This document shows, piece after piece, positions 1 to 64,000 of a stretch of 64,000 nucleotides of DNA (positions are counted from its first letter, which is position 1; each line of letters begins with the position of its first letter). The stretch lies in the IMG/VR virus record IMGVR_UViG_3300037258_000514, positions 32,001-96,000 of that record; one strand, written 5' to 3'. Made by a program: the position numbers and the translations under genes. The notes under the pieces were generated by a model. That model worked only from the letters and a program-made list of their open reading frames with translations, had not been told where the DNA came from and made no database searches. The stretch is from a virus.

Positions 1-2853
1 GCAGATATTATCTGTGACCTAATTTGCTCAGGCAATAGAGAACCTGGGGACGTAGATTTTGTTTGGCAGCATGGATTAGGATTTAGTAGCTATATTCCCT
101 CCACAGTTGATGCTTATTGGGCATATAGTCGATTTGGGGGTATCTTAAAAGATGAACCTAATTTGAACGGAACTAGTGGAGGAACGCATACATTTTATCG
201 CCCAACAACATCTTCCGGTTCAGGAGGACCAGTACCGGGATATGTAAACCCCGCAAATGCTTATGACAATGATCCTACTACGTTTTCATCGGGATTTACT
301 AATGTAGCTATTGATGATCTTGTCAGTGAAACCTGGAGTGGATTTCCCGCAGGAACAGTTAGTACTAATACGTTTTTAAGAATATTGTCTTCAGTTCCAA
401 AAGTTGTTTCCGGAGGATTAGCAGAACTTCAATATTCAATTGATGGTGGATCATCCTTTACTACAATATATTCAGAAACATCGCAATCAGGACAAGATGT
501 GTCCAGAAACGAACAAACTGACTCTGTTTTAATTCCTAGTGGGACATCAATGACTGATGTTCAGGTACAAGCTATTGTAAACTTTGGATCAGGAAGTGCA
601 AGTCAACTTATTAATGAGATCTATCTTGACGCAGTAGTTTTTTCTGGAGGAGGAGGAACTGGAAGTTTAGGTTTAACAAATCTAAGAAACTACTGTATGG
701 CTTACAACATCTTTATTTCAGGAGCTATAGATAATCAATCTATAGCAGCACAAATACTAGACGATCTTGCTGCAGTGGCAAATAGCGCCCCGGTATTTGA
801 TGGCGCAGCTCTTGATTTTATTCCTTACTGCGAAGTTAGTAACTATGGGAATGGTACAAGTTATGTAGCCCTATCTGCAAGTGGGCCACTTTTTAATCTG
901 ACATCAGCTAACTTCTTGCCTGTAAAAGGAAAAGCTCCCGTTGAAGAAACTTATGATAGAGCAAAAGATAACTTCAACTCAATTCAAGTAGGATTTAAAG
1001 ATGCTACTGCTCAATGGACAGATAACTTTATAATCTTAACAGATTCAATGGATGTTACTATCCAAGGAGCAATGAATTCTACACAGAGAAATTTTTCGTA
1101 TATAACGAATGCAGCTACAGCGCAAGCCGTTGGGTATCCACTATTACGGCGAACATTATTAGTAGAACGAAAAGAATATAAATTTTCTCTTCCTGCCGTT
1201 TGGTCTACAATCCTTACACCAATGGATCTAGTTACATTAGATGAATCTACGATTAGTTCTTATCCAATACCTGTAAGGATTAAAACTTTATCGCTAGATA
1301 AAAAAATGGAACTGCAAGTTACGGCTGAACCATACATCTATGCATCAAGCAGTCCGATAGTTCCGGGAGCGACAGGAACTGCGCAAGCTATTCAAAACCC
1401 CGGGAATGGTAGTAATGATCCGGGAAATATTAATACACCTATAATTTTAGAAACAGTTCCAAAACTTATACCGACAGGACCCTCAATTGCATTTTGTGTT
1501 TCAGGTTCCGGAGCCTACTGGGGCGGCGCTATTATTTGGATGTCCACTGATGGAGGAAATTCTTATGCGCAAGTTGCAGGTGTAACAAATAGACAAACAC
1601 AGGGAGTAACATCAACATCAACATATCCTAATAATACTGACCCTGATAGCACAGACAGTTTATTTGTTGATTTAACTGAGAGTTTAGGGACACTCAATAG
1701 TGTTTCGTCTTCACAGCAAGATCAATTCTTTCCTTCTTTGTGTTACTTACAAGGCGGAGGAACATTTACAGATCCAAACGGTAATATCTTTACAATTCCT
1801 TATGAATTGGTGTCATTTCAAACTGCAACATTAACTGCTGCTAATAAATATGAAATGGGTGCTGTTACATCTACGCCTATTCGACGCGGCGTATTTAATA
1901 CGCCTCCTACTTCACATGCATCAGGCAGTCAGTTTTCGTTTTTATCAGATGGTATTGTAGTAACAATAAATCTTCCAAACAACTTAATTGGAACAACGCT
2001 TTACTTTAAGTTTACTTCATTTAATATTCAGGGAGGTAGTTCTCAGCAACTACAAGATGTTTCTGCATATACATTTACTCCAACAGGTCAGGTTGGATGG
2101 ATGCAAGGCACATACACTGTTTCTCCACAACCTACAATTTACCAAGGCCAGAGTGGAGGGTGGGCTGGTGTTGATACAAATAGTTCTACATGGACTACAT
2201 CAGCAGATATATACTTCCCACCTATTACAACGACTTATTCAGGTGGATCATCTGTGAAATATGCTGCAAGAGATGCGGGAATCGTTGCGTTTACTAATCC
2301 GCTAGGTGGCGAACAAACTTGGGTTACAATTTATGATCCTGGGTTGGTAGGAGATTTTGGCGCATCTTCTCTTCTTAACACGTATGCTGATCTAAACCAG
2401 ACACGGTGGAATACGCCCGGCTATATTCGTGTAGGTACTCTGACATCATTAGCTTTCTCTGGTGGAGGCGGTTCAGGGGGAGGTGGAGGAACAAGTCCAG
2501 GTGGAGTAAACGATTCCATTATGTATATTCCAATTGTTGCTGGAACGTATGCCGCAAATCAAGAATTATTTTACACAATTTATCCAAGAACCGTTACTTT
2601 CCCTGTAAATCTAACAGGTACAACTGTTGGAAGTAGAGTTAATCCAACTTCTACTGTAACTGTAACATTAAATAAAAATGGAAGTTCAATAGGAACAATT
2701 AGTATAACATCGGCAGGGGTAGCAACAATAACATTTACGGCTGCTGTTTCATTTAACGGAATTTCAGATAGCTTTAGTATCGTAGCACCTTCTAGTTCTG
2801 ATTCTGCCTTTGCAGGTTTCTTCATGGCGATATACGCAAGTAGGAGCAACTAA
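1..2853 (+). CDS. phage tail / tip attachment protein J-like (5'-truncated by window edge)
   Basis: Frame is open from position 1. 'LTPMDLVTLDE...PVRI' and 'WGGAIIWMSTDGGNSY...LYFKFTSFN' are typical of phage tail host-specificity proteins; Gly/Ser/Thr-rich. Confidence 0.8.
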   Translation, partial: ADIICDLICSGNREPGDVDFVWQHGLGFSSYIPSTVDAYWAYSRFGGILKDEPNLNGTSGGTHTFYRPTTSSGSGGPVPGYVNPANAYDNDPTTFSSGFTNVAIDDLVSETWSGFPAGTVSTNTFLRILSSVPKVVSGGLAELQYSIDGGSSFTTIYSETSQSGQDVSRNEQTDSVLIPSGTSMTDVQVQAIVNFGSGSASQLINEIYLDAVVFSGGGGTGSLGLTNLRNYCMAYNIFISGAIDNQSIAAQILDDLAAVANSAPVFDGAALDFIPYCEVSNYGNGTSYVALSASGPLFNLTSANFLPVKGKAPVEETYDRAKDNFNSIQVGFKDATAQWTDNFIILTDSMDVTIQGAMNSTQRNFSYITNAATAQAVGYPLLRRTLLVERKEYKFSLPAVWSTILTPMDLVTLDESTISSYPIPVRIKTLSLDKKMELQVTAEPYIYASSSPIVPGATGTAQAIQNPGNGSNDPGNINTPIILETVPKLIPTGPSIAFCVSGSGAYWGGAIIWMSTDGGNSYAQVAGVTNRQTQGVTSTSTYPNNTDPDSTDSLFVDLTESLGTLNSVSSSQQDQFFPSLCYLQGGGTFTDPNGNIFTIPYELVSFQTATLTAANKYEMGAVTSTPIRRGVFNTPPTSHASGSQFSFLSDGIVVTINLPNNLIGTTLYFKFTSFNIQGGSSQQLQDVSAYTFTPTGQVGWMQGTYTVSPQPTIYQGQSGGWAGVDTNSSTWTTSADIYFPPITTTYSGGSSVKYAARDAGIVAFTNPLGGEQTWVTIYDPGLVGDFGASSLLNTYADLNQTRWNTPGYIRVGTLTSLAFSGGGGSGGGGGTSPGGVNDSIMYIPIVAGTYAANQELFYTIYPRTVTFPVNLTGTTVGSRVNPTSTVTVTLNKNGSSIGTISITSAGVATITFTAAVSFNGISDSFSIVAPSSSDSAFAGFFMAIYASRSN

Positions 2854-4190
2854 TGTCAATTCGTTTTGTTGAATCCGGCGGACAATACCATCTTAACTCT
2901 GGAGTGGGAGTTGCAGGAGTATGGGGATCCGCTTCTAGTAACGGCATTGTTAGTAATGCTATTGCTAGGAATGGTAGTACTTATGCTTATGGGCAGAATA
3001 GTAACTTAAAAACTCCCAATCTTGGAGGCGGTTCAGGATATAATGGCATGGTTGCTGGATTTGCGCTTTATTCTCCAACGATTACAAACAATCAACAACT
3101 AATTGTCTTTTTAGATAATTCGAATGCAAATCAATGCGATGTTAGAATGAATGGCTCCGGCCAGCTTTTCTTCACAAGAAATGGAACAACGATAGGAAGC
3201 ACTAGTACAAGCGTTTTAACTGCAAATACCTGGAGTTATATAGAATTTAAAGCTTCATTTAGTATAACGGGAACAGGCAGTTGTGAAGTTAGAGTAAATG
3301 GAATAGTATTTGTATCCTCTTCGAGTTTGACAAATGCTACTACAACAGCGAAAGGGTTTGGTGTTCAATTTGCTACAGAAAATGCAGCAAATGCAGCTGC
3401 TATGGATTTTTATGTACTCGACACTGACTCAAGTAGCGGTGGCGGTTCAAATCCAAATAATACGTATTTAGGTGATATAACAGTTGCAGAAATTTATCCG
3501 AACGGCGCTGGAGTTCATTCGGATTGGTCGCAAGCTACAAACAATGGCGGAGCAGGTTCTCCTCCTCCGTTTGCTTTGTCATCATGTAATAATACATCAG
3601 GCGGCACAACTGTTTATAACAGAACAACAACTGCAACAGGAGAAGCTACCAATGCCTACCAAGGCTACTACTTTATTGTATCAGGATTTGTCACACATAG
3701 CGCACAGAATAATGGGACATTTTTATGTGATTTATCATCAACTACAACAATAACGTTATCGAATCCGAATGGGATAGCCGAAACTGTTTCTGCATCGGCA
3801 GCTTTCCAAGCTATTACGCAATGCGGTATCCATGGCGGTATTGTAGACGGCTATCAACTTGGCGCTGTTGGAACGCGTAATAATGGTGATGCTACATTTA
3901 TACTAGACAGTTCTTCAGGCGATATAAATGATTTTGCTCATCAAACCCTACCAGGAATCGGTACAATTTATGGTGTAGTTCATGTTTCTCTAGCCCGGGA
4001 TGATGCTGGCGGCGGAGCAACAATGAATCAAGTTTGTATTTCAAATGCGACTACTGAAACATCGACAGCTATTTCTCTTGGAGCTTCGTACCAGTACTAT
4101 CAAGACATTATCGAACTAGATCCTCATACATCAGCAACATGGACTGGTTCAAATTATAATGCGGCTACATTCGGTCCAAAGAAAACATAA
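2853..4190 (+). CDS. putative virion structural protein with a ConA/LamG-like beta domain
   Basis: TAATG coupling to the tail gene; 'LTANTWSYIEFK...CEVRVNG...DFYVLD' and 'DPHTSATWT' motifs. Confidence 0.6.
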   Translation: MSIRFVESGGQYHLNSGVGVAGVWGSASSNGIVSNAIARNGSTYAYGQNSNLKTPNLGGGSGYNGMVAGFALYSPTITNNQQLIVFLDNSNANQCDVRMNGSGQLFFTRNGTTIGSTSTSVLTANTWSYIEFKASFSITGTGSCEVRVNGIVFVSSSSLTNATTTAKGFGVQFATENAANAAAMDFYVLDTDSSSGGGSNPNNTYLGDITVAEIYPNGAGVHSDWSQATNNGGAGSPPPFALSSCNNTSGGTTVYNRTTTATGEATNAYQGYYFIVSGFVTHSAQNNGTFLCDLSSTTTITLSNPNGIAETVSASAAFQAITQCGIHGGIVDGYQLGAVGTRNNGDATFILDSSSGDINDFAHQTLPGIGTIYGVVHVSLARDDAGGGATMNQVCISNATTETSTAISLGASYQYYQDIIELDPHTSATWTGSNYNAATFGPKKT

Positions 4191-4193
4191 CAA

Positions 4194-4499
4194 ATGGCGA
4201 TTAGAAATAGTCAAGACATTACACTAGTTGTTTTTTCAGGACAACCAAATGTAAGAGTTTCGCAAGACATTACACTAGTTGTTTTTTCAGGACAACCAAA
4301 TGTAAGAGTTTCGCAAGACATTACACTAGTTGCTTATACGAGACTTTTTGGTCCTGCAACACAGCTACTTACATTTACTGATCCTGGATTCGGTTTTAAG
4401 CCTGTGATACGAAGAAATCAAGGATTATTTCAAACGGCAAGTACTTTAGTATATCCAACAACACGAAAAGTATTTCCGATTGTATTTTGTGTAACATAG
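4194..4499 (+). CDS. small protein with 17-aa tandem repeats
   Basis: SQDITLVVFSGQPNVRV repeated about 2.4 times. Confidence 0.6.
   Translation: MAIRNSQDITLVVFSGQPNVRVSQDITLVVFSGQPNVRVSQDITLVAYTRLFGPATQLLTFTDPGFGFKPVIRRNQGLFQTASTLVYPTTRKVFPIVFCVT
4212..4332 (+). repeat. 51-bp perfect tandem repeat (coding)
   Basis: caagacattacactagttgttttttcaggacaaccaaatgtaagagtttcg twice plus a partial third copy. Confidence 0.95.
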
Positions 4500-4508
4500 G
4501 GAGGCAGT

Positions 4509-6002
4509 ATGAAGTGGAAGTTAGTTACAGCATTGCTATGTATTTGTATTGGAATCGTATCGTGTACAAAACCCGCGCAACAATCGAGTGCCAAACTTGT
4601 ACAAAATAAAACACTCGCACCCGAACAGCCTCAACCCAGTACAGTGCAAGGGGCGCCAACAAGTTATACAGTTGCAAGAACCGATCAAGCTATAACACAG
4701 GTTCCTGCTCCAATGCCTAAGTGGGGTTCAACAGGTATAGGACAGAAATGGTGTAATCCTGCTTTCAACGGAATTTGTATGATTCGTTTAACAGATAGAA
4801 CATCATGGCCGAATGCTGCCTCGGGTTTATCTGTTGAAGCCGGGAAAGAAAATCCTTTTTCAAAGGATTCAAAGTTTGTTATGGTATCGAATTCTAACGG
4901 AGCTTCGAAGATAATTGCGTTTGATCCGAAGAAAGAGCTCCCCAAAGCAACCGCTACCGTATTTAAAAACGGTCCTGCTGAATTTTCTTACAATGAAGCA
5001 AATAGTGCATTTCAGCGGCAGAATAAAACTCAAGTTGCTAAACTTACTTCAACAAATAGCTGGTTAACATATTCATCAACATTAGTATATGATTTTGCTA
5101 AGTGTTTGCCTACAGGATATGTTGTTACATGGGTAAGTTCCTGGTCGATCTCTTCGAGCGATACAGAGTTTACTTCCATTTATTCAAATAATGGCGGACA
5201 AGGATCTGGTGGACTTGTAGTGTACTGGAAGAAAAGTAAAGGCTGTGCATCGTTAAATACACTTACAGGAGTTGTAACAGACTGGAACGGAAAAGTACTC
5301 GGGACTATTGATGATGGATCTAAGCCTCTAGCCGATAGATTTGTTGTTCATGATGGTGGTTCTGTAAAAATGCCTGGAGTCGTATCTTTGGGTTATTCAG
5401 TTAATGACAATACTAAAGGTGCGAAAGGGACATCAGGTTGTAAAGCAGGAGATTGCGCTGGTAATGATCCTTACTTTTGGGAAGTGTATGATTCATCAGG
5501 AAAAGTTACTACGCATCTTCGACCATGCGGTCCTTATCAATGCGGAGGACATTCAGCCTCAGCGTATCAACATGCTGCGGGCAAAAAGCTAGAATTGCAC
5601 AATCTATTAAATCCTTCAACACCTTTAACAAAGTTAATTACACTTCCCTGTTGCGGTTATGACATGCAAGGATCTTGGAATAATGCTGATAGCACAAGTG
5701 CGCAGCCAATAGCAATCGTTACGTCACTTGTAACAAAAGTACCTGGTCCTCCATTTAACGGACCTTACCAGAATGAAATCACAATGGTTCAACCTGTAGC
5801 TAATGGCAAAGCTTGGAGAGAGGGGCAAACATTAAATACAGGAATGTCTCCTTACTATATTTGCCAAACAGCGCATCAATCTATAAGTCCGGATGGACAT
5901 TGGGTTCTATTCTCTACAGATGCTGGGGGTAATGGCGCTTTAGGGTATGAAGTAGGTAGCGCTATATCTGCATGTGACGCCTTCTTGATGGAATTAAAAT
6001 AA
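4509..6002 (+). CDS. secreted lipoprotein, probable beta-propeller
   Basis: Signal peptide with lipobox (IVSC); terminal 'SISPDGHWVLFSTD' TolB-like motif; many Cys; RBS GGAGG. Confidence 0.65.
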   Translation: MKWKLVTALLCICIGIVSCTKPAQQSSAKLVQNKTLAPEQPQPSTVQGAPTSYTVARTDQAITQVPAPMPKWGSTGIGQKWCNPAFNGICMIRLTDRTSWPNAASGLSVEAGKENPFSKDSKFVMVSNSNGASKIIAFDPKKELPKATATVFKNGPAEFSYNEANSAFQRQNKTQVAKLTSTNSWLTYSSTLVYDFAKCLPTGYVVTWVSSWSISSSDTEFTSIYSNNGGQGSGGLVVYWKKSKGCASLNTLTGVVTDWNGKVLGTIDDGSKPLADRFVVHDGGSVKMPGVVSLGYSVNDNTKGAKGTSGCKAGDCAGNDPYFWEVYDSSGKVTTHLRPCGPYQCGGHSASAYQHAAGKKLELHNLLNPSTPLTKLITLPCCGYDMQGSWNNADSTSAQPIAIVTSLVTKVPGPPFNGPYQNEITMVQPVANGKAWREGQTLNTGMSPYYICQTAHQSISPDGHWVLFSTDAGGNGALGYEVGSAISACDAFLMELK

Positions 6003-6048
6003 CAAGACACTTTGTCTAAACTACATTAAAATACAAAAGGAGAAGTAA

Positions 6049-6675
6049 ATGAATACACTAACAGTAAAATTTAGGAACGTAGAAATTGACGATATTCCGC
6101 GTATGGCAACATCACTACTCCTAATCCCGATTCTAGTCGTTATGCTGGGAGCCTGGAGTTGTAGTGTTCAACAAACACAAACATGGTTACAGATTGCGCA
6201 GAGTGATTTACCTGTTCTTTCACAAGAAGCTGTAAATATTTTAAATCTTGTGAATCCTGCTGATAGTGCGATTGCGCAACAAGTATCTACCGCTGCCACA
6301 GTAGCATTAACCCTTATCACTGATGCTATTGCAGCTTACAATGTTAATCCATCAGCTACTACATTGCAGGCCGTTGCAGCAGCATTCGATAAAGCAGGAA
6401 GTGAACTATCAGGATTAATGCAAACATTAACGTTTGTTAATCCTACAGATGAGTTGATCGTTGGCGCGGCTGTAGCTGCTATTGTTACAACACTTGACAT
6501 AATTGCTTTACAGATTCCGGGATCAGCTCCGAATGCAATGAAGGCGCGATTCTCTAGAATGTCAAAATCCGGAACAGTTAAGAATTCTATTCCTACTCCG
6601 CAACAACTTAAGAAAAATTGGAATAAGAATATATGTTCTAAGGGCGTAAATGTTACAACTTGTAAATTGAAGTAG
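6049..6675 (+). CDS. putative lipoprotein / membrane protein
   Basis: Hydrophobic segment ending AWSC; helical and Ala-rich; RBS AAGGAG. Confidence 0.6.
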   Translation: MNTLTVKFRNVEIDDIPRMATSLLLIPILVVMLGAWSCSVQQTQTWLQIAQSDLPVLSQEAVNILNLVNPADSAIAQQVSTAATVALTLITDAIAAYNVNPSATTLQAVAAAFDKAGSELSGLMQTLTFVNPTDELIVGAAVAAIVTTLDIIALQIPGSAPNAMKARFSRMSKSGTVKNSIPTPQQLKKNWNKNICSKGVNVTTCKLK

Positions 6676-6683
6676 GAGTTCAC

Positions 6684-6899
6684 ATGAAACTAAAACTAAC
6701 ACTTTTATTGCTAACGCTATCACCTATGATGTATGCATCGCAGCTTGATAGTAAATCATTGTTTATAGGCGTAGGACTTGGTTTAGGAACCTATGCTTCA
6801 CGACAATATATCGCAAAACCTGTAGCAAAAGCAACAAAGAAAGCTGCGAAGAAAACAGCATACGGTGCCGTTCATATTGTTACCCTAGGGAAGAAGTAA
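6684..6899 (+). CDS. small membrane protein
   Basis: RBS AGGAG; hydrophobic segments and a basic tail. Confidence 0.55.
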   Translation: MKLKLTLLLLTLSPMMYASQLDSKSLFIGVGLGLGTYASRQYIAKPVAKATKKAAKKTAYGAVHIVTLGKK

Positions 6900-6911
6900 G
6901 GAGTAATCTAA

Positions 6912-7658
6912 ATGAGCAACAGGAAGTTAGGAAAGCTCGCTCCAAAGCAAAATGCTAAAACACTAAAACTCTCTAAATATACTTTTGCTCTGCCTCAAGC
7001 ACCTGCAAAAATATATAGAGAGTATAAAATCCCAGAAGAACTTTGGGGGATGGATGCAAATGATCTGTATGGTGATTGTACATGTGCTGCTATTGCGCAT
7101 ATGTTAATGCTTATAACAGCACATACAGGTACAATGGTAGTACCAACCACACAACAGGTACTTCAGGAATATAGTGATATAACAGGCTTTAACGTTGGAC
7201 CTCCACCAATCAATGATAACGGTGCAGCTATAACTGATGTTCTTAACTATTGGAGAACAACAGGTATTGCAGGGCATAAGATTCTTGGATGGGTTCAAAT
7301 TGACCACACAAATATTGAAGTGGTTAAGCAGGCTATCTGGTTGTTTGGAGCCGTTGATATCGGTGTGATGCTACCGAATTCTGCATCGACTCAAACAGAT
7401 AACAGACAATCATGGAATATAGTTAAACCTGATGGTGGTATTGATGGCGGCCATTCTATTCCTATATTTGGCTATGGAGCGGATGGTTGTACAAGTGTAA
7501 CTTGGGGACAGTTGCAACAGATTAATTGGGCTTGGTTTAACAAGTATTGTGACGAAGCTTATGCAGTCCTTACTGAGGATTGGATTAATCAGGCAACTCA
7601 ATCAGCCCCGAATAATTTTAACTTAGATCAGCTGAAGCAAGATTTAGCGGCGTTGTAA
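6912..7658 (+). CDS. papain-like (C1-type) cysteine peptidase
   Basis: 'ND.YGDCTCAAIAH' catalytic Cys, 'GGHSIPIFGY' His, 'VTWG'. Confidence 0.8.
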   Translation: MSNRKLGKLAPKQNAKTLKLSKYTFALPQAPAKIYREYKIPEELWGMDANDLYGDCTCAAIAHMLMLITAHTGTMVVPTTQQVLQEYSDITGFNVGPPPINDNGAAITDVLNYWRTTGIAGHKILGWVQIDHTNIEVVKQAIWLFGAVDIGVMLPNSASTQTDNRQSWNIVKPDGGIDGGHSIPIFGYGADGCTSVTWGQLQQINWAWFNKYCDEAYAVLTEDWINQATQSAPNNFNLDQLKQDLAAL

Positions 7659-7669
7659 GAAAGGACAAA

Positions 7670-7882
7670 ATGTCAGTCCTTGCATGGATTATTAAAGTGT
7701 ACAATAAACTAGTTGCTCTATACAAAATTGCGGAGCAAATACAGAAACAACAGCAGCTTTATCAACAAGATATAGATACAAGATTTGATACTGTAGATAA
7801 GGATCTTGCGTCTATTAAAAAAGCAATTGGGATAGGTGTTCCTGTACAAGAAACAATTGTATGGGGCGCACCAAAACCATAG
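7670..7882 (+). CDS. small coiled-coil protein
   Basis: RBS AAGGA; heptad pattern. Confidence 0.6.
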   Translation: MSVLAWIIKVYNKLVALYKIAEQIQKQQQLYQQDIDTRFDTVDKDLASIKKAIGIGVPVQETIVWGAPKP

Positions 7883-7916
7883 ATGTTACACAACTAAATG
7901 CGAAAGGAAATTACAA

Positions 7917-8240
7917 ATGCCAGCAACAATTACAGATGTACAGTCAATCCCGGTAACAGGTATCGCAGCGGTTGATGCTGCGGGTGAAGCTGTTACAGTT
8001 GATACCACGCAAGTTACAACAAGTGTTGGGGATCCAACACTTCTTGCGTTCACCTTAGATCCAACAACTAACCTCCCAACGTTTAGTTTCAACAAGGGAG
8101 TATTTACAGGAACTCTTCCTGCAACAAGTCAAGTTAGTTTACAGGACACAGTAAATAATCTAACTTCGCAGGATACAGTTACTGTTAATGCGTCTGCTGC
8201 CACATCTGAGACAGTTCAGTTCGGTACGCCGACTCCGTAA
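7917..8240 (+). CDS. Ig-like beta protein (start revised to MPATITD)
   Basis: RBS AAAGGA before ATG 7917; Thr/Val-rich beta composition. Confidence 0.6.
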   Translation: MPATITDVQSIPVTGIAAVDAAGEAVTVDTTQVTTSVGDPTLLAFTLDPTTNLPTFSFNKGVFTGTLPATSQVSLQDTVNNLTSQDTVTVNASAATSETVQFGTPTP

Positions 8241-8259
8241 GATTTCATAACTGATTAAT

Positions 8260-8292
8260 AAACCGGACAGCTAAATACTGTCCGGTTTTTTA
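8260..8292 (+). terminator. rho-independent terminator
   Basis: aaaccggacag-ctaaata-ctgtccggttt followed by a T run. Confidence 0.85.
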
Positions 8293-8302
8293 TCTTCTCA
8301 TC

Positions 8303-8740
8303 ATGCTAACAAACGTAGCAGCAGAGCGGCAAAAGAAGACACGATCCGACAGATTAGCTCGTGTAAAAGATCTTCTTCTAACGGGAGCTTCTAACGCTGT
8401 TATTTCAGAAGAACTACATGCAACTGAAAGAACAGTTAAAGCTTACATGCACTCTTTATTTACAATATACAATATCACAGGTAAATGCAAAAGAGTAAAG
8501 TTAGCCGTAAGATTAATTGACGATGTAGAAAAAGAACAGACAAATTTAAATATGACAAAGCTAGAGAAACTAATAATAAATCTTGTTGTAGAAGGAAAAA
8601 TTAATCGACAGATTAGCGAAGAACTCCATTTATCAGAAAATATGGTAAAAAATTATCTCCGCACTATATATGATAAAACAGGAATGGGTTGCAGAACAGA
8701 GTTAGCACTCTGGGCAAAATCAAAAAGTTTCGTTGCTTAG
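8303..8740 (+). CDS. tandem LuxR-type HTH regulator
   Basis: Two copies of 'G..N..ISEELH..E..VK.Y...IY.K.G...R.ELA'. Confidence 0.85.
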   Translation: MLTNVAAERQKKTRSDRLARVKDLLLTGASNAVISEELHATERTVKAYMHSLFTIYNITGKCKRVKLAVRLIDDVEKEQTNLNMTKLEKLIINLVVEGKINRQISEELHLSENMVKNYLRTIYDKTGMGCRTELALWAKSKSFVA

Positions 8741-8756
8741 GGAGGCAACGCTTGAA

Positions 8757-8800
8757 GGGCTACAAACTGCTCCTGGAAGGGTTTGTAGCCCATTTTTATT
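8757..8800 (+). terminator. rho-independent terminator
   Basis: gggctacaaac...gtttgtagccc followed by atttttatt. Confidence 0.8.
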
Positions 8801-8812
8801 TTAAAGAAAAGC

Positions 8813-8842
8813 TTGACATTGGACCCTCAATTTTTATATTAT
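8813..8842 (+). promoter_or_regulatory. sigma70-type promoter predicting a leaderless transcript from the ATG at 8849
   Basis: TTGACA (8813-8818), 18 nt, TATTAT (8837-8842), 6 nt, ATG. Confidence 0.75.
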
Positions 8843-8848
8843 TACGCT

Positions 8849-9328
8849 ATGACATAGATGAATCAGAACGCCCCGAATCCTGCCGATAAATACGTGTATC
8901 TCTTCGTCCGCCAAGATCTACCAATTCAACACCAAATTGTTCAATCCAATCACGCCACTCATATGATGGCTTCGATTCGCCCGGAAGAGTGCGTGCCCAA
9001 TATCGTACTTATTGGTGTGCCCGACTTAAACGCTCTTCTTCGTGTGGCGCAGAAGCTTAGAGCTAATCAAATTCCTCACTACGAGTGGGTCGAACCAGAT
9101 TTTGATTTAGGTTTTACTTCAATTGCTACTGCTCCGATTACTGGAGAGAAGCGTCAAGTTTTGAAGAACTATAGACTTTATTCCCCTGGAACCGTTGCGG
9201 TAAACGGCGTCGCTTGTATAGACCAGCCAATCCGCGCAGCTTGTCTCTTAACTGAGGACAGGGGAGCCAGTGCCCGAGTAGCTCAACAGCAAGAGCAGCC
9301 CGGTCTAAACGGGATGGCTGAAGGTTAA
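8849..9328 (+). CDS. Pth2-like peptidyl-tRNA hydrolase with an in-frame amber at codon 3 (ATG ACA TAG ATG)
   Basis: 'YLFVRQDL....QIVQSNHA', 'IVLIGV', 'EPD...GFTSIATAP' match phage Pth2-fold proteins; C-terminus runs into tRNA-like elements. Confidence 0.75.
9182..9269 (+). ncRNA. degenerate tRNA-like RNA 1
   Basis: Acceptor TCCCCTG/CAGGGGA + G + CCA; D-like stem CCGTT/AACGG; weak T arm. Confidence 0.55.
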
Positions 9329-9347
9329 AGTCCTTCCTTGGGCACCA
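9272..9347 (+). tRNA. atypical tRNA with CUA (amber) anticodon
   Basis: 76-nt cloverleaf, GCCCGAG/CTTGGGC-A-CCA; loop GT-CTA-AA with CTA at nt 34-36; non-canonical D loop and T loop (TTAAAGT). Confidence 0.8.
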
Positions 9348-9350
9348 TAT

Positions 9351-9400
9351 AGGGCGGGCTAGCGCGCTAGCTAGGGGCTTCAGTGCCTCCCGCCCTACCA
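9351..9400 (+). ncRNA. 50-nt tRNA mimic (acceptor + T arm + one short hairpin, CCA end)
   Basis: AGGGCGG/CCGCCCT-A-CCA; T-like GGGGC-TTCAGT-GCCTC; palindromic GCTAGCGCGCTAGC. Confidence 0.65.
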
Positions 9401-9405
9401 GATAT

Positions 9406-9486
9406 GCCGCTGTAGCTCAGATGGGCTGTATCCAGAGCAGCTTCCTTTTAGGGAGCAGGTCGGTGGTTCGATTCCATCCAGCGGCT
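9406..9486 (+). tRNA. atypical tRNA, anticodon UUU (Lys-like), expanded D loop, no encoded CCA
   Basis: GCCGCTG/CAGCGGC; GCTTC-CT-TTT-AG-GGAGC; GGTTCGATTCC. Confidence 0.7.
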
Positions 9487-9489
9487 CTC

Positions 9490-9530
9490 TTTAAAATCGT
9501 GCGTCGGTTCGAACCCGACATGGCGCTCCA
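9490..9530 (+). pseudogene. orphan tRNA 3' half
   Basis: GTCGG-TTCGAAC-CCGAC-ATGGCGC-T-CCA with no matching 5' acceptor strand. Confidence 0.65.
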
Positions 9531-9567
9531 CTTCTTAACTACACCGTGTTTAAGACATATCCACTCA

Positions 9568-10974
9568 TCATCCATTTTCACTCCCTTGCTGCAGTTGATT
9601 TGCCAGTTCCATTGTCATCGCAGTAGAATCCAAACAAAACTGTCCTATCCTGTAGTTCTGTGAAATTAGTGCTGTAAATCCATCCTCTGAATCTCTTCCA
9701 GCAGCAGCGTAAATTCTAGCTAACCCCAAACGCTTTTCCTCAGGAGTTTGACTATACGTTATAACGTTATCCGCTGTACCTATTTTCGACCAATCTTCTG
9801 CAATATGTTTCTTTCCCACAAGATTAGCTTCGTCAGACTCTTTATTACCTTGACTAGCTGTTACAAGTGCTTTATCTCTACTAACAGCAATTCCTCTAAG
9901 TTCCTTGTAGAGTCTACCTGTATCAATACGAAGAATCGAAGAATCAATCCTCATTAAATCCGCATAGTCAACGATGATGATATCTGGATCAAAGGGAATC
10001 TCATGTCCGGCGCCACGCTTAAGAGAATCAAGATACAAGCATAACTGCTCAGTTGATAACATCCCGGGCGGATATTCCTTTATTAGAAATGGAGGAAAAC
10101 TATTTGCCATTGCTAGTAACTTACGACTAACTTCTTTTCTCTTTGCAATGACAGAGTCTCTAATAATATCACGAAAACTAAGTACAACTCCACCTTCCCC
10201 GTCTCTTTGAAAGTAGGGAGTACGTACTTCTTGCGCCTCGTCTTTTGTTAAACTAAACAAAGCTTGAATATAACGTTTTGCTGTCTTCTCTTCGCTTAAT
10301 TCAAGTGTTAGATGAAGTACTTTATGATGATGTTGTATCGCTGCTTTTCCCACGTCTGTTAGCCACCAAGACTTTCCCCTCTTAGCAGCCGCGATGATAA
10401 ACATTAGTGTCTTACGTTCAGGTCTGATCCCCTTTCTATCAAATACTTCTATTCCTGATGAGAAAAATTCATGTTCTTCATTCTTATCCAGAAATCTAAA
10501 TGCTTGTCCAGGATCGAATAACTGTATCCCTTTAGATCCTTCTGTTTGTATTGATACTTGTTTGTAGAGAGCTTCTTTTGCTTGTTCGAGCTCGCCTTGA
10601 TCAACTAAATCTGTTGCTGTTTCAAGTGTTTTCTGTAGCTGCTGAATAGCGATGAAGTGATCGAGTTGTTCAATAATAAACTGCGGTTGGATTAATATGG
10701 ATTGCTTACGAAGTAAATCTATCTCTTGTTTTAAAACACGTCCTTCATCTCCGCGACGAAGTTCGCTCTCGAGTAAATACTCCAACTGCATACCGGGGGC
10801 GATGGAATACTTTTCGATATATGCAAGCGATGTCTTTGCTATATCTTGTGTTTGTTTGTTTGTAAAAAGAGAATTATCGCGTATTCTTAATGCAACCGTA
10901 GCTGCGTGTTCTGCACTAAATGCCAAAAGGCAGAGTACTGCTTCTTCGAGAGCAGCATTAGATATTTTGGTCAT
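9568..10974 (-). CDS. DnaB-like replicative helicase
   Basis: Walker A 'AAAKRGKS', 'LTLELSE', 'IIVDYADLM', 'TASQGN'. Confidence 0.9.
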   Translation of the reverse strand: MTKISNAALEEAVLCLLAFSAEHAATVALRIRDNSLFTNKQTQDIAKTSLAYIEKYSIAPGMQLEYLLESELRRGDEGRVLKQEIDLLRKQSILIQPQFIIEQLDHFIAIQQLQKTLETATDLVDQGELEQAKEALYKQVSIQTEGSKGIQLFDPGQAFRFLDKNEEHEFFSSGIEVFDRKGIRPERKTLMFIIAAAKRGKSWWLTDVGKAAIQHHHKVLHLTLELSEEKTAKRYIQALFSLTKDEAQEVRTPYFQRDGEGGVVLSFRDIIRDSVIAKRKEVSRKLLAMANSFPPFLIKEYPPGMLSTEQLCLYLDSLKRGAGHEIPFDPDIIIVDYADLMRIDSSILRIDTGRLYKELRGIAVSRDKALVTASQGNKESDEANLVGKKHIAEDWSKIGTADNVITYSQTPEEKRLGLARIYAAAGRDSEDGFTALISQNYRIGQFCLDSTAMTMELANQLQQGSENG

Positions 10975-11171
10975 TTACTATCGAGCGGCGAGAATTGCTT
11001 TCTTAACTTCGCTTACAGGAACTGCTCCTGTTGCATTCTTCTGTTCAAGCATTAACTTAAAAAAGACTGAGAAGTTTTGATTTAATTCCGCGATCTGGGC
11101 TGTCGTCTCAACACGAAGTGCAGCTTCCATACTGTTTAGTGATTTAAACTGATTTCTAATTTCGTTAGATG

Positions 11172-12326
11172 TCATTCTAGCTCCTTTGGTAAAACTAATA
11201 GCCCACTGTTTGTATAAACTAAGGAATACATTGTAGTTGATGTTAGTTCAAATGTTGCAGAGCACTTTCTTGTTTCCTCAACACAACATTTTACTAAGTG
11301 CACTCCTGTTCCTGTAAGTTGTTTTGGACCGACATGCTCAACAAGAAATTTAGCGATATTTTCAGCTGTAGGATTAAATGGAGTAATTACAACAGTTTTA
11401 TCAAGAGCCTTAAATGTTTTACTCCAAGGATCTTTCTTCCATATTAAAAATCTATGATCCCAGTTTGTTTCTAGCCATTGGCATAGAAGTGTGTTAATTA
11501 CTCCAAAATCAATTACTCTTCCTATTGAATCTAGAGAAGAAGCAACGCATGTAAAGTGTATTCTATAATTATGTCCATGAGCGTGGGAGCAAGCCCCTTC
11601 GTGTCCATATACTCTATGACCTGAAGAGAAATCGTGATAACGAGTAGCTGTAATTAAACTGTTATGAATTTTCTTAGCTATCCATAAGGGAATATCATGC
11701 TCCCAAAGTATTTCGACTTCCCATCCCTTTGCTTTGATAAAGCTAAGTCTTTGTTTTTCGTATGAAATACTTTTCTCTAAAACTTGTTTATCTACAATTT
11801 TATCAAATCCACATATCGAGCAGTTATGCCAAAAACATCCATTAACTTCGAGAATTTTCTTCTCATTTAGTGAGGCAAAATCTACTTGGTATCTTCCGAT
11901 ATGATATTGCCTTTTCCATCCCTGAAGATATTTCGCAACTAAATCTTCTACTTTTGATGTTTTTCTTCTGCCAACTTCAGGAGAATGAAAAATCCAATGT
12001 GCACCATTTTTTAGTGCTGTTGAAATCTTCTTAGCTATTTCAGGATCTTTAGCTATATTCTTCTCGCCATGCTGATATCCTACTTTAGGCATAGAAGTTC
12101 CGTAAATACCTAAGTATGTTTTTCCTTTTGTTCCGTGTCCTTGTTTATAAACAGGTCCGGATTTTACTTCGTGCGACAATCTTATAATTTTTGTTCCGCA
12201 TCCACAGGAACATTCTACTTCTATGGGTGTTAAGCATAAATTGCATATAAACGATTTAATATCGTTAGCTAGAAAACGGTCCTCGCAGTATTTGCAACTA
12301 CGCTCTTTCGGTGTAGTTAAACGCAT
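11172..12326 (-). CDS. queD: QueD (6-carboxytetrahydropterin synthase) with an N-terminal Vsr/DUF559-like endonuclease fusion
   Basis: C-terminal 'RYHDFSSGHRV...HGHNY...VIDFG...DHRFL...NPTAENIA..ET'; N-terminal CSCGCG and 'VDF...LEVNGCFWH...ILWEHD'. Confidence 0.85.
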   Translation of the reverse strand: MRLTTPKERSCKYCEDRFLANDIKSFICNLCLTPIEVECSCGCGTKIIRLSHEVKSGPVYKQGHGTKGKTYLGIYGTSMPKVGYQHGEKNIAKDPEIAKKISTALKNGAHWIFHSPEVGRRKTSKVEDLVAKYLQGWKRQYHIGRYQVDFASLNEKKILEVNGCFWHNCSICGFDKIVDKQVLEKSISYEKQRLSFIKAKGWEVEILWEHDIPLWIAKKIHNSLITATRYHDFSSGHRVYGHEGACSHAHGHNYRIHFTCVASSLDSIGRVIDFGVINTLLCQWLETNWDHRFLIWKKDPWSKTFKALDKTVVITPFNPTAENIAKFLVEHVGPKQLTGTGVHLVKCCVEETRKCSATFELTSTTMYSLVYTNSGLLVLPKELE

Positions 12327-12336
12327 AAATCGTTTC

Positions 12337-12588
12337 TCACTTCTTGTCCCTCACTAACTGCGCTTTCTTTTTTGCTCTGTTGATTCTTCTATGTCTTGCT
12401 GAATGACAGGCTCTGCATCTCGGTTGTACTTTCCACCACCATCTATAGCCGCTATAATGATCGTACTCACAAGGACCCCCACCACAATCCACGCAAGGCA
12501 GATAAAAGGGTGGATCAATAGTACCTTTGCGTATAGCGCGGTAAATGCGACAGTGACAGCGATGAGCCACTTTGTTCTTCGTTGCCAT
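12337..12588 (-). CDS. small HNH-like Zn-binding protein
   Basis: 'CVDCG....EYDHY.GY....VQPRCRACHS.RH'. Confidence 0.55.
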   Translation of the reverse strand: MATKNKVAHRCHCRIYRAIRKGTIDPPFYLPCVDCGGGPCEYDHYSGYRWWWKVQPRCRACHSARHRRINRAKKKAQLVRDKK

Positions 12589-12734
12589 TTCATTTAGATT
12601 TTGCCTGGTCGTCTGCTATTTTTGTCGCTGCCGCAATTCGGGCAAGTTCAGCAAACATAGAACTACCTTTAATTGTTTGTGAAATTCTTCTTCTTCGAGC
12701 TTTAGATTTACCTCTATTGGCATTATACTTCTTA

Positions 12735-14828
12735 TTAATCGCCATCATGCTCACTTACCTTATAAATTTTACTTCCTGTTGTTTCTTTTACTACAGTCCA
12801 TATTTCCTTAAAACCACTGAACGCTAATGCTCTGTGATCTACGATCCAGATTTGTTTATCATTTGCTTCTGCTCGATACTGAAGTGATTGTAATAAATCT
12901 TCAATACCTTCTGATGATAACCATGATGATGGTTCATCCCACACTTCAAATGTAAATCTAACTCCTGCTGCTCTATGTATTAAACTAGCTAATCCCATAG
13001 CAATAGCAAGGCGAAGGCGCTGTGTTTCTCCCCCTGACCATACATCCCAAGTACCTTGTGCCGTAGGAGAACTAATATGTATTTGTACACCTAACTTGAT
13101 CGTAGCTGATTTTGTTTCGGTTTCAGTGGCGAGTGCCACACTCCAGCCTGTCAACCCTAGCGCACTTATTGCAGACTGAATTTCGAGTTGTAACACAGCA
13201 AGTACCTGCTGAACGAAATAAAGCCGAATGCGTTTAAAACCATGCTTCCAATATTCGGCGGCGATAACTTGTGATTCTATTAATTTATACTCAGTTTCTT
13301 GAGCTACCAGCAGTGTGAGTAAACGTGATCTTTCTTCTTTAACTCTTTCAAGTTTTTTTATGAAAGGATTTTCTTCGATACTAACTGCTGCCATCTGTAT
13401 GGCGTAAGGATCTTTCTTATTCTTAACATCTACAATTTGCTTTGTAAATGGATTGTTTTCGTTTTCGAGCACTGCAAGTTGTTTTATGTAAGGATCGTTA
13501 TCGTGTGCGCGAACGAGCGCCGAAGCGTCTTTCTCAATCTGTCGAATCTGATCTTTTAGGCTTTTTACCTCCTTCTCAAGTATTTGCTTCTTACCATTAT
13601 GTTGAGAATTTGTTACGATGCAACCCTGAATCTGTAAGTTAAAGTCTATAATTTCTTTAGATTTAACTTCTACAACAGCCTGCGCTTTATCACGAGTGTC
13701 TTCGAGAGTTTTCTTTATCTTGCCAACACACTCAAGTTCGTGCTTCTTCTTATCATGTTCGATCTTCTGAAAGCACGTAGGGCACGTTTCTTGTGTCCAG
13801 AGGGAGGCTGCCGTATCACAACTCGCTATATCGTATGTTGTCTTATATAAGATTGCTGTCTGTTCTTTATTTATCTTTTCAAATTCTTTTACAAGGAGTT
13901 GCATTTGTTGAATGTGTCCCTGTAAAGGATTACTTACAAAGTTCTCATACTCAAACTCTAACGGTGCAAGACGTGTTTCAAGATCTTCTATCTGCTGAAG
14001 TTTATCTTCAGCTTCTGTCATTTTGGATTGTTTCCACTCAGCGATACTTTCTGTAAGATGAATGATCTGCTCTTGTTGCTTTCCCAACCAGTTTATAGCT
14101 TGACTTTCAAGTAGGGTTACTTGACGTACTTTTTCATCAGCCCAATCACGTGATTGTTTATCTAGTGACGCAAGCCGCAAGTCTCTTTCAAGATTCCAAG
14201 TTTGTATATCAGCTGATAAGGTTTCTTCAGTAGCTAATGAGTTTAAACTGCCGTTAGTAAAAGCCCGTGCTGTTTTCTTTTGTTCCAAAACTTTTTCAAG
14301 ACTGGATTGCTTGCTACTTGCAGCTTCAGTTGCTTTCTGCCAGACGCTTAGTGAGAGTACTTCGTCAAGTAGAGCGCCACGTTCCGACGTATCTTTATCC
14401 GGAAATAATTCGACACCTTGTCCGAAGATAACAGAATTAAGAAAACGAAGTTTAGATAAGCAGAAAAGTTGATCTACTTCATTTTGTGTTACGATCACGT
14501 CGTTTATTTCGACCTTCATTGGAGGACCGTAACGTTTTACTTTGTATAGGGTTTCATCTATAAACACATGAAATTCTACTTCTGTAGTTTCCTGTCCCCA
14601 ACTTATTACAGAAGATGTTCGTGCACCTTTTATGCTAGTGCCTGTTACACACCAACAAACAGCATCCCAAAATGAACTTTTACCAGCTCCATTAGCTCCG
14701 AGTCGTAGATCTACCTTATTATTGCCTGATAGAAGTTTTAATCCATTTGTATCAGGAAACACAACTGTTTCACTAGAGAACGAACGAAAGTTCTTAATCG
14801 TTACGCGTTGTGGTTTAATAGTCTTCAT
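12735..14828 (-). CDS. SbcC/Rad50-like SMC ATPase
   Basis: 'GANGAGKS', CPTC zinc hook, 'SGGETQR', 'VWDEP', 'IVDH'. Confidence 0.92.
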   Translation of the reverse strand: MKTIKPQRVTIKNFRSFSSETVVFPDTNGLKLLSGNNKVDLRLGANGAGKSSFWDAVCWCVTGTSIKGARTSSVISWGQETTEVEFHVFIDETLYKVKRYGPPMKVEINDVIVTQNEVDQLFCLSKLRFLNSVIFGQGVELFPDKDTSERGALLDEVLSLSVWQKATEAASSKQSSLEKVLEQKKTARAFTNGSLNSLATEETLSADIQTWNLERDLRLASLDKQSRDWADEKVRQVTLLESQAINWLGKQQEQIIHLTESIAEWKQSKMTEAEDKLQQIEDLETRLAPLEFEYENFVSNPLQGHIQQMQLLVKEFEKINKEQTAILYKTTYDIASCDTAASLWTQETCPTCFQKIEHDKKKHELECVGKIKKTLEDTRDKAQAVVEVKSKEIIDFNLQIQGCIVTNSQHNGKKQILEKEVKSLKDQIRQIEKDASALVRAHDNDPYIKQLAVLENENNPFTKQIVDVKNKKDPYAIQMAAVSIEENPFIKKLERVKEERSRLLTLLVAQETEYKLIESQVIAAEYWKHGFKRIRLYFVQQVLAVLQLEIQSAISALGLTGWSVALATETETKSATIKLGVQIHISSPTAQGTWDVWSGGETQRLRLAIAMGLASLIHRAAGVRFTFEVWDEPSSWLSSEGIEDLLQSLQYRAEANDKQIWIVDHRALAFSGFKEIWTVVKETTGSKIYKVSEHDGD

Positions 14829-14924
14829 CTAATCTACATCATTTCGTCATCATAGCCTAAGAGACACGCCATAGCAAAACGATCAAGCAAACGCTAAGCA
14901 ACCAATGGCAATTAGCAGAGTAAA

Positions 14925-15215
14925 TTAGTCTTCGAGGCGGACAGCGCGCTCGATATTTGTTTCGATTCTGGCTACAGGCACAGGGGGCGGTGGAGGAGGG
15001 GCAGCTTGAGGAATAGGACCATTGTAAATAAAGATTCTATCGCCGCTGCCATTATCCTGCCAGTTCAAAAATCCGTGTGTTGTTTCTATTCTGCCCATTG
15101 TATTATTCCAAACAACGGGCACACCTTTTTCTTGTAGAATGGGAATAAGAGCTTGATCTCCTGGAAGCGCCCTAAGGCGAGAATAACTAATCGTGACTTT
15201 AATTTCATTCCCCAT
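14925..15215 (-). CDS. hypothetical protein ending ERAVRLED
   Basis: Tightly packed ORF with a Pro-rich linker. Confidence 0.6.
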   Translation of the reverse strand: MGNEIKVTISYSRLRALPGDQALIPILQEKGVPVVWNNTMGRIETTHGFLNWQDNGSGDRIFIYNGPIPQAAPPPPPPVPVARIETNIERAVRLED

Positions 15216-15216
15216 C

Positions 15217-15810
15217 TTAGTCTTCTAATCTAATCTCTCTATCTTCTTCTACTGTTACGTGAATCGCATTTTTTGCTTTTGCTGCATGTGCAAGGTGTTG
15301 CCTAGCTATAAGAAGTTCTGTTTCAAGTTCGCGCTTTTCCTTAAGTAATGCTGTATAAGAATTTGAAGTTCCTACATTCGAAGTAGAATTATCAACTGCA
15401 CCGCTATAATGCGAGGGGTAGGATGTATTTCCAGGAACAAGTCCTCCAGACGCTCCAATTTCTACGATTTCACTATCTGGAGGAATATATGCGTAATTAG
15501 AAAAGTTAGGACTAGCACTTGTACAGTTAACATTTGTGGTAAAAGATACTGCTGTTTCTTTGGCATTTTTAATTGCTGATGACAATTGCTTAATCTTTTC
15601 TGCTGTTAAGTTAACAGTACCTGTAAGATGTTTGTCAAACGATTCTAAGTCAGCGGCAGTAGCTTTTGATATGTAGGGCGAATTTGAATATGAAGGTCCG
15701 GGAGTAGATTGAGTATTCATACCTGTAAGTTCGCGCGGAACATGCTCTCCGCACTCTATACAAAGGCAAAGACTGCTTCCATCGTCGTAAAATTTATGAG
15801 CGCACTTCAT
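15217..15810 (-). CDS. hypothetical protein ending DREIRLED
   Basis: TAATG-coupled; N-terminal Cys/His cluster. Confidence 0.6.
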   Translation of the reverse strand: MKCAHKFYDDGSSLCLCIECGEHVPRELTGMNTQSTPGPSYSNSPYISKATAADLESFDKHLTGTVNLTAEKIKQLSSAIKNAKETAVSFTTNVNCTSASPNFSNYAYIPPDSEIVEIGASGGLVPGNTSYPSHYSGAVDNSTSNVGTSNSYTALLKEKRELETELLIARQHLAHAAKAKNAIHVTVEEDREIRLED

Positions 15811-15998
15811 TAGTCTTCAAATCTTACTTCACGTTCTGCCTGTATTTCAGTTGTACAATTAACTGTAGCACGTGCCTCATTTATTGACTCTACACAACCA
15901 ATAAGCATAAGATGCGTTTTTAGCATCGCTATGCGAAGTTCGTTCTCGATCTTGTTCTCTTCTAACTTATTGTGGAGGAAAATTTCTCTAACGTGCAT
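15810..15998 (-). CDS. hypothetical protein ending EREVRFED
   Basis: ATG 1 nt after the sbcD-like stop. Confidence 0.55.
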   Translation of the reverse strand: MHVREIFLHNKLEENKIENELRIAMLKTHLMLIGCVESINEARATVNCTTEIQAEREVRFED

Positions 15999-15999
15999 A

Positions 16000-16995
16000 T
16001 TATATACCTTCCAACAGTGCAACACCCATATCAATTACATCGCTGCTAAGTTTTTCATCTGCGCCGAATGTACGGACAACTTCCGCTGGTTTCATCAGTT
16101 CGAGTTGTTCTACTTTCTTGTTAGTATTAGCCTTTACTCCATCACCGATGAGTATACTTTCAGTAGAAGCTATATGAATCCCACGATCACTTCCCCACTT
16201 AGTTATCACTTTTTGTTCTTCAGGCCACTGCGTAAGTTGCTTACCTGTTAGATGATATCTTATTCTAACTTGGTCGCCTTTCTTATAAGGCATAGTCATG
16301 AGTTCTTGTGAAGATGCAATATCTAAGATTGCTCTTTTTGTTGTATCAAGCCATATATCTATAGGCATGGCAAAGCAATCATCTTTAATAAGTATTACTC
16401 TATTAGGCCACGATTCACTAAATTTTACCGGATGCGGCGTACCGATGTAAATTACGTTTCCAACAGTTTGTGGACGATGAATGTCTCCTGAGTAAATAAT
16501 AAAGTTATTTACTGATAATGGCAGAGTACAACCGGACAGCACTCTATCATTCTCTACAAGTGACCCGGAAACACACTGATGCATGAATAACGTCTTTACT
16601 CCTTTGAAATTTAGCTTTTCCCAATCTTTCTCAGGGTTAGAAGTAAACGGTAGGAAATACACGCCATCATGTAACTCCGGTTCTTGAATGTATTTAATGC
16701 CTAGTTTGTTAAGAAATTTCCAGTAATATAATCCTGTTGTTGGTGCATCGTGGTTTCCTGATATGATCTTTATATCTGCTTTTGTAAAAGATTGAAGATG
16801 ACTAAATACGTCTATCACTCCGTTAATAAGAGTTCGTGAGTGGTAATCCTTTCTGTCTACAAGATCACCTAAGCAATCAATCTCACTAACTTGATGCTTA
16901 ATAGCTAACTCTTCTAACGTCTTAAAAATATTCCATCTGTAAGCTTCCAGTGGATTGTCTGTTAGATGAGGATCTGTAAAGAGTAATCTGTTCAT
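16000..16995 (-). CDS. SbcD/Mre11-like nuclease
   Basis: DPH, LGD, GNHD, MHQ, GDIH metallophosphoesterase motifs; near sbcC. Confidence 0.9.
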   Translation of the reverse strand: MNRLLFTDPHLTDNPLEAYRWNIFKTLEELAIKHQVSEIDCLGDLVDRKDYHSRTLINGVIDVFSHLQSFTKADIKIISGNHDAPTTGLYYWKFLNKLGIKYIQEPELHDGVYFLPFTSNPEKDWEKLNFKGVKTLFMHQCVSGSLVENDRVLSGCTLPLSVNNFIIYSGDIHRPQTVGNVIYIGTPHPVKFSESWPNRVILIKDDCFAMPIDIWLDTTKRAILDIASSQELMTMPYKKGDQVRIRYHLTGKQLTQWPEEQKVITKWGSDRGIHIASTESILIGDGVKANTNKKVEQLELMKPAEVVRTFGADEKLSSDVIDMGVALLEGI

Positions 16996-17372
16996 CTTTT
17001 TAGCTCAGGTACAAAATCTCTATGCGTTGGTTTAAGTCGAAACGACTTTCTAGTTATTTGCATTTTATCCCATGAATAATCAAATTCAGCTCCACAACAT
17101 AAACAGGTGATGTACGAGCGATTTTCTTGTTTTATTGTAAAAACACGACTCGTATGTTCATGTTTGCATCCGAACAAAAAATTAAGTAGATTAAAAAGCA
17201 TCTTCTACACACTTTGCATCCTCATACACCACTAAACAACGAGGACAGATTTTAGGTCGCTCTCTAGTCTTCATTGAAAATTCTAACCCACAATCCCAAC
17301 AGTGCCACATACGATAAGTTGTTAAAACTACTTCAAGAGTTTGTGAACCACAATTAGGCAGGATTTCGCGGA

Positions 17373-17930
17373 TCATTCTCTTGTCCTTAACAACTTACCC
17401 AAGTATGCCTTAGATGGAATTTCTTTAACAAATTCTTCCAGTCTAAACATATATACCTGTCCGTTGAATATCTTGTGGAAAGATAAAGTTTCAGGAACAT
17501 TTTCAAAAACTTCATCGAAACAATATTTCATACCATTTATAGGCATGAAAAGCAAATCGGGTTTATGATTTTGTTTCGCAATAAGCCACCACATCTTACC
17601 TAATCCTTCCGCTTCACTTTGTACTTTTAGTAACGCATCGTAGAGTAAACCTTTACGAAAAAGAAAGTTGTGTATTTCTAGATCTTTCCAAAATTTACAC
17701 TCAACAACAAACTGAGAACAGAAATCAAAAGCAAGAGGATCTTGTGCCATCAGATCCCCTGCTTGCCCTGCTGAAATTAGTTGTTTGTTATAGTTTGTAA
17801 ACTGTGCGCCTGATCCGACCGTACGACAGAGTAATTTTTTATGAACGCCTTCGGAGAGCCAGAGACTGATTTTCTCACTTACATCGTTTTCATAACCTCC
17901 ACCTTTAGCTTTTCCTCCTCCACTACGCAT
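17373..17930 (-). CDS. Holliday junction resolvase (PD-(D/E)xK)
   Basis: 'GKAKGGGYE', 'AGDL', 'VVECK'. Confidence 0.8.
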   Translation of the reverse strand: MRSGGGKAKGGGYENDVSEKISLWLSEGVHKKLLCRTVGSGAQFTNYNKQLISAGQAGDLMAQDPLAFDFCSQFVVECKFWKDLEIHNFLFRKGLLYDALLKVQSEAEGLGKMWWLIAKQNHKPDLLFMPINGMKYCFDEVFENVPETLSFHKIFNGQVYMFRLEEFVKEIPSKAYLGKLLRTRE

Positions 17931-18051
17931 GATGCACTTCCAATCCGGAAGTTATTATTAGTTTTCTTCCTTGCCACCAGTTATGTACACCGATATAAAA
18001 ACATCCATCTATAATATTAGTTGTTTTGTATATCGTAAACTGTTTCGTCAT
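17923..18051 (-). pseudogene. internally deleted GIY-YIG homing endonuclease remnant
   Basis: My translation MTKQFTIYKTTNIIDGCFYIGVH-NWWQGRK joins the N- and C-terminal motifs seen in the intact 56376..56981 gene. Confidence 0.7.
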
Positions 18052-18425
18052 ATATTCTTCTCATGCCCGTGACAAAGAATATGTCCGCACGTTGTGCAAT
18101 AAAGTTCATTCTCAATGTCATCAGGTCTAAAGTCAATGTCATGTGGAGCGAAGCCGTGCCGCTCTGCTGCTCTATCTTCTAACAGCCAAAGTACGTTTTG
18201 TAAAAATCTAATAGAATGATCGTTGTTAATATGCTGATGTTGATTGTTGAGATAACGAAATCTATGTATGAGTGCACGGATGTTATCTTGAATATTTGTT
18301 CCGGAGTGGCTTCCTACGTTTCCTGGATAACCGTCTCCTTCACGCTTCATAAAATCAAGCTGTTGGGGAAGACCTCCGTCATAACTATCAAGTAAGTAAC
18401 TATGTCCAGGATCGAGTACTATCAT
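18048..18425 (-). CDS. hypothetical phage protein
   Basis: Overlap-coupled ORF. Confidence 0.6.
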   Translation of the reverse strand: MIVLDPGHSYLLDSYDGGLPQQLDFMKREGDGYPGNVGSHSGTNIQDNIRALIHRFRYLNNQHQHINNDHSIRFLQNVLWLLEDRAAERHGFAPHDIDFRPDDIENELYCTTCGHILCHGHEKNI

Positions 18426-18652
18426 TTAAGTATGTTCTTTCTTTGTTCTTCCATAAGCGCTGCGCACTCAATTGCGTCGAGCATTTTCTGATCGTTAAGT
18501 GTATTTAAACCTAGACGAATACGTTCTTGTATCCATGCTAAGATTGCTACTTGCGCGGCAGGATCTCGTGCAAGGAGAACAAACATTAATTCATCATCTC
18601 CAGCTCGATTAAAACAACTATTTGGATTAGCTACTTCTTCATTTTTTCTCAT
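18422..18652 (-). CDS. hypothetical phage protein
   Basis: 'SCFNRAGDDE.MFVLLARDPAA' recurrent phage motif. Confidence 0.6.
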   Translation of the reverse strand: MRKNEEVANPNSCFNRAGDDELMFVLLARDPAAQVAILAWIQERIRLGLNTLNDQKMLDAIECAALMEEQRKNILK

Positions 18653-19707
18653 CTGTATTTCCTTATTGATGGTGCAAGATTTTGCTCAATCTTAGTCCAA
18701 CGCGTAATAGCATCCTGTTTAATATTTGCAAGTAGTTCGTCGAGCAAAACATAATCTTGCTTTTCGCGTGCTGTCTCTATTTGATCTTTTAAAGCTTTTG
18801 CAGTTTCTTTTGGATAAGCACCACTACTTTGGAGCCACTCCACCATTGATATTTCATCATCAATTCCATATCCAAAAATAATTCTAAATGAAGCTTCGCG
18901 AAAGGGCATGGCTACACTACACTTCTTAACTCTAGCGAGTACGTCTACGCCAACCGGTCTTTCTTCGCCTAATGACTGACGAGTTATTTTACCTTCTTCT
19001 CTAAGCCAAACGATTTGACTTGCATAGAAGTTAAGTGCTCTCCCTCCTGAGCGCGTAGATTGCTCACCGAAAGATACACCAATTGCATCACGAAGCTGAC
19101 TAATAATCCCTAGTGTACAATTAGCTCTAGTAATGTCTCGAGCAAGCACACGGAATAAAGCTGACATCTTCTTAGCCTTAGCTGTACCATAACTTCCGCC
19201 TTCTTCATCCCCGCGTTTCTTAATCTCTCCGTAACGCTCTAGTTCATCTTTATCGCTTAATGAATCGAGAGAATCCAGAATGTATAACTTAGGTCTTGTA
19301 TCATCTACTTTTCTATCTTTTTCTTTCTTCTTTGGATCACCGTTGATAAACTCTGTAAAATCAAACTGAAAGTCTTCAACTGTCTCAAGTGGTTCATCTG
19401 GAAGAGCTACTTCTGGAGGGAAACCTATACTTTCAGCAAAGTCACGTTCGAAGCGCGATTCGGCTTCTCCATAACGCATATCACAATTAGGTCCGAAGGT
19501 ACGTTTGAAGTTTGCGAATGCCTCAAACGCTTGCAAAGTCTTTCCGCTGCTTCTATCGCCTACAAGATTAAAAACACGCTTGCAAGCCCAACCTCCACCG
19601 AGCGCTAAATTTAGTAAAGTACTGCCTGTTGAAAAGAATTTTGTTAAGGGAACTGGAGAGTTTTTTAACTGCTCTTTTTCATCTTTCGAAGTGGTTTCAT
19701 TAGCCAT
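18649..19707 (-). CDS. recA: RecA/UvsX recombinase
   Basis: 'STGSTLLNLALGGG', 'GDRSSGKT', 'ILDSL', 'SQLRD', 'SGGRALNFYAS'. Confidence 0.93.
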   Translation of the reverse strand: MANETTSKDEKEQLKNSPVPLTKFFSTGSTLLNLALGGGWACKRVFNLVGDRSSGKTLQAFEAFANFKRTFGPNCDMRYGEAESRFERDFAESIGFPPEVALPDEPLETVEDFQFDFTEFINGDPKKKEKDRKVDDTRPKLYILDSLDSLSDKDELERYGEIKKRGDEEGGSYGTAKAKKMSALFRVLARDITRANCTLGIISQLRDAIGVSFGEQSTRSGGRALNFYASQIVWLREEGKITRQSLGEERPVGVDVLARVKKCSVAMPFREASFRIIFGYGIDDEISMVEWLQSSGAYPKETAKALKDQIETAREKQDYVLLDELLANIKQDAITRWTKIEQNLAPSIRKYR

Positions 19708-20102
19708 TCGTAAGCCTCTTCACGAGAATCAAATATCGCAATACTAGTGGGTACCACTGATTTAACTTTCGCAATTGTTCTAAGATCACCCACTGTTGTT
19801 CTATAACCGATCCACACACGATCAGTTCTGCGCTTAGCCATGCACGTAATCTCCTTCTGCCCTTGCACTTCCATGTTCAGTAATATGGAACACTGAAGTG
19901 TCCTCTATCTTGGGAGGTTCTTTACTAGGCCAGTAAGAAGAATTTTTGGGTAGTGTTCGCAAATATTCTTGCATCTCAGCAAGCTTTTGAACCATCGCTT
20001 TATCAAAACGTTTCTTATCTATATCAGCAAATGATAGGGCTGCTTTTACTCCTGCAAGAGCTAATCTTCGTCTGCGCTCTGCGTATTGTCCTTGATCAAG
20101 CA

Positions 20103-20765
20103 TTAAAATCCTAATCTCAACTCTCTAATTTTGTAAGGATCGCTCATTGCCCACGCAACAATTTCTGGCATCCACGTATCGAGAGTGAAATAATCAGCCC
20201 ACTGTTTTAACCTGTCGAGTTTCCTTCTTGTATCAGCTACCGATATGTCGTTAAGAGGTTTCATCTTTGAAAGTGCCCCCTTTGTTCCATCAATCTTCTT
20301 CAAGGCCCACGCTCTGCCGAGCCCACGACTTGTTAGTAAGTTGTGTTGTTTGTATTGATTTACTTGTAGTGGAGGAAGGTCACACTCAAAAGCTCGTTCT
20401 TCATAGTGCATACATCTGCCTGTTACAACATCCAGATTACGACACCAATCACCTGTATGATCCTGCTGTAGATCTGAGAATAGAAGAAATTCTTTTTCGT
20501 TTACTTTTACTTTAAACTCAAGTGTAGCCTCCTTTACGCGCTTAGTTTCATCAGGTAAGTAATTAAGAGCATATCGCTTACAACATGCTCCGCACTTTTC
20601 AGGACAATCTAGTTCGCGAAAGATCATTGGACTTACTACAAGGGGTTTAGGCGTAATTGTAAAGAGACTGTAATTAATCGTCTTCCGCGTAACAGCAGCG
20701 AAAAATCGTGTAAATAATCTATCTAAGTCGGCAGGATCTGTTTTGTGCCCGATATGAATGAGCAT
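20103..20765 (-). CDS. YkgJ-like Cys-cluster protein
   Basis: 'CPEKCGACC ... C..LD...GRC.HYEER..EC'. Confidence 0.6.
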   Translation of the reverse strand: MLIHIGHKTDPADLDRLFTRFFAAVTRKTINYSLFTITPKPLVVSPMIFRELDCPEKCGACCKRYALNYLPDETKRVKEATLEFKVKVNEKEFLLFSDLQQDHTGDWCRNLDVVTGRCMHYEERAFECDLPPLQVNQYKQHNLLTSRGLGRAWALKKIDGTKGALSKMKPLNDISVADTRRKLDRLKQWADYFTLDTWMPEIVAWAMSDPYKIRELRLGF

Positions 20766-21052
20766 TACTACACCCTATTAATTCCATCTACAACAACAAA
20801 ATCTGAATCATCTTGCCATCCGTACTTTGAAGCAAAAGCTTTTGCCGCTGTATGAAACAAACGCATTGATGTTTCAGCAAAAACAACTTTACCATCAGGT
20901 AAAGTAATAGCAAATGATATAGATGGTTTACCAGACGTCATCCCTCCCGCTAAACCGCCTATCTTTATATCATTATCTGCTATGATAACATTCTCGCGCG
21001 GTATACCTTCAAGCATACCGTCACCTGCTAAGAAGATCTTCAAAAGAGCCAT

Positions 21053-21496
21053 TTACTTCATTTCCTTTTGAAGTCTCACATGAGGCTGAAAGGAAATTCC
21101 TCCTCTTGGATAAAACCTGCCTATTACATTAATCCAGTGTGGCCGTAAGAAGTTAAACAAATCCGCTGCAATGCGATTTGTTACGTCTTCATGAAAAGCT
21201 CCTGAATTACGGAAAGAGAATAGATATAGTTTTAAACTCTTACTCTCTACGCATAGCGTATCTGGTGAGTATGTGATCTCAATTGTCGCAAAATCGGGTT
21301 GTCCTGTTTTTGGACAAAGACAAGTAAATTCAGGAGCTTTTATTTCAATTGTGTACTCGTGCTTCTGCTGAGGGTTTGAAAAAGATTCAAGAAGTGTTGG
21401 ATTGTAGTAAACTTCGTACTTCGTATCCCCACTTCCTAAAGACTTTAAATTTGGTGGAGGAGGAACAGGAGGATAGTCTTCTTTTGTTATGGTCAT
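21053..21496 (-). CDS. queF: preQ0 reductase QueF (unimodular)
   Basis: '[15 protein letters not shown]', QueF motif 'ESKSLKLY', 'FHE', 'PRGGI'. Confidence 0.95.
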
Positions 21497-21771
21497 TATT
21501 TTATCTCATACTTTACTAAGAATTCTTCGAACGAGTTAGGTATGTCGTTAATTTCTCGAGCCTTAAGAGACGGAGTGCTTTTGATCGAAGATTCGATCTC
21601 CAGCACTCTCATGTCAGGATTCATCTCTCTTTCAATACGTTCACTAAGTGTTTTTACAACGGATTCTTCTGCTTCAGCTCTTACTTCATTTTTAAGCTGA
21701 TCGACGAAACTTTGATGTTTTCGTTGAAGATGCTCAGTTGTTAAGGGATCGTATTGAAATTGTTCCATTGG

Positions 21772-22014
21772 TTACCTATCTCCTCTAACACTAGGCATTG
21801 GACCGTTTGTGTTTGGTTTCTTTGGTTGCACGGCACCTGCTTCAACAATTGATAATTCTTCAATATCAAAAGTCGATGTTTTAACTGGTTCACCATCTTT
21901 AATTTCTTGTGGCTGAATAGTTAAGCGAATACAACCGTTTATCCATGTTGTATAAGCTACAACTATTCCGGTAAGACCAGTTACACGATCTTTAACTTTA
22001 TCACCTAAATTCAT
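21772..22014 (-). CDS. SH3-like small phage protein
   Basis: 'LGDKVKDRVTGLTGIV'. Confidence 0.6.
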   Translation of the reverse strand: MNLGDKVKDRVTGLTGIVVAYTTWINGCIRLTIQPQEIKDGEPVKTSTFDIEELSIVEAGAVQPKKPNTNGPMPSVRGDR

Positions 22015-22250
22015 TATGCAGCCGCCTGTATAACTTTCTTACCACGTGTTACGCGAATTGTTTTTGCAACGTTTCCGTCAGCTGTCAGGAAGTAGAAGAA
22101 TCCTTTTTCGGGAACAAATGCTCCTGAAGCTACAACTGTGCGATCCTTTGTTTTTCTATCTTGTGCTACAACATCACTACCAGAAATAAAGTAGCGAAAA
22201 CCTTCTTGACGCTTAATGTTAGTTTTAGCAACTACTGTTGACTCTGCCAT
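22014..22250 (-). CDS. Cc1-like small DNA-binding protein
   Basis: Duplicated 'VVA...(KR/PE).G(F/Y).YF...G.V' motif; basic; RBS AAGGAG. Confidence 0.55.
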   Translation of the reverse strand: MAESTVVAKTNIKRQEGFRYFISGSDVVAQDRKTKDRTVVASGAFVPEKGFFYFLTADGNVAKTIRVTRGKKVIQAAA

Positions 22251-22300
22251 TGTGTTATTTCTCCTTTAATTTTATAGTAAAAACGTAGTGCTACCGCCTT

Positions 22301-23089
22301 TTATCTTACATTCATAATCTTGTGCATCTGAACCGAAATTCTCCAGTTTGGAAATTTCTTCTGCCAGTCTAAACATAATTTGAGATTCGTCATATTAACT
22401 TTATTTTCAAAGTTAATTGGTTGCAGCCATACTAGCTGATGTTTTAAAATCTCTTCAGGTAGTTGATAAGGATCAAATTTTTCATCTACAAGTAATTTTA
22501 TTTCATTTGCAATCTTTAACATTTCAGGCAAAGCCTTAAATTTTGGTGAACATGTAATCCATATATATGCGTGAGAATCGAAACTAGTAAAGGTTTTATT
22601 TAATGGAATTGTTCCTGAAGTCTCAAGTCGGATTTCTTTTCCTGCATTATGAAGTATATCAACAAGTGATGTTAATGGATGCATCATAGGTTCGCCTCCT
22701 GAAATGCAAACGTACTTAACTTCTTGCGGAAGTAATGCAATTATTTCGTAAGCAAATAAGCGTTCTTTTACTCTATAGTCTGTATCACACTCCATTGTTC
22801 GCCCGTCAAGTATTGTACACTTTTCTGTGTAAATAGGTAGAAGCGCGCTCTTTTCTTGAAAATATTTCGCTACAGCACAATTCGGCTTATGTCCAATATC
22901 CGGATCACAGTCGCTTGTACATTTATCAGGTTGAACAGGATTTTCATAACGCTCTTTTGAATAAGGCTTACCAACAGTACAACCGGCTAACCTAATGAAT
23001 GTCTGTAATTGACCACTATACGTTCCTTCACCTTGAGGTGATGTAAAAATTTCTGCTATTGGATATTTATATTCTTTAGATTTAAACAT
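22301..23089 (-). CDS. queE: 7-carboxy-7-deazaguanine synthase QueE (radical SAM)
   Basis: 'EIFTSPQGEG..G....FIRLAGC', 'CDT', 'SGGEP', 'ETSG', 'CSPK', 'SVQMHK'. Confidence 0.92.
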   Translation of the reverse strand: MFKSKEYKYPIAEIFTSPQGEGTYSGQLQTFIRLAGCTVGKPYSKERYENPVQPDKCTSDCDPDIGHKPNCAVAKYFQEKSALLPIYTEKCTILDGRTMECDTDYRVKERLFAYEIIALLPQEVKYVCISGGEPMMHPLTSLVDILHNAGKEIRLETSGTIPLNKTFTSFDSHAYIWITCSPKFKALPEMLKIANEIKLLVDEKFDPYQLPEEILKHQLVWLQPINFENKVNMTNLKLCLDWQKKFPNWRISVQMHKIMNVR

Positions 23090-23144
23090 GTTTTACCTGT
23101 TTGTTTTCCTTTCCATTAGTAATCCATGTAGAGCCGACTAACAT

Positions 23145-24224
23145 TTATTTTGGTGGTCCTGTTTGAAATCTTGCTTTCAATCGTGAGATACCGTCTCCTG
23201 CTGCTTGAGGTTCAGCTGTGACTGTTGCAACCACAGGTTGGGTTTGTTGTGCAACCACAGGTTGCGCAGTTACTGCCGGAGCAGAACCATTTGTCAGATC
23301 GCGGCTAAAGTCGCAATCACCCTGGTGATTACCAACAAAGGCGCATCCCCATACTCTCCCGCCTGCCTTCATTGACTTGTTACAAAATTCAGGAGGAGTT
23401 AAGACAAGAGGTACAGTAGGCGGAACTGGTTGCTGTACTTGGACTTGCTGAGCTTGCGGCTGTTGTATTTCAGTTCGTGGAGGGCGATCAGACTGTACAG
23501 CTTGCGGCGGCACTTGTTGCGTTTGTTCTGGTTCGGCATTCTTTTCCTTCTCCGGAACATTACCCTCAAACAAGTGCTTCATCTCATCGTAATCTCTATA
23601 CAAGAGAACAGTTGGAAGAGGATTGTTGACAATAATATCCAAGTAGTGATCTTCAATTACTGACTGCCTACGAGCAAGCTGTGGTGCAGAATATTTTGTT
23701 GTCTCACCCTCACCTGTCTTATCAAAGTAAACATCATAGCCAAGTGTTGGATGGTCTATATGATAAATCTCACCTGATTCGCGATCCTTGCAGATCTTTG
23801 AGATATCTCTATCCAACGTCCACGGCATTGACCAGACCATTGGATTTTCGTTCTTGTCTTCTTCTTTCCTATCAATTACCCATACAAGAACGCGTCGCTT
23901 GGGTTTGAACTCTGATGCATCATCACGTCCCTGTGCTTCTGCCTGTAGTTGAAATTCGCATATAGGACAAGCCATGCGCATCATCTTGTTTAAGCAGAGA
24001 ACAGTTCCACCCTCAGGACTCGCATCGTAATGCACCCAAACATCATAACCATGATGCGTTGCGCCATCCCATGTTGGGGGAGCAATACGAATTGAGTTTT
24101 CATCCTTACGTGCTCCGTAAGTGTTAAACTGATCCTTGATAATACCTATGTAAGTGTTACCTGATTGATTCGCTCGTTTTGCCCAATTGGCCTCTTCACG
24201 TGGTTTGTAAACGAAATTTGCCAT
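23145..24224 (-). CDS. gp32-like single-stranded DNA-binding protein
   Basis: 'VHY......VLC......CPICE', 'VIDR', 'HP..GYD....K.G.G..TKY'. Confidence 0.75.
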   Translation of the reverse strand: MANFVYKPREEANWAKRANQSGNTYIGIIKDQFNTYGARKDENSIRIAPPTWDGATHHGYDVWVHYDASPEGGTVLCLNKMMRMACPICEFQLQAEAQGRDDASEFKPKRRVLVWVIDRKEEDKNENPMVWSMPWTLDRDISKICKDRESGEIYHIDHPTLGYDVYFDKTGEGETTKYSAPQLARRQSVIEDHYLDIIVNNPLPTVLLYRDYDEMKHLFEGNVPEKEKNAEPEQTQQVPPQAVQSDRPPRTEIQQPQAQQVQVQQPVPPTVPLVLTPPEFCNKSMKAGGRVWGCAFVGNHQGDCDFSRDLTNGSAPAVTAQPVVAQQTQPVVATVTAEPQAAGDGISRLKARFQTGPPK

Positions 24225-24375
24225 CGCTGCGTTTATTCCTTTCCTCTAAATTTTCTTTGCCAAACTTGAAAGTCTTGGAGTGAACGTAAGATTGCGGATG
24301 ACCATAATCGCAGCGCTATGTACACTGTAAATATACCAAGAACTATCTCTAAAGCAATTTTCATTCATTTACCTT

Positions 24376-24873
24376 TTATTCTTTAATATCTGCAAGGCCT
24401 CTAATTTCACGCCGTCGCTTTGTTCTCACGTAATCTGTAGTCAAAAAACCATTACTTAATAAATCGGCTGCCACTCTAATTTGTGATGATTTAGTTCTCA
24501 TTGCTTCCTGCATTGACGACCACAATGCTGCATCGAGTCTTGCTTGACTAAGTTTGTTTTGACTTGTTTTATACAAGTCGTATAAAGGCAGTTGAGAATC
24601 AATTGTTGACTCAGAACGCGCTTTTCCGTTATCACCTGGCACTATTCTTAACTGCTGCGCAATATTAGCTTTTGTTCGATCAAACTCTTCTTTCGCTGAA
24701 TCACGCAGCTCATTTGCAATTGCTACACACTCACCTGCATCCTGAACAAGTACCGGAATCTCTATAAGTTCTTCGTCAATGTCGAGCAATTCCAAGCGAC
24801 GTTTAGAACGAAACCACAAATATTTTTCAGTTCTAAATGACGGTACTAAATCAGAATCTTTATTATCTTCCAT
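24376..24873 (-). CDS. UvsY-like helical recombination mediator (putative)
   Basis: Helical, about 165 aa, next to SSB. Confidence 0.45.
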   Translation of the reverse strand: MEDNKDSDLVPSFRTEKYLWFRSKRRLELLDIDEELIEIPVLVQDAGECVAIANELRDSAKEEFDRTKANIAQQLRIVPGDNGKARSESTIDSQLPLYDLYKTSQNKLSQARLDAALWSSMQEAMRTKSSQIRVAADLLSNGFLTTDYVRTKRRREIRGLADIKE

Positions 24874-24934
24874 TGTAATTATACCAATTACTTATGATTG
24901 TTTAAGCAGCGTCTCATATGATTTAACGCAATAC

Positions 24935-25870
24935 TTAATTTCCCCACAGCACTTGTCCTATACCGGAGTACAACTGAACTTTCTTATTCCAACTTCCATT
25001 TGTTTCCGAAATTGATCTAAGCAATTTCCAGATTTGTTGCGCGTTTTCAGTGTCTTTACTACGTGATAAAGATGAAGTTAAGATGTTGAGAATGTGACTA
25101 TGTGCTGCTGTAAAATCTTCAATGTTTCCGAGCATCTTTGTAATCATTCCCCAATCACGTCCACCCTTTGCAAGATACACACCAAGTGCAGCAGCAGGAG
25201 AGTTATCTGATTCTACTTCAACAATTATTTGAGAGAGATCGTCTCTTGATTTTACAGCATGTCCTGCCTGAAGGATGGATAAAGCGTTGCGGGCACTTCC
25301 ATCTGCCGCTTGAACAATCGCATTAAATACATCATCTACAACTGTCCACTTCTCAACTTCGCAAACAAGAGTAAGAAGCTTTTCAATATCACGCGCTTTT
25401 AGTGGTTTAAGCGCAACAGGATAGCATCTACCCTTCTTGACCGTTAGCTTTACTGCTTCTGGCTCTGTTGTGCAGAGCGCCCAGTAAAGAAACAGAGGAG
25501 GTTCTTCGATTGGCTTTAGCAAAGGTTCCCAAGCCTTATCGGACAAGTTGTGACACTCGTCTACGATAATCATTCTGTTTTTCTGTCCTGGTATGACAAG
25601 AGAAGGAAAACAAGAATTTTCAACGAGCCTTCTTGTATCATCTACACCGCTATTGCTAGCAGCGTCCATCTCCTGGATAAAAGCATTTACTTCCTTTGCA
25701 ATAATTCTCGCTAGAGTTGTCTTGCCTACACCTGTTGGTCCTGTAAATAAAAATGCATGCGGATGCGCATCGCCTTTCATTGCTTCAGCTAAGGCTTTAA
25801 TGCAAAGTTCATTCCCAATAACTTCCTCAAACACTTCAGGACGATATTTTGTAATCAATGGCAAAGACAT
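24935..25870 (-). CDS. clamp loader (DnaX gamma/tau-like)
   Basis: 'LITKYRP..FEEVIGN', 'GPTGVGKTT', 'IVDECH', 'IEEPP'; the frame also stays open upstream to 26035. Confidence 0.9.
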   Translation of the reverse strand: MSLPLITKYRPEVFEEVIGNELCIKALAEAMKGDAHPHAFLFTGPTGVGKTTLARIIAKEVNAFIQEMDAASNSGVDDTRRLVENSCFPSLVIPGQKNRMIIVDECHNLSDKAWEPLLKPIEEPPLFLYWALCTTEPEAVKLTVKKGRCYPVALKPLKARDIEKLLTLVCEVEKWTVVDDVFNAIVQAADGSARNALSILQAGHAVKSRDDLSQIIVEVESDNSPAAALGVYLAKGGRDWGMITKMLGNIEDFTAAHSHILNILTSSLSRSKDTENAQQIWKLLRSISETNGSWNKKVQLYSGIGQVLWGN

Positions 25871-25971
25871 TTTCTTCCTTTGTTTCTCTTCTCTATAATC
25901 GTCGAGTTCGATTGCTTGTTGTACTTCAAATAGCGGTTCTTCGTCTTTTGGATACGTATAAGGAACGCGCA

Positions 25972-26709
25972 TTAAGTTAATGCTCTTCTCGGACGTCCCG
26001 ATGGTTTTATTCTGTGCGTGAGACCGTAATGCCAACCATCAGGTAGTTGTTCTGTTTTAAGTAATTTCCTATTGTTTATGCCATTTGTAATTAAGTTGTA
26101 AGGATTTGCTTTTAATGTAACGGATTGATGAAGAGAACGCTTTAACTTGATTTCTGCAGAAGACGCAATACGCATTAATGAAGCTTTTCTTGCGGCCTTA
26201 ATTTCGGGCCTTTCCCAAACAATAGCGTTCTTACTTCCGCGTACTTTCCTGTATTGGGGATCAGACCATGTTTCTCTTATCCTAGTAGATTTTCTAGCTC
26301 TACTTTCTGGCGTTGAATGAATTTGCTTACAGATTGTTTGAAATAACAATCCGTATCGTGGCCCACCTTTAGAAGATTCTAAAACGTTATAACCATTTCT
26401 TACTGAATCGAAAAGCTTAATGTACGCTCTTTCCATTTCAAGCAAAATTTCTCTATTGTAATCATCTTGATAGTAAAGAGGAAGAAGTAGAAAAGAACTA
26501 ACTTTATACTTTAGAAGAGCACTTCGTATTATCGGACCGATACTACTTCTTTCAGGAGAAGTGTAATCAAGCAAACGTGTTGCCACATTCTGACTGATAC
26601 CAACATATTTCTTTTCATTTAGCATGTTTTGAATACAATATATACCGGGACGATATTCAGGGATATTACGTTCTAACACTTTGAACCCGCGCCAGTCTGC
26701 GAATATCAT
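25972..26709 (-). CDS. GIY-YIG homing endonuclease
   Basis: 'GIYCIQN...KKYVGIS', 'NGYN'. Confidence 0.85.
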   Translation of the reverse strand: MIFADWRGFKVLERNIPEYRPGIYCIQNMLNEKKYVGISQNVATRLLDYTSPERSSIGPIIRSALLKYKVSSFLLLPLYYQDDYNREILLEMERAYIKLFDSVRNGYNVLESSKGGPRYGLLFQTICKQIHSTPESRARKSTRIRETWSDPQYRKVRGSKNAIVWERPEIKAARKASLMRIASSAEIKLKRSLHQSVTLKANPYNLITNGINNRKLLKTEQLPDGWHYGLTHRIKPSGRPRRALT

Positions 26710-29220
26710 CTAGAAATAGCTCCCAGTAAATTTAGTTAGAGTTTCCAAATCGCACCAGTTATATCCTACTCGCGCTTCTGTCATAAGTGGTACCGTTACA
26801 AAAGGAAATCTTGGTTTAACTATTTCAACTCCTATCGTAGTAATATACGATTCCGTTTTATCTGAATCAGGTATCGCGAAGATTAGATCGTCATGAACAT
26901 TAACCCGAGGTAATAAATTCATATCTGTCTCAATTGCCATCTCAAATAGAGCGTTTTGGGCTTCTAACACAAGCTCTGCAGCAGTACCTTGAACAGGTGT
27001 ATTAATTACTTCGTTTCCAGGTAGTACTTCGTTCCTCTCTCTGCCTGTTAGTGAAGCTACCGTTCCCGTAGCTTTATACCTTCTAAACTGTCCGTCAACC
27101 CAAGCTTTTGTTACTTTATATTCTGTCCAGAATTCATGCAAGATCTCTTCGCAAATACGAAGCGGGATTCCCGTCCTTGTAGCAATAGATTTAGCAATTG
27201 ATCCATAAAAGCTGGCAAATACAAAATCAGTTTTAATGATCGTGCGCCCGCCTTTTAGTATGTGCTTCTCTGTTGTTTCTCCTGTCTTTTGTTTTAGACG
27301 ATCCATATAAGCCGGATAGGCTTTAATAATTCTATACAGCCATTTCCAGTGGATATCGTCATCATCTACAAAAGCTTTCTTTAAGACAGGATCTTTACTA
27401 AACATTGCGATAACTCTGCCTTCAAGTTGTCCATAGTCAAAAGCAGCAAACATATAACCAGGAGGAGGGATTATCTGACGTCTAACCTCTCTGTGCTTTC
27501 GTTTCGGCCAATTCTGCATGTTGGGATCGGCGCCAGAGAGGCGATAAGTGTTTGTGTGAACTACAGTATATTGTCCGTGGATAAGTCCATCTACACCGAT
27601 AATACGTCCCTTTAAAATCGGATCAACGTAAGTGGATTTTTGTTTTTCAACTTCTCTGTATTCAAGAGTTAAATCAATTAATCTACAACTTTTCTTCTCC
27701 GCTAATTTTTCAAGTTCGTCTGCTTCTGTAACATAGTTTATTTTTCCCGCTGCAGTGACGTTCGTTGGAACTTGATAGTGATAATACTTATCCAATACGT
27801 AAGCTAAAGTTTGACCTGAGGAAATACTAAATATTTTGCTTTCTTTTTTCTCAAAATCTCTAACTTCAGGTAATAATGAAGCTTCTTTTTCACATGCTTG
27901 AGATTTCTTAAATAAGTCTTTCTGTAGCGATTCACTCTCCTTAATGTCGTAGTTTAATCCCTGTACTTCCATTGCAACAGTTGATTGCACTGTTTGAACA
28001 CTGCGTCGGTAATTAGGCAATTGAACAGGAGGAAGCATTTCAAGCATTTGGTAATATAACAATGCTTCAGCCCAAGCATCCAGCGCATTATACTCTAAAA
28101 CTTGTTCAGGAGAATATTCAGATAAGCGCTCTTTATCAAGCGGTCCTAATCCCTGTCCTGCAAGTGCGTTGTTTGTTAACTGCTTTACATCAATACCGAA
28201 ATAAATACGTGATAGAACATCTAAACTACCAAGTCCTTTTCTCTTGTGAAGTAAACGTGCAAGAATTTCTGTATCATGTAATTTCTGTTTGTAGTTCTTT
28301 GTCAAACCTACGATCCAAGGAAGTTCCATACTAGCATGTTGTGCTATCCATTCTTTATCGGATAACATCATTTCAGTTAGTACTTCCATTCCCCACGGAT
28401 CTAAATCACCCGGCCATCTAACTTTGAATGAAAACGTGAGTATTCCATCAGAACATCCACAAGTAAGTAAACGCGCGTCACGTTGGTAATGTCGAAACTT
28501 AAACGTTTCAAAATCTATTGCATAAGGACTTCTTAATTTATGAAAAAGATTAAGAACTTCTTGCTTTGTTTTTGGATAGAGTATTTCTTTTGGGGGAATT
28601 TTAATCTTTGGCGGAGCTTGAAATTTGGTCTTAACGTTCTCAAAGAAGTTTATAAGGTCATTTTGGAAAAGAGGCAGTACTGTATTAACTGTACTTCCAT
28701 CTGCATAATCTTCTCTCTCAGCACGTGCGACGTAAGATGGATGAAAAGTAGATGTAAACCAGCAAACGTGATCTCCAACTATAACAGGAAAAGGAATTCC
28801 TCTTATTTTAGAGATTGTAGGAGCATCCGGCCAAAAATAATTGAGTGCCTCATTTCCAATACCAAGAATGGCATGGGGACGGAGACTTAGGATATCCTGT
28901 TTAAGAAAGTTGGCACAACAGCTTACCTCACGTGGTGTTGGAGTTCTATTCTTTGGTGGACGACATCTTACTGTGTTCTGCCAATAAAGCTTTTTCTCCC
29001 AGTTAGGAGGGAAGTTTTCACGAAGAAACTGTCCTGTCTTTCCAATAAACGGAAACCCTTTATCGTCTTCGGTTTGTCCAGGAGCTTCTCCAATTACCAA
29101 TACTTTGTAAGGACTTTGCTCCTTCGCTATTGCCATAGGCATGCGAGGGGTCTTTAATATTGGCCACTCCTGTTTCAAGGAGCAGGAATTGCAGCTGTCG
29201 AATTGTATTAGTCCGGGCAA
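26710..29220 (-). CDS. family A DNA polymerase with an N-terminal uracil-DNA-glycosylase-like domain
   Basis: UDG 'GEAPG', 'CRPP.NRTP', 'HPSY'; exonuclease 'DFET'; Pol 'DYGQLE', 'NTPVQGTA', 'VHDD'. Confidence 0.93.
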   Translation of the reverse strand: MPGLIQFDSCNSCSLKQEWPILKTPRMPMAIAKEQSPYKVLVIGEAPGQTEDDKGFPFIGKTGQFLRENFPPNWEKKLYWQNTVRCRPPKNRTPTPREVSCCANFLKQDILSLRPHAILGIGNEALNYFWPDAPTISKIRGIPFPVIVGDHVCWFTSTFHPSYVARAEREDYADGSTVNTVLPLFQNDLINFFENVKTKFQAPPKIKIPPKEILYPKTKQEVLNLFHKLRSPYAIDFETFKFRHYQRDARLLTCGCSDGILTFSFKVRWPGDLDPWGMEVLTEMMLSDKEWIAQHASMELPWIVGLTKNYKQKLHDTEILARLLHKRKGLGSLDVLSRIYFGIDVKQLTNNALAGQGLGPLDKERLSEYSPEQVLEYNALDAWAEALLYYQMLEMLPPVQLPNYRRSVQTVQSTVAMEVQGLNYDIKESESLQKDLFKKSQACEKEASLLPEVRDFEKKESKIFSISSGQTLAYVLDKYYHYQVPTNVTAAGKINYVTEADELEKLAEKKSCRLIDLTLEYREVEKQKSTYVDPILKGRIIGVDGLIHGQYTVVHTNTYRLSGADPNMQNWPKRKHREVRRQIIPPPGYMFAAFDYGQLEGRVIAMFSKDPVLKKAFVDDDDIHWKWLYRIIKAYPAYMDRLKQKTGETTEKHILKGGRTIIKTDFVFASFYGSIAKSIATRTGIPLRICEEILHEFWTEYKVTKAWVDGQFRRYKATGTVASLTGRERNEVLPGNEVINTPVQGTAAELVLEAQNALFEMAIETDMNLLPRVNVHDDLIFAIPDSDKTESYITTIGVEIVKPRFPFVTVPLMTEARVGYNWCDLETLTKFTGSYF

Positions 29221-29442
29221 TTTACTTTGGTTCTAAGAGATAGATACCTACAATTGCATCCTGCATAAAATATGCAATGGTTTCAGTTTTATCTCCGTTA
29301 GTTTTATCTCTGTTAGTCTTATAAAGCGAGACTGTCGGCGCATACCAACCAGTTCCATCAGCTTCTATGTCAACATACTTAGTTGTTACAGATGCACGTA
29401 CTGCTGCGACATCGTTACCCCGAAATATTATCCTGTAAGTTT

Positions 29443-30537
29443 TCATTTTGCCTCTCCATCTACAACGTAAATAAACTCAGGTTCATCACCGCGAAGTACT
29501 AGCGTACTCTTTCCGTCCTTGTTAAGATAATCAAATACAATCGTCTTAACGTGCATTAAAGCAATAAGTAGTAGATCAGCTGATAGCGCAACTTGCTCAT
29601 ACTTAATATCGACAGGCAATCCTTCAGCAATAAAAAATTCTTCCGTTGAACTTGCGATGCCTGAATGCGATAAGATTAGTTTTCCATCTTCTACTTTAAC
29701 TGTGATCGTGAAGGATGTATTACGATCCGATAGGAAGCGCGCTCTTGTAATAAACTTTCTCACAGCATCGCCGTTTATCTTTGTTGTTTGTGTTTGTAAC
29801 TTGTAACCATCTATGAGTTCTTTTAAATCATGTTCTAAAGGAACTGAAATAGGTAAGTGGGCTTTTAGCCAATCGCCTTGAATGAAAATTCCATCTTTAG
29901 TAATGTCAATCGCACAGTTAGGACAAACGGATACAAATGTTGAAATAATTCCCGGAACTGGCGGACGCACAGTTACTTCGTTTCTAAGAAATGTTCCATC
30001 TTGTAATATAGGAAATGTTCCTCTTGGAATCTTCGAACAGGCAAGTGAGATTGAATTTGAGGATAACAAAAATAAATCATCGCCTACAGGTTTAAAAGCA
30101 ATCCCGTACAACCCAACAGAGACAGCATGAGCTTGACACGCTGATGCTGCAAGATCGAGTGCATCGCTAAGGCTTTTGCTAGGGATCCAAGGATATGATT
30201 GATGATCAAGTGCAGGGATTTGATGATCACTAAATACAATATTCCATCGCCCTGTAGCTGCTCCGCATTGCCAGTTAATTCTATTCTCTTTTTCAATAAA
30301 AGTAATTTCACTGTCACTAGGAAGTGAACGGGCTACTGCCAGTACAGCAACAGTATCCAATAACGTTGGTTTTGTTATACCTGTGTCATCACAAAGAATG
30401 GCTGCTGTACCAAACTCACTAGTACAACGAATTTGTTCTTTATCAATCTCAATACTTCGAAATAGAGAAGTGATACTACTTGAGAATGAGATTTTTGATA
30501 GGATATTTGTTATAGCAAGAAGTGCAGAAACTTTCAT
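29443..30537 (-). CDS. beta sliding clamp-like protein
   Basis: 364 aa alpha/beta protein beside Pol and the clamp loader; divergent. Confidence 0.6.
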   Translation of the reverse strand: MKVSALLAITNILSKISFSSSITSLFRSIEIDKEQIRCTSEFGTAAILCDDTGITKPTLLDTVAVLAVARSLPSDSEITFIEKENRINWQCGAATGRWNIVFSDHQIPALDHQSYPWIPSKSLSDALDLAASACQAHAVSVGLYGIAFKPVGDDLFLLSSNSISLACSKIPRGTFPILQDGTFLRNEVTVRPPVPGIISTFVSVCPNCAIDITKDGIFIQGDWLKAHLPISVPLEHDLKELIDGYKLQTQTTKINGDAVRKFITRARFLSDRNTSFTITVKVEDGKLILSHSGIASSTEEFFIAEGLPVDIKYEQVALSADLLLIALMHVKTIVFDYLNKDGKSTLVLRGDEPEFIYVVDGEAK

Positions 30538-30555
30538 CTTTTCCTCTTCTTTACT

Positions 30556-30990
30556 TCAATTTTTTAGATTCGGTTCCTCGCAGAGTAGTTTAGTTCTTTC
30601 CAGCATGATAATTTTACCGAGATGATTTTCGCCCGCTCCGTTAACTGTCCCCCAGTAAGTATCTCCCCACCAATTGCCTTCTTCAAGCTGTTCATTGTCT
30701 GTATCAAGTAGCAGTTGCCGTAGCGGATTTACAGAAAATTTCTGTGCAACAAGTTCTTGCATAATCTTGTTGCGCATTTCATTCCAACCATCACGCAATT
30801 GGACAATTCTACCAAGGTGTTTAGCTTCTGATGCTTTACAGTGAAAAAACTTGGATCGCTCTTCCTTATTTCTACATTTGGCGGCTTGAAAGGCATTTTC
30901 AACGGATGGATATCTATCGCCTTCGTAGTAGATAAAACAACTCCAGAAGTTTGAAAGAAATCTGTATTGTCCAACAAAGTTGTTAATCAT
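30556..30990 (-). CDS. NADAR (YbiA-like) protein
   Basis: 'FLSNFW', 'SVENAFQAAK', 'AKHLGR', 'WGD.YWG...G.GENHLG'. Confidence 0.92.
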   Translation of the reverse strand: MINNFVGQYRFLSNFWSCFIYYEGDRYPSVENAFQAAKCRNKEERSKFFHCKASEAKHLGRIVQLRDGWNEMRNKIMQELVAQKFSVNPLRQLLLDTDNEQLEEGNWWGDTYWGTVNGAGENHLGKIIMLERTKLLCEEPNLKN

Positions 30991-31943
30991 ATAATTACTT
31001 GTCCTCCATTTGTTGGGGGAGGTAGCGTCATTGATTCTTCAACAGGCGTAAGGCGCTGCTTCTCGATAAGCTCAGCAATACACTCTCTGCCTGTTATTGT
31101 TACTTTTGTATAGAAGTTTTCAATCAGCTTTAAGCTAAGTTCGTTGATTACAGTTTTTTGCTCCCGCCCTGATTGAAGTATTTTTAAAGCATGTTCGCAG
31201 ATTTGATTAGTACAATCAGTAAACTCGGAAGTTTTATCCCCGTCAGCATGGAAGTGGGCATGACGTTCTTGAACGAGTGCAGCGAAGGCTGTGCGTAATT
31301 GGGTTTCTTCTTGCCTTTCATACAGTAGGTAAGATACAATTGTTTGTAATCTTGCTAACTGTACTTCCATCGTTGGACCCATAAAATCCCTCTCATTAAT
31401 TTTCGTTATACTTTGATATACCGAAGCATCTAACTACTCGTTTAACGCTAAGCAAATCACGTTAACTAGCAGGTGTTTTAGGATTCTTTCTGTTTTGGCG
31501 GACTAATTACAATGTCGAGTTCGCGCGTGCTCTGCTGAAATCCTACAGGACCTCTTTCACGAGATTCGACAATCCATGCTATCTTTTCCATCTGAGTAAG
31601 TGATGTTGCTGTACGATTAGAATAATCAGAACATTCCGCAACAGCAAATTTCATAATTGCATCTAGAATACCGCATTTAATAACATGCTCTAGATTTGCT
31701 CCTTTTACAACAGTTGCTTGTGAGCAAGTTTCGCAAAGTGACTTCTCAATTCGCGGTGTCCCATTTTTAACTTTAATTACAATCATAGCGTTTTTACTTT
31801 TCTTGTCGGTGTTTTACATCTCATGCAGTGCATATCTTCTTTCCTACACTTGCCCTGTGAGAGAAGATAAAATCTTGCCTTACAAGACCCGCAGTAAATC
31901 TCGAAGATTTTTTCGCCTTTACTGTGCTTAGAAAGAAATTTGC

Positions 31944-33005
31944 TCATATTACTGCTAATTCGGCTTTAAGAATACACTCTTGGATTTTGTCCCAGTAGCG
32001 CTTTAGTTTCGGATGGGTTTCGCAAAAACCTATAGGATCGTAAAGAAAGGGTACAAGTCGCTCATCCCAAAATGCTTTCGGTGCACCTTCAACGTAGAAA
32101 TAACTTACAAGAACGTTTTTTATTCCGAGGGCAGCAATTAGCGGTAGATTAAAATAGTAAGCAGAAGGACTAAGAACAAAGTAAACCTTACATGGTCCAT
32201 CCCGTTCAGTTCCGCCATCAGGAGAACGTTTATTTACTACAAGTGAAACTGGTTTCTTAAATCGTGTTACTGTTCTCGTTTTCTCCTGCAATTTAAGCAA
32301 ATCGCTTGCTACAAGATAACTACGAATCATTGCAGTTTCACTTGGCGTAGCCGCAACATTCATTGCAATTGTTGGATCAAGTCCCAGCGATCGAAACTCC
32401 TCTTCCCAAGACTGACGTTTTGGACCTGTATCGGATGAAGCAATGTAACTTGTATCACGCATCTTTGATGAACGAAATTGAATAGATTTGCCTTGAAGCT
32501 TTATTCGAGCAGCACGTCCAGCTTGGATCATCCACGTTGCTGAGTCAGCAGAGTAGAAAGGATAATTTAGAAGACTGTAAGGACTTGTATCGCCGAATGC
32601 GTGAAAGTTAGCTATAGGTCGTCCTTTACTATCTGTGCAGTAATGCCAACAAATATCGTAGAAATATCTACCTTCAACAGGTGATACAAGTGACGTTGCA
32701 GACAGTCCCACATAAGGGACAGCATCTAACATCTTTTCTAGCCAACTTAGTTTTTCTCTAGCATGGAATACAGGCATAGTAACTACACCTGCATCTCTCA
32801 TTTTAAGAAAATTTGTCCAGCCTGCTGCTGCTGCTACATCCGGTCCCTCAGGATTGATAACGTCAAGATTAACGCTATGTGTGATATACTTCTCGTTTTT
32901 TAGCAAGAAAGCAATATAAGCGTCTAGATCCACAGCTTTACCTTGTGTCCATGCGCTATAAGCGCCGCTATCAACTACGAGTTCGATTGCGAGTTTTTCA
33001 GGCAT
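31944..33005 (-). CDS. dpdA: DpdA-type DNA 7-deazaguanine transglycosylase
   Basis: 'VDSGAYSAW..G', 'LDVI', 'PVFH', 'HAFG', 'PFYSADSATW'; que genes nearby. Confidence 0.85.
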   Translation of the reverse strand: MPEKLAIELVVDSGAYSAWTQGKAVDLDAYIAFLLKNEKYITHSVNLDVINPEGPDVAAAAGWTNFLKMRDAGVVTMPVFHAREKLSWLEKMLDAVPYVGLSATSLVSPVEGRYFYDICWHYCTDSKGRPIANFHAFGDTSPYSLLNYPFYSADSATWMIQAGRAARIKLQGKSIQFRSSKMRDTSYIASSDTGPKRQSWEEEFRSLGLDPTIAMNVAATPSETAMIRSYLVASDLLKLQEKTRTVTRFKKPVSLVVNKRSPDGGTERDGPCKVYFVLSPSAYYFNLPLIAALGIKNVLVSYFYVEGAPKAFWDERLVPFLYDPIGFCETHPKLKRYWDKIQECILKAELAVI

Positions 33006-33030
33006 GATGGGCAGAGTTTTTCCTTGCTTC

Positions 33031-33648
33031 CTACATCTCTACTAAACTGTCTTGGGCAACGCGCACAAGAAACGATCTGAACAACATTGCTGCAAGATTT
33101 GTTTGTGTAATGGGGCCAGTAAAATCAAGCCATGCAACATCGTAAAACGGACACAAAGAATTGTTAATGTATTTTTCAACAGATGTAGCAATGAATTTAT
33201 TGATTAAAGCAGTACTTACTGATCTGTTGTCGATGATTTTGATACCCTGCGCATCAGTAGGGATTCTGTCAAAAGCTCCTCTAAAAATTGCTTCATCCCT
33301 TTCGACGCAGTCAATAATAGTATCCGCTTTATCGGGAAGTTTCCCTTTAAACGATGAGCTATCGAGTAATCCTCTTTCCTGGAGAATAGTCTTTTCAAAG
33401 TACCATCCCATCCCCGGCATTGTTAACATACGAAGTTCTCCGGGCCATTTGCGCGATGTATATAAATTACTTAATCTCTTTCTACAAGATTCTTTTCTGG
33501 GTCGATGTTTACCAATCGTCTTTCTGGCATAGGCAATCCCAGGACCTTTACGTTTCTTCATAAAAACATCTGCAGCTATTTCTTCGATTGAAGCTGATGC
33601 TGGAGTATGATAAGTGTACCCGCGATTGGTTTTAATAATGAGTGTCAT
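33031..33648 (-). CDS. putative SAM-dependent methyltransferase-like protein (possibly C-terminally truncated)
   Basis: 'LRMLTMPG', 'IDCVERD', 'YDVAWLDFTG' resemble class I MTase motifs I, II and IV. Confidence 0.45.
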   Translation of the reverse strand: MTLIIKTNRGYTYHTPASASIEEIAADVFMKKRKGPGIAYARKTIGKHRPRKESCRKRLSNLYTSRKWPGELRMLTMPGMGWYFEKTILQERGLLDSSSFKGKLPDKADTIIDCVERDEAIFRGAFDRIPTDAQGIKIIDNRSVSTALINKFIATSVEKYINNSLCPFYDVAWLDFTGPITQTNLAAMLFRSFLVRVAQDSLVEM

Positions 33649-34115
33649 GTCAGTTTAGTAAAAGAAGTGTAATTGTTACTAAGATAAAGATTGCAGTGAC
33701 ATCAAGGAAATAATTAGAACTTCGTTTTATTTCGCCTCGCTCTACAAGTACCAATCCAATAAGGAGAGAAAGACAGTATAACCCAAACGTGCAAGAAGTT
33801 GAATAGATTATACTGTCTGTTGTCATTTGTATGTTACTCCAAATACTGACACAATTGAAGCAATTGACCCTGAATGATCGACGATTGGCAGAATAACTTG
33901 CATTGCTTTTACGAACTTGTTATGCTGCTTGGGAGGGTTTGGAATTGTTACGTATTTTAACTTCTCCAGAATCTGCTTGTTCTGTTCAATAATTATCTGA
34001 TTTTGTGAGATGATAACAGCACTCATTTGCTGTTGAGTTAATTCCGGTTGTGCTGATTGTATCTGTTGTTGTCCGGGAAAGCTTAAACATAACAGCAATG
34101 CTACAGTAGCTAAAG

Positions 34116-34643
34116 TCATTTGTAATACTCGCCGGCTGCGTTTAGCTTAAAGGGACTCACAATTACTCGAGGTTCAACATACACAGGCTTGAGATCCGTT
34201 TTTGTTCCGCAGATTACCCATGTTCCTTCTGCTGTTGAAGGCATAAATAAAGCATTCGGTTCCGGCTGATCTTGCATTGATGAACTACTAAAGTTAGGAT
34301 GTAAGGGTCTGTGTGGATTTGTAAATTGAACTCCGTAGGGAAGACCGTAGCCAATAGAATCACATAGATGCCAAAGTCTACCATTTAGATCAGGAATATA
34401 TGTAAATGTTGCAATCTCCTGATCCCGGAGTTCGTAAAGTTTTCTTACAATCTTTCTCTCTGTAAAGTTTGTAATACCAGGCATACCAACTTGACGCTGC
34501 GCCTCGTTTGCTAAGGTTTCTTGCATATCATCTTGTTTTTTATCAGCATTAGTTCTTGTATCGCCGGAGCAATCGTCATCTGCCATAAATACAAGAGCGA
34601 TGAAGATTGTTGCCAATACAAGCGTAACTTTTCTAACGTTCAT
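34116..34643 (-). CDS. conserved phage membrane/lipoprotein
   Basis: Signal-like N-terminus; 'SIGYGLPY..QFTNP', 'EPNALF...AEGTW'. Confidence 0.6.
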   Translation of the reverse strand: MNVRKVTLVLATIFIALVFMADDDCSGDTRTNADKKQDDMQETLANEAQRQVGMPGITNFTERKIVRKLYELRDQEIATFTYIPDLNGRLWHLCDSIGYGLPYGVQFTNPHRPLHPNFSSSSMQDQPEPNALFMPSTAEGTWVICGTKTDLKPVYVEPRVIVSPFKLNAAGEYYK

Positions 34644-35020
34644 AGTTGTGATCCTTTTAGGGACTGAACAAACATCTGAAGATCGGGAGGAAACTTTGAG
34701 TTATCGACAGTTGAAGCTTCGTCGATAATTAACTGTTTTAAAGCAGTTTTCTGTGGACCTTCTTCGGCAGTAGTGTATTGTGCTCTGAGTCGTGAAATGT
34801 ATGTAATCTTACCTTCTACGTAGCTTTGCGTGTTTTCAAAAACTTGACGCTTTGCATTCTCTTGCTTTGGCGCCCAGAACTTGTAAATAGCTAAGTCGCC
34901 TCCTGTCATCAGGAACCCGAGAACGTACATCAAAAACAAAAACGCAACTACAGCCAAGAAAATCTTTGGCATACTCCACCACGTGTTTCGTTGGACTTCA
35001 TTAAAGTTATCACGATACAT
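34640..35020 (-). CDS. membrane protein
   Basis: TM helix; 'RQVFENTQSYVEG'. Confidence 0.6.
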   Translation of the reverse strand: MYRDNFNEVQRNTWWSMPKIFLAVVAFLFLMYVLGFLMTGGDLAIYKFWAPKQENAKRQVFENTQSYVEGKITYISRLRAQYTTAEEGPQKTALKQLIIDEASTVDNSKFPPDLQMFVQSLKGSQL

Positions 35021-35055
35021 CGTTATGCTCCTTTTACTTGTTTCAGAATTTTTGG

Positions 35056-35562
35056 TTAGGCGTTTCCAGGACTTTTCTTTGCAGCGTCGCGAAGTTTTTG
35101 AACTATAGTTTTCTTCTTTACACTTTTTGTTACTGATACATCAAGGGGAGGCCAGCCTTCTGGATTACTAGGAACATACATCTCCTGAGCAATAATACAA
35201 CTTTCCTTATCTTGCTTTCCAATATATGTTACGTTCCTGTAGTAAACACGTCTAATGTCAGCTAACTTTCTGACTTGTTCGTAATCATCGTAGACATGAA
35301 AACCTGTCATATATTTTGTTCCATCAGATGCTGATATTTCTATTTCTTCTGCTTTAAGCCAAACATTAAAAGAAACCCCGCTCGATCCTGTTAGAGAGGA
35401 GCTTCTAAATTTTAAGTTGGTTTCACTACCATAAAACAGTTTCCATCCATCCATAACCAGAGTTGTCGGAGTCACTTTTCTTGCAGTTGCGAGACACATT
35501 ACTTTCTCCTTAGAAAGGCCACCTGTTAGCTTTGAGTAAGAAGTTTGCTTCATCTGTTTCAA
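35056..35562 (-). CDS. hypothetical protein
   Basis: Long ORF in operon context. Confidence 0.55.
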   Translation of the reverse strand: MKQMKQTSYSKLTGGLSKEKVMCLATARKVTPTTLVMDGWKLFYGSETNLKFRSSSLTGSSGVSFNVWLKAEEIEISASDGTKYMTGFHVYDDYEQVRKLADIRRVYYRNVTYIGKQDKESCIIAQEMYVPSNPEGWPPLDVSVTKSVKKKTIVQKLRDAAKKSPGNA

Positions 35563-36121
35563 GCATTAACTTCTGTGCAAGCATGTTGTCAGCTTCAGGA
35601 ACGGCAATAGTTGGGTGGATACAGTAGTAGCATTCTGTCTTTCCGTCTTTTGCTATTTTCTCAATATTTTTGCTCCAGCCTTTCTTAATACGATAATTTG
35701 CTGTGTCTGTATTAATCTCAATGTACCCAACCTTTAAATATTGTTCACGTTGAGCATCAGATAGACACATTAGAAGAAGTTCTTCCGCTTTTACTTCAGC
35801 AGCAGCAGCACGTTTTGTAGCAAGCGCGGCTTCCTGTACTTCACGTACAGCTTTTTCCTCAGGCGTCTCGTTTGCAGCGGCTGTAACAACGTATGCCCAC
35901 GATCCATTAATCGTATTTGGATTGTAATTGTAGTAAATGTTTGCAGCTGTTGTACTTGATCCGTAAATATCAGTATCTACACCCCAGTTTGAGATTGGAT
36001 TCATGTACATAGGAGTTACACTACTTGGATACGTAATCTGCGTTGTAGTAGCTGCATTTGAATATGCGTACGATTGATTTCCATATTGGTAGTACTGATC
36101 TCCGCAGGGCATAGAGGGCAT
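35510..36121 (-). CDS. conserved phage protein with YCIHP motif
   Basis: 'AEELL...LS..QREQY', 'YCIHP', 'D.MLAQKL.LETDE..FL..AN'. Confidence 0.65.
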   Translation of the reverse strand: MPSMPCGDQYYQYGNQSYAYSNAATTTQITYPSSVTPMYMNPISNWGVDTDIYGSSTTAANIYYNYNPNTINGSWAYVVTAAANETPEEKAVREVQEAALATKRAAAAEVKAEELLLMCLSDAQREQYLKVGYIEINTDTANYRIKKGWSKNIEKIAKDGKTECYYCIHPTIAVPEADNMLAQKLMLETDEANFLLKANRWPF

Positions 36122-36122
36122 A

Positions 36123-36377
36123 CTAACCTCCTACCATTTGAGGTTGCATGATGATTCGCTCTGCTGAAGCATCAAACTTATCAATTACAGATCCGCGTTG
36201 ACCTTTGCCGTCTGTTTTATAGGCTAGATAACCCCTTGCTTTAAACTCAGCAAAGACTTTTGCTGCTTCTGTAACTTCAGTATCGTCGTTTGAATTCCAC
36301 ATAATTCGCTTGTCACCTTCTTCGTTCAGGCAGCAAAGCATTCCACCACTTTTACTTACTTCAAGTGTGCTCTCCAT
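36123..36377 (-). CDS. small protein ending in -VGG
   Basis: 84 aa; 'GD.RI.W', 'FD..AERII..P.MVGG'. Confidence 0.7.
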   Translation of the reverse strand: MESTLEVSKSGGMLCCLNEEGDKRIMWNSNDDTEVTEAAKVFAEFKARGYLAYKTDGKGQRGSVIDKFDASAERIIMQPQMVGG

Positions 36378-36792
36378 TACTTTATCTCCTCGCGAATGAT
36401 TTCTACTTCGAGTTTAAATACGTCAGCGTTTGCTTCAAATTCATTCGGAACAGGCGCGTCTGTCCTAACAAAAACTTTTTCACCTATGCTTGAAGTTGTT
36501 GATACACGATCCCAATACTCCTGTCCAGCAGTTGTAAAGAGTTCGCCCGGTTTAAGATCTTTACCTTTACACGTTGTAACTTTATACTTGAGCATCTAAA
36601 CCTTGTTTAAATCCTTGTTGGAAGGCATCGTTTAGTTGCTCTGCCAGTTCTTCTGCAGCGACTAATCCTTCTTCCCCTTCGTATAAAACACTTAATGCTA
36701 TTCCATTAAGCCCCACGATTGCCCAAGTTTGTCCTTCACTACACTTTGAACATGCAGGACGTTCTTCTTCAACATGATAAGGATCTTCCATT

Positions 36793-37425
36793 CTATCTCC
36801 CGACAAGTCGTAAAAATTCGTCTCTAACTTCAGGCTTTGTTAACATCTCACCGCGCAGTGCAGATGTGGTAGCTTCCGTTTCTGATTGATTAACACCGCG
36901 ACTCATCATGCAAGAATGGCGCGCTTTTACCACTACGCCAATACCAATAGGGTGACAGTACTCTTGAATAAAATCGGCAATGTTATTCGTTAAGCGTTCT
37001 TGAACTTGAAGTTTTTTACTAAACATATTTACAACACGAACAAGTTTAGAAAGACCCAAGATTTTGCGTTCAGGAATGTAAGCAATACTTACATTTCCCG
37101 AGAACTCGGCAAGGTGATGTTCGCAATGACTAGTAAACCTAATCTTTTGTACCGCAATCATCTGGTTATAGTTCTCAGCACCGTCATCAAACTGTCCATT
37201 GATAATGGATTGCATTTGCTCAGCTACGTATGTTGTACTGTATCCAGCCCCCCATTCTTTGCGCCAAGCGTTTAAAACACGCTCAGGTGTTTTTATCAAC
37301 CCCGGACGATCAGGATCATCACCAATGTAGCGAATAAGCGTGCGAATTGCCGCGATAACTTCCTGATGACTAGGCGGAGGGGCCGGCCACGATTGGTTCT
37401 CCGGTTTTTTCATACCAGAATCCAA
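36793..37425 (-). CDS. folE: GTP cyclohydrolase I
   Basis: 'TPERV', 'SHCEHH', 'GLSKL.R', 'QVQERLT', 'HSCMMSRG'. Confidence 0.95.
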   Translation of the reverse strand: MDSGMKKPENQSWPAPPPSHQEVIAAIRTLIRYIGDDPDRPGLIKTPERVLNAWRKEWGAGYSTTYVAEQMQSIINGQFDDGAENYNQMIAVQKIRFTSHCEHHLAEFSGNVSIAYIPERKILGLSKLVRVVNMFSKKLQVQERLTNNIADFIQEYCHPIGIGVVVKARHSCMMSRGVNQSETEATTSALRGEMLTKPEVRDEFLRLVGR

Positions 37426-38026
37426 GCTCCTTTACTACGGCAATAGTACGCCTGATATCACCAGCATTAACAGCAACAATATCTAGCTTTGTATCGGGAA
37501 AACCATTCTCAACCAAACTTTGATGAATTTGTTTTGTAGTCCAATCGGGGTGAAGAATAACAGCTTTCCTGATTGCATTGAGAATACCACTGTTCTTACT
37601 TCTTTTTTCTGCCGTACCTTTTAACTCGCCTATCTGTTCTACTTTTTTAACCGGCGGAAGTGCCGTGTCTGTTTTAGTTTTTGGTGTGTTTGCTTGGTTT
37701 GGTTTCGATGATTGAATTCTGCCTGACGCGCTCGAATTAACTGTAAGGCCAGCAGTAGCCACATCAGCAGCATCACTAGGTGCATTTCCATGTATACTCA
37801 CAAAGCCTTCAGGTAAAGGCAGTAGTTGTGATCCGTTAATTGAACGAACACATAGATTATACCAATCACTAGCGGCTGTAGAAAGAGCTTTCCATTGCTC
37901 AAGTGGGCACTTAGATATACACGTAGCCAGTGATAGAATATAAGCTTGATCTCCCTGAAATGGCGTTTGATCTGTACCACCATTTCCATTCTTAGTAGTA
38001 GCTAAAATTTCTTCGAATACTGTCAT
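37370..38026 (-). CDS. hypothetical protein between queC and folE
   Basis: ATGA-coupled to queC. Confidence 0.6.
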   Translation of the reverse strand: MTVFEEILATTKNGNGGTDQTPFQGDQAYILSLATCISKCPLEQWKALSTAASDWYNLCVRSINGSQLLPLPEGFVSIHGNAPSDAADVATAGLTVNSSASGRIQSSKPNQANTPKTKTDTALPPVKKVEQIGELKGTAEKRSKNSGILNAIRKAVILHPDWTTKQIHQSLVENGFPDTKLDIVAVNAGDIRRTIAVVKELGFWYEKTGEPIVAGPSA

Positions 38027-38736
38027 TTTGTTACCGTTTCCCCTTTCTTATAAAGCTTTCTTGAATCGTAGGAAAGAGGATCAGCTGCGTTGTTTTGATT
38101 AAAGGCCCACAATCGTTCTTGACATGAGCCACACACACCACAAGCTATATCTCCTCCTTTGTAACAAGTCCATGTTTTTTCGTAAGGAACATTCATCTTC
38201 AAGCCACGTTTAAGAATTTCAGCCTTGTCGATGTTAATAAAAGGGGCAACCACAGCGTGAGGCAACTCTCCGTGAGTTCCAAATCTAAAAGCATCGGATA
38301 GCGCTTCAACGAACTCTATTCTACAATCTTCATAGATAAAGTGATCGCCTGCGTGCGCTCCATAGTAAACAAAGTCAGCTTGATCTGCAATTGCTGCTGC
38401 CCATGCAATTGAAAGCATCATTGCATTGCGATTAGGTACAACGGTTAATCGCATGTTTTCCTCTGCATAGAAACCTTCAGGCATTGCAACGTTATCTGTA
38501 TCTGTTAATGATGAACCCTTTAATAGGGGAGCAACACTCTTTAAATCAATTACATCATGTTGTCCTCCAACAAGGCGCGCAATCTCAGCAGCACAAATAA
38601 GTTCACGAACGTGTTTTTGTCCGTAGTTAAAACTTATAAAGTGTTGCGTAACTCCTTCCTTATAGTCAGAGGATTGGATTGCATAAGCAAGAGTCGCTGA
38701 GTCCATGCCACCGCTTAAAATTGTCACTGCGCGCAA
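38023..38736 (-). CDS. queC: 7-cyano-7-deazaguanine synthase QueC
   Basis: 'SGGMDS', 'YGQKH', 'VPNRN', 'Y.DCR', 'TWTCY...CG.CGSC'. Confidence 0.95.
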   Translation of the reverse strand: MRAVTILSGGMDSATLAYAIQSSDYKEGVTQHFISFNYGQKHVRELICAAEIARLVGGQHDVIDLKSVAPLLKGSSLTDTDNVAMPEGFYAEENMRLTVVPNRNAMMLSIAWAAAIADQADFVYYGAHAGDHFIYEDCRIEFVEALSDAFRFGTHGELPHAVVAPFINIDKAEILKRGLKMNVPYEKTWTCYKGGDIACGVCGSCQERLWAFNQNNAADPLSYDSRKLYKKGETVTK

Positions 38737-38779
38737 TGTACACGCTCCTTTAGAGCTTTTCTTTCAGCCCATATTCTTA

Positions 38780-39367
38780 TCATATTTTCAGACCTCTTCT
38801 TTCGCCACTCGAATAAAATTTTATTTGTTCTACGGGGATCTTGCGAAGTTCTTCGACAAGAGAATCCAAACTAACTGGTTTGTAATTTGTGTTTTCAACT
38901 CCTACGTATTTTGATCTTCCAAAACCTTGATACTTGTTGTGGACATGTCCGAAAAGATGGATGCTCCCCTTGGTAGCATCGTACCATGTTCTCAGTTGAT
39001 AGTGCATCAGCACAACAAGATGTTTGTTGTAGATAATTTCACGATACATTGCTGTTGATGCGAAAGGAAGACTTGCGACTCTTTCTTTTAACCCTCCACC
39101 AGCTTTTACATCGTGATTACCAGGAATGAAATGAATCGTTCCGTTTAGTCTATCAAAAATACTTCTGATGTACTCCGGCGTAGCTTTATCTCCGCAGGAA
39201 AAATCGCCTAAGTGGTAAACTATATCTTCTTTCTTAACAGTTTCGTTCCAATTCTTTACAATTAGCTCATCAACTTCTTCAGAAGTTTTCAAAGCATAAC
39301 AATCTCGAAAACCTCTGTCGATCAATGTCTGATGAGCAAAATGCGTGTCGCTAGTTATGTATATCAT
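38780..39367 (-). CDS. calcineurin-like metallophosphoesterase
   Basis: 'SDTHF.H', 'HLGDF', 'GNHD', 'HLFGHVH'. Confidence 0.9.
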   Translation of the reverse strand: MIYITSDTHFAHQTLIDRGFRDCYALKTSEEVDELIVKNWNETVKKEDIVYHLGDFSCGDKATPEYIRSIFDRLNGTIHFIPGNHDVKAGGGLKERVASLPFASTAMYREIIYNKHLVVLMHYQLRTWYDATKGSIHLFGHVHNKYQGFGRSKYVGVENTNYKPVSLDSLVEELRKIPVEQIKFYSSGERRGLKI

Positions 39368-39714
39368 TCTAAATCTTTCTTCATAAACTCATCTAAAGTT
39401 GCATTCTCTTCATCTGATAATCCTGCACTTCTTGCGTGGCCCATCGCATTTCTATAGAAGGCTTTTATTAGAAGTTGTAACAGCTCTTCTATGTTTCTTA
39501 CGCGAATGAGAATCTCTGACTCTTGATCAAGCATAAGATTGGTTGGCACGGTAGGAATCGAACCTACATCATCCCACTAGAAGTATTGGTGGGCGCGCTT
39601 GCCATCCAAGCAAGATCTCCTCCGGAAAGAGCAGAGGCCTCTGGTTGAGTTACGCGTCCTCTATTTTGTGCACGTGTGTCATTATATTATACCGGTAATT
39701 TTATCTTACCAGTC

Positions 39715-40074
39715 TCATCGAATCGGCATAAGAGTCTTTGCAGGTGGAAGTGGAATAGAAATATGTTTCGGTCTCCACATGTGCAAACAAAATTGATGAA
39801 AGTTTATCCACTGAGACTTTGGAGGATGAAGTTGCATAACAGTTTCCTCTTCACTCCAAAACAATCCTTTAACGTAACACATCTCTTCCCAGTTAGGACA
39901 ACGATTCTGTAGTGAAACTGAAACGTGCTCCCAATCAATTTCATCATCACCATTACTAGCTATGATTCTAAGATCACGTCCACACGGTCCCGGAATAAGA
40001 AACATTCCAAAATCATCGCCACGATGCGAACTCATCGGACCGTTTATAATACGAAATTGCTCAGGAAATTTCAT
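39715..40074 (-). CDS. conserved phage protein
   Basis: 'WEHVSVS...RCP.WEEMC.VK..FW', 'CLH.WR'. Confidence 0.7.
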   Translation of the reverse strand: MKFPEQFRIINGPMSSHRGDDFGMFLIPGPCGRDLRIIASNGDDEIDWEHVSVSLQNRCPNWEEMCYVKGLFWSEEETVMQLHPPKSQWINFHQFCLHMWRPKHISIPLPPAKTLMPIR

Positions 40075-41012
40075 TTTCTCACCAGAGAGTACATCGGAGT
40101 AGACATTAGAGGGGAGAATTTTAACTTGTTGATCTTTACTTTTCCTGTTCCTCCGCTGTCGTTAATATACTTAATACCTTTCCGCCACATCTCACCCATT
40201 AAGTAAGTAAAAGCAAAGTCTCCCATTCCTTTGTAATTGATATTCGCTTTACATGTTACATCTATGCCCCAAGCCGGATCTTTTGAAGATCTACATCCAA
40301 AACTACACGCTACGGGTTTGTCTTCGACGTAATGAATAAATCCCATTGTATTTGTATAGTCGAGTCGATCGTACTTTACATACTCTTCGATTAGTCGTAT
40401 ATCACGTCCAACAGTAACACGGAAATATTTCTTTCCCTGATTCTCTTTCCAGTCTTCAAAAACTTTAATTGCGTCTTCGTAATTAATTTTACGAAGAGGA
40501 ACGTTACAGGGACGCATGTCTTCTCTAACATGTTTAAGTGTATTTCTTAGACTAGAGAAGTTTCGCCCTTTTAGTTCAGACAATGCTTGCGCATCTTGAA
40601 TAATGTCATCACTAGTCTTTACCTTCTTCCAACCGCTCACGACGTTAAGAAAATTGTCTGCATACGTTATATCTACGTCGATGATTTCGACAGGAATAGA
40701 AGATATAGGATCAAGGACACGAAGCATCTCCCATATATCATCCAACTCACAGTGCGGCGTAAAAAGATTATATTGAGGCTTTGCTTCGAACTGCTGGACA
40801 ACAGGGATAATTTTGTCTTCCCTGAAGTCTTTGTTGAGATACAATTTCATGCGTCCTTTGTTTAGATAACTAAACGGAAAGATACGGGAATGATTATACA
40901 GGATATTGTCTTGTAATGAGAACAGATGATCGAAAATCTTTACAAAGTCGGGAGTATGTTCAACGCGAACATAATCTTTAAGCCCCGGTGGATGTGTTTT
41001 AAAAAGACTCAT
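40071..41012 (-). CDS. DUF2156 / LPG-synthase-C-like GNAT-fold transferase (aminoacyl-tRNA-dependent family)
   Basis: 'D.I.D...L.ELKGRNF...RN', 'KANINYKG', 'YIN..G.....K..K.KF.P' resemble DUF2156 proteins. Confidence 0.65.
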   Translation of the reverse strand: MSLFKTHPPGLKDYVRVEHTPDFVKIFDHLFSLQDNILYNHSRIFPFSYLNKGRMKLYLNKDFREDKIIPVVQQFEAKPQYNLFTPHCELDDIWEMLRVLDPISSIPVEIIDVDITYADNFLNVVSGWKKVKTSDDIIQDAQALSELKGRNFSSLRNTLKHVREDMRPCNVPLRKINYEDAIKVFEDWKENQGKKYFRVTVGRDIRLIEEYVKYDRLDYTNTMGFIHYVEDKPVACSFGCRSSKDPAWGIDVTCKANINYKGMGDFAFTYLMGEMWRKGIKYINDSGGTGKVKINKLKFSPLMSTPMYSLVRK

Positions 41013-41399
41013 ATTAGTTTTCTGGGTAGTTTAAACTTGTACTCTTCACCTAAGCGTTCTGCAAGAATCTCGCACGCTTTATTTGCTACATCGCGCGCAC
41101 TCCACAAACCGTTTACAGGACATTTCATCTTACGTGCTTCTACTTCGATCCAGTTGCGGATATTAATACTAACAGCAGTCTTGTGTTCTTTCTTATACTG
41201 TCTTGCCATAAATTCAAATTCGTCAGCAAGCTGTTTGGCAAGTTCGTAACTCATAACATTTCTCTTAGTTTTTGTAAAATAGTTAGTGGTTCAGTACATT
41301 TTAATAAATGTACTTTATAAAAATCCACCGATCTTGTATCGTACATTACCGGGAACTCGTGCCAGAATTCAGTTCCTACTGGTCTAAGCTGATCTACGT

Positions 41400-42008
41400 T
41401 CATGATAGTAAGTCTGTAAGCTCCCTCTGTAAGCTAACTGATCTTTCGGGACTAATCCCTGCGTAAGCCAATACACGGTTCCAAAACTGCTTAGGAGAAT
41501 AACTCGACGCTTCTTTTCTTAGTGTTTCCATAATCTCGTTAGGAGCATTTAGAAAAATATCTATAACTTGCTTTAGTTCAGAAGAACCTTCGTTCAGAAG
41601 TACTGTAAGGTTGGCATCTGAAACAATCGGTTGATCTAACATTCTAGGATTTCTCGTCAGCTCCTCTGAAGCTGCATATTCGGAAATAGCGCGCTGTTCT
41701 CCGGGAGAAGTGAACAAGATTTTTCTGTTGTTAGAATCTTTTACAGATAACGTATGAATCCAACACTTAAAATACTGCTGAAATAAAAACATGAAGTGTG
41801 CAGGAGAGTTAATTGTTGCTCCGTAACGAATACGAATTTCAACATAACATAGGGCAGCTTCACTCATAGCGTCATCTAACCCACCAACAACGTTAGAGAC
41901 TCTCCACAAGTTTCTCACGCAGTACGACTCCGCCCACCTCGCCCAAGGACCCGGCCACGGTTCCAGGATCTCTAATCGTTTCACGTCGCTCAAGTGTAAC
42001 TCCTTCAC
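41400..42008 (-). CDS. putative sigma-like transcription factor
   Basis: 'DDAMSEA.L.Y......Y......HF..LF' resembles sigma region 2. Confidence 0.4.
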   Translation of the reverse strand: MKELHLSDVKRLEILEPWPGPWARWAESYCVRNLWRVSNVVGGLDDAMSEAALCYVEIRIRYGATINSPAHFMFLFQQYFKCWIHTLSVKDSNNRKILFTSPGEQRAISEYAASEELTRNPRMLDQPIVSDANLTVLLNEGSSELKQVIDIFLNAPNEIMETLRKEASSYSPKQFWNRVLAYAGISPERSVSLQRELTDLLS

Positions 42009-42249
42009 TCATTCTTTCTACTTCGTCGAACCATAGTGCTGTTAACTGTGCTCTGTTGTTAATACCAAGTTTTTTGTAAATTAAGTGGGCAATATTCCGA
42101 AGAGGTTGTCTACCAGACATACCAAGTATCGGATATAGTTCAATGTAAGGCGCTGTTGATGTTGCAAGTATTTCAGCTACTTCTCTTTCGCGAGCTGTTA
42201 ATACAAGCTTGTTAAGCAAAATTTCGTTATTGCAATGCGGACAATTCAT
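41893..42249 (-). CDS. LuxR-type HTH protein
   Basis: 'LTAREREVA', 'IYKKLGINNRAQL'. Confidence 0.7.
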   Translation of the reverse strand: MNCPHCNNEILLNKLVLTAREREVAEILATSTAPYIELYPILGMSGRQPLRNIAHLIYKKLGINNRAQLTALWFDEVERMSEGVTLERRETIRDPGTVAGSLGEVGGVVLREKLVESL

Positions 42250-43120
42250 GATTCCCCAGTGTATTAAGAATTTTTCTAGTATCTGTTTCAGGTGTAGCAC
42301 AAAAATCTTTCTTATCTTCGTACATTGTAATCTGCTCGATATAAGTAGAAGGACAATAACTTTGTAATAGCTTTTTTTCGGCTCGTATTATAGAACGAGC
42401 AACTGTTGCATCAGGTCCAATATAAATAGAAGAATAATTAGCTTCACGAATGTATGCAAATAGTGCCGGTGAATAAGCTATCCTACATTTACCAATTACA
42501 TCGAACTGTGTTGTAACAGAAGCTGCTCTTATTCCATCAAGTCCTCCTTCAAGTATAATTAACGACGACGAACCCTGTTTATAAAGAAAAAATCCTCCTT
42601 CATTGGTCCAGGCTTTATAGCGCAGTTCCATGTGAGAACGCATCGCTCTTCCTGTCCAACCGATCGTTAACGGGATGATGAGTCGTCCAGCCCATTTCCC
42701 TTGCTTACTAACGCGCAGATCAAATTGCTTCGCGATTGCTGCTGGGTTGCTAAAGAGTCGCGATGACAAATACGTAAGTGCCTCTTCGCTATCTTCTGCA
42801 GGAGTAAAGTACTGCCACTCTGAGTAATCGCGTGTATCTTCTATGTATGCTTTTCCTGCATCTTCAAACGAAATATTGCCATACTCACTTGCCGGAATTT
42901 TTAGTACTCGTAGTAAGAAAGCTAAGATATTACCTGCATGGCGTGGATTGCGAAAGCAATAGTACTGTCCCGTTTCTTCGCGAATATTCATATGTTCTGA
43001 TTTATCGGAACTCCCACAATAAGGACATTGAATAACAATACTGCCTCTTGACACGTTTTTTCCCGAATCCCTAAAATCAATCTTATATTTTTTAAAGAGA
43101 GATCTTATGTCAAGAGCCAT
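42227..43120 (-). CDS. DNA primase
   Basis: Zn finger 'CPYC...H......G.YYCFR'; TOPRIM 'ILEGGLD'. Confidence 0.85.
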   Translation of the reverse strand: MALDIRSLFKKYKIDFRDSGKNVSRGSIVIQCPYCGSSDKSEHMNIREETGQYYCFRNPRHAGNILAFLLRVLKIPASEYGNISFEDAGKAYIEDTRDYSEWQYFTPAEDSEEALTYLSSRLFSNPAAIAKQFDLRVSKQGKWAGRLIIPLTIGWTGRAMRSHMELRYKAWTNEGGFFLYKQGSSSLIILEGGLDGIRAASVTTQFDVIGKCRIAYSPALFAYIREANYSSIYIGPDATVARSIIRAEKKLLQSYCPSTYIEQITMYEDKKDFCATPETDTRKILNTLGNHELSALQ

Positions 43121-43775
43121 AAAATCCTTCACGCAACAAATTTCTAAATGTATTAGAACGTGATAAAGTTAATCTATACGCTGGAGTAGATCTGCGTAAG
43201 CAACCCTCCGACATTTTCTTCTTAACTTCTGTGCTCTTTGGTTTGTCATAATTTGGGGGCTTAATTCCTTTTGCACGCAGAGAAGCTGAGATTTTATGTC
43301 CCCATGTAATTTTTACATCTTTCATTCTAATAGCTATTGCAGCACGTTCTTCTGATGATTTGACTCGCCCTTTGTTTGCAATAGAAATTTTATGCTTTAC
43401 TTCTTCTGTGCGGGGAATACCTTTTCTCGGTCCTATGCAGCCTTTTTTCGACGCTGAAATCTTGTCTTTTGTTGCTTGTACGTGCTTTCCTCTAGCCCCA
43501 CCATCTTGAATATTATATCCAAATTTTTCATCTTGACTTTTAAGAGCAGCGATGAGAAGAATTTCTAGAAAATTTAACTGCTGTTGATTCTCAGCATGAA
43601 ATATTTCTTCAATAGAAAAATTACTAATACCATACTTACGCATAGCGGAGTATAGAGGGAAATTTGCGCTGTTTTTATCAGAAAGATGAGTTAACCACCT
43701 TTCGTTAATTGAAAGCGTAGATTGTCCAACATACACTTTACAATTAACTTTATTTATAATTTTATAAATTACCAT
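43110..43775 (-). CDS. GIY-YIG homing endonuclease with NUMOD3-like repeats
   Basis: 'IYKI.N..N.KVYVGQS', 'GYN', repeated 'E.K.KIS...KG'. Confidence 0.9.
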   Translation of the reverse strand: MVIYKIINKVNCKVYVGQSTLSINERWLTHLSDKNSANFPLYSAMRKYGISNFSIEEIFHAENQQQLNFLEILLIAALKSQDEKFGYNIQDGGARGKHVQATKDKISASKKGCIGPRKGIPRTEEVKHKISIANKGRVKSSEERAAIAIRMKDVKITWGHKISASLRAKGIKPPNYDKPKSTEVKKKMSEGCLRRSTPAYRLTLSRSNTFRNLLREGFYGS

Positions 43776-43971
43776 GGCATCCTTCCAAACTGTGCGTAAA
43801 ATTGCTGTATAGACAATACTTCAACCTTTAAACATCTACCGCACACTCTAGCAGGCGTCGGAATCAATCTCACTTTTGCAGGTAAAAAATCTTTGTTCTT
43901 TCTAACAGCTGGACGCCATTGCTTATGAGGACATAAACTTTGAGATAGTAATGCAACAATTCGACTAAGCA

Positions 43972-44367
43972 TCAAACGTCCCTTTCTACTAAACTATTCT
44001 GCGTAGGCTGAATCAGATATAGTAACATTTTACTTTCAGCATAACCAGGAAAAGACCTGTCAGTTGCTTCATGTATAAGACTAACGCTATCGACTACTGT
44101 CTTTAGCGTGACAGGTAATCCTAATACACCCTTAATGTAGGAATTAAGGCACCGAAGCAACTGACTGGTAAGAGCAAGACGCTCATTTTTAGTTAACTGC
44201 CGCTTTACACCGGATGATATAAAGCCCGCCGTATCATCTGCTGCATCATGAAGACGTTCTTTTCCGATTCTCTTCTCAAGACGCTCATCGTTTTGGCCTC
44301 TCAACATCGGAATCAATTCCCGAAGACATTCTAAGAAGATAGGCGAGTTGAGCGTGTCCGATTCCAT
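43972..44367 (-). CDS. hypothetical protein
   Basis: ORF in operon context. Confidence 0.55.
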   Translation of the reverse strand: MESDTLNSPIFLECLRELIPMLRGQNDERLEKRIGKERLHDAADDTAGFISSGVKRQLTKNERLALTSQLLRCLNSYIKGVLGLPVTLKTVVDSVSLIHEATDRSFPGYAESKMLLYLIQPTQNSLVERDV

Positions 44368-44669
44368 AAATTAATAATGATATAATAATAAATTATCGCA
44401 TTATTTGTCAAGCTTTTCTTTGAGACGCTCTTTGATGTTATCAGTTTGATATGCACGGAATTGTTGAATTATCGGAGAGAGATCTGTTGAGTTGTAAAGA
44501 AGTGTTGCAGCTGATCTTCTGTATGTAGCTTTGCGACTATTCTTTAGTTTTTTCCATGTAGCTTCATCGTATCCTGCAAGTACTCGAGCTGCTGCTTCGA
44601 GAAGTAACTGCTCTTCGTCTACTGAAGTGATAACATGAGAACGCCCTAAAACATTAAACGTACGTGTAA

Positions 44670-45104
44670 TCATTCATTTAACCTCCTTATAGCTTCATCT
44701 GCTTGTGCAGCTGTTAATCCTTCTACGAACTTCGTTTGAATTAGATAGGGCAGTAAATTACCCATATCCTTATCATCGTCAAGAATTATAAACTTTTCCA
44801 CATCAATATGTTCTTTAAGCCATTCTGTAATTTCCTGACCGCGAATCCACTGCCAGTTTACAATTGTCCTATCAACAACATCCGCATTTACTCCCCATAT
44901 CCCGAAGAGAGCGCGAAGTTCACTAACAGTTCGTCCTATACGCCAACAACTAGAAACTACAACTACTGCATGTGTTTGTTCGAGAATTTTATTAAGGTTT
45001 GCAACACATACAACATCAACGACTCCAAAACCAATTTTACAGGAAGCTCTATTGATTAGTACACCGTCTACATCAAGAAAGATTACTTTCATTTGGCATC
45101 TCAC
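44670..45104 (-). CDS. HAD-family phosphatase (RNA-repair-associated type)
   Basis: 'FLDVDGVL', 'VSSCWR', 'RG.EI..WL', 'ILDD..DM'. Confidence 0.88.
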   Translation of the reverse strand: MRCQMKVIFLDVDGVLINRASCKIGFGVVDVVCVANLNKILEQTHAVVVVSSCWRIGRTVSELRALFGIWGVNADVVDRTIVNWQWIRGQEITEWLKEHIDVEKFIILDDDKDMGNLLPYLIQTKFVEGLTAAQADEAIRRLNE

Positions 45105-45199
45105 TTATTAAACACAGTTCGCCTGGTAAAAGCGAAATACGCTGTTGTTAGAGTTTCTAAATCCCAATTCTGCTTCAATATTTGTTAAATCTTTAATTT

Positions 45200-45538
45200 T
45201 CATAGCTTCCTTTGTTTTATTTCTGCGCCCCTCACCGTACCAAATCCAACATTAAACATAGCTTCATCACCGGATTTACAATCACAAGGTAGATCGTTGT
45301 TGCCTGTTTCAATTACACCTGTATCATTACACTTCGGACATGGTGTATAGATATGTTGCTGTTTGATATCCGCTTCAGCTTGCTGATAACCAGTCTTATA
45401 TCCTGTCCATCTTTCTTGAAGCCACGATTCAATATAGTGACCTTCAGGATTGGCTGGTCTACTACGCATCAATCTTACACGAGGCAATTCTTGTATAATT
45501 GCTTTCTCAAACTTCTGACGAATTATATCTAAGTTCAT
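45200..45538 (-). CDS. hypothetical protein
   Basis: RBS AAGGAG; C-terminal CxxC...CxC. Confidence 0.6.
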   Translation of the reverse strand: MNLDIIRQKFEKAIIQELPRVRLMRSRPANPEGHYIESWLQERWTGYKTGYQQAEADIKQQHIYTPCPKCNDTGVIETGNNDLPCDCKSGDEAMFNVGFGTVRGAEIKQRKL

Positions 45539-45580
45539 TTTTACTCCTTTCGCGGATTTTTAATCCAATAGTTTCACTTT

Positions 45581-46093
45581 CTAGTTTATAATCCTCTTTC
45601 TAGGTTTTACGGTAGCATCACGCGCCTGCCATCCTTCCCACGCAGCCTGAAGTTTCTCTTGGATATAACGAATCGGGAATTCAGGATCACGTCTCATCCA
45701 CAAACTATCTTTAGATACATTCCAATTCAAACAAGCCCATTCTTCAAAGAATAACTGTGAATTCCATTCTTTTGAAACAGGTTTTGGTGGAGGAGTAGGT
45801 TGTTCGCTCCTAGCCTTGATTTTTGGAGGTTGTGGATTAGGATTGTTCTTTTCTACTTCTTTTAAGTTGATAGCAGCACTAGCCCAAGCCTCTTCAGGAG
45901 AATTACCATTCCCGGCAGCTTCCCGAGAATGAGGAGAAAGCATAACAACATACTTTCTAATCAATCCTGGACGCCAATTGGTTTCTAATGTTTCCGGGTT
46001 GCAGTGTGCAAGTGGGTATTTGGATACAACGTAGTTTACATCATCTTGATTTTTAAGAGGATCCATTTTAAATAACACCTCTGAAGTAGTCAA
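45581..46093 (-). CDS. two-domain hypothetical protein
   Basis: Shares motifs with 48140..48583 and 49538..49888. Confidence 0.6.
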   Translation of the reverse strand: MTTSEVLFKMDPLKNQDDVNYVVSKYPLAHCNPETLETNWRPGLIRKYVVMLSPHSREAAGNGNSPEEAWASAAINLKEVEKNNPNPQPPKIKARSEQPTPPPKPVSKEWNSQLFFEEWACLNWNVSKDSLWMRRDPEFPIRYIQEKLQAAWEGWQARDATVKPRKRIIN

Positions 46094-46273
46094 TAACTCC
46101 GGCTACAGGAAGTAAAGCAATGCTTATCCATACAATAATCTCTAATACACTCATAACATACTTACCATTTTCTATCTTTGAAACACAAAAGTTTCTGTTA
46201 GACTTAGATTGCATAACTTGCTTCTTCATATAATTTACTATACCAGATTTTATAGCATTACTCAATTTTTCGC

Positions 46274-46302
46274 TTGACTTTTTACCGGTTGTAATATAGA
46301 TT
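46274..46302 (+). promoter_or_regulatory. sigma70-like promoter
   Basis: TTGACT-17 nt-TAGATT; a second TTGACA at 46409. Confidence 0.5.
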
Positions 46303-46532
46303 AATAATGCAGGAAGCATACGCTCTATCCATATCAGAGCCCGCTCGCATCTGGTTTGCTCAGCACATTCCAAAAAGCAGCGGGCTTTGGTATGTGTCAA
46401 AAAACCGCTTGACAAGTCTACAATAAATCCTTTAGTATAAACCCGGCTGAGCAAACTTAATCCTGTCAAAGTTAGCTCAACAGAACACTTAAAACTTTAG
46501 AAAGAAAAGCATTTTTGCTTCCTTAGCTCTGT

Positions 46533-47075
46533 ATGGAAAGGAAAAAAACGGGCGCAGAGTACAGAGAACTTTCATTACAATATGCTACTCACACAGTTAC
46601 ACCTCAACAACAATGCGTTAATAAATCTGCTAACGCATTGTTAAGAAAACCAAAGAAAAAGAAAAAGATAAAACAAAAAAGACCTACACAGTTAGGCGAT
46701 TATCGTTTAATGAATTTACAGATTCGTATTAAGCAATCTGAAAATCATTACATTGATAAACATGAATTTGCCAAAATGCTTTTCCGTAGAATGACAACGG
46801 AAGAAAAACTAATTTTACCTGAACTCACTGCTCTCGGGTTTGTTCCTCAACAAGTTGTCTTTGGTTTTATTCCTGATTTTTGGCTTCCGACAAAGAAAAT
46901 TATAGTTGAAATTGACGGAGGCTATCATACTGCACGAAAGCAACTTGTAGCCGATCGTGAGCGCGATGAAATATTTCGGCGTAACGAATATAAAGTATTA
47001 CGATTTACTAATGATGAAGTCTCTAACAATCTAAAGATGGTTGTAGAGCAAATTAAAAAGGTAGTTCTTGTATGA
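46533..47075 (+). CDS. DUF559/Vsr-like endonuclease
   Basis: 'MT.EE', 'FIPDF', 'VEIDGGYH', 'D.ERD', 'VLRFTN'. Confidence 0.85.
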   Translation: MERKKTGAEYRELSLQYATHTVTPQQQCVNKSANALLRKPKKKKKIKQKRPTQLGDYRLMNLQIRIKQSENHYIDKHEFAKMLFRRMTTEEKLILPELTALGFVPQQVVFGFIPDFWLPTKKIIVEIDGGYHTARKQLVADRERDEIFRRNEYKVLRFTNDEVSNNLKMVVEQIKKVVLV

Positions 47076-47533
47076 GAGTATTCCGAACCCCGGGTTTCCA
47101 GAAAGCTGGTTTAGTCCCACACTTCTCGTTATCACTTGATAATACCCGCAAATATTTTAACATGCCGGTAATACTTGGTTGTACTAGATTGAGCAACGGT
47201 GATGCGGTGTCCCGCTAACTGACTCAACTATCTTGTATTGAGATGGTGAATTACTAACAAGGAATACTTGCAAGGGCGAGCACTTTACCCGTACTGATCG
47301 CTTACAAACTGATCGGGATAACTACTGCTTTGAAATGAACGTTCACACAAACCCTACATGTTACGCTCTGCTACGCTCTACACAGAAGAAATACAAAAAG
47401 AAAGTCGGTTGCGACTTCTGCAACCGACGGAGCGAAGCGACATCGTAGTGGTTAATCGTAGTAGTTGGTTGTAAAGCAACACGCTGTACCCAACCCACAT
47501 CTCTATTCCGCAGCAAACACCTAGATAGTACTC

Positions 47534-48045
47534 TTATGCGAAAATTCTAAGCGAAGTTCCACACTCAGCACAAAACTTAGTGTTACTTTTATTTTGCCGC
47601 CCGCATGAAATGCATGTCTGTTTCGTTTCGACCGTTACAGGACGTGAGACGTGTTTGCCCTTTACCTGTCCCACTAAGTGGAATACAAGTACATGGCTTT
47701 GGGATTCGGTGGCGAAGTTTTCACCCCAGACGAATTGTTGATTGCTTTCGGCGCCCGGTACCGTTATTCCTACGTCTGAGACATCCTCAACACAACTCTT
47801 CATAAATTCGCCGGAGTTAAATGTGCACCCAGCGGATGATGAAGATACTGCATTTGTAAACGTAGTTGTGTGTACTGCTGTACTATCAAACTGATTGCCC
47901 TGATATTCCGGATGTGTGCGGTCCTGAAGAAGTTCTTGTACGTGTTGGATGTGATATCGTTCTTTGGTCGCTCTTCATCCATATAGGGCGCCACGGATCG
48001 GGATCAGTTCTTCTGCGTCTTCGATCAGGAATAGGAATATTAACC
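47534..48045 (-). pseudogene. 5'-truncated, frameshifted remnant of a Zn-ribbon-tailed phage gene
   Basis: C-terminal 'VGITVPG.ES.QQF' and 'C..CG......KFC.ECGTSL'; low-complexity linker broken by a frameshift near 47885; no N-terminal domain. Confidence 0.5.
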
Positions 48046-48139
48046 CCATCGTCTGATAGATGTTATACGTTGATATTGTTGTCCTCTGCGTTCCTTTGTT
48101 TTGTAAAAATCTGTGTTTATTCTTACTACCTGACCAATC

Positions 48140-48583
48140 TTAAATTTGGGAACTTCTTTTTTCTTTGTTTTCGTCAATTTTCGCTCCTGTTGAGTGGCAG
48201 TGCGGACCTGAAAACTTTAAGAAACACGTAGGACAAACATCATGTTTTAATAATTCGGCTTCAAGTGTTTCAACTCTAAGTTTAGACTTCGCTAGATCAG
48301 CACGCAGTTGACTAAGATGAAGTCTCGTGGCAGCATCTATCCACGCCTCACTAGCACTCTTACCTTCTCCATCAATTCCTGACCAGTAGCTAGCACGTAT
48401 TACCATGTAAACAAGTCGTTCGCCTTGTCCAGGCCAGAATGCTTTAACGGGACCGCCAGAACACGTCGCTGTCGGCCAGATAGATAAAACATATTTTTTT
48501 GCTGATAAGGCTTTCTCTGAAAGCGTTGTTGTATCTGGTTCGGGTGCATCATTGTTTTTAATTACTTTTGTCTTCCAAAACAT
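48140..48583 (-). CDS. hypothetical protein
   Basis: RBS AGGAG. Confidence 0.6.
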   Translation of the reverse strand: MFWKTKVIKNNDAPEPDTTTLSEKALSAKKYVLSIWPTATCSGGPVKAFWPGQGERLVYMVIRASYWSGIDGEGKSASEAWIDAATRLHLSQLRADLAKSKLRVETLEAELLKHDVCPTCFLKFSGPHCHSTGAKIDENKEKRSSQI

Positions 48584-48591
48584 CTGTGCTC

Positions 48592-48990
48592 CTATGCTAC
48601 TGAAATTCGAGGATCAATTACTGCGGGCCATGTATTGTTATCTGGAGGCTGAAGTTGTTTGTTAGGTTCTGTTAAGGGAACTGTTACATGTATCTCAGCT
48701 GTGCACGTACTCTCTTGCATATCTAGTGTTGAACTCAGACTATAGTAGTAAGTCTCCCCTGCTTTTACATCTTCATCCATGTACCAATGTTTTCCTGAAG
48801 CTGTATTTGCTAGAAAAGATTTTCTGCATGAATGATGTTCAACTGTGCTTCTATAGATAGTTGTATAACAGTGAGCGCAGAGATCTTGATGCCATTGTAT
48901 CAGTACGGCGTGTCTGTATTTAGATTGATACTGAGGAGTCGTGCCGCAACTGAATAGAGTGATAAGTAGGAGTGTAAGTGCATATTTCAT
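48592..48990 (-). CDS. lipoprotein with an FN3-like domain
   Basis: Lipobox LFSC; 'IYRS', 'YMDEDV..GETYYY'. Confidence 0.7.
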   Translation of the reverse strand: MKYALTLLLITLFSCGTTPQYQSKYRHAVLIQWHQDLCAHCYTTIYRSTVEHHSCRKSFLANTASGKHWYMDEDVKAGETYYYSLSSTLDMQESTCTAEIHVTVPLTEPNKQLQPPDNNTWPAVIDPRISVA

Positions 48991-48993
48991 AAG

Positions 48994-49069
48994 TGGTGTC
49001 CCCGCTGGGATTCAAACCCAGATTTCCGGTTTCGTAGACCAGCGCCTTGTTCAATTGGACTACGGGGAC
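48994..49069 (-). tRNA. tRNA-Arg(ACG)
   Basis: Cloverleaf, loop CT-ACG-AA, CCA. Confidence 0.92.
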
Positions 49070-49480
49070 GTTTACTTTAATAAGTTTGGCATTGTCTCTT
49101 TGTAGTTATCAACTGTAACTAAATTACCATTCGATGCAACAAGTATTGGGAATCCCTTGTTAGTATCGCATTCAAAAGCTATACCGCATCCAGGACAATG
49201 TTTAATCCAAGGATAGGCGATGATCTGAAACGTTTTACAGTTTGAACACCGCATTCGTAGAGCTGTTACTTCAAAATGGGGTTCATTTATTATTTGTAAA
49301 TTTGCCGCGTGCGCCTACCTTCCAATCAATTGCCTGCTGGTGATCTAACGTTACGCAGTCTGCTACACTGTCGTAGACGGCGATTAATCCGCTTAGATCA
49401 GTCATGTTAAGCTCTTCTTTAACCTGGTCAAATGTAAGACGTTTTTCTGAGTCAAGAACAATGTATATTAGCATAAGTTT

Positions 49481-49556
49481 TGGTGCTAGCACTCGGATTC
49501 AAACCGAGATCTATTACTTAGGAGGTAATTGTCCTCTTCAATTGGACGATGCCAGC
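49481..49556 (-). tRNA. tRNA-Arg(CCT)
   Basis: Loop CT-CCT-AA, CCA. Confidence 0.92.
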
Positions 49557-49888
49557 TTTTCTTTATTTGCAGCCTGAAAACTTTTTTCGCGTTCTTCTTT
49601 ACAATGAGCGCATCCCGCGCATTCGATGTCGGCAATATCAAACTGTAAAAGTCTTTGTGGTTTGCCTTTAAATGTTTTGCAAAACTCTTGTACTACGGCT
49701 TGTGTTGAGTAATGCTGAGCTTCTTTCCAAGCTTCCCAGCGCTCCTCAAGATAGTTGTCAAGATAGCTGCCATGTTCCGTGCGCTGAAGTCCCTGTAACG
49801 GATGGACCCATCCGTTAAGAACCGCACGCTCTTCAAACTGTTCTCTCTGCGTCATTGTATTTTGTCTGCACAATCCACAAGATCGCAT
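49538..49888 (-). CDS. hypothetical protein, stop inside tRNA-Arg(CCT)
   Basis: ORF track; TGA lies in the D loop. Confidence 0.6.
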   Translation of the reverse strand: MRSCGLCRQNTMTQREQFEERAVLNGWVHPLQGLQRTEHGSYLDNYLEERWEAWKEAQHYSTQAVVQEFCKTFKGKPQRLLQFDIADIECAGCAHCKEEREKSFQAANKEKLASSN

Positions 49889-50259
49889 AGGATAGCTTTC
49901 ACAAAATCTTTGCCCATGCGTTCAGCATCAATTTCTACTTTGCCATCACTTCTTGTATGGAAAGTAATTTGTCCAAAACCGATTCCAGGTACGGACCAGT
50001 TAAGTTCAACCCACTGTCCACCATGGAATGTATGTTCCTTTCCTGCACTATCAATTCCGATTGTATCAGGACGATAGCCTACCGATCCAATTTTAACAAA
50101 TGAGGCGTGGACATTTCCTTTTTCTACTTCTTCGATCTTAACAGTTCCAATATTGTTTAGATCTGCTCCCTTTGGGAGTATAACAGATGCGGCTGTTGAT
50201 GCAAGTTTTTCTTTAATTTCTACTTCAGTTAAAGGAGCGGGTATGTGTTTTTTAATCAT
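49852..50259 (-). CDS. hypothetical protein
   Basis: ORF track. Confidence 0.55.
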   Translation of the reverse strand: MIKKHIPAPLTEVEIKEKLASTAASVILPKGADLNNIGTVKIEEVEKGNVHASFVKIGSVGYRPDTIGIDSAGKEHTFHGGQWVELNWSVPGIGFGQITFHTRSDGKVEIDAERMGKDFVKAILCDLVDCADKIQ

Positions 50260-50284
50260 TGGATTTTATCTAAACTCGGTAAAA

Positions 50285-50359
50285 TGGAGGAGCTAGCCGG
50301 ATTCGAACCGACGTTCACGGCTTAGAAGGCCATGTCCTGTCCTATTGGATGATAGCCCC
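50285..50359 (-). tRNA. tRNA-Arg(TCT)
   Basis: Loop CT-TCT-AA, CCA. Confidence 0.9.
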
Positions 50360-50383
50360 GATCTTATATAATTACCTGTAATT

Positions 50384-50458
50384 TGGTAGGGCCAGCGGGA
50401 GTTGAACCCGCATCCCGGGATTGAGAAACCCGTCGCCTAACCGTTAGCAGATGGCCCC
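50384..50458 (-). tRNA. tRNA-Glu(CTC)
   Basis: Loop TT-CTC-AA, CCA. Confidence 0.88.
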
Positions 50459-50826
50459 ACATAGCGTTTGTAAGCAGCATCCATTACAAAAGTTATATTC
50501 ATTTTGCCTACGGGATTCATTGAGTGAACTAAGTAGTTTTTCGGAAGTTGTCCTTGTTCAATTAACCACTTAGCACAATCGTATCCCGTTTTCTCCTGAA
50601 AAATTTCGTAAGGAATTTTAACTTCATTTAGTTTTTTATCAATCTCTGCATATGCAACAACATCGCAATAGTGTTGGTAGTGTTCGGTTCCAAGATCGTG
50701 GTCGAAACTGATTACGTCCGGTACGCCGTGAAGCTCGATGTAGGCAATAAATTCTTCGTATGATCGAACCACGTCCCAAGTAAAATCAGGTGGAAGTCTA
50801 CTATCATCTAAAAATAGCTTTCTCAT
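50437..50826 (-). CDS. cyclic-phosphate-processing receiver-domain protein
   Basis: 'LFLDD.R', 'ISFDHDLG', 'TGYDCAKWL', 'HSMNPVG'. Confidence 0.85.
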   Translation of the reverse strand: MRKLFLDDSRLPPDFTWDVVRSYEEFIAYIELHGVPDVISFDHDLGTEHYQHYCDVVAYAEIDKKLNEVKIPYEIFQEKTGYDCAKWLIEQGQLPKNYLVHSMNPVGKMNITFVMDAAYKRYVGPSANG

Positions 50827-51152
50827 TTCAACATCCTCTCATATTGTTGCGTTTGTTTATCATATTGTTGCGTTATTTTACGCAGTTGATGAATATGAAT
50901 TATTTCGAACGTTATTCTTACGATCATTAAAATTGCAATTAAAATAAGAAAGCGAAAGTGGTGATTAGACCTTTTCATTCAACACTCCCCAACTCGATCC
51001 TACGGCATAAGTGGGGAAACCGCATTCTTTTAAGTTAGAGCTTACCCATGCCGCGATTTCTTCATTTGTCTTTCCGTGCATATGTGCTGCTGCTTTAATT
51101 GCAAATTCGAAACACAGATCAACGAGTTTTTGTTTTTCGTTTATCATAAATT

Positions 51153-51230
51153 TGGTGGGGGCCGTGGGATTCGAACCCACTACCTTCCGCTTAAAAGGCG
51201 GTAGCTGCAATCCTTATGAGCTTCGCCCCC
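51153..51230 (-). tRNA. tRNA-Lys(TTT)
   Basis: Loop CT-TTT-AA, CCA. Confidence 0.88.
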
Positions 51231-51286
51231 ATCTAAGATGTGTTAAGTATTTCTACAGCTACAAAACGTTTCATTTATTCTCCTTT

Positions 51287-51826
51287 CTAAATATATACTG
51301 TCTTCATATATTGTTCAAATCGCATTGCACTCAATCTTATGGCGTAAGCATAAGCCTCGTCTTGCTCTTTTGTAATCGTAAGTTTTCCATTCTTATCACG
51401 CGGTAGATGTTGCATGTAAAACTTTATTCCACCTTCCATCGCATTCCTAACTCCTGGTTGGCGAACATAAACTTTATACTTCTTATCGCTCGGTTCAATT
51501 TCAACCACAGATTGATAGGAAGCATCAGGATCTGCACTTATACATCTGTTAATTAAAGCAAATAGATCGTCAGGATGTAACGAACCGCAAAAACTACACA
51601 CACGATTTCCATTTAATTTAAACTTATGCCATCTATCCAATCCTTTTGTGTGTTCCCAAGAACCGATTCCCTGCATTCTACGTCCGCACGTTATAGGCTC
51701 AGATAGCGTATCAACCAAGCTTAAGTACGTAGGTTCTTCTTCTATTATTCCACTACATCCAACAGTCTGACATTTTTCCCCGAGAACATCAGTTGAGCGT
51801 CCTATTAAGCATTTTTTGCAATACAT
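51287..51826 (-). CDS. Cys-rich hypothetical protein
   Basis: 'CSFCGSLHP', 'KFY.QH'. Confidence 0.6.
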   Translation of the reverse strand: MYCKKCLIGRSTDVLGEKCQTVGCSGIIEEEPTYLSLVDTLSEPITCGRRMQGIGSWEHTKGLDRWHKFKLNGNRVCSFCGSLHPDDLFALINRCISADPDASYQSVVEIEPSDKKYKVYVRQPGVRNAMEGGIKFYMQHLPRDKNGKLTITKEQDEAYAYAIRLSAMRFEQYMKTVYI

Positions 51827-51842
51827 ATGGCTCCTAAGAAGT

Positions 51843-51920
51843 TGGTGGACCGCCCGGGAATTGAACCCGGAACCTTCCGCTTAAGAGGCGGTTGCTCTCA
51901 GCCTATTGAGCTAGCGGTCC
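51843..51920 (-). tRNA. tRNA-Lys(CTT)
   Basis: Loop CT-CTT-AA, CCA. Confidence 0.93.
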
Positions 51921-52615
51921 CCTTTTTAAAATTAACTAAAATTCTTGTTGTTTTTGCATTAAAAGTGTTTTTCTATTACAACGTGCTATCCTCCCTTCCA
52001 TTTCAGATCAACACTTAGTGATAGGGCTGTTGAAGCCAACTCTGGCATCACTGTCGTACGCTGTTGAAAATCTAAGCCTTTTTAGGTTCAGGCTCTTCGA
52101 ATCTTTTTACTTCCGCTTTCGGATCCATTTTGTGAACTACAGGCTCCTTGAAAGCATAGACTTCGTGGAAGAATTTCTCCAAGAATTCTGCTGTTACTTC
52201 ACCTGCAGTTTCAAATTCAACAAGAATACGTTTCCTGTCGCCTACGATGTTTTCCGATTTGAGAATTTTAACATTACTTATACGTGCCATTTCTTCTCCT
52301 ATTGAGGTATATCTGAAAGTTGACCGATAGCGTTTTTAATTGTATTAAGTGCGTTCAAGTCATTACACGTTATACCAGAAATAGCTTTCATTGCTCGTTC
52401 CCTCATACTAACTGCGCCTCCAGTATAACCAGCCTGGAAGATTTGAAATTGTGTTGCGCTCTTGTTATCGTTTAATAGCTTGTTAAAAGCATCGTTCAGT
52501 TTATCAGCCATTGTTCTCCTTTGTTTTTCATTCTCTTGTCCCTGTTCCCAACTTGTAGCAGCGCGCATTCCTTCTTGTACACCTAGGTACAAGCCTTCAT
52601 TTGTACTCCTGAAAT

Positions 52616-52690
52616 TGGTAGGCGTAGAGAGAATCGAACTCCCGTAGGACGGTAATCGGCCCGTCTGCTCTGCCCCTGAGCTATACGCCT
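52616..52690 (-). tRNA. tRNA-Ile(GAT)-like, 8-nt anticodon loop
   Basis: AGGCGTA acceptor; GACGG-GCCGATTA-CCGTC. Confidence 0.75.
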
Positions 52691-52848
52691 AAAAAAACTT
52701 ACTTTGTGCAGAACTTCGCATGTTTGGTTCTTTGTTTTTTTGAACGAAATCTATTCCCGCAGAAGCCACAAAGTTGTTTCAGCATGTGACCAGTGCCTGA
52801 TGAGCCTTCACGTACTGCTGTTGGTTTTTTCATTTATTCTCCTAAAAT

Positions 52849-52924
52849 TGGTGCACCCGGAAGGACTCGAACCTCCGATAACTGTCTTGTAAGGGCAGCG
52901 TTTTAGCCGCTAAACTACGGGTGC
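52849..52924 (-). tRNA. tRNA-Val(TAC)
   Basis: Loop CT-TAC-AA, CCA. Confidence 0.92.
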
Positions 52925-53001
52925 ATCTAGGTGCTCACCGCACCTAGACTTTGAACTTAAACATCCCCCAAGGCTTTTATACCTTTATGTTTAAGCTAAA
53001 A

Positions 53002-53096
53002 TGGTAGTGGACCGGGGAATCGAACCCGCGCCGTCGCTCTAATCTGGAGCTCTCCGGTGAGTATAAGGCACCGCCGCACATCCAGTGCTGTCCACC
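53002..53096 (-). tRNA. atypical tRNA, TAT anticodon, short D arm, long variable arm
   Basis: GGTGGAC/GTCCACT-A-CCA; CGGTG-CCTTATACT-CACCG; GGTTCGATTCC. Confidence 0.7.
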
Positions 53097-53801
53097 ATTA
53101 ACTTTCAAAACTTTTCAAATTTGCGTAAACTTCTGCGTCATGCAAACCTTCTGTTGTAAAAGGAAATCTTGCAATCGGACTAAAATCTTTTTCCAAGAAG
53201 TGCGGATCAAGTTTAATTCTGTCTTTAATACGCTCTTTCGTAGAACGATAAACTAAAATCTTCCTGCCATCGTAAGGAGTACAGCCTAAATATCTTGCCT
53301 GTACCACACATATACAGGATAAGCTCTTGATCTCTTTAATGTTGATTATAGAAAAGAGTTCAGGATTAGGATTCGGTGGATCAGTTTTGCCTGCACTACT
53401 ACCAAGTAAATTTATTCCCATTTTAGATATTCTCAAAAATTGGTATTCGCAAATCACATTTAGGATTCATCGAGTACTTTGTTCGGTACCAGTAAACGTA
53501 TGAATGCCATTTCGGATTGTAGTAAGCTTCTTTCTCTTCTTTGTTAAGTAACTTCATAAGAAGCTCAACGTTATCTACTATAATCTCGTCAGGTTGATCT
53601 TGCCAATCAGCCCACAATTTTTGTAATCCATCTTCTATCTCTAGAATTAGATCAGGATATTTTTCCACTAAGTGGAGTTCGACTCCACGTAAGTCTAAAC
53701 GATGTCGCGTTGTTCTGCGCGTATTGTAGTAGTTCTCTTGCTCAGGCGTTAGTTTTGCAATTCCGCACACGTGGCACCCCGGTGATCCGCACATAAAGTT
53801 T

Positions 53802-53875
53802 TGGTGGCTCGTGACAGAATCGAACTGTCGTAGGTTGCTTATGAGACAACTGAACTACCACTGTTCTAACGAGCC
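53802..53875 (-). tRNA. tRNA-Met/Ile2(CAT)
   Basis: Loop CT-CAT-AA, CCA. Confidence 0.9.
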
Positions 53876-53884
53876 TCTAAATTT

Positions 53885-53962
53885 TGGCTGTGGGAGAGGG
53901 ATTCGAACCCCCGACCGTCACCTTAACAGGGTGCCGCTCTTACCGGACTGAGCTATCCCACA
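53885..53962 (-). tRNA. tRNA-Asn(GTT)
   Basis: Loop CT-GTT-AA, G73, CCA. Confidence 0.92.
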
Positions 53963-54579
53963 AAGTTTTTTGCTACTGCGATCCATTGTTGCGGATCGTT
54001 AAACATTTCTTTCCACTTAATACGCAAAACTTTCCAACCTTTGCTAATTAAGTAAGTATCTTTTCTCTGATCTCTTTCTTTAACTTCAATGTCTTCGTGT
54101 TGCTGGCCATCAATTTCAATTGCAAGCATTTTATTCTTCCAGGCGAAGTCAATTTTAAAAACTCCGGTCTGTAAGTTAAAATCATAATATTTATCTGTAA
54201 ATTCGTTTTCTATAACTTTCATGAAAAATTGTTCAGGATAAGATGGTTCGTTATTCCATTGACAAAATCCAATGTTATGTGCACGACCTTCGGCATGAGC
54301 CACTTTCATTTTTTCTGATAGTAGTTGTTTAGTTTCTTTTGTTTGAACTCTTCCTTGCCTGCCGCGTAATTTATTACTGCAACGTGCCGCGCTTAATGCT
54401 ACTCGAGGATCTTGTTTCGTTAATCCTTTATTCCAAGGAATGTTTCCTTTTGCTGATCCTGCTTTAAATGTTATTCCTGCCCCGTGCATTCTCCAGACGT
54501 GTGAAGCAAGTCCTCTTTCAGGTAATTCTTTTTCGCAATGATTGCATATTACTCGTGTTTTTGAAAGCGTATTATACAT
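53953..54579 (-). CDS. C2H2 + DUF559-like homing endonuclease; stop inside tRNA-Asn
   Basis: 'C.HC.....GL.SH...H', 'PWNKGL', 'IDFAW', 'IEIDG.QH'. Confidence 0.85.
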   Translation of the reverse strand: MYNTLSKTRVICNHCEKELPERGLASHVWRMHGAGITFKAGSAKGNIPWNKGLTKQDPRVALSAARCSNKLRGRQGRVQTKETKQLLSEKMKVAHAEGRAHNIGFCQWNNEPSYPEQFFMKVIENEFTDKYYDFNLQTGVFKIDFAWKNKMLAIEIDGQQHEDIEVKERDQRKDTYLISKGWKVLRIKWKEMFNDPQQWIAVAKNFVG

Positions 54580-54585
54580 AAAAAC

Positions 54586-54698
54586 TTCTGCAACAGTTAT
54601 CCGCCTTTTACTAGCCACTAGTAGAACTATTGTATTGGAAGTCCGCGGTGCTCCCCTCATTCCTACTAGTGATAGCGAGCTATGAATCTGTTGCAGAA
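54586..54698 (-). ncRNA. unassigned long hairpin RNA (strand inferred)
   Basis: TTCTGCAACAG/CTGTTGCAGAA closing stem and CACTAGTAG/CTACTAGTG inner stem. Confidence 0.55.
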
Positions 54699-54703
54699 AG
54701 TTG

Positions 54704-54946
54704 TTATTCGACTAAGCTAAAGTCGACGTAAAAGCGTTTCTTAGCGTGTAATGCATCCACAAAAATCTTAAATGCATCCGGATTTGTAATCATCATTTGT
54801 ATTGAGCCTGAAGGTGTCCATTTCGACCAATCTGTGTTGTCACCTTCTTTATCATTTCCGGCAGTTAGTTTAACGTTGCCTGAACCTTCCGGAGATTCAT
54901 ATAACTCAACGCCTGTTACTCTAAACTTCGCTCTTACTTGTGCCAT
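54704..54946 (-). CDS. conserved small phage protein
   Basis: 'VRAKF', 'WSKWTPSG.I...ITNP.A', 'YVDF'. Confidence 0.7.
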   Translation of the reverse strand: MAQVRAKFRVTGVELYESPEGSGNVKLTAGNDKEGDNTDWSKWTPSGSIQMMITNPDAFKIFVDALHAKKRFYVDFSLVE

Positions 54947-55013
54947 TTTATTTCTCGAAGCCGTATAGCTTTATCGGCTAAGAATTTTCTACGGTACTAC
55001 TCTCCGTAAGAAC

Positions 55014-55088
55014 TGGTTGCGGGGGTTGGATTTGCACCAACGTCTGCAGGTTATGAGCCTACCGTATGACCTACGCTACCACCCCGCG
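55014..55088 (-). tRNA. tRNA-fMet-like (CAT)
   Basis: CGCGGGG start with C1:A72 mismatch; loop CT-CAT-AA. Confidence 0.85.
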
Positions 55089-55557
55089 TCAAACTAATCT
55101 TGTTCCCGCGTTTCCATCCAAGTTCGTAAAACGAATTAAGTTCTGTTAGCCGAACTAACATTGTCTTCTTTTCGCTAACGTTGTAAATCCATCTTTTCCC
55201 GAAGTTTGGGTTTTGTTCTCCTAGTCTCCCATGTAACTGACGAGCTTTTTCTAATCCATGTTTTTCAACAGTTGCTTGCCATAAATTTTTTGTGACTGCT
55301 CCACAAGCAATTGCATCTTGCCTGTTCTCTGATGGTGTTCCCCAATACAAATGAAACGGATTATTGCATTTCTCATTGTGACAGGCATGACAAGCTTGTA
55401 TCCTATGACCTTTTGGAACAGTTGTATTAAGTATGTGTGCAAGCAATCCTCTGCATTGCTCGGAATTACATCCACGTTCAACGCAGAACTCATTTAGTTT
55501 GAGATGAGATTGTCGCTCACTTTTTGTAAGCAAAATATAGTCTTCAATCTTAATCAT
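55051..55557 (-). CDS. HNH/His-Cys endonuclease, paralog 1
   Basis: 'ACHACHN.KCNNPFHLYWGT.SEN..D'. Confidence 0.85.
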   Translation of the reverse strand: MIKIEDYILLTKSERQSHLKLNEFCVERGCNSEQCRGLLAHILNTTVPKGHRIQACHACHNEKCNNPFHLYWGTPSENRQDAIACGAVTKNLWQATVEKHGLEKARQLHGRLGEQNPNFGKRWIYNVSEKKTMLVRLTELNSFYELGWKRGNKISLTRGGSVGHTVGS

Positions 55558-56057
55558 GCTCCATCCCTGCGTGATACAACTAAACTTTTGTTTTTCTTTG
55601 CTTCGTTTTTCTTAAACTGTTCTCTTATTGCATTTGCAATATGAGGCAGCGCTGAAAGATCACGTCGACATTCTTCCAAAGAATAGCCAGCTTTCGCTGC
55701 TGCTGCGTCTGCTGTAAAACCTTGTATGTAACAAGTAACAAAATGATGCTCTTTCTTGTTCAACTTCTTCTCTTTTATTTTTCGTTGTTTACCTATTGCT
55801 AAGCAATCATCTACAAATTTGTTAAACTCTCCTTCACGAATTCCGTTGATAAGAGCATCGTATTTCTTGTTCGCTTCTTCATTCATCGCAGCTTGACTAT
55901 CTAAGAAAAGTCTCTGAAGATGAGGGGCCAAAGAAAGATGAAGATCTCTAACAGTTATTTTTAAATTTTGTATTTCAGTAAGTACTTGATCGAGCTTTAC
56001 TTTTTTTGGCTTTGCTTTTGTCTTTTTCTTCATATGGTAAGCATTTATATATACCAA
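55554..56057 (-). CDS. hypothetical protein with a TerS-like HTH
   Basis: 'HFV..Y......AAAAKAGYS'. Confidence 0.5.
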   Translation of the reverse strand: MVYINAYHMKKKTKAKPKKVKLDQVLTEIQNLKITVRDLHLSLAPHLQRLFLDSQAAMNEEANKKYDALINGIREGEFNKFVDDCLAIGKQRKIKEKKLNKKEHHFVTCYIQGFTADAAAAKAGYSLEECRRDLSALPHIANAIREQFKKNEAKKNKSLVVSRRDGA

Positions 56058-56062
56058 TTACT

Positions 56063-56372
56063 TGTGCCACGTATTCTGTTGACAGGGACGTGGCCTAACC
56101 CCGCTACTTAGCGAACTAAGCAGCAGCAGCTTGCGACATCCATGCGCCCTGAGGGATCATGAAAGGAGCAATCTGAGCAGTTTTGTCTGCATTTACAATT
56201 AGCTTCTCGTTACGGTGAGCAGCTATTTCCGGCGTCGCAAACAATCTACCTTACCTCCGTCGAATCTAATTCATCCCCGTAATTAGCGTCGAGAATGTTT
56301 AGTTGGTGGAGATGGCGGGGTACTGCCCCCCGCGTCCGTCGGTATAGCACATTGTTTGATATACGGCGCACT
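56063..56372 (-). ncRNA. ssrA: permuted two-piece tmRNA (outer ends approximate)
   Basis: Acceptor piece ...GACGCGGGGGGCAGTACCCCGCCATCTCCACCA (ends 56304) precedes GGGGATGAATTAGATTCGAC (starts 56278); tag ORF 56190..56116 ADKTAQIAPFMIPQGAWMSQAAAA*. Confidence 0.88.
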
Positions 56373-56375
56373 GTC

Positions 56376-56981
56376 TTAAAACTTTAATTTCCTACCTAAT
56401 TGCCAACCCTGTGTAAGATATAGTGCGGTTTCTTCTTTTGCAACAGCTTTTGACTTTTTCTCTTTTGTATTAAAGATCCAGTTTGTTCCAAATCTGTTAT
56501 TTTTGCTTCCCTGTTTTAACATACTCATTAATTCACACGAGCTTTGTTTATGTTTACTCCCCGTCCATTTTCTCTGACCGCGCAAGCTTGCACTCAATGC
56601 AAGTTGTCTGCGAACGTCTGTATTACTATCTAACCAGATACGTAATTTTACGTAAGCTCTTTTCCCTCCAAGAAGTCTATTAAATTTGTTTTGTTTCTCT
56701 ACCCACTCCCATCCGCCCATACCTCCGTTGTTAAGATTATAACATAACGGATTTTCTTTTTCTGCTTCAACAAGTCGAGCCTCGAGCGCAAACATATCTT
56801 CTGCATTGTCGAAATCTGCAAGCACTTCTTTACTAAAATTTACTATGCCATGCTTCTTTATTGCGTACCAGAAAAGTACTCCTGATCCTAAGTAACTATC
56901 ATCAGGCTTTTCTGTTTTATGCGCTCCGATGTAAAACTTGTTATTCACTTTACATGTCGTTTTATAAACTGTATAGTGCAT
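56376..56981 (-). CDS. GIY-YIG (Seg-like) homing endonuclease
   Basis: 'VYKTT...N.KFYIG.H.T...DD.YLGSG', 'CYNL..GG'. Confidence 0.88.
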   Translation of the reverse strand: MHYTVYKTTCKVNNKFYIGAHKTEKPDDSYLGSGVLFWYAIKKHGIVNFSKEVLADFDNAEDMFALEARLVEAEKENPLCYNLNNGGMGGWEWVEKQNKFNRLLGGKRAYVKLRIWLDSNTDVRRQLALSASLRGQRKWTGSKHKQSSCELMSMLKQGSKNNRFGTNWIFNTKEKKSKAVAKEETALYLTQGWQLGRKLKF

Positions 56982-57124
56982 AGCAACAAACTTGTTTTAA
57001 ATACAGGTAGTCCCACGAACAAGTACTTCGCAAGATTTTAATCCGTTAGTACTCTCGCCTTACTACCTGCATTAGGGCGACCAATAAACCAGCCGCCTCC
57101 ACCATCCAGTCGGACCCTAATATA

Positions 57125-57141
57125 CGCTAGGCCACTCCCCG
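57125..57141 (-). pseudogene. tRNA-Pro-like 5' fragment
   Basis: CGGGGAG-TG-GCCTAGCG, then abrupt loss of tRNA structure. Confidence 0.35.
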
Positions 57142-57543
57142 AAACTTTAATCTCCTGTTACTTCCTCTTCTTTTTTTTCGGGCTCTTTAAACTCTGGAGT
57201 AAACTGTGTTTCGTTGTGTTTTAGGTCTGCAATAATTGCAGGCGTTGCATCTGAGTGTTTTACGGGAAGCATTTTACCACACCGTATGCAAGGCGATCCG
57301 GGTTGTTGATCCGGGGCATCATGAGAGCAAGTATCAAGATCAGCCATAGTAATTCTCCTAGTTAAAACTACCACCAGTCCAGTTTTTAATGTAAAAAAGA
57401 ATTGACCTAAAAACTTTTGAAAGAAGAAAGTAATAAAGTAAATACATTACTACGCCATCGTAGAAATAAGCTGAGAGCAGTGCTGCTGTTATATCTGATG
57501 TTGTTCGTTCTAAGAACGTTAATTTTTCCATAGTAGTAAAAAA

Positions 57544-57619
57544 TGGTGGACACTCCCGGAATCGAACCGGATTTTCTAGCTCTTCAGGCAAGCACATTGA
57601 CCTTCAATGTTAAGTGTCC
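57544..57619 (-). tRNA. tRNA-Phe(GAA)
   Basis: Loop CT-GAA-GA, CCA. Confidence 0.88.
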
Positions 57620-57864
57620 ATTTAACTCGCTATAACTTCTTTGACTACATGTCCTATGTGAGCAATACCTTTCGGTACACCACATTCGTTGCACATCCCG
57701 TATTTCTCGGGAAGCGGCTTGTTTGGATTGCAACAGTCGTGTCCACAGCGTTTACAAAATGGACGTTGAAGTCCGTTGTATGTTCGACACTTACAACATC
57801 CCCATCCCGGTAATAGATCTCTTACGTCGAGTAGTAACTGACATTGTTCTGTGTTCATAAAATT

Positions 57865-57943
57865 TGGTGCCCTAGGTGGGATTCGAACCCACAAAATCTT
57901 CTGGGTCTAAGCCAGACGCCTTTTCCGATTTGACCACTAGGGC
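57865..57943 (-). tRNA. tRNA-Leu(TAG)
   Basis: Loop CT-TAG-AC, short variable region, CCA. Confidence 0.88.
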
Positions 57944-58399
57944 CTCTTTACTATAAACTCCTTGTTTATGTAGGAGTTTAATAGAATCTGATATTTTTAG
58001 ACACTGTTCTTCAGGTTTTGGCTTTCCTTTATTACCACAACCATTCGTGTTTCCTCTGTGAGCTTGTCTTATTCGTGAAGCTTCTTCGCCATACTTTGCA
58101 ACTGTGTACTGCCAAACTGTTTTGTTATTTCGTCCGCTAGATATAGCATCCATTCTGTTTTCTCTAGGCGTACCCCAGTACACGTGAAATGGATTGCTAC
58201 ATTCTCCATTATGGCAAGCGTGACAAAGTTGAATTTTGTTTCCTCTTGGAATTGATGTATCCAAAATATAAGCTAGTAAGCCTTTTGAATAAACAGAAAC
58301 CCATCCCTCACCGCCACGATAAACACAAGGTTCATTAAGTTTTAAATGACGTTGTCTCTCGGCTTGGGATAGTAGAATATATTCTTCTATTCTAATCAT
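57872..58399 (-). CDS. HNH/His-Cys endonuclease, paralog 2
   Basis: 'LCHACHNGECSNPFHVYWGT..EN..D'; start revised to MIRIEEYILL. Confidence 0.85.
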   Translation of the reverse strand: MIRIEEYILLSQAERQRHLKLNEPCVYRGGEGWVSVYSKGLLAYILDTSIPRGNKIQLCHACHNGECSNPFHVYWGTPRENRMDAISSGRNNKTVWQYTVAKYGEEASRIRQAHRGNTNGCGNKGKPKPEEQCLKISDSIKLLHKQGVYSKEALVVKSEKASGLDPEDFVGSNPT

Positions 58400-58405
58400 G
58401 CAGGC

Positions 58406-58434
58406 ATTATAAATTAATTTAACGTGTCTACCAA
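58406..58434 (-). promoter_or_regulatory. sigma70 promoter, leaderless HNH transcript
   Basis: TTGGTA-17-TATAAT-6-ATG. Confidence 0.65.
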
Positions 58435-58442
58435 GCATAAAT

Positions 58443-58520
58443 TGGTGCGCAGAGGGAGATTTGAACTCCCAAACAACTGATTCTCAACCAGTTAGGTATG
58501 CCTGTTCCCTTCATCTGCGC
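58443..58520 (-). tRNA. tRNA-Leu(GAG)
   Basis: Loop TT-GAG-AA, short variable region, CCA. Confidence 0.88.
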
Positions 58521-58527
58521 AAATTTG

Positions 58528-58616
58528 TTCGGTAAGGTGATTCATGCGCAACAAACCCTCTCTCAAAAGAAGAAAAGCGTGTGCAGGATCTCCCTGTACA
58601 ACACAGCCTTACCGAA
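58528..58616 (-). ncRNA. unassigned structured RNA filling the Tyr-Leu spacer
   Basis: 10-bp closing stem TTCGGTAAGG/CCTTACCGAA. Confidence 0.5.
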
Positions 58617-58618
58617 TA

Positions 58619-58705
58619 TGGTGCATTGGGTTGGACTCGAACCAACGTAGCCACTATGGGCAACTGGGTTACAGCCAGTCTGTTTTGCCGCTCACACACC
58701 AATGC
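58619..58705 (-). tRNA. tRNA-Tyr(GTA)
   Basis: Loop CT-GTA-AC, long variable arm, CCA. Confidence 0.9.
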
Positions 58706-58929
58706 GAAACTACTTAAAAAGTTCTTCGTAAGCTTGTATCATCGTAGTATACTTATTCAGAGGATGTTCATCTGTCCACTCAACTTCACAAACTTCCGTT
58801 TTCATTACTTTCGGCATAATACAACGGTTTGGGTAGTGAGTGTTTTCTATTACGCTTTCTATTTCTTCTGGCGAAAGCTTATCATGATTAACAATGAGTA
58901 TTTCTACTTTGTATACTGTAGTCATAATC

Positions 58930-59021
58930 TGGAAGAGGGTAACGGAATTGAACCGTCTGTCTGCAATAGCAGCGCAGGTCCTGGGTTCGAGCCAAGTTGC
59001 CCACCATGAGCACTACCCTCT
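58930..59021 (-). tRNA. tRNA-Ser(CGA)
   Basis: Loop CT-CGA-AC, long variable arm; first nt shared with the CCA of the upstream tRNA. Confidence 0.82.
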
Positions 59022-59109
59022 GGCGGTGAGAGCGAGAGTCGAACTCGCGCGTCCCTTGCGGGTACTCCTGCTTTCCAGACAGGTGCTTTTACCATTCAGC
59101 CATCTCACC
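59021..59109 (-). tRNA. tRNA-Ser(GGA)
   Basis: Loop CT-GGA-AA, G73, CCA. Confidence 0.93.
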
Positions 59110-59110
59110 T

Positions 59111-59659
59111 CTAAACTTGAGTATTTCTATCGCGTTTGTATTTTCCTTGCGCGTGTAATTCTTTAACAGCTGATGAGATCAACGCGTTCGTGCAACTAGC
59201 CCTTCCGCGCTGCCAATCAGGATAGTTGTTAATTTCTTCTTTTAAAATAAGTTTTTCACTTATTCCATTTGTAATCCAAATCTTTCCAAAAATAACTTGA
59301 CTTGCTTTTTGAATGTTTATCAAAGCATTTTGTCTTGCTAACGTTCGTGCTTTTTCTTCTCCATGTTTCGCTATTGATTTTTCCCAAATATTATGCTGGC
59401 TCCCGGCTTGTTTTGCGTCGTAAAAATTTTCGGTAGGCGTGCCCCAGTATAAGTGAAAAGGATTACTACATTTGTCATTATTACAAGCATGGCAAAGATA
59501 AATTGTATGTTTACTGGGAACTGTTGTATCAAGAATGTATGCGAGTAATCCTTTACACTCCGTTGAGTTACATCCTCTTTCTTCACACAGACTAGAAAGT
59601 TCAAGATGTGCCTGACGATCTACTTTTGTCTTTAAGATATACTCTTCTATTTTAATCAT
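59111..59659 (-). CDS. HNH/His-Cys endonuclease, paralog 3
   Basis: 'LCHACNNDKCSNPFHLYWGT..EN..D', 'WITNG'. Confidence 0.85.
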   Translation of the reverse strand: MIKIEEYILKTKVDRQAHLELSSLCEERGCNSTECKGLLAYILDTTVPSKHTIYLCHACNNDKCSNPFHLYWGTPTENFYDAKQAGSQHNIWEKSIAKHGEEKARTLARQNALINIQKASQVIFGKIWITNGISEKLILKEEINNYPDWQRGRASCTNALISSAVKELHAQGKYKRDRNTQV

Positions 59660-59666
59660 AAGAAAT

Positions 59667-59761
59667 TGGAGGAGGGCCGGAGAGTTGAACTCCGTTATGC
59701 CAGGTGCTCTGACATTCGCCAGTTTTCAAAACTGGTGGCTGGACCGTGCGCCACGCCCTCC
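59667..59761 (-). tRNA. tRNA-Ser(TGA)
   Basis: Loop TT-TGA-AA, long variable arm, CCA. Confidence 0.88.
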
Positions 59762-59938
59762 TAATATCGTGTACTAAACGTTAACTTTTTAATTTGTGCG
59801 CGTCTCATAATGTAGTTCTTTAAGAATGCAGCCTGACGAATTTTTCCTTCTTCAACGGCACGAATAGAAAAGTTGATCATTAGCTCAAAGAAACGTTCTT
59901 GCTGCTTGCGTAGTTCATTCAAACTAGGCATAAGATTA

Positions 59939-60029
59939 TGGCGGAGGGTACAGGATTTGAACCTGTGGAACGTTTATAGTTCACTTCTTTAGCAAAGAAG
60001 CGCGATAAGCCGGACTCTGCCAACCCTCC
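59939..60029 (-). tRNA. tRNA-Ser(GCT)
   Basis: Loop TT-GCT-AA, G73, CCA. Confidence 0.93.
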
Positions 60030-60398
60030 GAAAACTATAACGCACAGGCTGGACTGTGCCCGCCTGTGCGCTTCTTCCTTTTAGTTTACATTTTGCATTT
60101 CCTCTGTTTATCTTTAACATTTCTAAACAGTGTCAATAGTTTCATCTATATCATATATGATAAGATTTTTGTTGTTATACTCCCTGCATCTGCAAATGCA
60201 ATGGTACTGGAATATAACTCTCATCCTAGGTGCTTGAGTCGGAATACTGAATAAAAACAGGTCCTATCTTATCGTTCGCCGTCCTAGGTGCTCCGGCGCG
60301 TACTGCAATCTTGATTGTATTTTTAAGTTTTATCTGTTATTCTGTAGATGTTTTTTCAAGTTTTCATTATTTTGGTCCCCCTACCTCATTTATACCAA

Positions 60399-60672
60399 TT
60401 ACCTGTTTACCTTCCAAATGTTTCTAGCTACTTCTGCTTTGTGCCAAGCTTTAAATGTCGGTGTTTCGATTAGCTTTAAGAAAGCCTCTTTGCGATTAAA
60501 GATGTTGGTCACGACCATCGCGGTGCTCGGCTCGTGCTCCAGAAGCTAGATGAATCAATCTAACTCCATTTTGTTTAGCGTTCCTGCGTTGTCCGCCCTT
60601 ACCACCTGTGCAGAACGTTTGAATTTCAAAATCGTTCTTTGTTACACTAAACAACAACACTTTATTTTCCAT
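60399..60672 (-). CDS. GGQ peptide-chain release factor (ArfB/RF-1 domain) split by a +1 frameshift at CTT TAA
   Basis: Absent from the ORF track. RBS AAGGAG; MENKVLLFSVTKNDFEIQTFCTGGKGGQRRNAKQNGVRLIHLASGARAEHRDGRDQHL* continues in +1 as NRKEAFLKLIETPTFKAWHKAEVAR... Confidence 0.8.
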
Positions 60673-60689
60673 GTTGTTCTCCTTGAAAC

Positions 60690-60767
60690 TGGTAGGCGCG
60701 GAGGGATTCGAACCCCCAATTGATGCTGCTTTTGAGGCAACCGCTTTGCCAAGTTAGCTACGTGCGG
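60690..60767 (-). tRNA. tRNA-Leu(CAA) with a mismatched acceptor stem
   Basis: Loop CT-CAA-AA; CCGCACG vs CGCGCCT gives 3 mismatches. Confidence 0.7.
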
Positions 60768-61345
60768 ACAAAAAGTTTAGTAGTTCTTCCTTTTTCCCAT
60801 CCTTCTGATATGAAAAGAAGTATTTTGTTTTGTTTAATTTTAATCTCTTTTCCTTCTTTTCGTATCCAGCAAGTTCCAAACTGCGAGTTCCTCTCTGCAA
60901 TTTTCCTTGCATCAGTTAATGCTTCTTTAGCACGTACTTTGTTTTGCTCTTCTTTGTTATTTAATCTTTGTTGATTAATACTAGAAATGTTTTTTCTACC
61001 ACTAGAAGCTTGTATTTCCTTTGCTTTTTCTAAACCGTGTTTTTCGACCATCTTTTGCCATAAAGATTTATAATTACTACTGCAAATGTAATCAGCAGTA
61101 TTTTCTTTTCTTGTTCCCCAATACAAATGAAAAGGATTACTACACTTTCCATTGTTACATGCATGACATGCTTCTACGTTAATCTTATACGGAAGAGAAG
61201 TGTTTAGTATATAAGATAACGTTCCTCGCATTGCATATGAAACTAATGCAGAATTCCCTCCACGTTCTACGCATTGTTCATCTAATCTTAAATGCTTTTT
61301 CCGTTGTTCTAACGGAAGCAAGATATAGTCCTCAATTCGAATCAT
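60758..61345 (-). CDS. HNH/His-Cys endonuclease, paralog 4
   Basis: 'ACHACNNGKCSNPFHLYWGT..EN..D', 'NSQFGTCWI'; start revised to MIRIEDYILL. Confidence 0.85.
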   Translation of the reverse strand: MIRIEDYILLPLEQRKKHLRLDEQCVERGGNSALVSYAMRGTLSYILNTSLPYKINVEACHACNNGKCSNPFHLYWGTRKENTADYICSSNYKSLWQKMVEKHGLEKAKEIQASSGRKNISSINQQRLNNKEEQNKVRAKEALTDARKIAERNSQFGTCWIRKEGKEIKIKQNKILLFISEGWEKGRTTKLFVRT

Positions 61346-61352
61346 ATGGCAA

Positions 61353-61382
61353 ATTATAATTTGTAGTTGATTCAAAAATCAA
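61353..61382 (-). promoter_or_regulatory. sigma70 promoter, leaderless HNH transcript
   Basis: TTGATT-18-TATAAT-7-ATG. Confidence 0.65.
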
Positions 61383-61393
61383 GCAATGAAAAT

Positions 61394-61479
61394 TGGTAGG
61401 CCCTATCGGAGTTGAACCGATACTCCCGAAGGAAACGAGGCTTAAACTCGTTGCGTCTGCCGGATTCCGCCAAAGGCCC
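61394..61479 (-). tRNA. tRNA-Leu(TAA)
   Basis: Loop TT-TAA-GC, long variable arm, CCA. Confidence 0.92.
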
Positions 61480-61489
61480 GTAAAAGAAT

Positions 61490-61677
61490 TCAGAGAAGAA
61501 GGCTGTCATTAGTGACAGTAAAGAAGATTATCATCAATCTGTTTCTCTACTTAACCTAAGCGCGAAGCGCATCTATCACCTTGATCGGCCTCTCCACGAT
61601 CCTTCGGACTCAGCAATAGAGAACTTGCTACACCTAAATGCAATCCGCGGTGCTTTGCTAGTGTACATCTTCTCTGA
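61490..61677 (-). ncRNA. unassigned 188-nt structured RNA
   Basis: Closing stem TCAGAGAAGA/TCTTCTCTGA; internal hairpins including GCGC-TTC-GCGC and CTGTCA/TGACAG. Confidence 0.55.
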
Positions 61678-61688
61678 TACTTAAAAAT

Positions 61689-61763
61689 TGGTGGAGGGTA
61701 GGAGAGTCGAACTCCTGATACTTGGTTGCAGGCCAAGTGTGTTCCCGCTAGCACTAACCCCCC
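61689..61763 (-). tRNA. tRNA-Ala(TGC)
   Basis: G3:U70; loop CC-TGC-AA (C33). Confidence 0.88.
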
Positions 61764-61848
61764 AGATACCGCTCGCGTCCGAAACGTTTTGCCTAGGAGA
61801 GTTCCAAACAACAGGCGGTATTCATCCACGGAGCGACCGTGAAACTTA

Positions 61849-62610
61849 CTAATTAATTTTATGGGGCGGCAGATGGGAGTCAGACCCACTAAAAGATGCT
61901 CCACAGGCATCTGCCGCATCGTTTGGCTTCTGCCGCCGTAGCTTGATTTCTCTTCTTTCTAATAATCCGTTAAGAGATCCAAAGTTTGGTGTTAAAGAAT
62001 GACAACTCGGACAAAGTATTTTTACATTACTTCGTCTATTATTTGTTCTATCACCATCTACATGGTGAAACTCTGTTGGGATATTTCCCGTAGTAGGATG
62101 AATTCGCATCCAGCCACATTCTTCACAACTATTTCCGCGAAGTTCTATTAAAGCTCTCTGAGCGAAGTATTCAGTTAGATTATTTTCTCCTGCAAACCAT
62201 CTTTCCTTATCTAACTGCCATTTATGCGCTATCCTACATTTTCCGCTGCAATACTCATTTAAGCCTGTTTTACCACAGAACGTACAAAGCCTTCTTGGAA
62301 TTTTTATTCTTCCGATGTTATTAACTATCCCGGCGCAAGTTTTACTACAATATAATAATCCGTTTGGGCCAACAAAGTTAAAACATTCTGCGCGTTGGCA
62401 CTTTACTCTTTGTTTATTCTTTGTTCTAAGTAAAGCATTTTCTTTGTTAACTTGAACCGCTTTCTCTCGCCCTTTGTTCCAGCGTTCTTTTGCTTCTAAC
62501 GAAAGAACTTCGTGATAGGGTTTGCCTCCGACTTGTATACAGTAAGTTTTGTGCCTATTTAATCCACGAATGTCTTTGCATTCCTTACCACATATACAAT
62601 GAACAATCAT
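61849..62610 (-). CDS. HNH endonuclease with Zn fingers; ORF contains the whole tRNA-His
   Basis: 'CEECGW', 'HHVDGDRTNN...N...LCPSCHS'. Confidence 0.9.
   Translation of the reverse strand: MIVHCICGKECKDIRGLNRHKTYCIQVGGKPYHEVLSLEAKERWNKGREKAVQVNKENALLRTKNKQRVKCQRAECFNFVGPNGLLYCSKTCAGIVNNIGRIKIPRRLCTFCGKTGLNEYCSGKCRIAHKWQLDKERWFAGENNLTEYFAQRALIELRGNSCEECGWMRIHPTTGNIPTEFHHVDGDRTNNRRSNVKILCPSCHSLTPNFGSLNGLLERREIKLRRQKPNDAADACGASFSGSDSHLPPHKIN
61862..61937 (-). tRNA. tRNA-His(GTG)
   Basis: G-1:C73; loop CT-GTG-GA; atypical T loop TCTGACT. Confidence 0.85.
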
Positions 62611-62620
62611 ACACTGTTAT

Positions 62621-62653
62621 ACCAAGCGCCTAAACCATTCGGCCAACGTCACC
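62621..62653 (-). pseudogene. tRNA 5' half (His-like) truncated at the anticodon loop
   Basis: G-GTGACGT-TG-GCC-GAATGGTTTA-GGC-G-CTTGG-T, then 10 nt to the HNH ATG. Confidence 0.7.
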
Positions 62654-62867
62654 ATAAAACTTAAACTAATCTTCTCCGCGAATTTTTACGAGAGTCCTTT
62701 TTCTTAATTCAGGTAATGAATCTATCTTCTGAGCAAGGGCAAGAAGTTGGGATTCAATTCTACATGCTTCCCTATAAACTTCTTTCTCTTCAGGATTGTC
62801 TTGATTTGCTGCAAAAACTATCTTTGCAACTTCACGCGATATTGCCTCTGCTAAATTAATCATAACT

Positions 62868-62943
62868 TGGAGCCACCGGTGGGACTCGAACCCACGATTG
62901 ACAGTTTACAAAACTGTTGCTGTCGCCACTGAGCCACGGTGAC
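62868..62943 (-). tRNA. tRNA-Thr(TGT)
   Basis: Loop TT-TGT-AA, CCA. Confidence 0.92.
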
Positions 62944-62950
62944 TTAAAAT

Positions 62951-63024
62951 TGGAGCCGCCATCGGGAATCGAACCCGAGTAGATTGCTTACCAAGCAATT
63001 GAACTGCCACTGTTCTATAGCGAC
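62951..63024 (-). tRNA. tRNA-Thr(GGT)
   Basis: Loop TT-GGT-AA, CCA. Confidence 0.92.
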
Positions 63025-63064
63025 TTACTTACCACATTACCTTCTCAGCCGTCCTTTAGGAAAA

Positions 63065-63138
63065 TGGAGCCGGCAACAGGAATCGAACCTGTGTAGGTAG
63101 TTTACGAAACTACTGAACTGCCACTGTTCTATACCGAC
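63065..63138 (-). tRNA. tRNA-Thr(CGT)
   Basis: Loop TT-CGT-AA, CCA. Confidence 0.92.
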
Positions 63139-63543
63139 GTTTATGTATTACTAGGTCTTACTATCCTGGCGTTGATTCTATCCCTACTAAATCTTTCCAG
63201 GATATCCCAAAATACAGCATCAGGAACTTTCCTGTATTCTGATGTAACCATACCAAGGAAGAAGACCATTTCCGCTTCAGTCCACTCAACCAAACTAGCT
63301 GTTAGTATATGGCAGTCGTAAGTTGTTCTTGGCATAAACTTAATCGCGTCCTACTACTGTCATCGCTCGGCTACGTAGTAAGTAAAGAGGACAAAGCGAT
63401 AAAAGACCCTCACCGCGAAATCTTTACAAGGTTTCTACTCCGTTACAGGTAGCCTACCTCCACGACAGTTGCTATGAGCAAGGTTGAGTTCTCTGTAACT
63501 TAGGCTCAACGGGCGGCTCGGATTTGAACCGAGAAGTGTAATT

Positions 63544-63620
63544 TGGAGCACGGAACCGGAATCGAACCGGTGTATTGGCAGCTTTGCAGGCTGTCGCCTT
63601 ACCGTCTTGGCTATCCGTGC
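63544..63620 (-). tRNA. tRNA-Cys(GCA)
   Basis: Loop CT-GCA-AA, U73, CCA. Confidence 0.93.
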
Positions 63621-63795
63621 AAATTGTGCGGCAGAAGTAAACTAAATTACTTCTTCAACACTTTTACCAGTAGTTAATCCGACTGCGGGCGCTTAATAAT
63701 AACCCAATCATTGAGCCGCAAACTTCCGGGGTCTATCCTACTGCTGTCCTAGGTTCTCAGCGATTCGGTAAGACCCCGTTTTTGTGTAATATCTA

Positions 63796-63895
63796 TTGTC
63801 GGGAACAAGCGCTAACAGTTAGCGGTATCGAAACCGCAATTGGCTTACGAGGCCAATTTTTATCCAAGAAGTAGCTGTTAACTACGCCACGACAA
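63796..63895 (-). ncRNA. YrlA-like Y RNA
   Basis: GTCGTGGCGTAG...TACTTC...CTTGTTCCCGAC ends as I recall them for YrlA; internal anticodon-like and T-loop-like (TTCGAT) hairpins. Confidence 0.7.
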
Positions 63896-63901
63896 AGAAA
63901 A

Positions 63902-63976
63902 TGGAGCGGGTAAAGGAACTCGAATCCTTGTGTCTTGGGTGGAAACCAAGCATACTAGCCGCTGTATGATACCCGC
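63902..63976 (-). tRNA. tRNA-Gly(TCC)
   Basis: GCGGGTA start; loop TT-TCC-AC; U73, CCA. Confidence 0.92.
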
Positions 63977-64000
63977 TTAAAATTTTATTTTCCTTCCCAT

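What the first reader, a model, noticed from the sequence alone, without database searches (positions are those of the whole stretch)
8813..9530. Amber-gated peptidyl-tRNA hydrolase co-transcribed with its own CUA-anticodon tRNA and tRNA mimics
Seen: an insulated unit (terminator at 8757-8800 upstream, convergent helicase downstream). Its promoter TTGACA-18-TATTAT places the transcription start at the A of ATG 8849. The message reads AUG ACA UAG AUG AAU..., so the Pth2-like ORF has an in-frame amber at codon 3 and no Shine-Dalgarno before either AUG. About 420 nt downstream in the same unit is a 76-nt tRNA with CTA exactly at positions 34-36. Established: two-codon minigenes (lambda bar type) promote peptidyl-tRNA drop-off, which is the Pth substrate. 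Inference: Pth is made only when UAG is read through (via the linked suppressor or weak RF1 termination) or by re-initiation after the Met-Thr minigene. That would be a stop-codon-sensing switch for a translation-rescue enzyme. I know of no description of such a module.
Basis: partly seen in the sequence, partly recalled or inferred. Interest (0 to 1): 0.92.

Follow-up and report, generated by a model that had tools for sequence, protein, structure and literature searches.

The report
Amber-gated phage Pth2-like gene cassette
A soil phage that otherwise uses the normal genetic code puts a UAG stop at the third codon of a small tRNA-hydrolase-like gene and carries its own UAG-reading tRNA and tRNA look-alikes right behind it, an arrangement kept in about 90 distant phages, so the enzyme is most likely made only when that tRNA overrides the stop.

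Summary
The key one is not chance. In 90 of 93 distinct homologous loci, the first in-frame stop upstream of the conserved domain is TAG. It is preceded in frame by ATG, as exactly ATG-NNN-TAG in 66 of 88 loci. The base after TAG is a purine in all but one.

The ATG is abutted either by a TTGACA-type promoter (leaderless mRNA) or by a Shine-Dalgarno sequence, so it is the true start. A tRNA-CUA lies on the same strand within 1.5 kb in 54 of 90 TAG-gated loci. Three cultured phages that lack a nearby one carry it elsewhere in the genome. The one clear TGA-gated relative has a tRNA-UCA.

The protein has a Pth2 fold (TM 0.70-0.78), although the window's copy scores below Pfam's PTH2 threshold. 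The window's genome uses the standard code, and no other gene in it looks gated. About 50-nt, N-CCA-ended tRNA-like minihelices are a conserved part of the cassette.

I found no paper describing this. The XacN1 paper states that the targets of its CUA tRNAs could not be identified. This scan has noted the same module before on other DNA. Nothing here is experimental, and the enzyme's substrate, the inserted residue and the purpose of the gate are unknown.

The parts
8757..8802 (+). Intrinsic terminator that closes the upstream LuxR/GerE-type gene (8303-8740) and insulates the cassette
   Evidence: Sequence read shows an 11-bp G+C-rich stem (8757-8767 / 8781-8791) followed by a T-run. The inner part was picked up by the consensus scan. 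The upstream gene has Pfam GerE at E=3.2e-18.
8813..8842 (+). Sigma-70-type promoter: TTGACA, then 16/18 nt, then TATATT/TATTAT. It places the transcription start at about A8849, giving a leaderless mRNA.
   Evidence: 11 of 12 consensus matches. In 29 homologous loci an exact TTGACA ends 28-32 nt before the gate ATG. The transcription start site itself is inferred, not measured.
8849..8857 (+). The gate: the true start ATG, then ACA (Thr), then an in-frame TAG at codon 3
   Evidence: Sequence read. ATG-NNN-TAG occurs in frame in 66 of 88 TAG-gated loci, and TAG is the first upstream stop in 90 of 93 distinct loci. The gate is also present in cultured phages.
8858..9328 (+). Pth2-like ORF downstream of the gate. 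The conserved domain is 8885-9193. The tail from 9194 to 9328 runs through a minihelix and into the tRNA gene, and the stop codon TAA 9326-9328 lies inside the tRNA.
   Evidence: ORF listed. Pfam PTH2 scores 15.2 bits, E=0.026, below the cut-off. The AF2 model has pLDDT 88. The top Foldseek hits are all Pth2, with TM 0.70-0.78. There are 929 homologs in 1.8e9 representative proteins.
9182..9269 (+). Probable tRNA-like minihelix (type 2, with an enlarged first hairpin). Its acceptor-like stem is TCCCCTG/CAGGGGA, followed by G-CCA. It is embedded in the 3' tail of the ORF.
   Evidence: The fold shows the closing stem and the CUC-UUAACU-GAG hairpin, but the z-score is only -0.47. Support comes from matching elements at the same position in L051, L073, L004 and L065, and from the conserved 'YSPG...CLLTEDGGA' tails in homolog proteins. 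The evidence is weaker than for 9351-9400.
9272..9347 (+). tRNA with anticodon CUA (an amber-reading suppressor candidate). It has G1:C72, A73 and an encoded CCA. Its D and T loops are non-canonical (no GG in the D loop; T loop UUAAAGU).
   Evidence: Found by ARAGORN and by Rfam tRNA at 54.6 bits. 66 distinct CUA tRNAs occur in homologous cassettes. The amino-acid identity is undetermined: its best identity to the phage's own tRNAs is 68%.
9351..9400 (+). tRNA-like minihelix (type 1): an 8-bp acceptor-like stem, two hairpins, then A-CCA, and no anticodon arm
   Evidence: The fold gives -29.3 kcal/mol with z=-2.2. There are 50 such elements on the + strand in 43 of 93 loci, against 1 on the - strand. 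12 of 13 consensus pairs show compensatory double changes.
9406..9487 (+). Second tRNA. Rfam's alignment places anticodon UUU (Lys-like). It has an 11-nt insertion in the D loop and is the only tRNA in this genome without an encoded CCA.
   Evidence: Rfam tRNA scores 53.2 bits. ARAGORN's 'Trp cca at position 27' is a mis-registration. It is 70% identical to the phage's tRNA-Lys(CUU). A canonical tRNA-Lys(UUU) sits in this slot in relatives and is present in 14 of 93 loci.
9503..9530 (+). T-arm plus 3' acceptor strand plus U-CCA, with no matching 5' strand. It is either a tRNA remnant or an incomplete mimic.
   Evidence: Sequence read. The fold is not significant (z=-1.25). Conservation was not tested.

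Best explanation
The region 8813-9530 is one small phage transcription unit. It consists of a promoter, a Pth2-like gene, and a string of RNA genes: an N-CCA minihelix, a tRNA-CUA, a second N-CCA minihelix and a Lys-like tRNA.

**How the gate works.** Ribosomes start at the 5'-terminal AUG (8849), add Thr, and meet UAG as codon 3. If RF1 wins, only a dipeptide results, either fMet-Thr or dropped-off fMet-Thr-tRNA. If the cassette's aminoacylated tRNA-CUA wins, translation continues into the Pth2-like domain. The amount of enzyme is therefore set by how well UAG is being read through in the infected cell. This makes the gene a built-in reporter of suppressor activity.

**What is shown here:**
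- the anatomy of the unit;
- the family-wide conservation of the gate and of the tRNA-CUA linkage;
- the Pth2 fold;
- the standard genetic code of this genome.

**What is inferred:**
- co-transcription;
- the leaderless start;
- charging of the tRNA;
- read-through itself.

**Why the enzyme is tied to suppression.** My preferred reading is that the enzyme deals with a by-product or a risk of suppression. That would be peptidyl- or blocked aminoacyl-tRNAs that accumulate when UAG is misread, so the enzyme is supplied in proportion to suppression. The frequent tRNA-Lys(UUU) in the cassette fits a peptidyl-tRNA-recycling role. From memory, tRNA-Lys is the limiting tRNA in E. coli pth mutants. A negative-feedback version, in which the enzyme discharges the suppressor as RF2 limits its own synthesis at prfB, is equally compatible with the data.
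For: **Conservation of the gate.**
- TAG is the first in-frame upstream stop in 90 of 93 distinct loci at 31-68% protein identity.
- ATG lies exactly two codons before the TAG in 66 of 88 loci.
- The same gate is present in ten further phage records that I checked: Cronobacter GAP32, Salmonella Arash, Acinetobacter ME3, Ralstonia RsoM2USA, Xanthomonas XacN1 ORF364, Tenacibaculum pT24 and four huge uncultured phages.

**The ATG before the TAG is the real start.**
- It is abutted by TTGACA-17-TAnnnT at leaderless distance in 36-42 loci.
- It is preceded by GGAG-type Shine-Dalgarno motifs in 33-39 loci.

**Re-initiation cannot be general.**
- Codons after TAG include GAT, GGG, AAG, GAA, CTG and many GTT/GTC/GTA.
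- Gene callers truncate or miss the gene in public records.
- One database protein was only obtained by reading TAG as Q.

**Linkage to the suppressor tRNA.**
- A tRNA-CUA lies on the same strand within 1.5 kb in 54 of 90 TAG-gated loci. It is by far the commonest tRNA there.
- GAP32, RsoM2USA and pT24 have none nearby but carry one 2.6-13 kb away.
- The TGA-gated relative L045/L137 has a tRNA-UCA 1 kb upstream and no CUA tRNA.

**Context of the stop codon.** The base after TAG is a purine in 87 of 88 loci. From memory (Bossi; Miller and Albertini), this is the context that favours tRNA suppression over release.

**This genome is not recoded.**
- TAG ends 18 of 67 long ORFs.
- ATG-N-TAG starts are not enriched at other genes: TAG 9 of 81, TGA 10 of 97, TAA 7 of 143.
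- The one long TAG-joined frame in the window that gave domain hits is a DNA polymerase followed by a separate homing endonuclease. The other (4194-6002) gave no family hit and stays unresolved.

**Fold.** Foldseek's first 11 PDB hits are all Pth2 enzymes.
Against: - There is no expression, proteomic or biochemical evidence of any kind. No RNA run holds this DNA (recorded under Tried and rejected).
- In this window the codon after TAG is ATG (8858), so some enzyme could be made without read-through. Six of 88 relatives share this.
- 82 of 88 codons after TAG are AUN or GUN. These are near-cognate start codons, so a start-stop/re-initiation design is not excluded by that feature alone.
- The window's tRNA-CUA lacks the usual G18G19 and T-loop C56, so it may be a poor elongator (alignment).
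- TAG terminates about a quarter of the phage's own genes, so an efficient suppressor should be costly.
- The window protein is below Pfam's PTH2 cut-off. The family also lacks the two-residue 'GK' segment of the Pth2 N-terminal motif, so peptidyl-tRNA hydrolase activity is not assured.
- Stop-codon/anticodon covariation rests on a single TGA/UCA lineage in my data.
- 36 of 90 TAG-gated loci show no CUA tRNA within the DNA fetched.
Confidence: 0.7

Rival explanations
1. Start-stop minigene with re-initiation. AUG-ACA-UAG is a complete two-codon ORF of the lambda bar type. The Pth2-like protein is translated by ribosomes that re-initiate, or initiate independently, at the next codon: AUG 8858 here, and AUU/AUC/GUU in relatives. 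The tRNA-CUA is not needed.
For: In the window an ATG directly follows the TAG. 82 of 88 codons after the TAG are AUN or GUN, which are near-cognate starts. Two-codon minigenes are an established phage device, as with lambda bar (AUG AUA UAA), reviewed in PMC8012679.
Against: - Re-initiation would work with any stop codon, yet 90 of 93 loci use TAG, and TAA is the commonest stop in this genome.
- GUU/GUC/GUA, GAU, GGG, AAG, GAA and CUG follow the TAG in about 35 loci, and these are not used as starts.
- This reading does not explain the strong same-strand linkage to tRNA-CUA, or the TGA gate paired with tRNA-UCA.
Confidence: 0.13
2. Ordinary recoding. These phages read TAG as a sense codon throughout late infection (code 15-like), and the TAG in this gene is just one recoded codon with no special gating role.
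For: Suppressor tRNAs and in-frame TAGs are well documented in recoded phages (bioRxiv 10.1101/2021.08.26.457843). A public gene caller translated one homolog with TAG=Q.
Against: - The window's genome ends 27% of its long ORFs with TAG and shows no other credible in-frame TAG.
- Under plain recoding the TAG would be scattered through the gene. Instead it is fixed 1-12 codons after the start in about 90 divergent loci.
- The XacN1 authors found no read-through targets among 18 amber stops (PMC5852040).
Confidence: 0.05
3. Decaying gene. The TAG is a nonsense mutation in a pseudogene left beside a tRNA cluster.
For: The gene is unannotated or truncated in many public records.
Against: The same position is hit in about 90 lineages while the downstream domain stays open and conserved, with 929 homologs and invariant R, D, H and PD residues.
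Confidence: 0.01

Closest known systems
Stop-codon-recoded phages with phage-encoded suppressor tRNAs (TAG read as Gln, 'code 15'; Borges et al., bioRxiv 10.1101/2021.08.26.457843)
   Same: A phage tRNA-CUA allows translation of phage genes that contain in-frame TAG. Those authors propose that this times gene expression.
   Different: - Here the genome keeps the standard code.
- A single gene is gated, always within the first few codons.
- The gated gene is itself a tRNA-end enzyme homolog and is physically linked to the tRNA.
- That preprint does not mention any hydrolase (0 occurrences).
prfB (RF2) autoregulation through an early in-frame UGA
   Same: A translation-factor gene carries an early in-frame stop, so its expression reports how that stop is being decoded.
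   Different: - prfB is bypassed by a +1 frameshift, and its product is the factor that reads the stop.
- Here the bypass would be by a suppressor tRNA.
- Whether the enzyme feeds back on suppression is unknown.
Lambda bar minigenes (AUG AUA UAA), reviewed in PMC8012679
   Same: A phage two-codon AUG-NNN-stop unit whose abortive product is a Pth substrate.
   Different: - bar stands alone and is toxic only in pth-deficient hosts.
- Here the unit is in frame with, and directly precedes, a conserved Pth2-like ORF.
- The stop here is specifically TAG.
Archaeal/eukaryotic Pth2 (PF01981; PDB 2zv3, 1q7s, 3erj, 1wn2, 1xty)
   Same: Same alpha/beta fold, with TM 0.70-0.78. Shared elements are VRxDL...Q..HA and an acidic residue before the fourth strand.
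   Different: - Sequence identity is about 15-18%.
- The window protein scores below Pfam's threshold.
- The 'GK' segment of the N-terminal motif is absent.
- The family appears phage-restricted: it was not found in 185,579 species genomes using the two patterns scanned.
Acceptor/T-arm minihelices and the tRNA-like domain of tmRNA
   Same: An acceptor-like stem, a discriminator base, a CCA end, and no anticodon arm.
   Different: - These are natural, roughly 50-nt stand-alone genes in a phage tRNA cassette, with two hairpins.
- No messenger part and no known partner has been found.
- There is no Rfam match at E<=1.

Membership tests
PTH2 peptidyl-tRNA hydrolase (Pfam PF01981) | Score at or above Pfam's gathering threshold (23 bits) | tested here: not met
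   The window protein scores 15.2 bits, E=0.026. 13 of 26 homologs give weak hits, the best at E=0.0011. The XacN1 homolog does pass, at 25.3 bits.
PTH2 peptidyl-tRNA hydrolase (Pfam PF01981) | Pth2 alpha/beta fold | tested here: met
   The AF2 model has pLDDT 88.2 and pTM 0.82. The 11 best Foldseek PDB matches are all Pth2/Bit1, with probability 1.00 and TM 0.70-0.78.
PTH2 peptidyl-tRNA hydrolase (Pfam PF01981) | Conserved catalytic residues. From memory these are a Lys in the N-terminal GK segment and an Asp before strand 4. | tested here: inconclusive
   The family keeps invariant R18, D20, H32 and P80-D81. Its profile aligns to a solved Pth2 with a 2-residue gap where that chain has 'tgK'. 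I could not confirm the published catalytic residues from a paper.
PTH2 peptidyl-tRNA hydrolase (Pfam PF01981) | Hydrolysis of peptidyl-tRNA | not testable with these tools
   This needs an enzyme assay or complementation of E. coli pth(ts).
Amber suppressor tRNA | Cloverleaf tRNA with anticodon CUA at positions 34-36 | tested here: met
   Found by ARAGORN. Rfam tRNA scores 54.6 bits with a full-length model match.
Amber suppressor tRNA | Aminoacylated, and decodes UAG on the ribosome | not testable with these tools
   Identity elements are ambiguous: A73, G1:C72, and at most 68% identity to any of the phage's own tRNAs. The D loop lacks GG and the T loop lacks C56.
Stop-codon-recoded (code 15) phage | In-frame TAG in many genes, and TAG rarely used as a terminator | tested here: not met
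   TAG ends 18 of 67 long ORFs. ATG-N-TAG gates are not enriched at other ORFs. The one TAG-joined frame that gave domain hits is two separate genes; the other gave no hit.
Lambda bar-type minigene | A free-standing AUG-NNN-stop whose only product is a dipeptidyl-tRNA | tested here: not met
   The AUG-ACA-UAG is in frame with a conserved ORF and directly followed by it in about 90 loci. It may still behave like a minigene when it is not suppressed (inference).
prfB-like autoregulatory recoding | The gene product controls decoding of its own early stop codon | not testable with these tools
   Only the early in-frame stop in a translation-related gene is shown. No feedback has been demonstrated.

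The most novel reading that the evidence does not exclude
The cassette is a self-contained homeostat for stop-codon read-through. The suppressor tRNA licenses synthesis of a Pth2-like enzyme. That enzyme in turn acts on the 3' end of the suppressor, or on the N-CCA minihelices made from the same transcript. This would hold UAG read-through at a set level in a phage that still needs TAG as a stop. It would be a tRNA-based analogue of prfB autoregulation, and the minihelices would be a new class of small RNAs serving as substrates, decoys or buffers.
Probability: 0.2. Interest if true: 0.92.

Novelty: new variant of a known kind. Interest (0 to 1): 0.82.

Why it matters
**An open question it would answer.** Authors of jumbo-phage genomes have raised this explicitly. 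[quoted passage not shown] The target appears to sit at the 5' end of a gene that annotation pipelines truncate or miss, not at a 3' end.

**A new kind of natural circuit.** It would be a compact, single-gene translational switch operated by a tRNA in a standard-code genome. That is distinct from whole-genome recoding.

**It is directly testable.** The same gate is present in cultured phages of Salmonella, Cronobacter, Acinetobacter, Ralstonia and Tenacibaculum.

**Further leads.**
- The linked N-CCA minihelices and anticodon-less tRNA mimics are unexplained conserved RNAs.
- The cassette also points to a phage-specific branch of the Pth2 superfamily with unknown substrates.

**Practical consequence.** Annotation pipelines should read this gene through its early TAG.

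Tried and rejected
- **RNA evidence:** The look-up of sequencing runs listed one DNA holder (a soil metagenome, possibly the source sample) and no RNA holder.
- **DNA search against GenBank phages:** blastn with the region gave no match.
- **Scan of 185,579 species genomes:** the two peptide patterns found no relative. This covers only those patterns, and earlier scan notes mention Acidobacteria copies that I did not test.
- **Sequence searches against the PDB:** the single protein gave nothing, and the narrow profile (A2) gave only a chance match to a designed repeat protein. The broader profile gave one weak Pth2 hit.
- **Inferring the inserted residue from 'MTQ' N-termini in the protein library:** this failed. 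One is TAG read as Q by the gene caller. The other has its own ATG-CTC-TAG just upstream.
- **Assigning the tRNA-CUA to an amino acid by similarity to the phage's 30 other tRNAs:** the best match was 68%, which is not informative. Across relatives the discriminator base varies (G, U, A), and many cassettes carry two different CUA tRNAs.
- **Other gated genes in the window:**
  - Frame 25972-29385 (-) is a UDG-exo-PolA polymerase followed by a separate GIY-YIG endonuclease.
  - Frame 4194-6002 (+) gave no family spanning the TAG.
- **HDV-like 'theta' ribozyme reading of the element after the tRNA:** I considered this (PMC10879173 was listed). I set it aside because the element is a simple nested three-way junction ending in N-CCA, with no pseudoknot order and no Rfam ribozyme match.
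- **More TGA/TAA-gated lineages:** searches found only L045/L137. The AT-rich huge phages L142-147 have a tRNA-UUA nearby but no clear gate.
- **Published Pth2 catalytic residues:** I could not retrieve them.
Full report
**Observation**

The window is part of a 176-kb IMG/VR virus record from a soil metagenome. The record is estimated 86% complete and carries 32 tRNA genes.

- A strong terminator at 8757-8802 closes a LuxR/GerE-type gene.
- The promoter has TTGACA at 8813-8818, with TATATT or TATTAT 16 or 18 nt later.
- The start region reads ATG 8849, ACA, TAG 8855, ATG 8858, with no Shine-Dalgarno motif.
- A 156-codon ORF runs to 9328.
- A 76-nt tRNA with anticodon CUA lies at 9272-9347.
- A convergent DnaB-like helicase gene follows.

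Its TAA lies inside the tRNA.

**Is the ATG-ACA-TAG meaningful?**

On its own it could be chance, so I collected relatives. A full HMMER search found 929 homologs. Many of their gene calls start inside the domain or at odd codons, which suggested that gene callers cannot find the start.

Profile scans gave 47 viral and 80 metagenomic loci, which collapse to 93 distinct sequences. The pattern across them is as follows.

- In 90 of 93 loci, the first in-frame stop upstream of the conserved domain is TAG, lying 0-13 codons before the domain.
- It is always preceded in frame by ATG. The arrangement is exactly ATG-NNN-TAG in 66 of 88 scorable loci.
- In this genome TAG is the upstream stop of only 81 of 321 long ORFs, so the null expectation is about 25%.
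- The ATG has the marks of a true start. An exact TTGACA ends 28-32 nt upstream in 29 loci, which is the geometry of a leaderless mRNA. A GGAG-type Shine-Dalgarno motif sits 4-13 nt upstream in 33-39 others.
- The codon after TAG begins with a purine in 87 of 88 loci. It is mostly ATT, ATC or GTT, but also GAT, GGG, AAG, GAA and CTG, which cannot initiate translation.

The same gate is present in cultured phages:

| Phage | Gate |
|---|---|
| Cronobacter GAP32 | ATG GCA CAA TAG |
| Salmonella Arash | ATG CTG TAG |
| Acinetobacter ME3 | ATG ACT TAG ATT |
| Ralstonia RsoM2USA | ATG TTG TAG |
| Xanthomonas XacN1 ORF364 | ATG AAG TAG, four codons before the annotated start |
| Tenacibaculum pT24 | ATG AAA TAG |

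It is also present in four huge uncultured phages of up to 735 kb. In several of these records the gene is unannotated or truncated.

**Link to the suppressor tRNA**

- ARAGORN finds a tRNA-CUA on the same strand within the fetched 1.5 kb in 54 of 90 TAG-gated loci, and within 600 nt in 46. No tRNA of any kind lies on the opposite strand.
- CUA is by far the commonest anticodon in these cassettes.
- GAP32, RsoM2USA and pT24 have none within 1.5 kb. Each carries one 2.6-13 kb away on the same strand, and pT24 has only four tRNAs in all.
- The one relative whose gate is TGA (L045/L137: ATG, nine codons, TGA) has a tRNA-UCA 1 kb upstream and no CUA tRNA.
- L033 has no gate and is followed by an ordinary tRNA-Arg.

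The stop/anticodon covariation rests on one lineage in my data.

**What the protein is**

- Pfam gives only a sub-threshold PTH2 hit (15.2 bits).
- An AlphaFold model of the domain is confident (pLDDT 88).
- Its 11 best PDB matches are all Pth2 enzymes, with TM 0.70-0.78.
- The XacN1 homolog passes Pfam's PTH2 threshold.
- A family profile weakly hits a solved Pth2 and aligns VRxDL...Q..HA.
- The family lacks the two-residue 'GK' segment of that motif, so catalytic equivalence is open.
- No relative was found in 185,579 bacterial and archaeal species genomes with the patterns used.

**This is not plain recoding**

- TAG ends 18 of 67 long ORFs in the window.
- ATG-N-TAG starts are no commoner than ATG-N-TGA or ATG-N-TAA at other ORFs of the genome.
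- Of the two long TAG-joined frames in the window, one is a DNA polymerase followed by a homing endonuclease. The other has no domain spanning the TAG.
- The genome has only one Pth2-like gene.

The suppressor therefore has one visible client: the gene beside it.

**The 'tRNA mimics'**

Directly after the tRNA-CUA lies a 50-nt element at 9351-9400. It has an 8-bp acceptor-like stem, two hairpins, then A-CCA.

- A structural scan found 50 such N-CCA minihelices on the cassette strand in 43 of 93 loci, against one on the opposite strand.
- In an alignment of 22 of them, 12 of 13 consensus pairs show compensatory double changes.
- A second, longer copy probably lies at 9182-9269 inside the ORF's tail. 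Its 5' strand encodes the conserved 'YSPG' ending of the protein, and relatives have the same element at that position.
- The next gene (9406-9487) is a Lys-like tRNA with anticodon UUU by Rfam's alignment. It has an 11-nt D-loop insertion and no encoded CCA.
- A canonical tRNA-Lys(UUU) occupies this slot in relatives. It is the second commonest tRNA of the cassettes, present in 14 of 93 loci, with the next commonest in 5.
- Relatives also carry tRNA-shaped RNAs whose anticodon loop is replaced by a tetraloop.
- In 48 of 57 loci with an RNA gene close behind, the ORF's stop lies inside or beyond that RNA. Excision of the RNA would then leave a message without a stop codon. This is an inference and was not tested.

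**Mechanism**

The best-supported reading is a translational gate. The enzyme is made only when UAG at codon 3 is decoded by the cassette's tRNA rather than by RF1.

Why a Pth2-like enzyme should be tied to suppression is not shown. Three rationales fit the data:

- **Supply on demand.** More read-through means more stalled or dropped peptidyl-tRNA, so more hydrolase is made. The linked tRNA-Lys(UUU) fits this. From memory, it is the tRNA that limits growth of E. coli pth mutants (Heurgue-Hamard 1996).
- **Negative feedback.** The enzyme acts on the suppressor, as in prfB.
- **Delay.** The gate acts as a timing device.

In this window the ATG after the TAG could allow some ungated synthesis.

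**Literature and earlier notes**

- Full-text searches found no description of an amber-gated Pth2-like gene.
- The main recoding preprint does not mention a hydrolase.
- The XacN1 paper reports two CUA tRNAs whose targets could not be identified, and separately lists a peptidyl-tRNA hydrolase.
- This scan has reported the same module many times on other DNA. My tests here were run independently and agree with those notes.

**Verdict**

This is a real, deeply conserved and apparently undescribed regulatory arrangement. It is a specialised, single-gene, cis-linked variant of suppressor-tRNA-dependent expression in phages, together with unexplained conserved tRNA-like RNAs. It is entirely computational so far.

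Noticed in passing
window 9326-9328 vs 9272-9347; related loci L004-L130: The Pth2-like ORF has no stop codon before the RNA genes. Here the TAA lies inside the tRNA-CUA. In 48 of 57 relatives with an RNA gene close behind, the stop lies inside or after that RNA. Processing of the tRNA would leave a non-stop message.
   Followed up: partly
window 52616-52690 (-): ARAGORN calls a tRNA with a four-base anticodon (cgat) within the large tRNA array. Relatives' cassettes also hold tRNAs with 4-base or 2-base 'anticodons' (ttta, taaa, aata, gcaa, tcaa, ta).
   Followed up: no
L028 2025-2100, L119 547-625, L016 1860-1934: These are tRNA-shaped RNAs with normal acceptor, D and T arms, but the anticodon loop is replaced by a closed tetraloop (GCAA, AUAC). 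They are anticodon-less tRNA mimics sitting in the same cassettes.
   Followed up: no
window 25972-29220 (-): A fused UDG / 3'-5' exonuclease / family A DNA polymerase gene (836 aa) ends in TAG. It is followed immediately, in the same frame, by the ATG of a GIY-YIG homing endonuclease (245 aa).
   Followed up: partly
window 11172-12326 (-): A 384-aa protein joins a DUF559 endonuclease-like N-terminal part to a 6-pyruvoyl-tetrahydropterin synthase (QueD-like) domain. This suggests 7-deazaguanine (queuosine-type) metabolism in this phage.
   Followed up: no
window 48994-63976 (-) and beyond to genome 98769: An array of 30 tRNA genes, all with encoded CCA, is interspersed with small ORFs. It is separate from, and on the opposite strand to, the Pth2-like cassette.
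   Followed up: no
L008, L011, L012, L051, L083, L084, L087: Many cassettes carry two different CUA tRNAs, typically one with discriminator G73 and one with U73. This hints at two suppressors with different amino-acid identities.
   Followed up: partly
L136 (Xanthomonas phage XacN1, record 243741-244595): In XacN1 the Pth2-like domain is the C-terminal third of a 280-aa protein (ORF364). The ATG-AAG-TAG gate sits four codons upstream of the annotated start. The N-terminal 180 residues match no Pfam family.
   Followed up: partly
window 9503-9530: A canonical T-arm (GTCGG TTCGAAC CCGAC), a 7-nt 3' acceptor strand and U-CCA, with no matching 5' strand nearby. It could be a tRNA remnant or half of a split tRNA.
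   Followed up: no

Follow-up and report, generated by a model that had tools for sequence, protein, structure and literature searches.

The window analysed here, a stretch of 64,000 nt, belongs to the 176-kb genome of a soil jumbo phage, and the features described below lie on its plus strand unless stated otherwise. A LuxR/GerE-type gene (8303-8740), the ORF of which contains a GerE domain, is ended by an intrinsic terminator-like hairpin with a T run (8779-8800; stem at 8779-8791, then ATTTTTATTT). It is followed by a putative sigma-70-like promoter (8813-8842), in which TTGACA is separated by 16 nt from TATATT, or by 18 nt from TATTAT (11 of 12 consensus matches). Judged by this consensus match, transcription would start at, or beside, the A of the ATG at 8849, so that the mRNA would be leaderless. 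That ATG opens the series ATG-ACA-TAG (8849-8857), i.e., a start codon, one sense codon, and an in-frame amber codon, which we refer to as the gate. A further ATG (8858) comes directly after the gate, and from there a domain with the PTH2 fold is encoded (108 amino acids; 8858-9181). Five RNA elements follow head to tail between 9182 and 9530, with spacers of 2-5 nt. The first (88 nt) and the third (50 nt) end in CCA, the second and the fourth are tRNAs with the anticodons CUA and UUU, and the fifth is an orphan 3′ half of a tRNA. All five had been placed at these positions in a preliminary description of this DNA, which was also right in putting the normal tRNA cluster of the phage far away on the opposite strand (48994-63976, minus strand). 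The phage encodes, in addition, a permuted tmRNA (56065-56420, minus strand).

The PTH2-like gene and its stop-less end

A blastn search with 8700-9700 against 50,697 phage records gave no match, and among the sequencing runs searched for the stretch it was present in the source soil DNA run only, with no RNA run listed. Relatives of the PTH2-like gene were collected by a metagenome scan with a 16-sequence alignment as the query. The AlphaFold model of the window protein has a pLDDT of 92.7, and its top 11 PDB hits in Foldseek are all of the Pth2/Bit1 type (TM scores of 0.67-0.74); entries 1q7s, 2zv3, 1wn2, 3erj, and 1xty (human Bit1/PTRH2 and archaeal Pth2) were found with a probability of 1.0 and TM scores of 0.72-0.74. 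According to the predicted structure and the alignment, the window ORF has the Pth2 fold. Its score against the Pfam PTH2 family (PF01981) is 16.8 bits, which is below the gathering cut-off of 23, and 17 of 43 relatives match the family below threshold, with a best E value of 0.0011. The catalytic residues of Pth2 are the lysine of the GKxxAQxxHA motif and the Asp and Thr of a DxGxT segment. Residues Q29, H32, A33, D81, and T91 are conserved here and the position aligned to the motif lysine is variable (H25 in the window protein), so that hydrolase activity is not assured.

The preliminary description had pointed out that the ORF (8858-9328) has no stop at its natural end, which we can corroborate. 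The last conserved residue (..NYRLY) is encoded at 9179-9181, there is no in-frame stop between 8858 and 9181, and element 1 begins at 9182, the first base past the last domain codon; the first in-frame stop, a TAA at 9326-9328, lies in the CUA tRNA, within its T loop. Most loci of the closer relatives (alignment score of roughly 270 or above) likewise have a tRNA, or one of the mini tRNA-like RNAs described below, 0-16 nt past the last domain codon, and no stop intervenes; the abutting RNA varies by locus, being a class I CUA tRNA, an Arg-UCU tRNA, or a mini RNA of type A. More distant homologues have ordinary TAA or TGA stops, and many of their loci have a tmRNA nearby. The stop-less end is therefore a feature of one clade, and may represent an overlap that the phages tolerate instead of a mechanism. 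Since homologues with ordinary stops often have a nearby tmRNA, stop-lessness and tmRNA are not linked locally.

One explanation of the junction takes ArfA and BrfA as its model. Once RNase P has cut at the 5′ end of the abutting RNA, ribosomes that carry a complete PTH2-like chain would stall, trans-translation (the phage tmRNA included) would tag and remove the protein, and it would accumulate only when rescue is exhausted, to back up tRNA recycling or ribosome rescue. Such a design would fit the lack of a stop in most loci of the close clade whichever RNA abuts, the permuted tmRNA of the phage, and the tmRNA that many relatives have 1-2 kb upstream of the PTH2-like gene. It may also be reflected in two loci without a type A mini RNA (L043 and L044), where a 14-bp stem (z score of -4.8) starts 12 nt past the domain and encloses the stop codon, and so resembles the internal RNase III site of arfA. 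However, it has to reckon with the ordinary stops of the distant homologues, many of them with a tmRNA nearby, and with coupled translation, which could run through the RNA region ahead of its processing and terminate at the TAA at 9326; moreover, no case is known in bacteria of a Pth2-type enzyme acting on chains still bound to the ribosome. We consider a non-stop design possible, but would not call it probable, and it would add to the explanation that we prefer (see below) rather than replace it.

The RNA array and the mini RNAs

The acceptor stems of elements 1 to 4 are paired at all seven positions, as noted previously, with a single G:U, in element 2. This element (9272-9347) is an amber suppressor tRNA with the anticodon CUA and an encoded A-CCA end, which is called by ARAGORN and scores 54.6 bits with Rfam; the genome record contains no other CUA tRNA. 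In element 2, the anticodon loop (GUCUAAA) has a G at position 32, the D loop (AACAGCAA) contains no GG, and the T loop is UUAAAGU. Element 4 (9406-9487; 53.2 bits) has the anticodon UUU and a D loop of 16 nt, 11 of them extra, and ends in T-CTC without an encoded CCA. ARAGORN, which missed the phage tmRNA, called it a Trp tRNA; this is a misreading, as the anticodon loop, CUUUUAG, gives UUU. At another locus (L041), a copy with the same tRNA body has the anticodon loop CAUCUAG and a T-CCA end. Only these two of the five elements pass the gathering score of RF00005 (29 bits). Element 5 (9496-9530) consists of an orphan T arm, a 3′ acceptor strand, and T-CCA, and scores 13.4 bits as a 5′-truncated tRNA. 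No matching 5′ half was found nearby and no homologue was found; a split or permuted tRNA was rejected, given that the complementary GCGCCAT occurs at chance frequency and not nearby. Element 5 is either a remnant or a short hairpin-type minihelix, and probably the former.

Element 1 (9182-9269; 88 nt) is closed by a 7-bp stem (TCCCCTG/CAGGGGA) followed by G-CCA. It had been taken for a degenerate tRNA, and turned out to be a member of a defined 52-nt family with a 36-nt insertion that replaces the tetraloop of a hairpin and leaves all three helices intact. Members of this family (mini type A) comprise a 7-bp acceptor stem, GA, a 5-bp hairpin that is mostly GNRA-capped, a 4-bp stem with a 6-nt loop, one spacer nucleotide, the 3′ acceptor strand, and N-CCA, and are placed at the end of the PTH2-like ORF. 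Element 1 matches the covariance model of the family (R2), the seed of which was built without it, with 37.9 bits (E value of 2e-6); the match spans model positions 1-52, and the inserted nucleotides fall in the hairpin loop. Element 3 (9351-9400; 50 nt) represents mini type B, in which a 7-bp acceptor stem, a 5-bp hairpin (here CTAG-CGCG-CTAG), and a 5-bp T-like stem with a 6-nt UUSARU loop (here UUCAGU) are followed by A-CCA. It scores 75 bits against the type B model (R1), of which it is itself a seed sequence; members outside the seed score 59 (L017), 45 (L043), and 41 bits (L042), and weaker matches were seen in the same relative place at eight more loci.

Within 456 kb of related loci, R1 has 19 matches and R2 has 18, all on the strand of the gene and nearly all 0-170 nt behind the ORF, and when the models were built from other loci, each of the two types was found once in the 176-kb genome, as element 1 or element 3. 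Mini A is always directly at the ORF end, mini B directly follows the first CUA tRNA or mini A, and several loci have two or three mini RNAs in a row. The RNAs were aligned with covariance models, as MAFFT alone misaligns them. Paired cells make up 97.5% (R1) and 96.1% (R2), compared with 66% and 61% after shuffling and 39-54% when partners were slid; both sides have changed in 15 of the 17 pairs of R1 and in most pairs of both families, counted on alignments fitted to the covariance models themselves. Both families keep their three helices across loci whose proteins are only 45-65% identical. From these comparisons, elements 1 and 3 are not products of decay, and belong to two conserved families of ~50 nt that lie behind the same gene in other uncultured phages. 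The covariation across homologous loci that the preliminary description had suggested looking for is thus present, and its claim that the odd elements are under structural selection holds for elements 1 and 3; element 5 has no support beyond its own sequence.

What the mini RNAs resemble was approached by several searches. Neither element 1 nor element 3 matched the Rfam tRNA model, even at E values up to 10, and Rfam gave no ribozyme or other family for elements 1, 3, and 5. Self-cleaving ribozymes (theta/HDV-like, hammerhead, and others) were dismissed, since no family matched in 8700-9700 at E values up to 10; the topology of the conserved pairs is that of a simple three-way junction, with the terminal stem closing it, rather than a nested double-pseudoknot. 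An alanine-accepting minihelix, or the tRNA-like domain of tmRNA, was rejected because there is no G3:U70, pair 3:70 being C:G or G:C in both types. A DNA pattern for mini B run over IMG/VR gave four chance matches, in GC-rich coding DNA with no CCA end. Compared with real T arms, the T-like arm has a loop of 6 nt and a C:G pair where tRNAs have G53:C61, so that RNase P or tRNA-binding proteins can only be assumed to recognize it. Lacking an anticodon loop, the mini RNAs cannot decode, and must therefore act through their acceptor/CCA end.

The mini RNAs could be pure punctuation, i.e., tRNA-like processing signals of the t-element or mascRNA type by which RNase P sets the 3′ end of the mRNA and the ends of the suppressor tRNA, and which have no function once released. 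The fixed positions of mini A at the ORF end and of mini B behind the first CUA tRNA or mini A, as well as the short spacers, are what such signals would require, and all elements combine N-CCA with a stack of a 7-bp and a 4-5 bp stem, which is the minimal substrate of bacterial RNase P. However, a normal tRNA would serve in the same slot, as is the case in sister loci; the additional hairpin, with its GNRA cap in type A, and the encoded CCA have been kept although a cleavage signal needs neither, and two or three mini RNAs in a row are not readily accounted for. We find it rather unlikely that punctuation is all they do.

It has also been suggested that the RNAs are decoys for anticodon nucleases or tRNA toxins. 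For the mini elements the first half of this proposal fails, because elements 1 and 3 have no anticodon loop and could be bait only for factors that read the acceptor/T/CCA end. In a wider form, the mini RNAs and aberrant tRNAs together would shield translation from host toxins that attack tRNA. The former would soak up enzymes directed at the acceptor/CCA end (nucleotidyltransferases of the MenT/AbiE type, or GNAT toxins that acetylate tRNA and leave products that Pth is able to clear), and the odd-looped tRNAs would replace cut tRNAs or escape anticodon nucleases. Lys-UUU and Arg-UCU are classic nuclease targets, and related arrays contain tRNAs with the anticodons UUU, UCU, UAU, AUA, and AUU, together with odd loops, oversized D loops, and doubled anticodon arms; element 4 and its L041 copy share a body and differ in the anticodon arm. 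The reported reversal by Pth of the tRNA acetylation caused by TacT (PMC9241777) also counts in favor. However, no defence or anti-defence gene is tied to the locus, only end-directed toxins could be baited by the mini RNAs, and the amber gate is left unexplained. We consider bait an unlikely explanation.

The least charitable view of the array, that elements 1, 3, and 5 are the remains of tRNA genes that were duplicated in tandem and have since decayed, with no expression as functional RNAs, draws on the missing 5′ half, missing homologues, and weak score of element 5, on the loss of the encoded CCA from element 4, and on the 36-nt insertion of element 1. It is very unlikely to be correct, given the many double changes by which both families keep their three helices, the conservation of position, strand, and CCA end, and the location of the insertion in a hairpin loop.

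The amber gate

An early in-frame TAG preceded by an ATG was found at 113 loci, cultured jumbo phages among them. These represent 94 distinct gate sequences, and 69 of them read exactly ATG-NNN-TAG. The base after the TAG is a purine in 92 of the 94 (A in 58, G in 34, C in 2, T in none), and the codon after it is ATH or GTH in 78. It is ATG in only five, so that re-starting past the stop is not a general option. In the phage studied here, ATG 8858 comes immediately after the TAG, so that termination followed by re-initiation may make the gate leaky. One locus, L030, has switched gate and anticodon together, with a TGA at the gate position and a UCA tRNA 206 nt behind the ORF; this single locus is the evidence for such a switch. 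Two others (L032 and L105) have neither a gate nor a CUA tRNA.

Seven cultured jumbo phages (GAP32, CBB, BF, fHe-Yen9-04, Arash, RsoM2USA, and ME3) have a Shine-Dalgarno sequence, an ATG, one or two codons, a TAG, and then the domain. In their records the PTH2-like gene is unannotated or called truncated, which means that annotation misses or shortens a gated gene in all seven. A CUA tRNA lies 2.8 kb downstream of the gene in GAP32 and 1 kb downstream in Arash, and the gates of GAP32, Arash, and RsoM2USA have no ATG after the TAG. The third-codon TAG, kept in more than 110 loci, was overlooked in the preliminary description; it would give the CUA tRNA a concrete job.

With the standard code, ORFs of at least 100 amino acids cover 92% of this genome, TAG ends 36 of the 182 long ORFs (20% of stops), and fewer ORFs become joined when TAG is taken for a sense codon than when TGA or TAA is. 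Homologues of the gene with ordinary ends use TAA (14) or TGA (7), and none uses TAG. As this is a genome with the standard code, the adjoining PTH2-like gene is most likely gated by the CUA tRNA, as far as can be judged from the sequence, and the phage does not recode globally. Genome-wide reassignment of TAG (code 15), under which the PTH2-like gene would be one of many with an in-frame TAG, can draw on gene callers having used TAG=Q for the contigs of two relatives and on suppressor tRNAs being typical of recoded phages, but is so improbable in view of these ORF counts that we set it aside.

Proposed mechanism and related systems

Starting from the anatomy, conservation, and covariation of the RNAs, the fold of the protein, and the gate with its matching anticodon, we infer that 8813-9530 is co-transcribed as one unit, and propose that this unit is a self-contained translation module with an amber gate, a stop-less end, and functional mini RNAs. 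We believe this reading to be somewhat nearer true than false. The full PTH2-fold product would be made when the CUA tRNA, encoded 90 nt behind the gene, reads the amber codon, so that a suppressor tRNA would license its neighbor gene. The ORF runs straight into the RNA array, where cleavage by RNase P at each 5′ end and trimming to the encoded CCA would free the RNAs and would leave the PTH2-like mRNA without a stop codon. Mini RNAs of types A and B may be regarded as "tRNA top-half" RNAs whose acceptor/T/CCA end would do the work, either in one of two roles or in both. They could serve as handles for processing, by which the mRNA and the suppressor tRNA receive their defined ends, or as ligands of proteins that bind this end of a tRNA. 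The first candidate partner would be the PTH2-like protein; that the RNAs are its dedicated partners had been surmised before, and is in keeping with their strict genomic linkage to its gene. Element 4 would be a working, or recently working, tRNA from a lineage with oversized D loops.

A bolder version of the translation module would make it a sensor of translation state that is gated at both ends. Synthesis would depend on the suppressor tRNA beating release factor 1 at the UAG in codon 3, protein release would depend on how busy trans-translation is, given that tRNA-type processing removes the stop, and the mini RNAs would be the protein's RNA partners, serving as its substrates, inhibitors, or guides. 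If so, a tRNA-recycling or rescue enzyme would be made exactly when read-through of stop codons by the phage floods the cell with stalled ribosomes. We offer this version as speculation, and think that it is improbable as a whole.

A literature search for the gate or the mini RNAs turned up no description, and we could not find a published counterpart of the operon layout, in which an amber-opened PTH2-like gene with a stop-less end is combined with a matching suppressor tRNA and two mini RNAs. Its parts can, however, be compared with known systems. The protein shares with Pth2/PTRH2 (Bit1; PF01981) the fold (TM scores of 0.72-0.74), a VQSxHA motif, and a D..G..T..P segment, and differs in its sub-threshold Pfam score (16.8 vs. 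23 bits), the unconserved motif lysine, its shorter length (108 amino acids), the amber gate, and, within the clade, the stop-less end.

Plant mitochondrial t-elements and the mascRNA at the MALAT1 3′ end are tRNA-like signals for 3′-end processing, and mascRNA ends in CCA and has no working anticodon. They resemble the present arrangement in that a small tRNA-like fold lies directly behind a longer transcript, where one RNase P cut would make both ends. Here, in contrast, a virus of bacteria is concerned, the DNA encodes the CCA, the RNA upstream is an ORF with no stop, and two distinct conserved families lie beside real tRNAs. ArfA (from an RNase III-cut mRNA) and BrfA (from an mRNA with a terminator before the stop) are rescue factors made from non-stop mRNA. 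The likeness would consist of a small protein of the translation-rescue type, an mRNA that would end before its stop, and a tmRNA in the same genome, whereas truncation would here be due to tRNA processing, and the protein is no recruiter of RF2 but has a Pth2 fold. The junction of stop-less ORF and RNA thus recalls, in a phage, either mitochondrial tRNA punctuation or ArfA-type control.

In nematodes and mites, armless mitochondrial tRNAs still have an anticodon arm and take part in decoding, and synthetic acceptor/T-arm minihelices are single hairpins. The mini RNAs are similar to these in size (45-54 nt), in the stacking of the acceptor stem on a T-like stem, and in the CCA end, but have no anticodon loop and are three-way junctions with an extra hairpin. 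With them, viruses that infect bacteria would have two families of natural, conserved mimics of the tRNA top half. The bar minigenes of lambda (AUG-AUA-stop) load Pth with dipeptidyl-tRNA. Here too, a phage ORF of two codons followed by a stop has a functional link to peptidyl-tRNA hydrolase, but in our case the mini-ORF is in frame, forms the start of the hydrolase-like gene itself, and ends in a UAG matched by a suppressor tRNA of the phage.

Amber suppressor tRNAs occur in recoded phages (crAss-like and Lak) and in XacN1 and RsoM2USA, which have in common with the phage studied here a CUA tRNA in a tRNA-rich genome. The present case differs in that there is no genome-wide recoding and a specific, conserved target adjoins the tRNA. 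No target gene could be named for the CUA tRNA in the reports on XacN1 and RsoM2USA (PMC5852040, PMC8504454), and the gated PTH2-like gene is present, unannotated, in RsoM2USA as well. The suppressor tRNAs of standard-code jumbo phages had no known target, and the conserved amber codon in a neighboring gene would supply one. The closest parallel to such a circuit is found in synthetic feed-forward loops with suppressor tRNAs, in which a gene with an early amber codon reportedly needs a co-regulated suppressor tRNA (PMC7969014); those loops are engineered, while the one proposed here would be natural and contained in a single transcript.

The amber gate and the PTH2-fold gene

The gene just 5′ of the tRNA-like array opens in the frame ATG(8849)-ACA-TAG-ATG(8858). 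This early in-frame stop codon, which we call the gate, is the central mechanism of the locus, and was left out of the preliminary description of 9182-9530. We compared 39 homologous loci from IMG/VR, 80 from metagenomes, 4 short Logan/ENA contigs, and 11 loci of cultured phages. At 113 loci, an in-frame TAG with an ATG before it lies just 5′ of the first β-strand, and TGA takes that position at one locus; approximately 12 loci fell outside the gate thresholds, of which 3 or 4 are gated further upstream. The exact form ATG-NNN-TAG occurs in 69 of the 94 distinct gate sequences. Among the same 94, TAG is followed by A in 58 cases, by G in 34, by C in 2, and never by T; the codon that comes next has the form ATH in 47 and GTH in 31, with ATG appearing in just 5. 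The residues encoded directly 3′ of the gate are conserved. Given how few gates are followed by ATG, most loci have no means of restart and must rely on read-through. In the window, the gate may be leaky, because ATG 8858 directly follows the TAG. A consensus promoter match (TTGACA / TATATT-TATTAT) ends 7-9 nt before ATG 8849; an mRNA from it would be leaderless, which would favor the first ATG.

The exceptions fit the rule that gate and anticodon go together. Locus L030 (L030:2990-3585) has the gate ATG-CAT-TGA and a UCA-anticodon tRNA 206 nt behind the ORF, a natural joint swap of stop codon and anticodon, while L032 and L105 have neither gate nor CUA tRNA. Mini tRNA-like elements are also present in the tmRNA-linked clade to which L030 belongs. 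Homologues with a normal gene end stop at TAA (14) or TGA (7), and none of them at TAG.

Seven cultured jumbo phages, Cronobacter phage GAP32, CBB, Serratia BF, Yersinia fHe-Yen9-04, Salmonella phage Arash, Ralstonia RsoM2USA, and Acinetobacter ME3, share the order Shine-Dalgarno, ATG, one or two codons, TAG, domain. The TAG at codon 3 or 4 has caused the PTH2-like gene to be either missing from their records or given an internal start there (L129, L132, L161-L165). In GAP32 (L129; gene at 290231-290464), a CUA tRNA 2.8 kb downstream is the top-scoring tRNA of the phage; in Arash (L132), the CUA tRNA lies 1 kb downstream and is labeled tRNA-Phe in the record. The papers on XacN1 and RsoM2USA give the target of the phage CUA tRNA as unknown (PMC5852040, PMC8504454). 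XacN1 has its own PTH2-like version, which is ungated and N-terminally fused.

The window protein matches Pfam PTH2 below threshold (16.8 bits), as do 17 of 43 relatives; a large protein set contains 49 relatives. Its AlphaFold model is confident (pLDDT 92.7), with human Bit1/PTRH2 and archaeal Pth2 enzymes as the best PDB matches (TM 0.72-0.74, probability 1.0). Q29, S30, H32, A33, P80, D81, G85, and T91 are conserved in the family, and the residue at the place of the Pth2 motif lysine varies. On these grounds, we describe the protein as PTH2-fold and as a putative hydrolase.

The source, of which the window covers bases 32001-96000, is a 176 kb IMG/VR virus record from a soil metagenome, estimated to be 86% complete, with a GC content of ~40%. 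The genome is jumbo-phage-like and uses the standard code, under which ORFs of at least 100 aa cover 92% of it. TAG terminates 36 of 182 long ORFs, and fewer ORFs are joined when TAG is read as sense than when TGA or TAA is. Phage-type genes around the array include a DnaB-like helicase, a LuxR-type regulator, and a QueD-like gene; an ORF at 11172-12326 (-) fuses a Vsr/DUF559-type endonuclease-like part to a QueD-like 6-pyruvoyl-tetrahydropterin synthase (Pfam and PHROG matches). ARAGORN lists 32 tRNAs across the record, one of which (52616-52690, -) has an 8-nt anticodon loop with a four-base anticodon (cgat). The main tRNA cluster also holds three tRNA-like genes unlisted by ARAGORN: a 95-nt gene from our own scan (53002-53096, -), whose acceptor stem is perfectly paired, whose T loop reads TTCGAT(T), and which carries A-CCA, and two Rfam tRNA matches of 37 and 39 bits (55021-55085 and 60693-60767, both -). 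Between tRNA genes is a CyVA-1 RNA match (63343-63419, -), which Rfam scores at 53.1 bits against a gathering score of 41.4.

The stop-less gene end and the array

The conserved part of ORF 8858-9328 (..NYRLY) ends at 9181, one base 5′ of element 1, and its first stop is the TAA at 9326-9328, within the CUA tRNA; the gene thus lacks a stop at its natural end, as originally proposed. Distant homologues read ..YRLW and reach a stop after 1-13 further residues. In the clade of the window, a tRNA or mini element starts 0-16 nt past the last domain codon and the frame runs through it. Which RNA abuts the ORF varies by locus; examples are mini A, Arg-UCU, and a CUA tRNA whose D and T loops are unusual. 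In L043 and L044, which are without mini A, a strongly folded element (z -4.8) with a 14-bp closing stem starts 12 nt past the domain and encloses the stop. In L043, the closest relative without mini A, this element is 100 nt long (L043:1234-1333), encloses a TAA, and is a possible RNase III-type site.

All five elements of the preliminary description are present at 9182-9530 (+). Elements 1 (9182-9269) and 3 (9351-9400) are mini-type: in both, a terminal stem of 7 perfect base pairs leads into N-CCA and a T-like hairpin lies inside; neither was called by ARAGORN or Rfam, and the Rfam search gave no match of the minis to a ribozyme or other family. Elements 2 and 4 are genuine tRNAs. Element 2 (9272-9347; 54.6 bits) is the CUA tRNA, with G32, a D loop without GG, and T loop UUAAAGU. 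Element 4 (9406-9487; 53.2 bits) has 11 extra D-loop bases and the anticodon loop CUUUUAG in the Rfam alignment; the ARAGORN call of a Trp tRNA is an artefact of the long D loop. L041 carries the same tRNA body, long D loop included, with a different anticodon arm (loop CAUCUAG) and T-CCA at its 3′ end, and long-D-loop tRNAs also occur in L053, L024, and L012. Element 5 (9496-9530) lacks a 5′ partner and has only the T arm, the acceptor strand of the 3′ side, and T-CCA. It scores weakly and had no relative in our search; we treat it as a remnant, although a hairpin of 4 plus 5 bp with UCCA is an alternative drawing.

The CUA tRNAs behind the ORF fall into two classes (loci L002-L128). Those abutting the ORF have non-canonical D/T loops (e.g., tgaaatc, tataagc), and their discriminator is G or A. 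The other class is a second copy located 60-140 nt beyond the first, in which the loop is the canonical TTCRANT and the discriminator is U. Only the abutting class is present in the window. Behind the PTH2-like gene in L007, L015 (3502-3599), L052, and L080 are tRNA-like genes of 98-106 nt in which a single acceptor stem, D arm, and T arm are combined with two serial anticodon arms. These arms bear CUA in both or CUA plus UUA, and the genes are kept in several diverged loci.

Two families of mini tRNA-like RNAs

A scan for an acceptor stem, T-like arm, and N-CCA revealed recurring 45-54 nt elements 3′ of the gene, which seeded two covariance models: R2 for type A (seven sequences, window excluded) and R1 for type B (four sequences, window included). 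Type A comprises a 7-bp acceptor stem, GA, a 5-bp hairpin mostly capped by GCAA or GAAA, a 4-bp stem with a 6-nt loop, one spacer base, the 3′ acceptor strand, and N-CCA. R2 matches element 1 over the full model (37.9 bits, E 2e-6), with a 36-nt insertion at the tetraloop site, and also matches L077, L069, and L042. R1 matches L017 (59 bits), L043 (45 bits), and L042 (41 bits), and more weakly sites directly 3′ of the first CUA tRNA in L008, L011, L015, L052, L075, L079, L081, and L092. All 37 matches of the two models lie on the strand of the gene, and each mini is single-copy in the 176-kb genome, at the PTH2-like locus only.

Paired cells make up 97.5% for type B and 96.1% for type A; the corresponding values are 66% and 61% for shuffled controls, and 39-54% when the partners are slid. 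The alignments are model-fitted, which somewhat inflates pairing. Both sides have changed in 15 of 17 pairs in type B and 13 of 16 in type A, and these double changes are real in each of the three helices. These compensatory changes across homologous loci bear out the earlier suggestion of structural selection on the odd elements. The T-like arm differs from a true T arm in its 6-nt loop and in a C:G pair that takes the place of the tRNA G53:C61. No mini has G:U at pair 3:70, which makes alanine identity unlikely.

Proposed working of the unit and its relatives

Gate, fold, conservation, and linkage were observed directly; the steps of processing, suppression, and binding given here are inferred. 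Most likely, one transcript would run from the promoter (8813-8842) through 9530; the gene 3′ of the array is convergent, on the opposite strand. Translation would start at 8849 and meet UAG at codon 3, which the CUA tRNA from the same transcript would decode, such that protein output would track suppressor activity. Processing of the tRNA type would free the array RNAs and thereby strip the mRNA of any stop codon. The minis would imitate the portion of tRNA recognized by RNase P, CCA enzyme, EF-Tu, and Pth, while being incapable of decoding. Their role may be that of processing handles, of ligands for proteins that bind tRNA ends, or of both; the foremost candidate partner is the PTH2-like protein. 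The decoy role first proposed for the array is possible with respect to factors that read the tRNA end, but not for anticodon readers. A further hypothesis, which we consider less likely than not, is that the lack of a stop serves as deliberate control of the ArfA kind; it is consistent with the phage having its own tmRNA.

This permuted, two-piece tmRNA (56065-56420, -) lies inside the main tRNA cluster and was missed by ARAGORN (Rfam: alpha_tmRNA 77.8 bits, tmRNA_permuted 76.4 bits). In a manual reading that starts at the aligned resume codon, its tag would have 24 aa ending in ..SQAAAA and would stop at TAG; two more TAGs follow in frame, 4 and 7 codons later. Of 15 related phage tmRNAs, 14 close the tag with TAA and 1 with TGA. 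If the hand-read frame is right, the amber suppressor of the phage could extend the degradation tag.

Full-text literature searches returned no description of the gate or the mini RNAs, and the arrangement of tRNA-like RNAs with a suppressor tRNA appears to be unpublished. Its near relatives are phage suppressor tRNAs, whose targets are unknown in standard-code phages; Pth2 enzymes, for the gated protein; armless mitochondrial tRNAs and synthetic minihelices, for the minis; t-elements and mascRNA, as tRNA-like 3′-end signals; ArfA/BrfA, for non-stop control; lambda bar minigenes; and engineered amber feed-forward loops. None of these systems combines all of the features that are united at this locus.

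What the first reader, a model, noticed from the sequence alone, without database searches (positions are those of the whole stretch)
48990..63340. Mitochondria-like tRNA punctuation: ORFs start just after CCA and end at or inside the next tRNA
Seen: nine ORFs have ATG 3-7 nt after a tRNA CCA, with no room for a separate RBS (starts 48990, 49474, 51147, 53794, 57858, 58925, 59659, 59931, 62863). Six have their stop inside the downstream tRNA (49538, 50437, 53953, 55051, 57872, 60758) and one (61849) spans a whole tRNA. Six more stop 1-4 nt before a tRNA (49072, 53098, 57622, 58710, 59111, 63141). Inference: tRNA excision would release near-leaderless and, in seven cases, non-stop mRNAs. The phage encodes the tools that handle these (tmRNA, GGQ factor, Pth). 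Five of the seven are nucleases, so tRNA maturation could throttle toxic endonucleases through tmRNA tagging.
Basis: partly seen in the sequence, partly recalled or inferred. Interest (0 to 1): 0.72.

Follow-up and report, generated by a model that had tools for sequence, protein, structure and literature searches.

The report
Phage genes packed flush between tRNAs
In this uncultured 176-kb phage and its relatives, small genes and homing-nuclease genes fill the gaps between tRNA genes so tightly that cutting out the tRNAs would probably create each message's start and often remove its stop codon, much as in mitochondria, but no RNA data exist yet to show it.

Summary
All nine listed ORFs start with ATG 3-7 nt after an encoded CCA. 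The six stops inside a tRNA, the ORF spanning a whole tRNA and the six stops 1-4 nt before a tRNA are also there. Three of these tRNAs are non-canonical, and one is a disabled remnant.

It is not chance. Tight starts occur at 10 of 32 tRNAs here, against 29 of 1,470 in 123 other phage loci (p 2e-9). None of the 11 tight starts has a Shine-Dalgarno-like motif. Syntenic metagenomic relatives show the same junctions, with different ORFs behind the same tRNAs, so this is a rule of the lineage.

- **Starts:** leaderless-type expression after tRNA 3' processing is the most likely reading. It is inferred only.
- **Stops:** stops inside tRNAs also occur in phage T5. Loss of the stop codon through tRNA maturation was proposed for T4 segB in 2008. 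In relatives, ORFs with no recorded Pfam hit overlap tRNAs too.
- **Rescue factors:** tmRNA is confirmed and the GGQ factor is likely. "Pth" is only a sub-threshold match, and a dedicated rescue or throttle role is speculative.

The scan noted the start-side pattern before on other, unrelated phage DNA.

The parts
48592..48990 (-). 132-aa lipoprotein-like ORF. Its ATG lies 3 nt after the CCA of tRNA-Arg(ACG), 48994-49069.
   Evidence: The product begins MKYALTLLLITLFSCG, a signal peptide with a lipobox, so the start must be this ATG.
49072..49254 (-). 60-aa ORF whose stop lies 2 nt before tRNA-Arg(ACG).
49283..49474 (-). 63-aa ORF. Its ATG lies 6 nt after the CCA of tRNA-Arg(CCU), 49481-49556.
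   Evidence: Coding score is positive.
49538..49888 (-). 116-aa ORF whose stop lies 19 nt inside tRNA-Arg(CCU). Its coding support is weak.
50437..50826 (-). 129-aa cREC_REC-domain ORF whose stop lies 22 nt inside tRNA-Glu(CUC), 50384-50458.
   Evidence: PF20274, 1.4e-24.
50965..51147 (-). 60-aa ORF. Its ATG lies 5 nt after the CCA of tRNA-Lys(UUU), 51153-51230.
   Evidence: A homologue with 61% identity in L126/L127 starts 6 nt after tRNA-Lys(CUU).
53002..53096 (-). Non-canonical 95-nt tRNA-Ile(UAU)-like element with a long extra arm and a CCA end.
   Evidence: 7-bp acceptor stem, T arm GGGUUCGAUUCCC. ARAGORN and Rfam do not detect it.
53098..53457 (-). 119-aa ORF (phrog_13501) whose TAA stop lies 1 nt before the tRNA-Ile(UAU)-like element.
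53423..53794 (-). 123-aa ORF. Its ATG lies 7 nt after the CCA of tRNA-Met, 53802-53875.
   Evidence: homologues of 121-124 aa cover the query at 97-100%, while the database gene call for this genome is cut to 115 aa. The same junction is kept in L130.
53953..54660 (-). 235-aa Vsr/DUF559-type endonuclease whose stop is the U8-A9-G10 TAG of tRNA-Asn, 53885-53962.
55014..55088 (-). Initiator-like tRNA(CAU) with a C1:A72 mismatch.
   Evidence: Rfam, 37 bits; cloverleaf fold.
55051..55557 (-). 168-aa HNH homing endonuclease (one of the paralogue family) whose stop lies 38 nt inside the initiator-like tRNA.
56065..56420 (-). Two-piece (permuted) tmRNA.
   Evidence: RF01849, 77.8 bits; RF04321, 76.4 bits. 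The reading frame ends ...MSQAAAA*. Relatives carry a near-identical tag.
56376..56981 (-). 201-aa GIY-YIG homing endonuclease ending at or inside the 5' edge of the tmRNA.
   Evidence: phrog_314, 3.6e-38. It overlaps by 45 nt on the alpha_tmRNA model boundary, and leaves a 7-nt gap on the permuted-model boundary.
57622..57858 (-). 78-aa zinc-ribbon-like ORF. Its ATG lies 6 nt after the CCA of tRNA-Leu(UAG), 57865-57943, and its stop 2 nt before tRNA-Phe, 57544-57619.
57872..58438 (-). HNH paralogue whose stop lies 72 nt inside tRNA-Leu(UAG). The ATG at 58438 is 4 nt after tRNA-Leu(GAG), but the conserved Met is at 58399, behind a sigma-70-like promoter.
   Evidence: its tail ...GSNPT is a translated T arm.
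58710..58925 (-). 71-aa ORF (phrog_3154). Its ATG lies 4 nt after the CCA of tRNA-Ser(CGA), 58930-59021, and its stop 4 nt before tRNA-Tyr, 58619-58705.
   Evidence: Homologues in S-CRM01, Pam2 and L126 align from residue 1.
59111..59659 (-). 182-aa HNH paralogue. Its ATG lies 7 nt after the CCA of tRNA-Ser(UGA), 59667-59761, and its stop 1 nt before tRNA-Ser(GGA), 59021-59109.
   Evidence: the conserved N-terminus MIKIEEYIL begins at this ATG.
59761..59931 (-). 56-aa ORF. Its ATG lies 7 nt after the CCA of tRNA-Ser(GCU), 59939-60029. The G of its TAG stop is nucleotide 1 of tRNA-Ser(UGA).
   Evidence: The homologue in L126/L127 also starts 7 nt after tRNA-Ser(GCU).
60496..60672 (-). 58-codon GGQ (RF-1 domain) ORF with an AAGGAG Shine-Dalgarno, 17 nt after the tRNA-Leu(CAA) remnant. 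It ends CTT TAA, and the domain continues in the +1 frame.
60690..60767 (-). tRNA-Leu(CAA) remnant with a broken 5' acceptor strand.
60758..61375 (-). HNH paralogue whose stop is the TAG at positions 8-10 of the remnant tRNA. The conserved Met is at 61345, behind a sigma-70-like promoter.
61849..62610 (-). 253-aa HNH endonuclease whose 3' end contains a whole divergent tRNA-His (61862-61937). A tRNA-His 5' half remains upstream, at about 62622-62653.
62666..62863 (-). 65-aa ORF. Its ATG lies 4 nt after the CCA of tRNA-Thr(UGU), 62868-62943.
63141..63335 (-). 64-aa ORF. It starts 7 nt after the CyVA-1 RNA (63343-63419) and stops 2 nt before tRNA-Thr(CGU), 63065-63138.

Best explanation
This is a long, single-strand tRNA/tmRNA array of an uncultured 176-kb phage. 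Protein-coding cassettes fill the spaces between RNA genes completely. They comprise conserved small ORFs and at least nine free-standing homing-endonuclease genes.

Shown:
- Every tRNA carries an A/U-rich 3' trailer (CCA, then 0-3 A, then 2-6 U).
- In 11 cases the ATG of a real gene follows that trailer directly, 3-7 nt after CCA, with no Shine-Dalgarno.
- ORFs run up to the next tRNA or into it, often ending on the tRNA's own U8-A9-G10 (TAG).
- Syntenic relatives keep the same rule with different ORFs.

Inferred:
- A folded tRNA 3-7 nt upstream leaves neither an SD nor a landing site for a ribosome. These ORFs are therefore most likely translated from processed RNA.
- Host RNase E-type cleavage in the trailer would release mRNAs with leaders of 0-5 nt, translated like leaderless mRNAs.
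- Host RNase P cleavage at the next tRNA would then leave the stop codon at the very 3' end, or remove it. That would lower the yield and feed ribosome rescue.
- The stop-side overlaps are mainly a by-product of tight packing and of endonuclease genes inserting against or into their target tRNA genes, as in T4 and T5. They are not a purpose-built throttle.
For: - Architecture and gaps.
- Enrichment against 1,470 tRNAs in 123 other phage loci: tight starts p 1.8e-9. Stops, against 1,377 tRNAs in 118 IMG/VR loci: p 4.5e-6.
- T5 keeps 13-74 nt and S-CRM01 14-58 nt between a tRNA and the next gene.
- 0 of 11 tight starts have an SD-like motif, against 45-67% of other genes and a 13% background. 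All 11 use ATG.
- The genes are real: lipoprotein signal peptide, homologues aligned from residue 1, paralogue N-termini, positive coding scores.
- Relatives L126, L127 and L130 have the same tRNA order and tmRNA tag and the same junctions, with different ORFs behind the same tRNA. Three orthologous ORFs stay close behind a tRNA, at 6, 7 and 10 nt in L126.
- Trailer composition.
- Leaderless translation looks possible in this system. Three strong sigma-70-like promoters place the transcription start on an ATG, two of them on the conserved Met of HNH paralogues. The phage also has an initiator-like tRNA.
- Precedent for stop loss through tRNA maturation in T4 segB and T5: PMC2330249.
Against: - Every processing and translation step is inference.
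- The host is unknown, so its RNases and its capacity for leaderless translation are unknown.
- About half of all genes in this phage lack an SD anyway, and 51% of same-strand gene junctions are 8 nt or less. Compaction plus SD-independent initiation on the precursor could therefore suffice.
- The tight-start ORFs show no special 5' structure or A+T content.
- There is no genome-wide peak of -10 elements at the leaderless position.
Confidence: 0.5

Rival explanations
1. Pure compaction. The phage minimises all intergenic DNA. The ORFs are translated co-transcriptionally from the unprocessed precursor, by SD-independent initiation on the short A/U trailer, and terminate normally before the tRNA folds and is cut. 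The junctions carry no expression logic.
For: - 51% of same-strand gene junctions are 8 nt or less, similar to 11 of about 18 tRNA-to-ORF junctions.
- About 50% of genes lack SD-like motifs.
- T5 and other arrays also have stops inside tRNAs.
- The tight ORFs have no distinctive 5' features.
Against: - Other compact phages keep room for an SD after a tRNA: T5 has 13 nt or more at all 13 junctions, and S-CRM01 has 14 nt or more.
- Tight starts are about 15 times rarer in 1,470 other phage tRNAs.
- A folded acceptor stem 7-11 nt upstream of the AUG would occupy the ribosome's mRNA exit path (own knowledge).
- The rule is re-created with different ORFs in relatives.
Confidence: 0.3
2. tRNA excision deliberately makes stop-less mRNAs for toxic endonucleases. 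The phage's own tmRNA, GGQ factor and Pth exist to tag or release those products, so tRNA maturation throttles the nucleases.
For: - Six or seven of nine nuclease genes in the array end inside a downstream RNA gene, and one more ends 1 nt before it.
- tmRNA and a GGQ ORF lie inside the array and are kept in relatives.
- A similar expression-limiting idea was published for T4 segB and the T5 endonucleases.
Against: - In relatives, ORFs with no Pfam hit on record also end inside tRNAs.
- One overlapped tRNA is a dead remnant that RNase P may not cut.
- The endonuclease overlaps are equally explained by insertion into or next to target tRNA genes. An example is the split and replaced tRNA-His. 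Homologues in other contigs also end in tRNA-Leu.
- 'Pth' is a sub-threshold match.
Confidence: 0.15
3. Cassette-exchange footprint. The conserved tRNA genes are the recombination and homing borders of one-gene modules. ORFs fit exactly between tRNAs because that is where modules are swapped, not because of how they are expressed.
For: - L126 and L127, otherwise near-identical, differ by whole ORF sets between the same tRNAs.
- G000 carries endonuclease genes where relatives have none.
- HNH and GIY-YIG homologues recur in many unrelated tRNA arrays.
- T4 SegB recognises the tRNA T-arm motif.
Against: - This does not explain how SD-less ORFs 3-7 nt behind a tRNA are translated.
- It is compatible with the best explanation rather than an alternative to it.
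Confidence: 0.35

Closest known systems
tRNA gene regions of phages T4 (segB) and T5 (hegC, hegD and small ORFs)
   Same: - Same-strand tRNA clusters interleaved with small ORFs and free-standing HNH or GIY-YIG homing endonucleases.
- ORF stops lie inside or against the next tRNA: T5 has 4 overlaps of 6-24 nt and 3 gaps of 0-5 nt.
- It has been proposed that tRNA maturation cuts off the stop codon and limits endonuclease expression (PMC2330249).
   Different: - T5 genes start 13-74 nt after a tRNA, leaving room for an SD. Here 11 genes start 3-7 nt after CCA with no SD.
- The density is higher here: 41% of tRNAs are touched on the 5' side, against 22% in T5 by the same script.
- Two ORFs here contain all or nearly all of a tRNA.
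Animal mitochondrial tRNA punctuation (Ojala, Montoya and Attardi 1981; own knowledge, and reviews listed, e.g. PMC4394434)
   Same: - mRNA genes are flanked directly by tRNA genes on one strand.
- Predicted mRNAs have leaders of 0 to a few nt and no SD.
- One stop codon (59761) would be left incomplete (UA) by RNase P cleavage.
- Two tRNA genes share a nucleotide (59021).
   Different: - Processing here is not demonstrated.
- CCA is encoded, so 3' cleavage would be RNase E-type followed by trimming, not RNase Z at the discriminator base.
- Many ORFs keep a complete stop.
- Some genes in the same array use a normal AGGAG Shine-Dalgarno 15-17 nt after the CCA.
Bacterial leaderless mRNAs (5'-terminal AUG; own knowledge, e.g. 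PMC4007540 listed)
   Same: AUG-only starts and no SD. The phage also has promoter-made leaderless candidates.
   Different: Here the 5' end would come from RNA processing, giving a 5' monophosphate and a few U residues before the AUG, not from transcription initiation. This is untested.

Membership tests
Mitochondria-type tRNA punctuation | mRNA genes flanked directly (0 to a few nt) by tRNA genes on the same strand | tested here: met
   11 starts lie 3-7 nt after CCA; 7 stops lie 1-5 nt before a tRNA; 7-8 stops lie inside a tRNA.
Mitochondria-type tRNA punctuation | One long polycistronic precursor across the array | tested here: inconclusive
   sigma-70-like promoters (30 found, 35 expected) and terminators (16 found, 14 expected) are not enriched. 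A strong terminator lies just past the array at 47404-47428. Two good promoter-like sites precede HNH genes. Phage-specific promoters cannot be excluded.
Mitochondria-type tRNA punctuation | tRNA-processing nucleases release the mRNAs | not testable with these tools
The phage has no RNase P RNA and no CCA-adding enzyme, so host enzymes would be needed.
Mitochondria-type tRNA punctuation | Incomplete stop codons completed after cleavage | tested here: inconclusive
   One candidate exists: the TAG at 59761 shares its G with tRNA position 1. L126 has a parallel case. Completion of the codon cannot be tested.
Free-standing homing endonucleases of phage tRNA clusters (T4 segB / T5 heg type) | HNH or GIY-YIG nuclease domain in an ORF lying between tRNA genes on the same strand | tested here: met
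   six HNH paralogues, one further HNH, one Vsr-like and one GIY-YIG.
Free-standing homing endonucleases of phage tRNA clusters (T4 segB / T5 heg type) | [quoted passage not shown] | tested here: met
   The syntenic arrays in L126 and L127 lack most of these endonuclease genes.
Free-standing homing endonucleases of phage tRNA clusters (T4 segB / T5 heg type) | The enzyme cleaves the endonuclease-free allele in or near a tRNA gene | not testable with these tools
   This needs a biochemical assay. Indirect hints are the split tRNA-His and the broken tRNA-Leu(CAA) next to HNH genes.
Leaderless mRNA | No Shine-Dalgarno, and an AUG start codon | tested here: met
   0 of 11 have an SD-like motif, and 11 of 11 start with ATG.
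Leaderless mRNA | The RNA 5' end lies at or within a few nt of the AUG | not testable with these tools
   No RNA data.
Phage-encoded ribosome rescue set (tmRNA, ArfB-like GGQ factor, Pth) | tmRNA gene | tested here: met
   RF01849 at 77.8 bits and RF04321 at 76.4 bits. ARAGORN calls the orthologue in L126/L127 a permuted tmRNA.
Phage-encoded ribosome rescue set (tmRNA, ArfB-like GGQ factor, Pth) | GGQ (RF-1) domain protein | tested here: inconclusive
   PF00472 scores 31.9 bits, below the cut-off of 35. A GGQ motif is present, and the homologue clusters carry PF00472. A full-length product needs a +1 shift at CTT TAA.
Phage-encoded ribosome rescue set (tmRNA, ArfB-like GGQ factor, Pth) | Peptidyl-tRNA hydrolase | tested here: not met
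   PF01981 finds no match in the genome at E 0.001 or better. The ORF at 8858-9328 scores 15.2 bits against a cut-off of 23, E 0.026.

The most novel reading that the evidence does not exclude
In this phage lineage the tRNA array would be a true punctuated operon. On this reading, tRNA processing is the obligatory step that creates translatable, nearly leaderless mRNAs and also stop-less 3' ends. The phage's own initiator tRNA, two-piece tmRNA and frameshift-controlled GGQ factor would then form a dedicated expression and rescue system for those messages. That would be a bacterial-virus counterpart of mitochondrial gene expression.
Probability: 0.2. Interest if true: 0.85.

Novelty: new variant of a known kind. 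Interest (0 to 1): 0.6.

Why it matters
- **A new route to translation.** If tRNA 3' processing really creates the translated 5' ends, tRNA arrays in large phages are expression platforms for accessory genes that need no promoter and no Shine-Dalgarno. That route is known from mitochondria. I did not find it described for phages in the papers I could search.
- **Annotation.** Standard gene callers mis-start these genes. The database call for the 123-aa ORF is truncated to 115 aa.
- **An experimental system.** The array supplies natural, testable substrates for the competition between RNase P, release factors, tmRNA and ArfB-type factors at mRNA 3' ends.

Tried and rejected
- Close relatives by DNA, or by single proteins in the phage and IMG/VR collections: none found. 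Relatives were found only through the protein database. The record holding the 180-kb relative (L125) is not held for searching.
- SD hidden in the tRNA 3' acceptor strand: none in 11 cases.
- Special 5' structure or A+T richness of the tight-start ORFs: no difference, but only 7 of the ORFs were in the crude gene set.
- Genome-wide peak of -10 elements at the leaderless position: none with longest-ORF starts. Only three strong individual cases exist.
- Association of tmRNA with stops inside tRNAs across the IMG/VR loci: 2/33 against 67/1344. There is no signal, but power is very low, because the loci are partial and ARAGORN misses permuted tmRNAs.
- Phage-encoded processing tools: no RNase P RNA and no PolyA_pol/CCA-adding domain.
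- The ORF at 61551-61919 across tRNA-Ala was rejected as spurious (coding score -18.5).
- phiCbK proved a poor control, because its tRNAs are mostly followed by other tRNAs.

Full report
**Source.** The window is bases 32001-96000 of a single 175,952-bp IMG/VR virus record. It has 40.6% G+C and an estimated completeness of 86%. No close relative exists in the GenBank phage collection. Single-protein scans of IMG/VR also found none.

**The array.**
- On the minus strand, from about 48.1 kb to 66.8 kb in window numbering, lies an array of 30 ARAGORN tRNAs. All have an encoded CCA.
- It also holds a two-piece tmRNA at 56065-56420 and a CyVA-1 RNA at 63343-63419.
- Four tRNA-like elements escape ARAGORN:
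  - an initiator-like tRNA(CAU) at 55014-55088;
  - a tRNA-Leu(CAA) remnant at 60690-60767;
  - a divergent tRNA-His at 61862-61937;
  - a 95-nt tRNA-Ile(UAU)-like element at 53002-53096.

**Check of the observation.**
- *Starts.* ATG follows CCA by 3-7 nt at 48990, 49474, 51147, 53794, 57858, 58925, 59659, 59931 and 62863. It also does so at 58438 and, outside the window, at 66690.
- *Stops inside the next tRNA.* These are at 49538, 50437, 53953, 55051, 57872 and 60758. The ORF ending at 61849 contains a whole tRNA-His.
- *Stops 1-4 nt before a tRNA.* These are at 49072, 53098, 57622, 58710, 59111 and 63141.
- *Caveats.*
  - The tRNA behind 60758 has lost acceptor pairing and is probably dead.
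  - The ATG at 58438 is probably not the real start, because four paralogous HNH proteins share the N-terminus MI[KR]IE[DE]YIL, which is codon 14 of that ORF.
  - Several overlaps of exactly 10 nt arise because the ORF ends on the tRNA's conserved U8-A9-G10, which reads TAG.

**Are the ORFs real?** Most have positive coding scores in their own frame. Further support:
- The 132-aa ORF begins with a lipoprotein signal peptide.
- The 71-aa ORF aligns from residue 1 with proteins of cyanophage S-CRM01 and Pseudanabaena phage Pam2.
- The 123-aa ORF has homologues of 121-124 aa at 97-100% query coverage. The database gene call for this genome had been cut to 115 aa.
- Several small ORFs have homologues of 50-76% identity in related contigs.

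**Is it more than chance or ordinary packing?** I ran the same mechanical script on 123 other phage loci. These were 118 IMG/VR tRNA-array loci that had been selected for containing a CCA..TTATG match, which biases the control towards the pattern, plus five loci from four GenBank phages (T5, S-CRM01, phiCbK and Pam2).
- *Tight ATG starts:* 29 of 1,470 tRNAs there, against 10 of 32 here (p 1.8e-9).
- *Stops inside or within 5 nt before a tRNA:* 130 of 1,377 in the 118 IMG/VR loci, against 13 of 32 here (p 4.5e-6).
- *T5:* its genes start 13-74 nt after a tRNA at all 13 junctions. However, it has 4 ORFs ending 6-24 nt inside a tRNA and 3 ending 0-5 nt before one.
- *S-CRM01:* no tight junctions.

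The stop-side feature is therefore an intensified version of something known. The start-side feature is the unusual part.

Within this genome, 51% of same-strand gene junctions are 8 nt or less, so the spacing itself fits general compaction. What differs is the ribosome-binding signal. SD-like motifs precede 45-67% of other genes (background 13%) but none of the 11 tRNA-tight starts. A second class of genes in the array has AGGAG and starts 15-17 nt after CCA.

**Relatives.** Protein searches recovered syntenic arrays in metagenomic contigs.
- L126, L127 and L128 share the tRNA order, a near-identical tmRNA tag and the 58-aa GGQ ORF. L130 is a closer relative by GGQ identity.
- They show the same junctions (CCA-AATTT-ATG and similar) at 6-9 tRNAs each in L126 and L127.
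- Different ORFs sit behind the same tRNA in G000, L126 and L127.
- Three orthologous ORFs stay close behind a tRNA in L126. The 60-aa ORF starts 6 nt after a tRNA-Lys, the 56/76-aa ORF 7 nt after tRNA-Ser(GCU), and the 71/77-aa ORF 10 nt after a tRNA-Ser.
- ORFs with no Pfam hit on record also end 9-15 nt inside tRNAs there.
- The junction tRNA-Met, 7 nt, then ATG TGC GGA TCA is kept in L130 even though the ORF behind it is reduced to 17 codons ending on the next tRNA's TAG.

The arrangement is thus a stable rule of the lineage, and inter-tRNA ORFs behave as exchangeable modules.

**Homing endonucleases.** The array holds six paralogous HNH genes, one other HNH, a Vsr-like nuclease and a GIY-YIG nuclease.
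- All lie just upstream of an RNA gene. Six or seven overlap it.
- Homologues in unrelated viral contigs also end inside tRNA-Leu genes.
- One HNH gene splits tRNA-His and carries a full replacement copy in its 3' end.
- T4 SegB recognises the tRNA T-arm motif. For T4 segB, and by personal communication for the T5 enzymes, it has already been proposed that tRNA maturation cuts between the last codon and the stop codon and so restrains expression (PMC2330249).

**Mechanism.**
- *Shown:* the geometry, the absence of SD, the universal A/U-rich trailer and conservation in relatives.
- *Inferred:* host RNase E-type cleavage in the trailer, followed by 3' trimming of the tRNA, would yield mRNAs with leaders of 0-5 nt. 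Host RNase P at the next tRNA would leave the stop at the extreme 3' end or remove it.
- *Plausibility of leaderless translation here:* three strong sigma-70-like promoters put the transcription start on an ATG, two of them on the conserved Met of HNH paralogues. The phage also has an initiator-like tRNA.
- *Rescue factors:* the tmRNA and GGQ ORF in the array fit a high load of stop-less mRNAs, but I found no specific link (low power). 'Pth' is not supported.

**Prior notes of the scan.** The start-side pattern was noted before on several other, unrelated phage genomes. None resembles this stretch in sequence. I did not count those notes as evidence.

**Verdict.** The start-side reading, that tRNA processing releases nearly leaderless mRNAs, is the best available explanation (about 0.5). 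I did not find it in the literature I could search. The stop-side reading is largely already known from T4 and T5 and is not clearly adaptive here. The proposed tmRNA throttle is speculative (about 0.15).

Noticed in passing
window 60382-60672 (-): A GGQ (RF-1 domain) ORF of 58 codons ends CAT CTT TAA, and the domain continues in the +1 frame (NRKEAFLKL...). This resembles the prfB CUU-UGA frameshift site. The CTT TAA site is conserved in L130. Homologues fall into two length groups, 56-60 aa and 86-100 aa, the longer ones unshifted.
   Followed up: partly
window 61849-62653 (-): An HNH gene sits inside tRNA-His. A canonical 5' half remains upstream (about 62622-62653), and a complete but divergent tRNA-His (61862-61937) is encoded within the last codons of the HNH ORF. 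Relatives have one intact tRNA-His at this position.
   Followed up: partly
window 55014-55088 (-): An initiator-like tRNA (CGCGGGG...CUCAUAA...CCCCGCAACCA, with a C1:A72 mismatch) that ARAGORN misses. Its D arm is short and it has only two G:C pairs next to the anticodon loop.
   Followed up: partly
window 53002-53096 (-); also L078 6624-6715: A 95-nt tRNA-Ile(UAU)-like element with a long extra arm. ARAGORN calls a 92-nt tRNA-Ile(tat) in an unrelated viral contig next to an HNH homologue.
   Followed up: no
window 58406-58434 and 61353-61382 (-); genome 142475 (+): Strong sigma-70-like promoters (10-11 of 12 matches) lie 6-7 nt upstream of an ATG. Two of these ATGs are the conserved Met of HNH paralogues. 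These are candidate promoter-made leaderless mRNAs.
   Followed up: partly
window 59021 (-): tRNA-Ser(GGA) and tRNA-Ser(CGA) share one nucleotide: the A of the first tRNA's CCA is nucleotide 1 of the second. Only one of the two can be complete from a single transcript without repair.
   Followed up: no
window 9272-9347 (+); L126 12717-12792 and 13233-13308: Suppressor-type tRNAs: a CUA anticodon here, and both UUA and CUA anticodons in the relative. The weak PTH2-like ORF at 8858-9328 runs 57 nt into the CUA tRNA.
   Followed up: no
window 52616-52690 (-): ARAGORN reports a tRNA with a 4-nt anticodon 'cgat' (Rfam 47.5 bits). It sits where relatives have tRNA-Ile(GAU), so it is probably that tRNA with an odd anticodon loop.
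   Followed up: no
window 60030-60495 and 52925-53001 (-): Stretches of the array without an ORF or a tRNA contain stable hairpins (for example two at 52925-53000). They may be further small RNAs.
   Followed up: no
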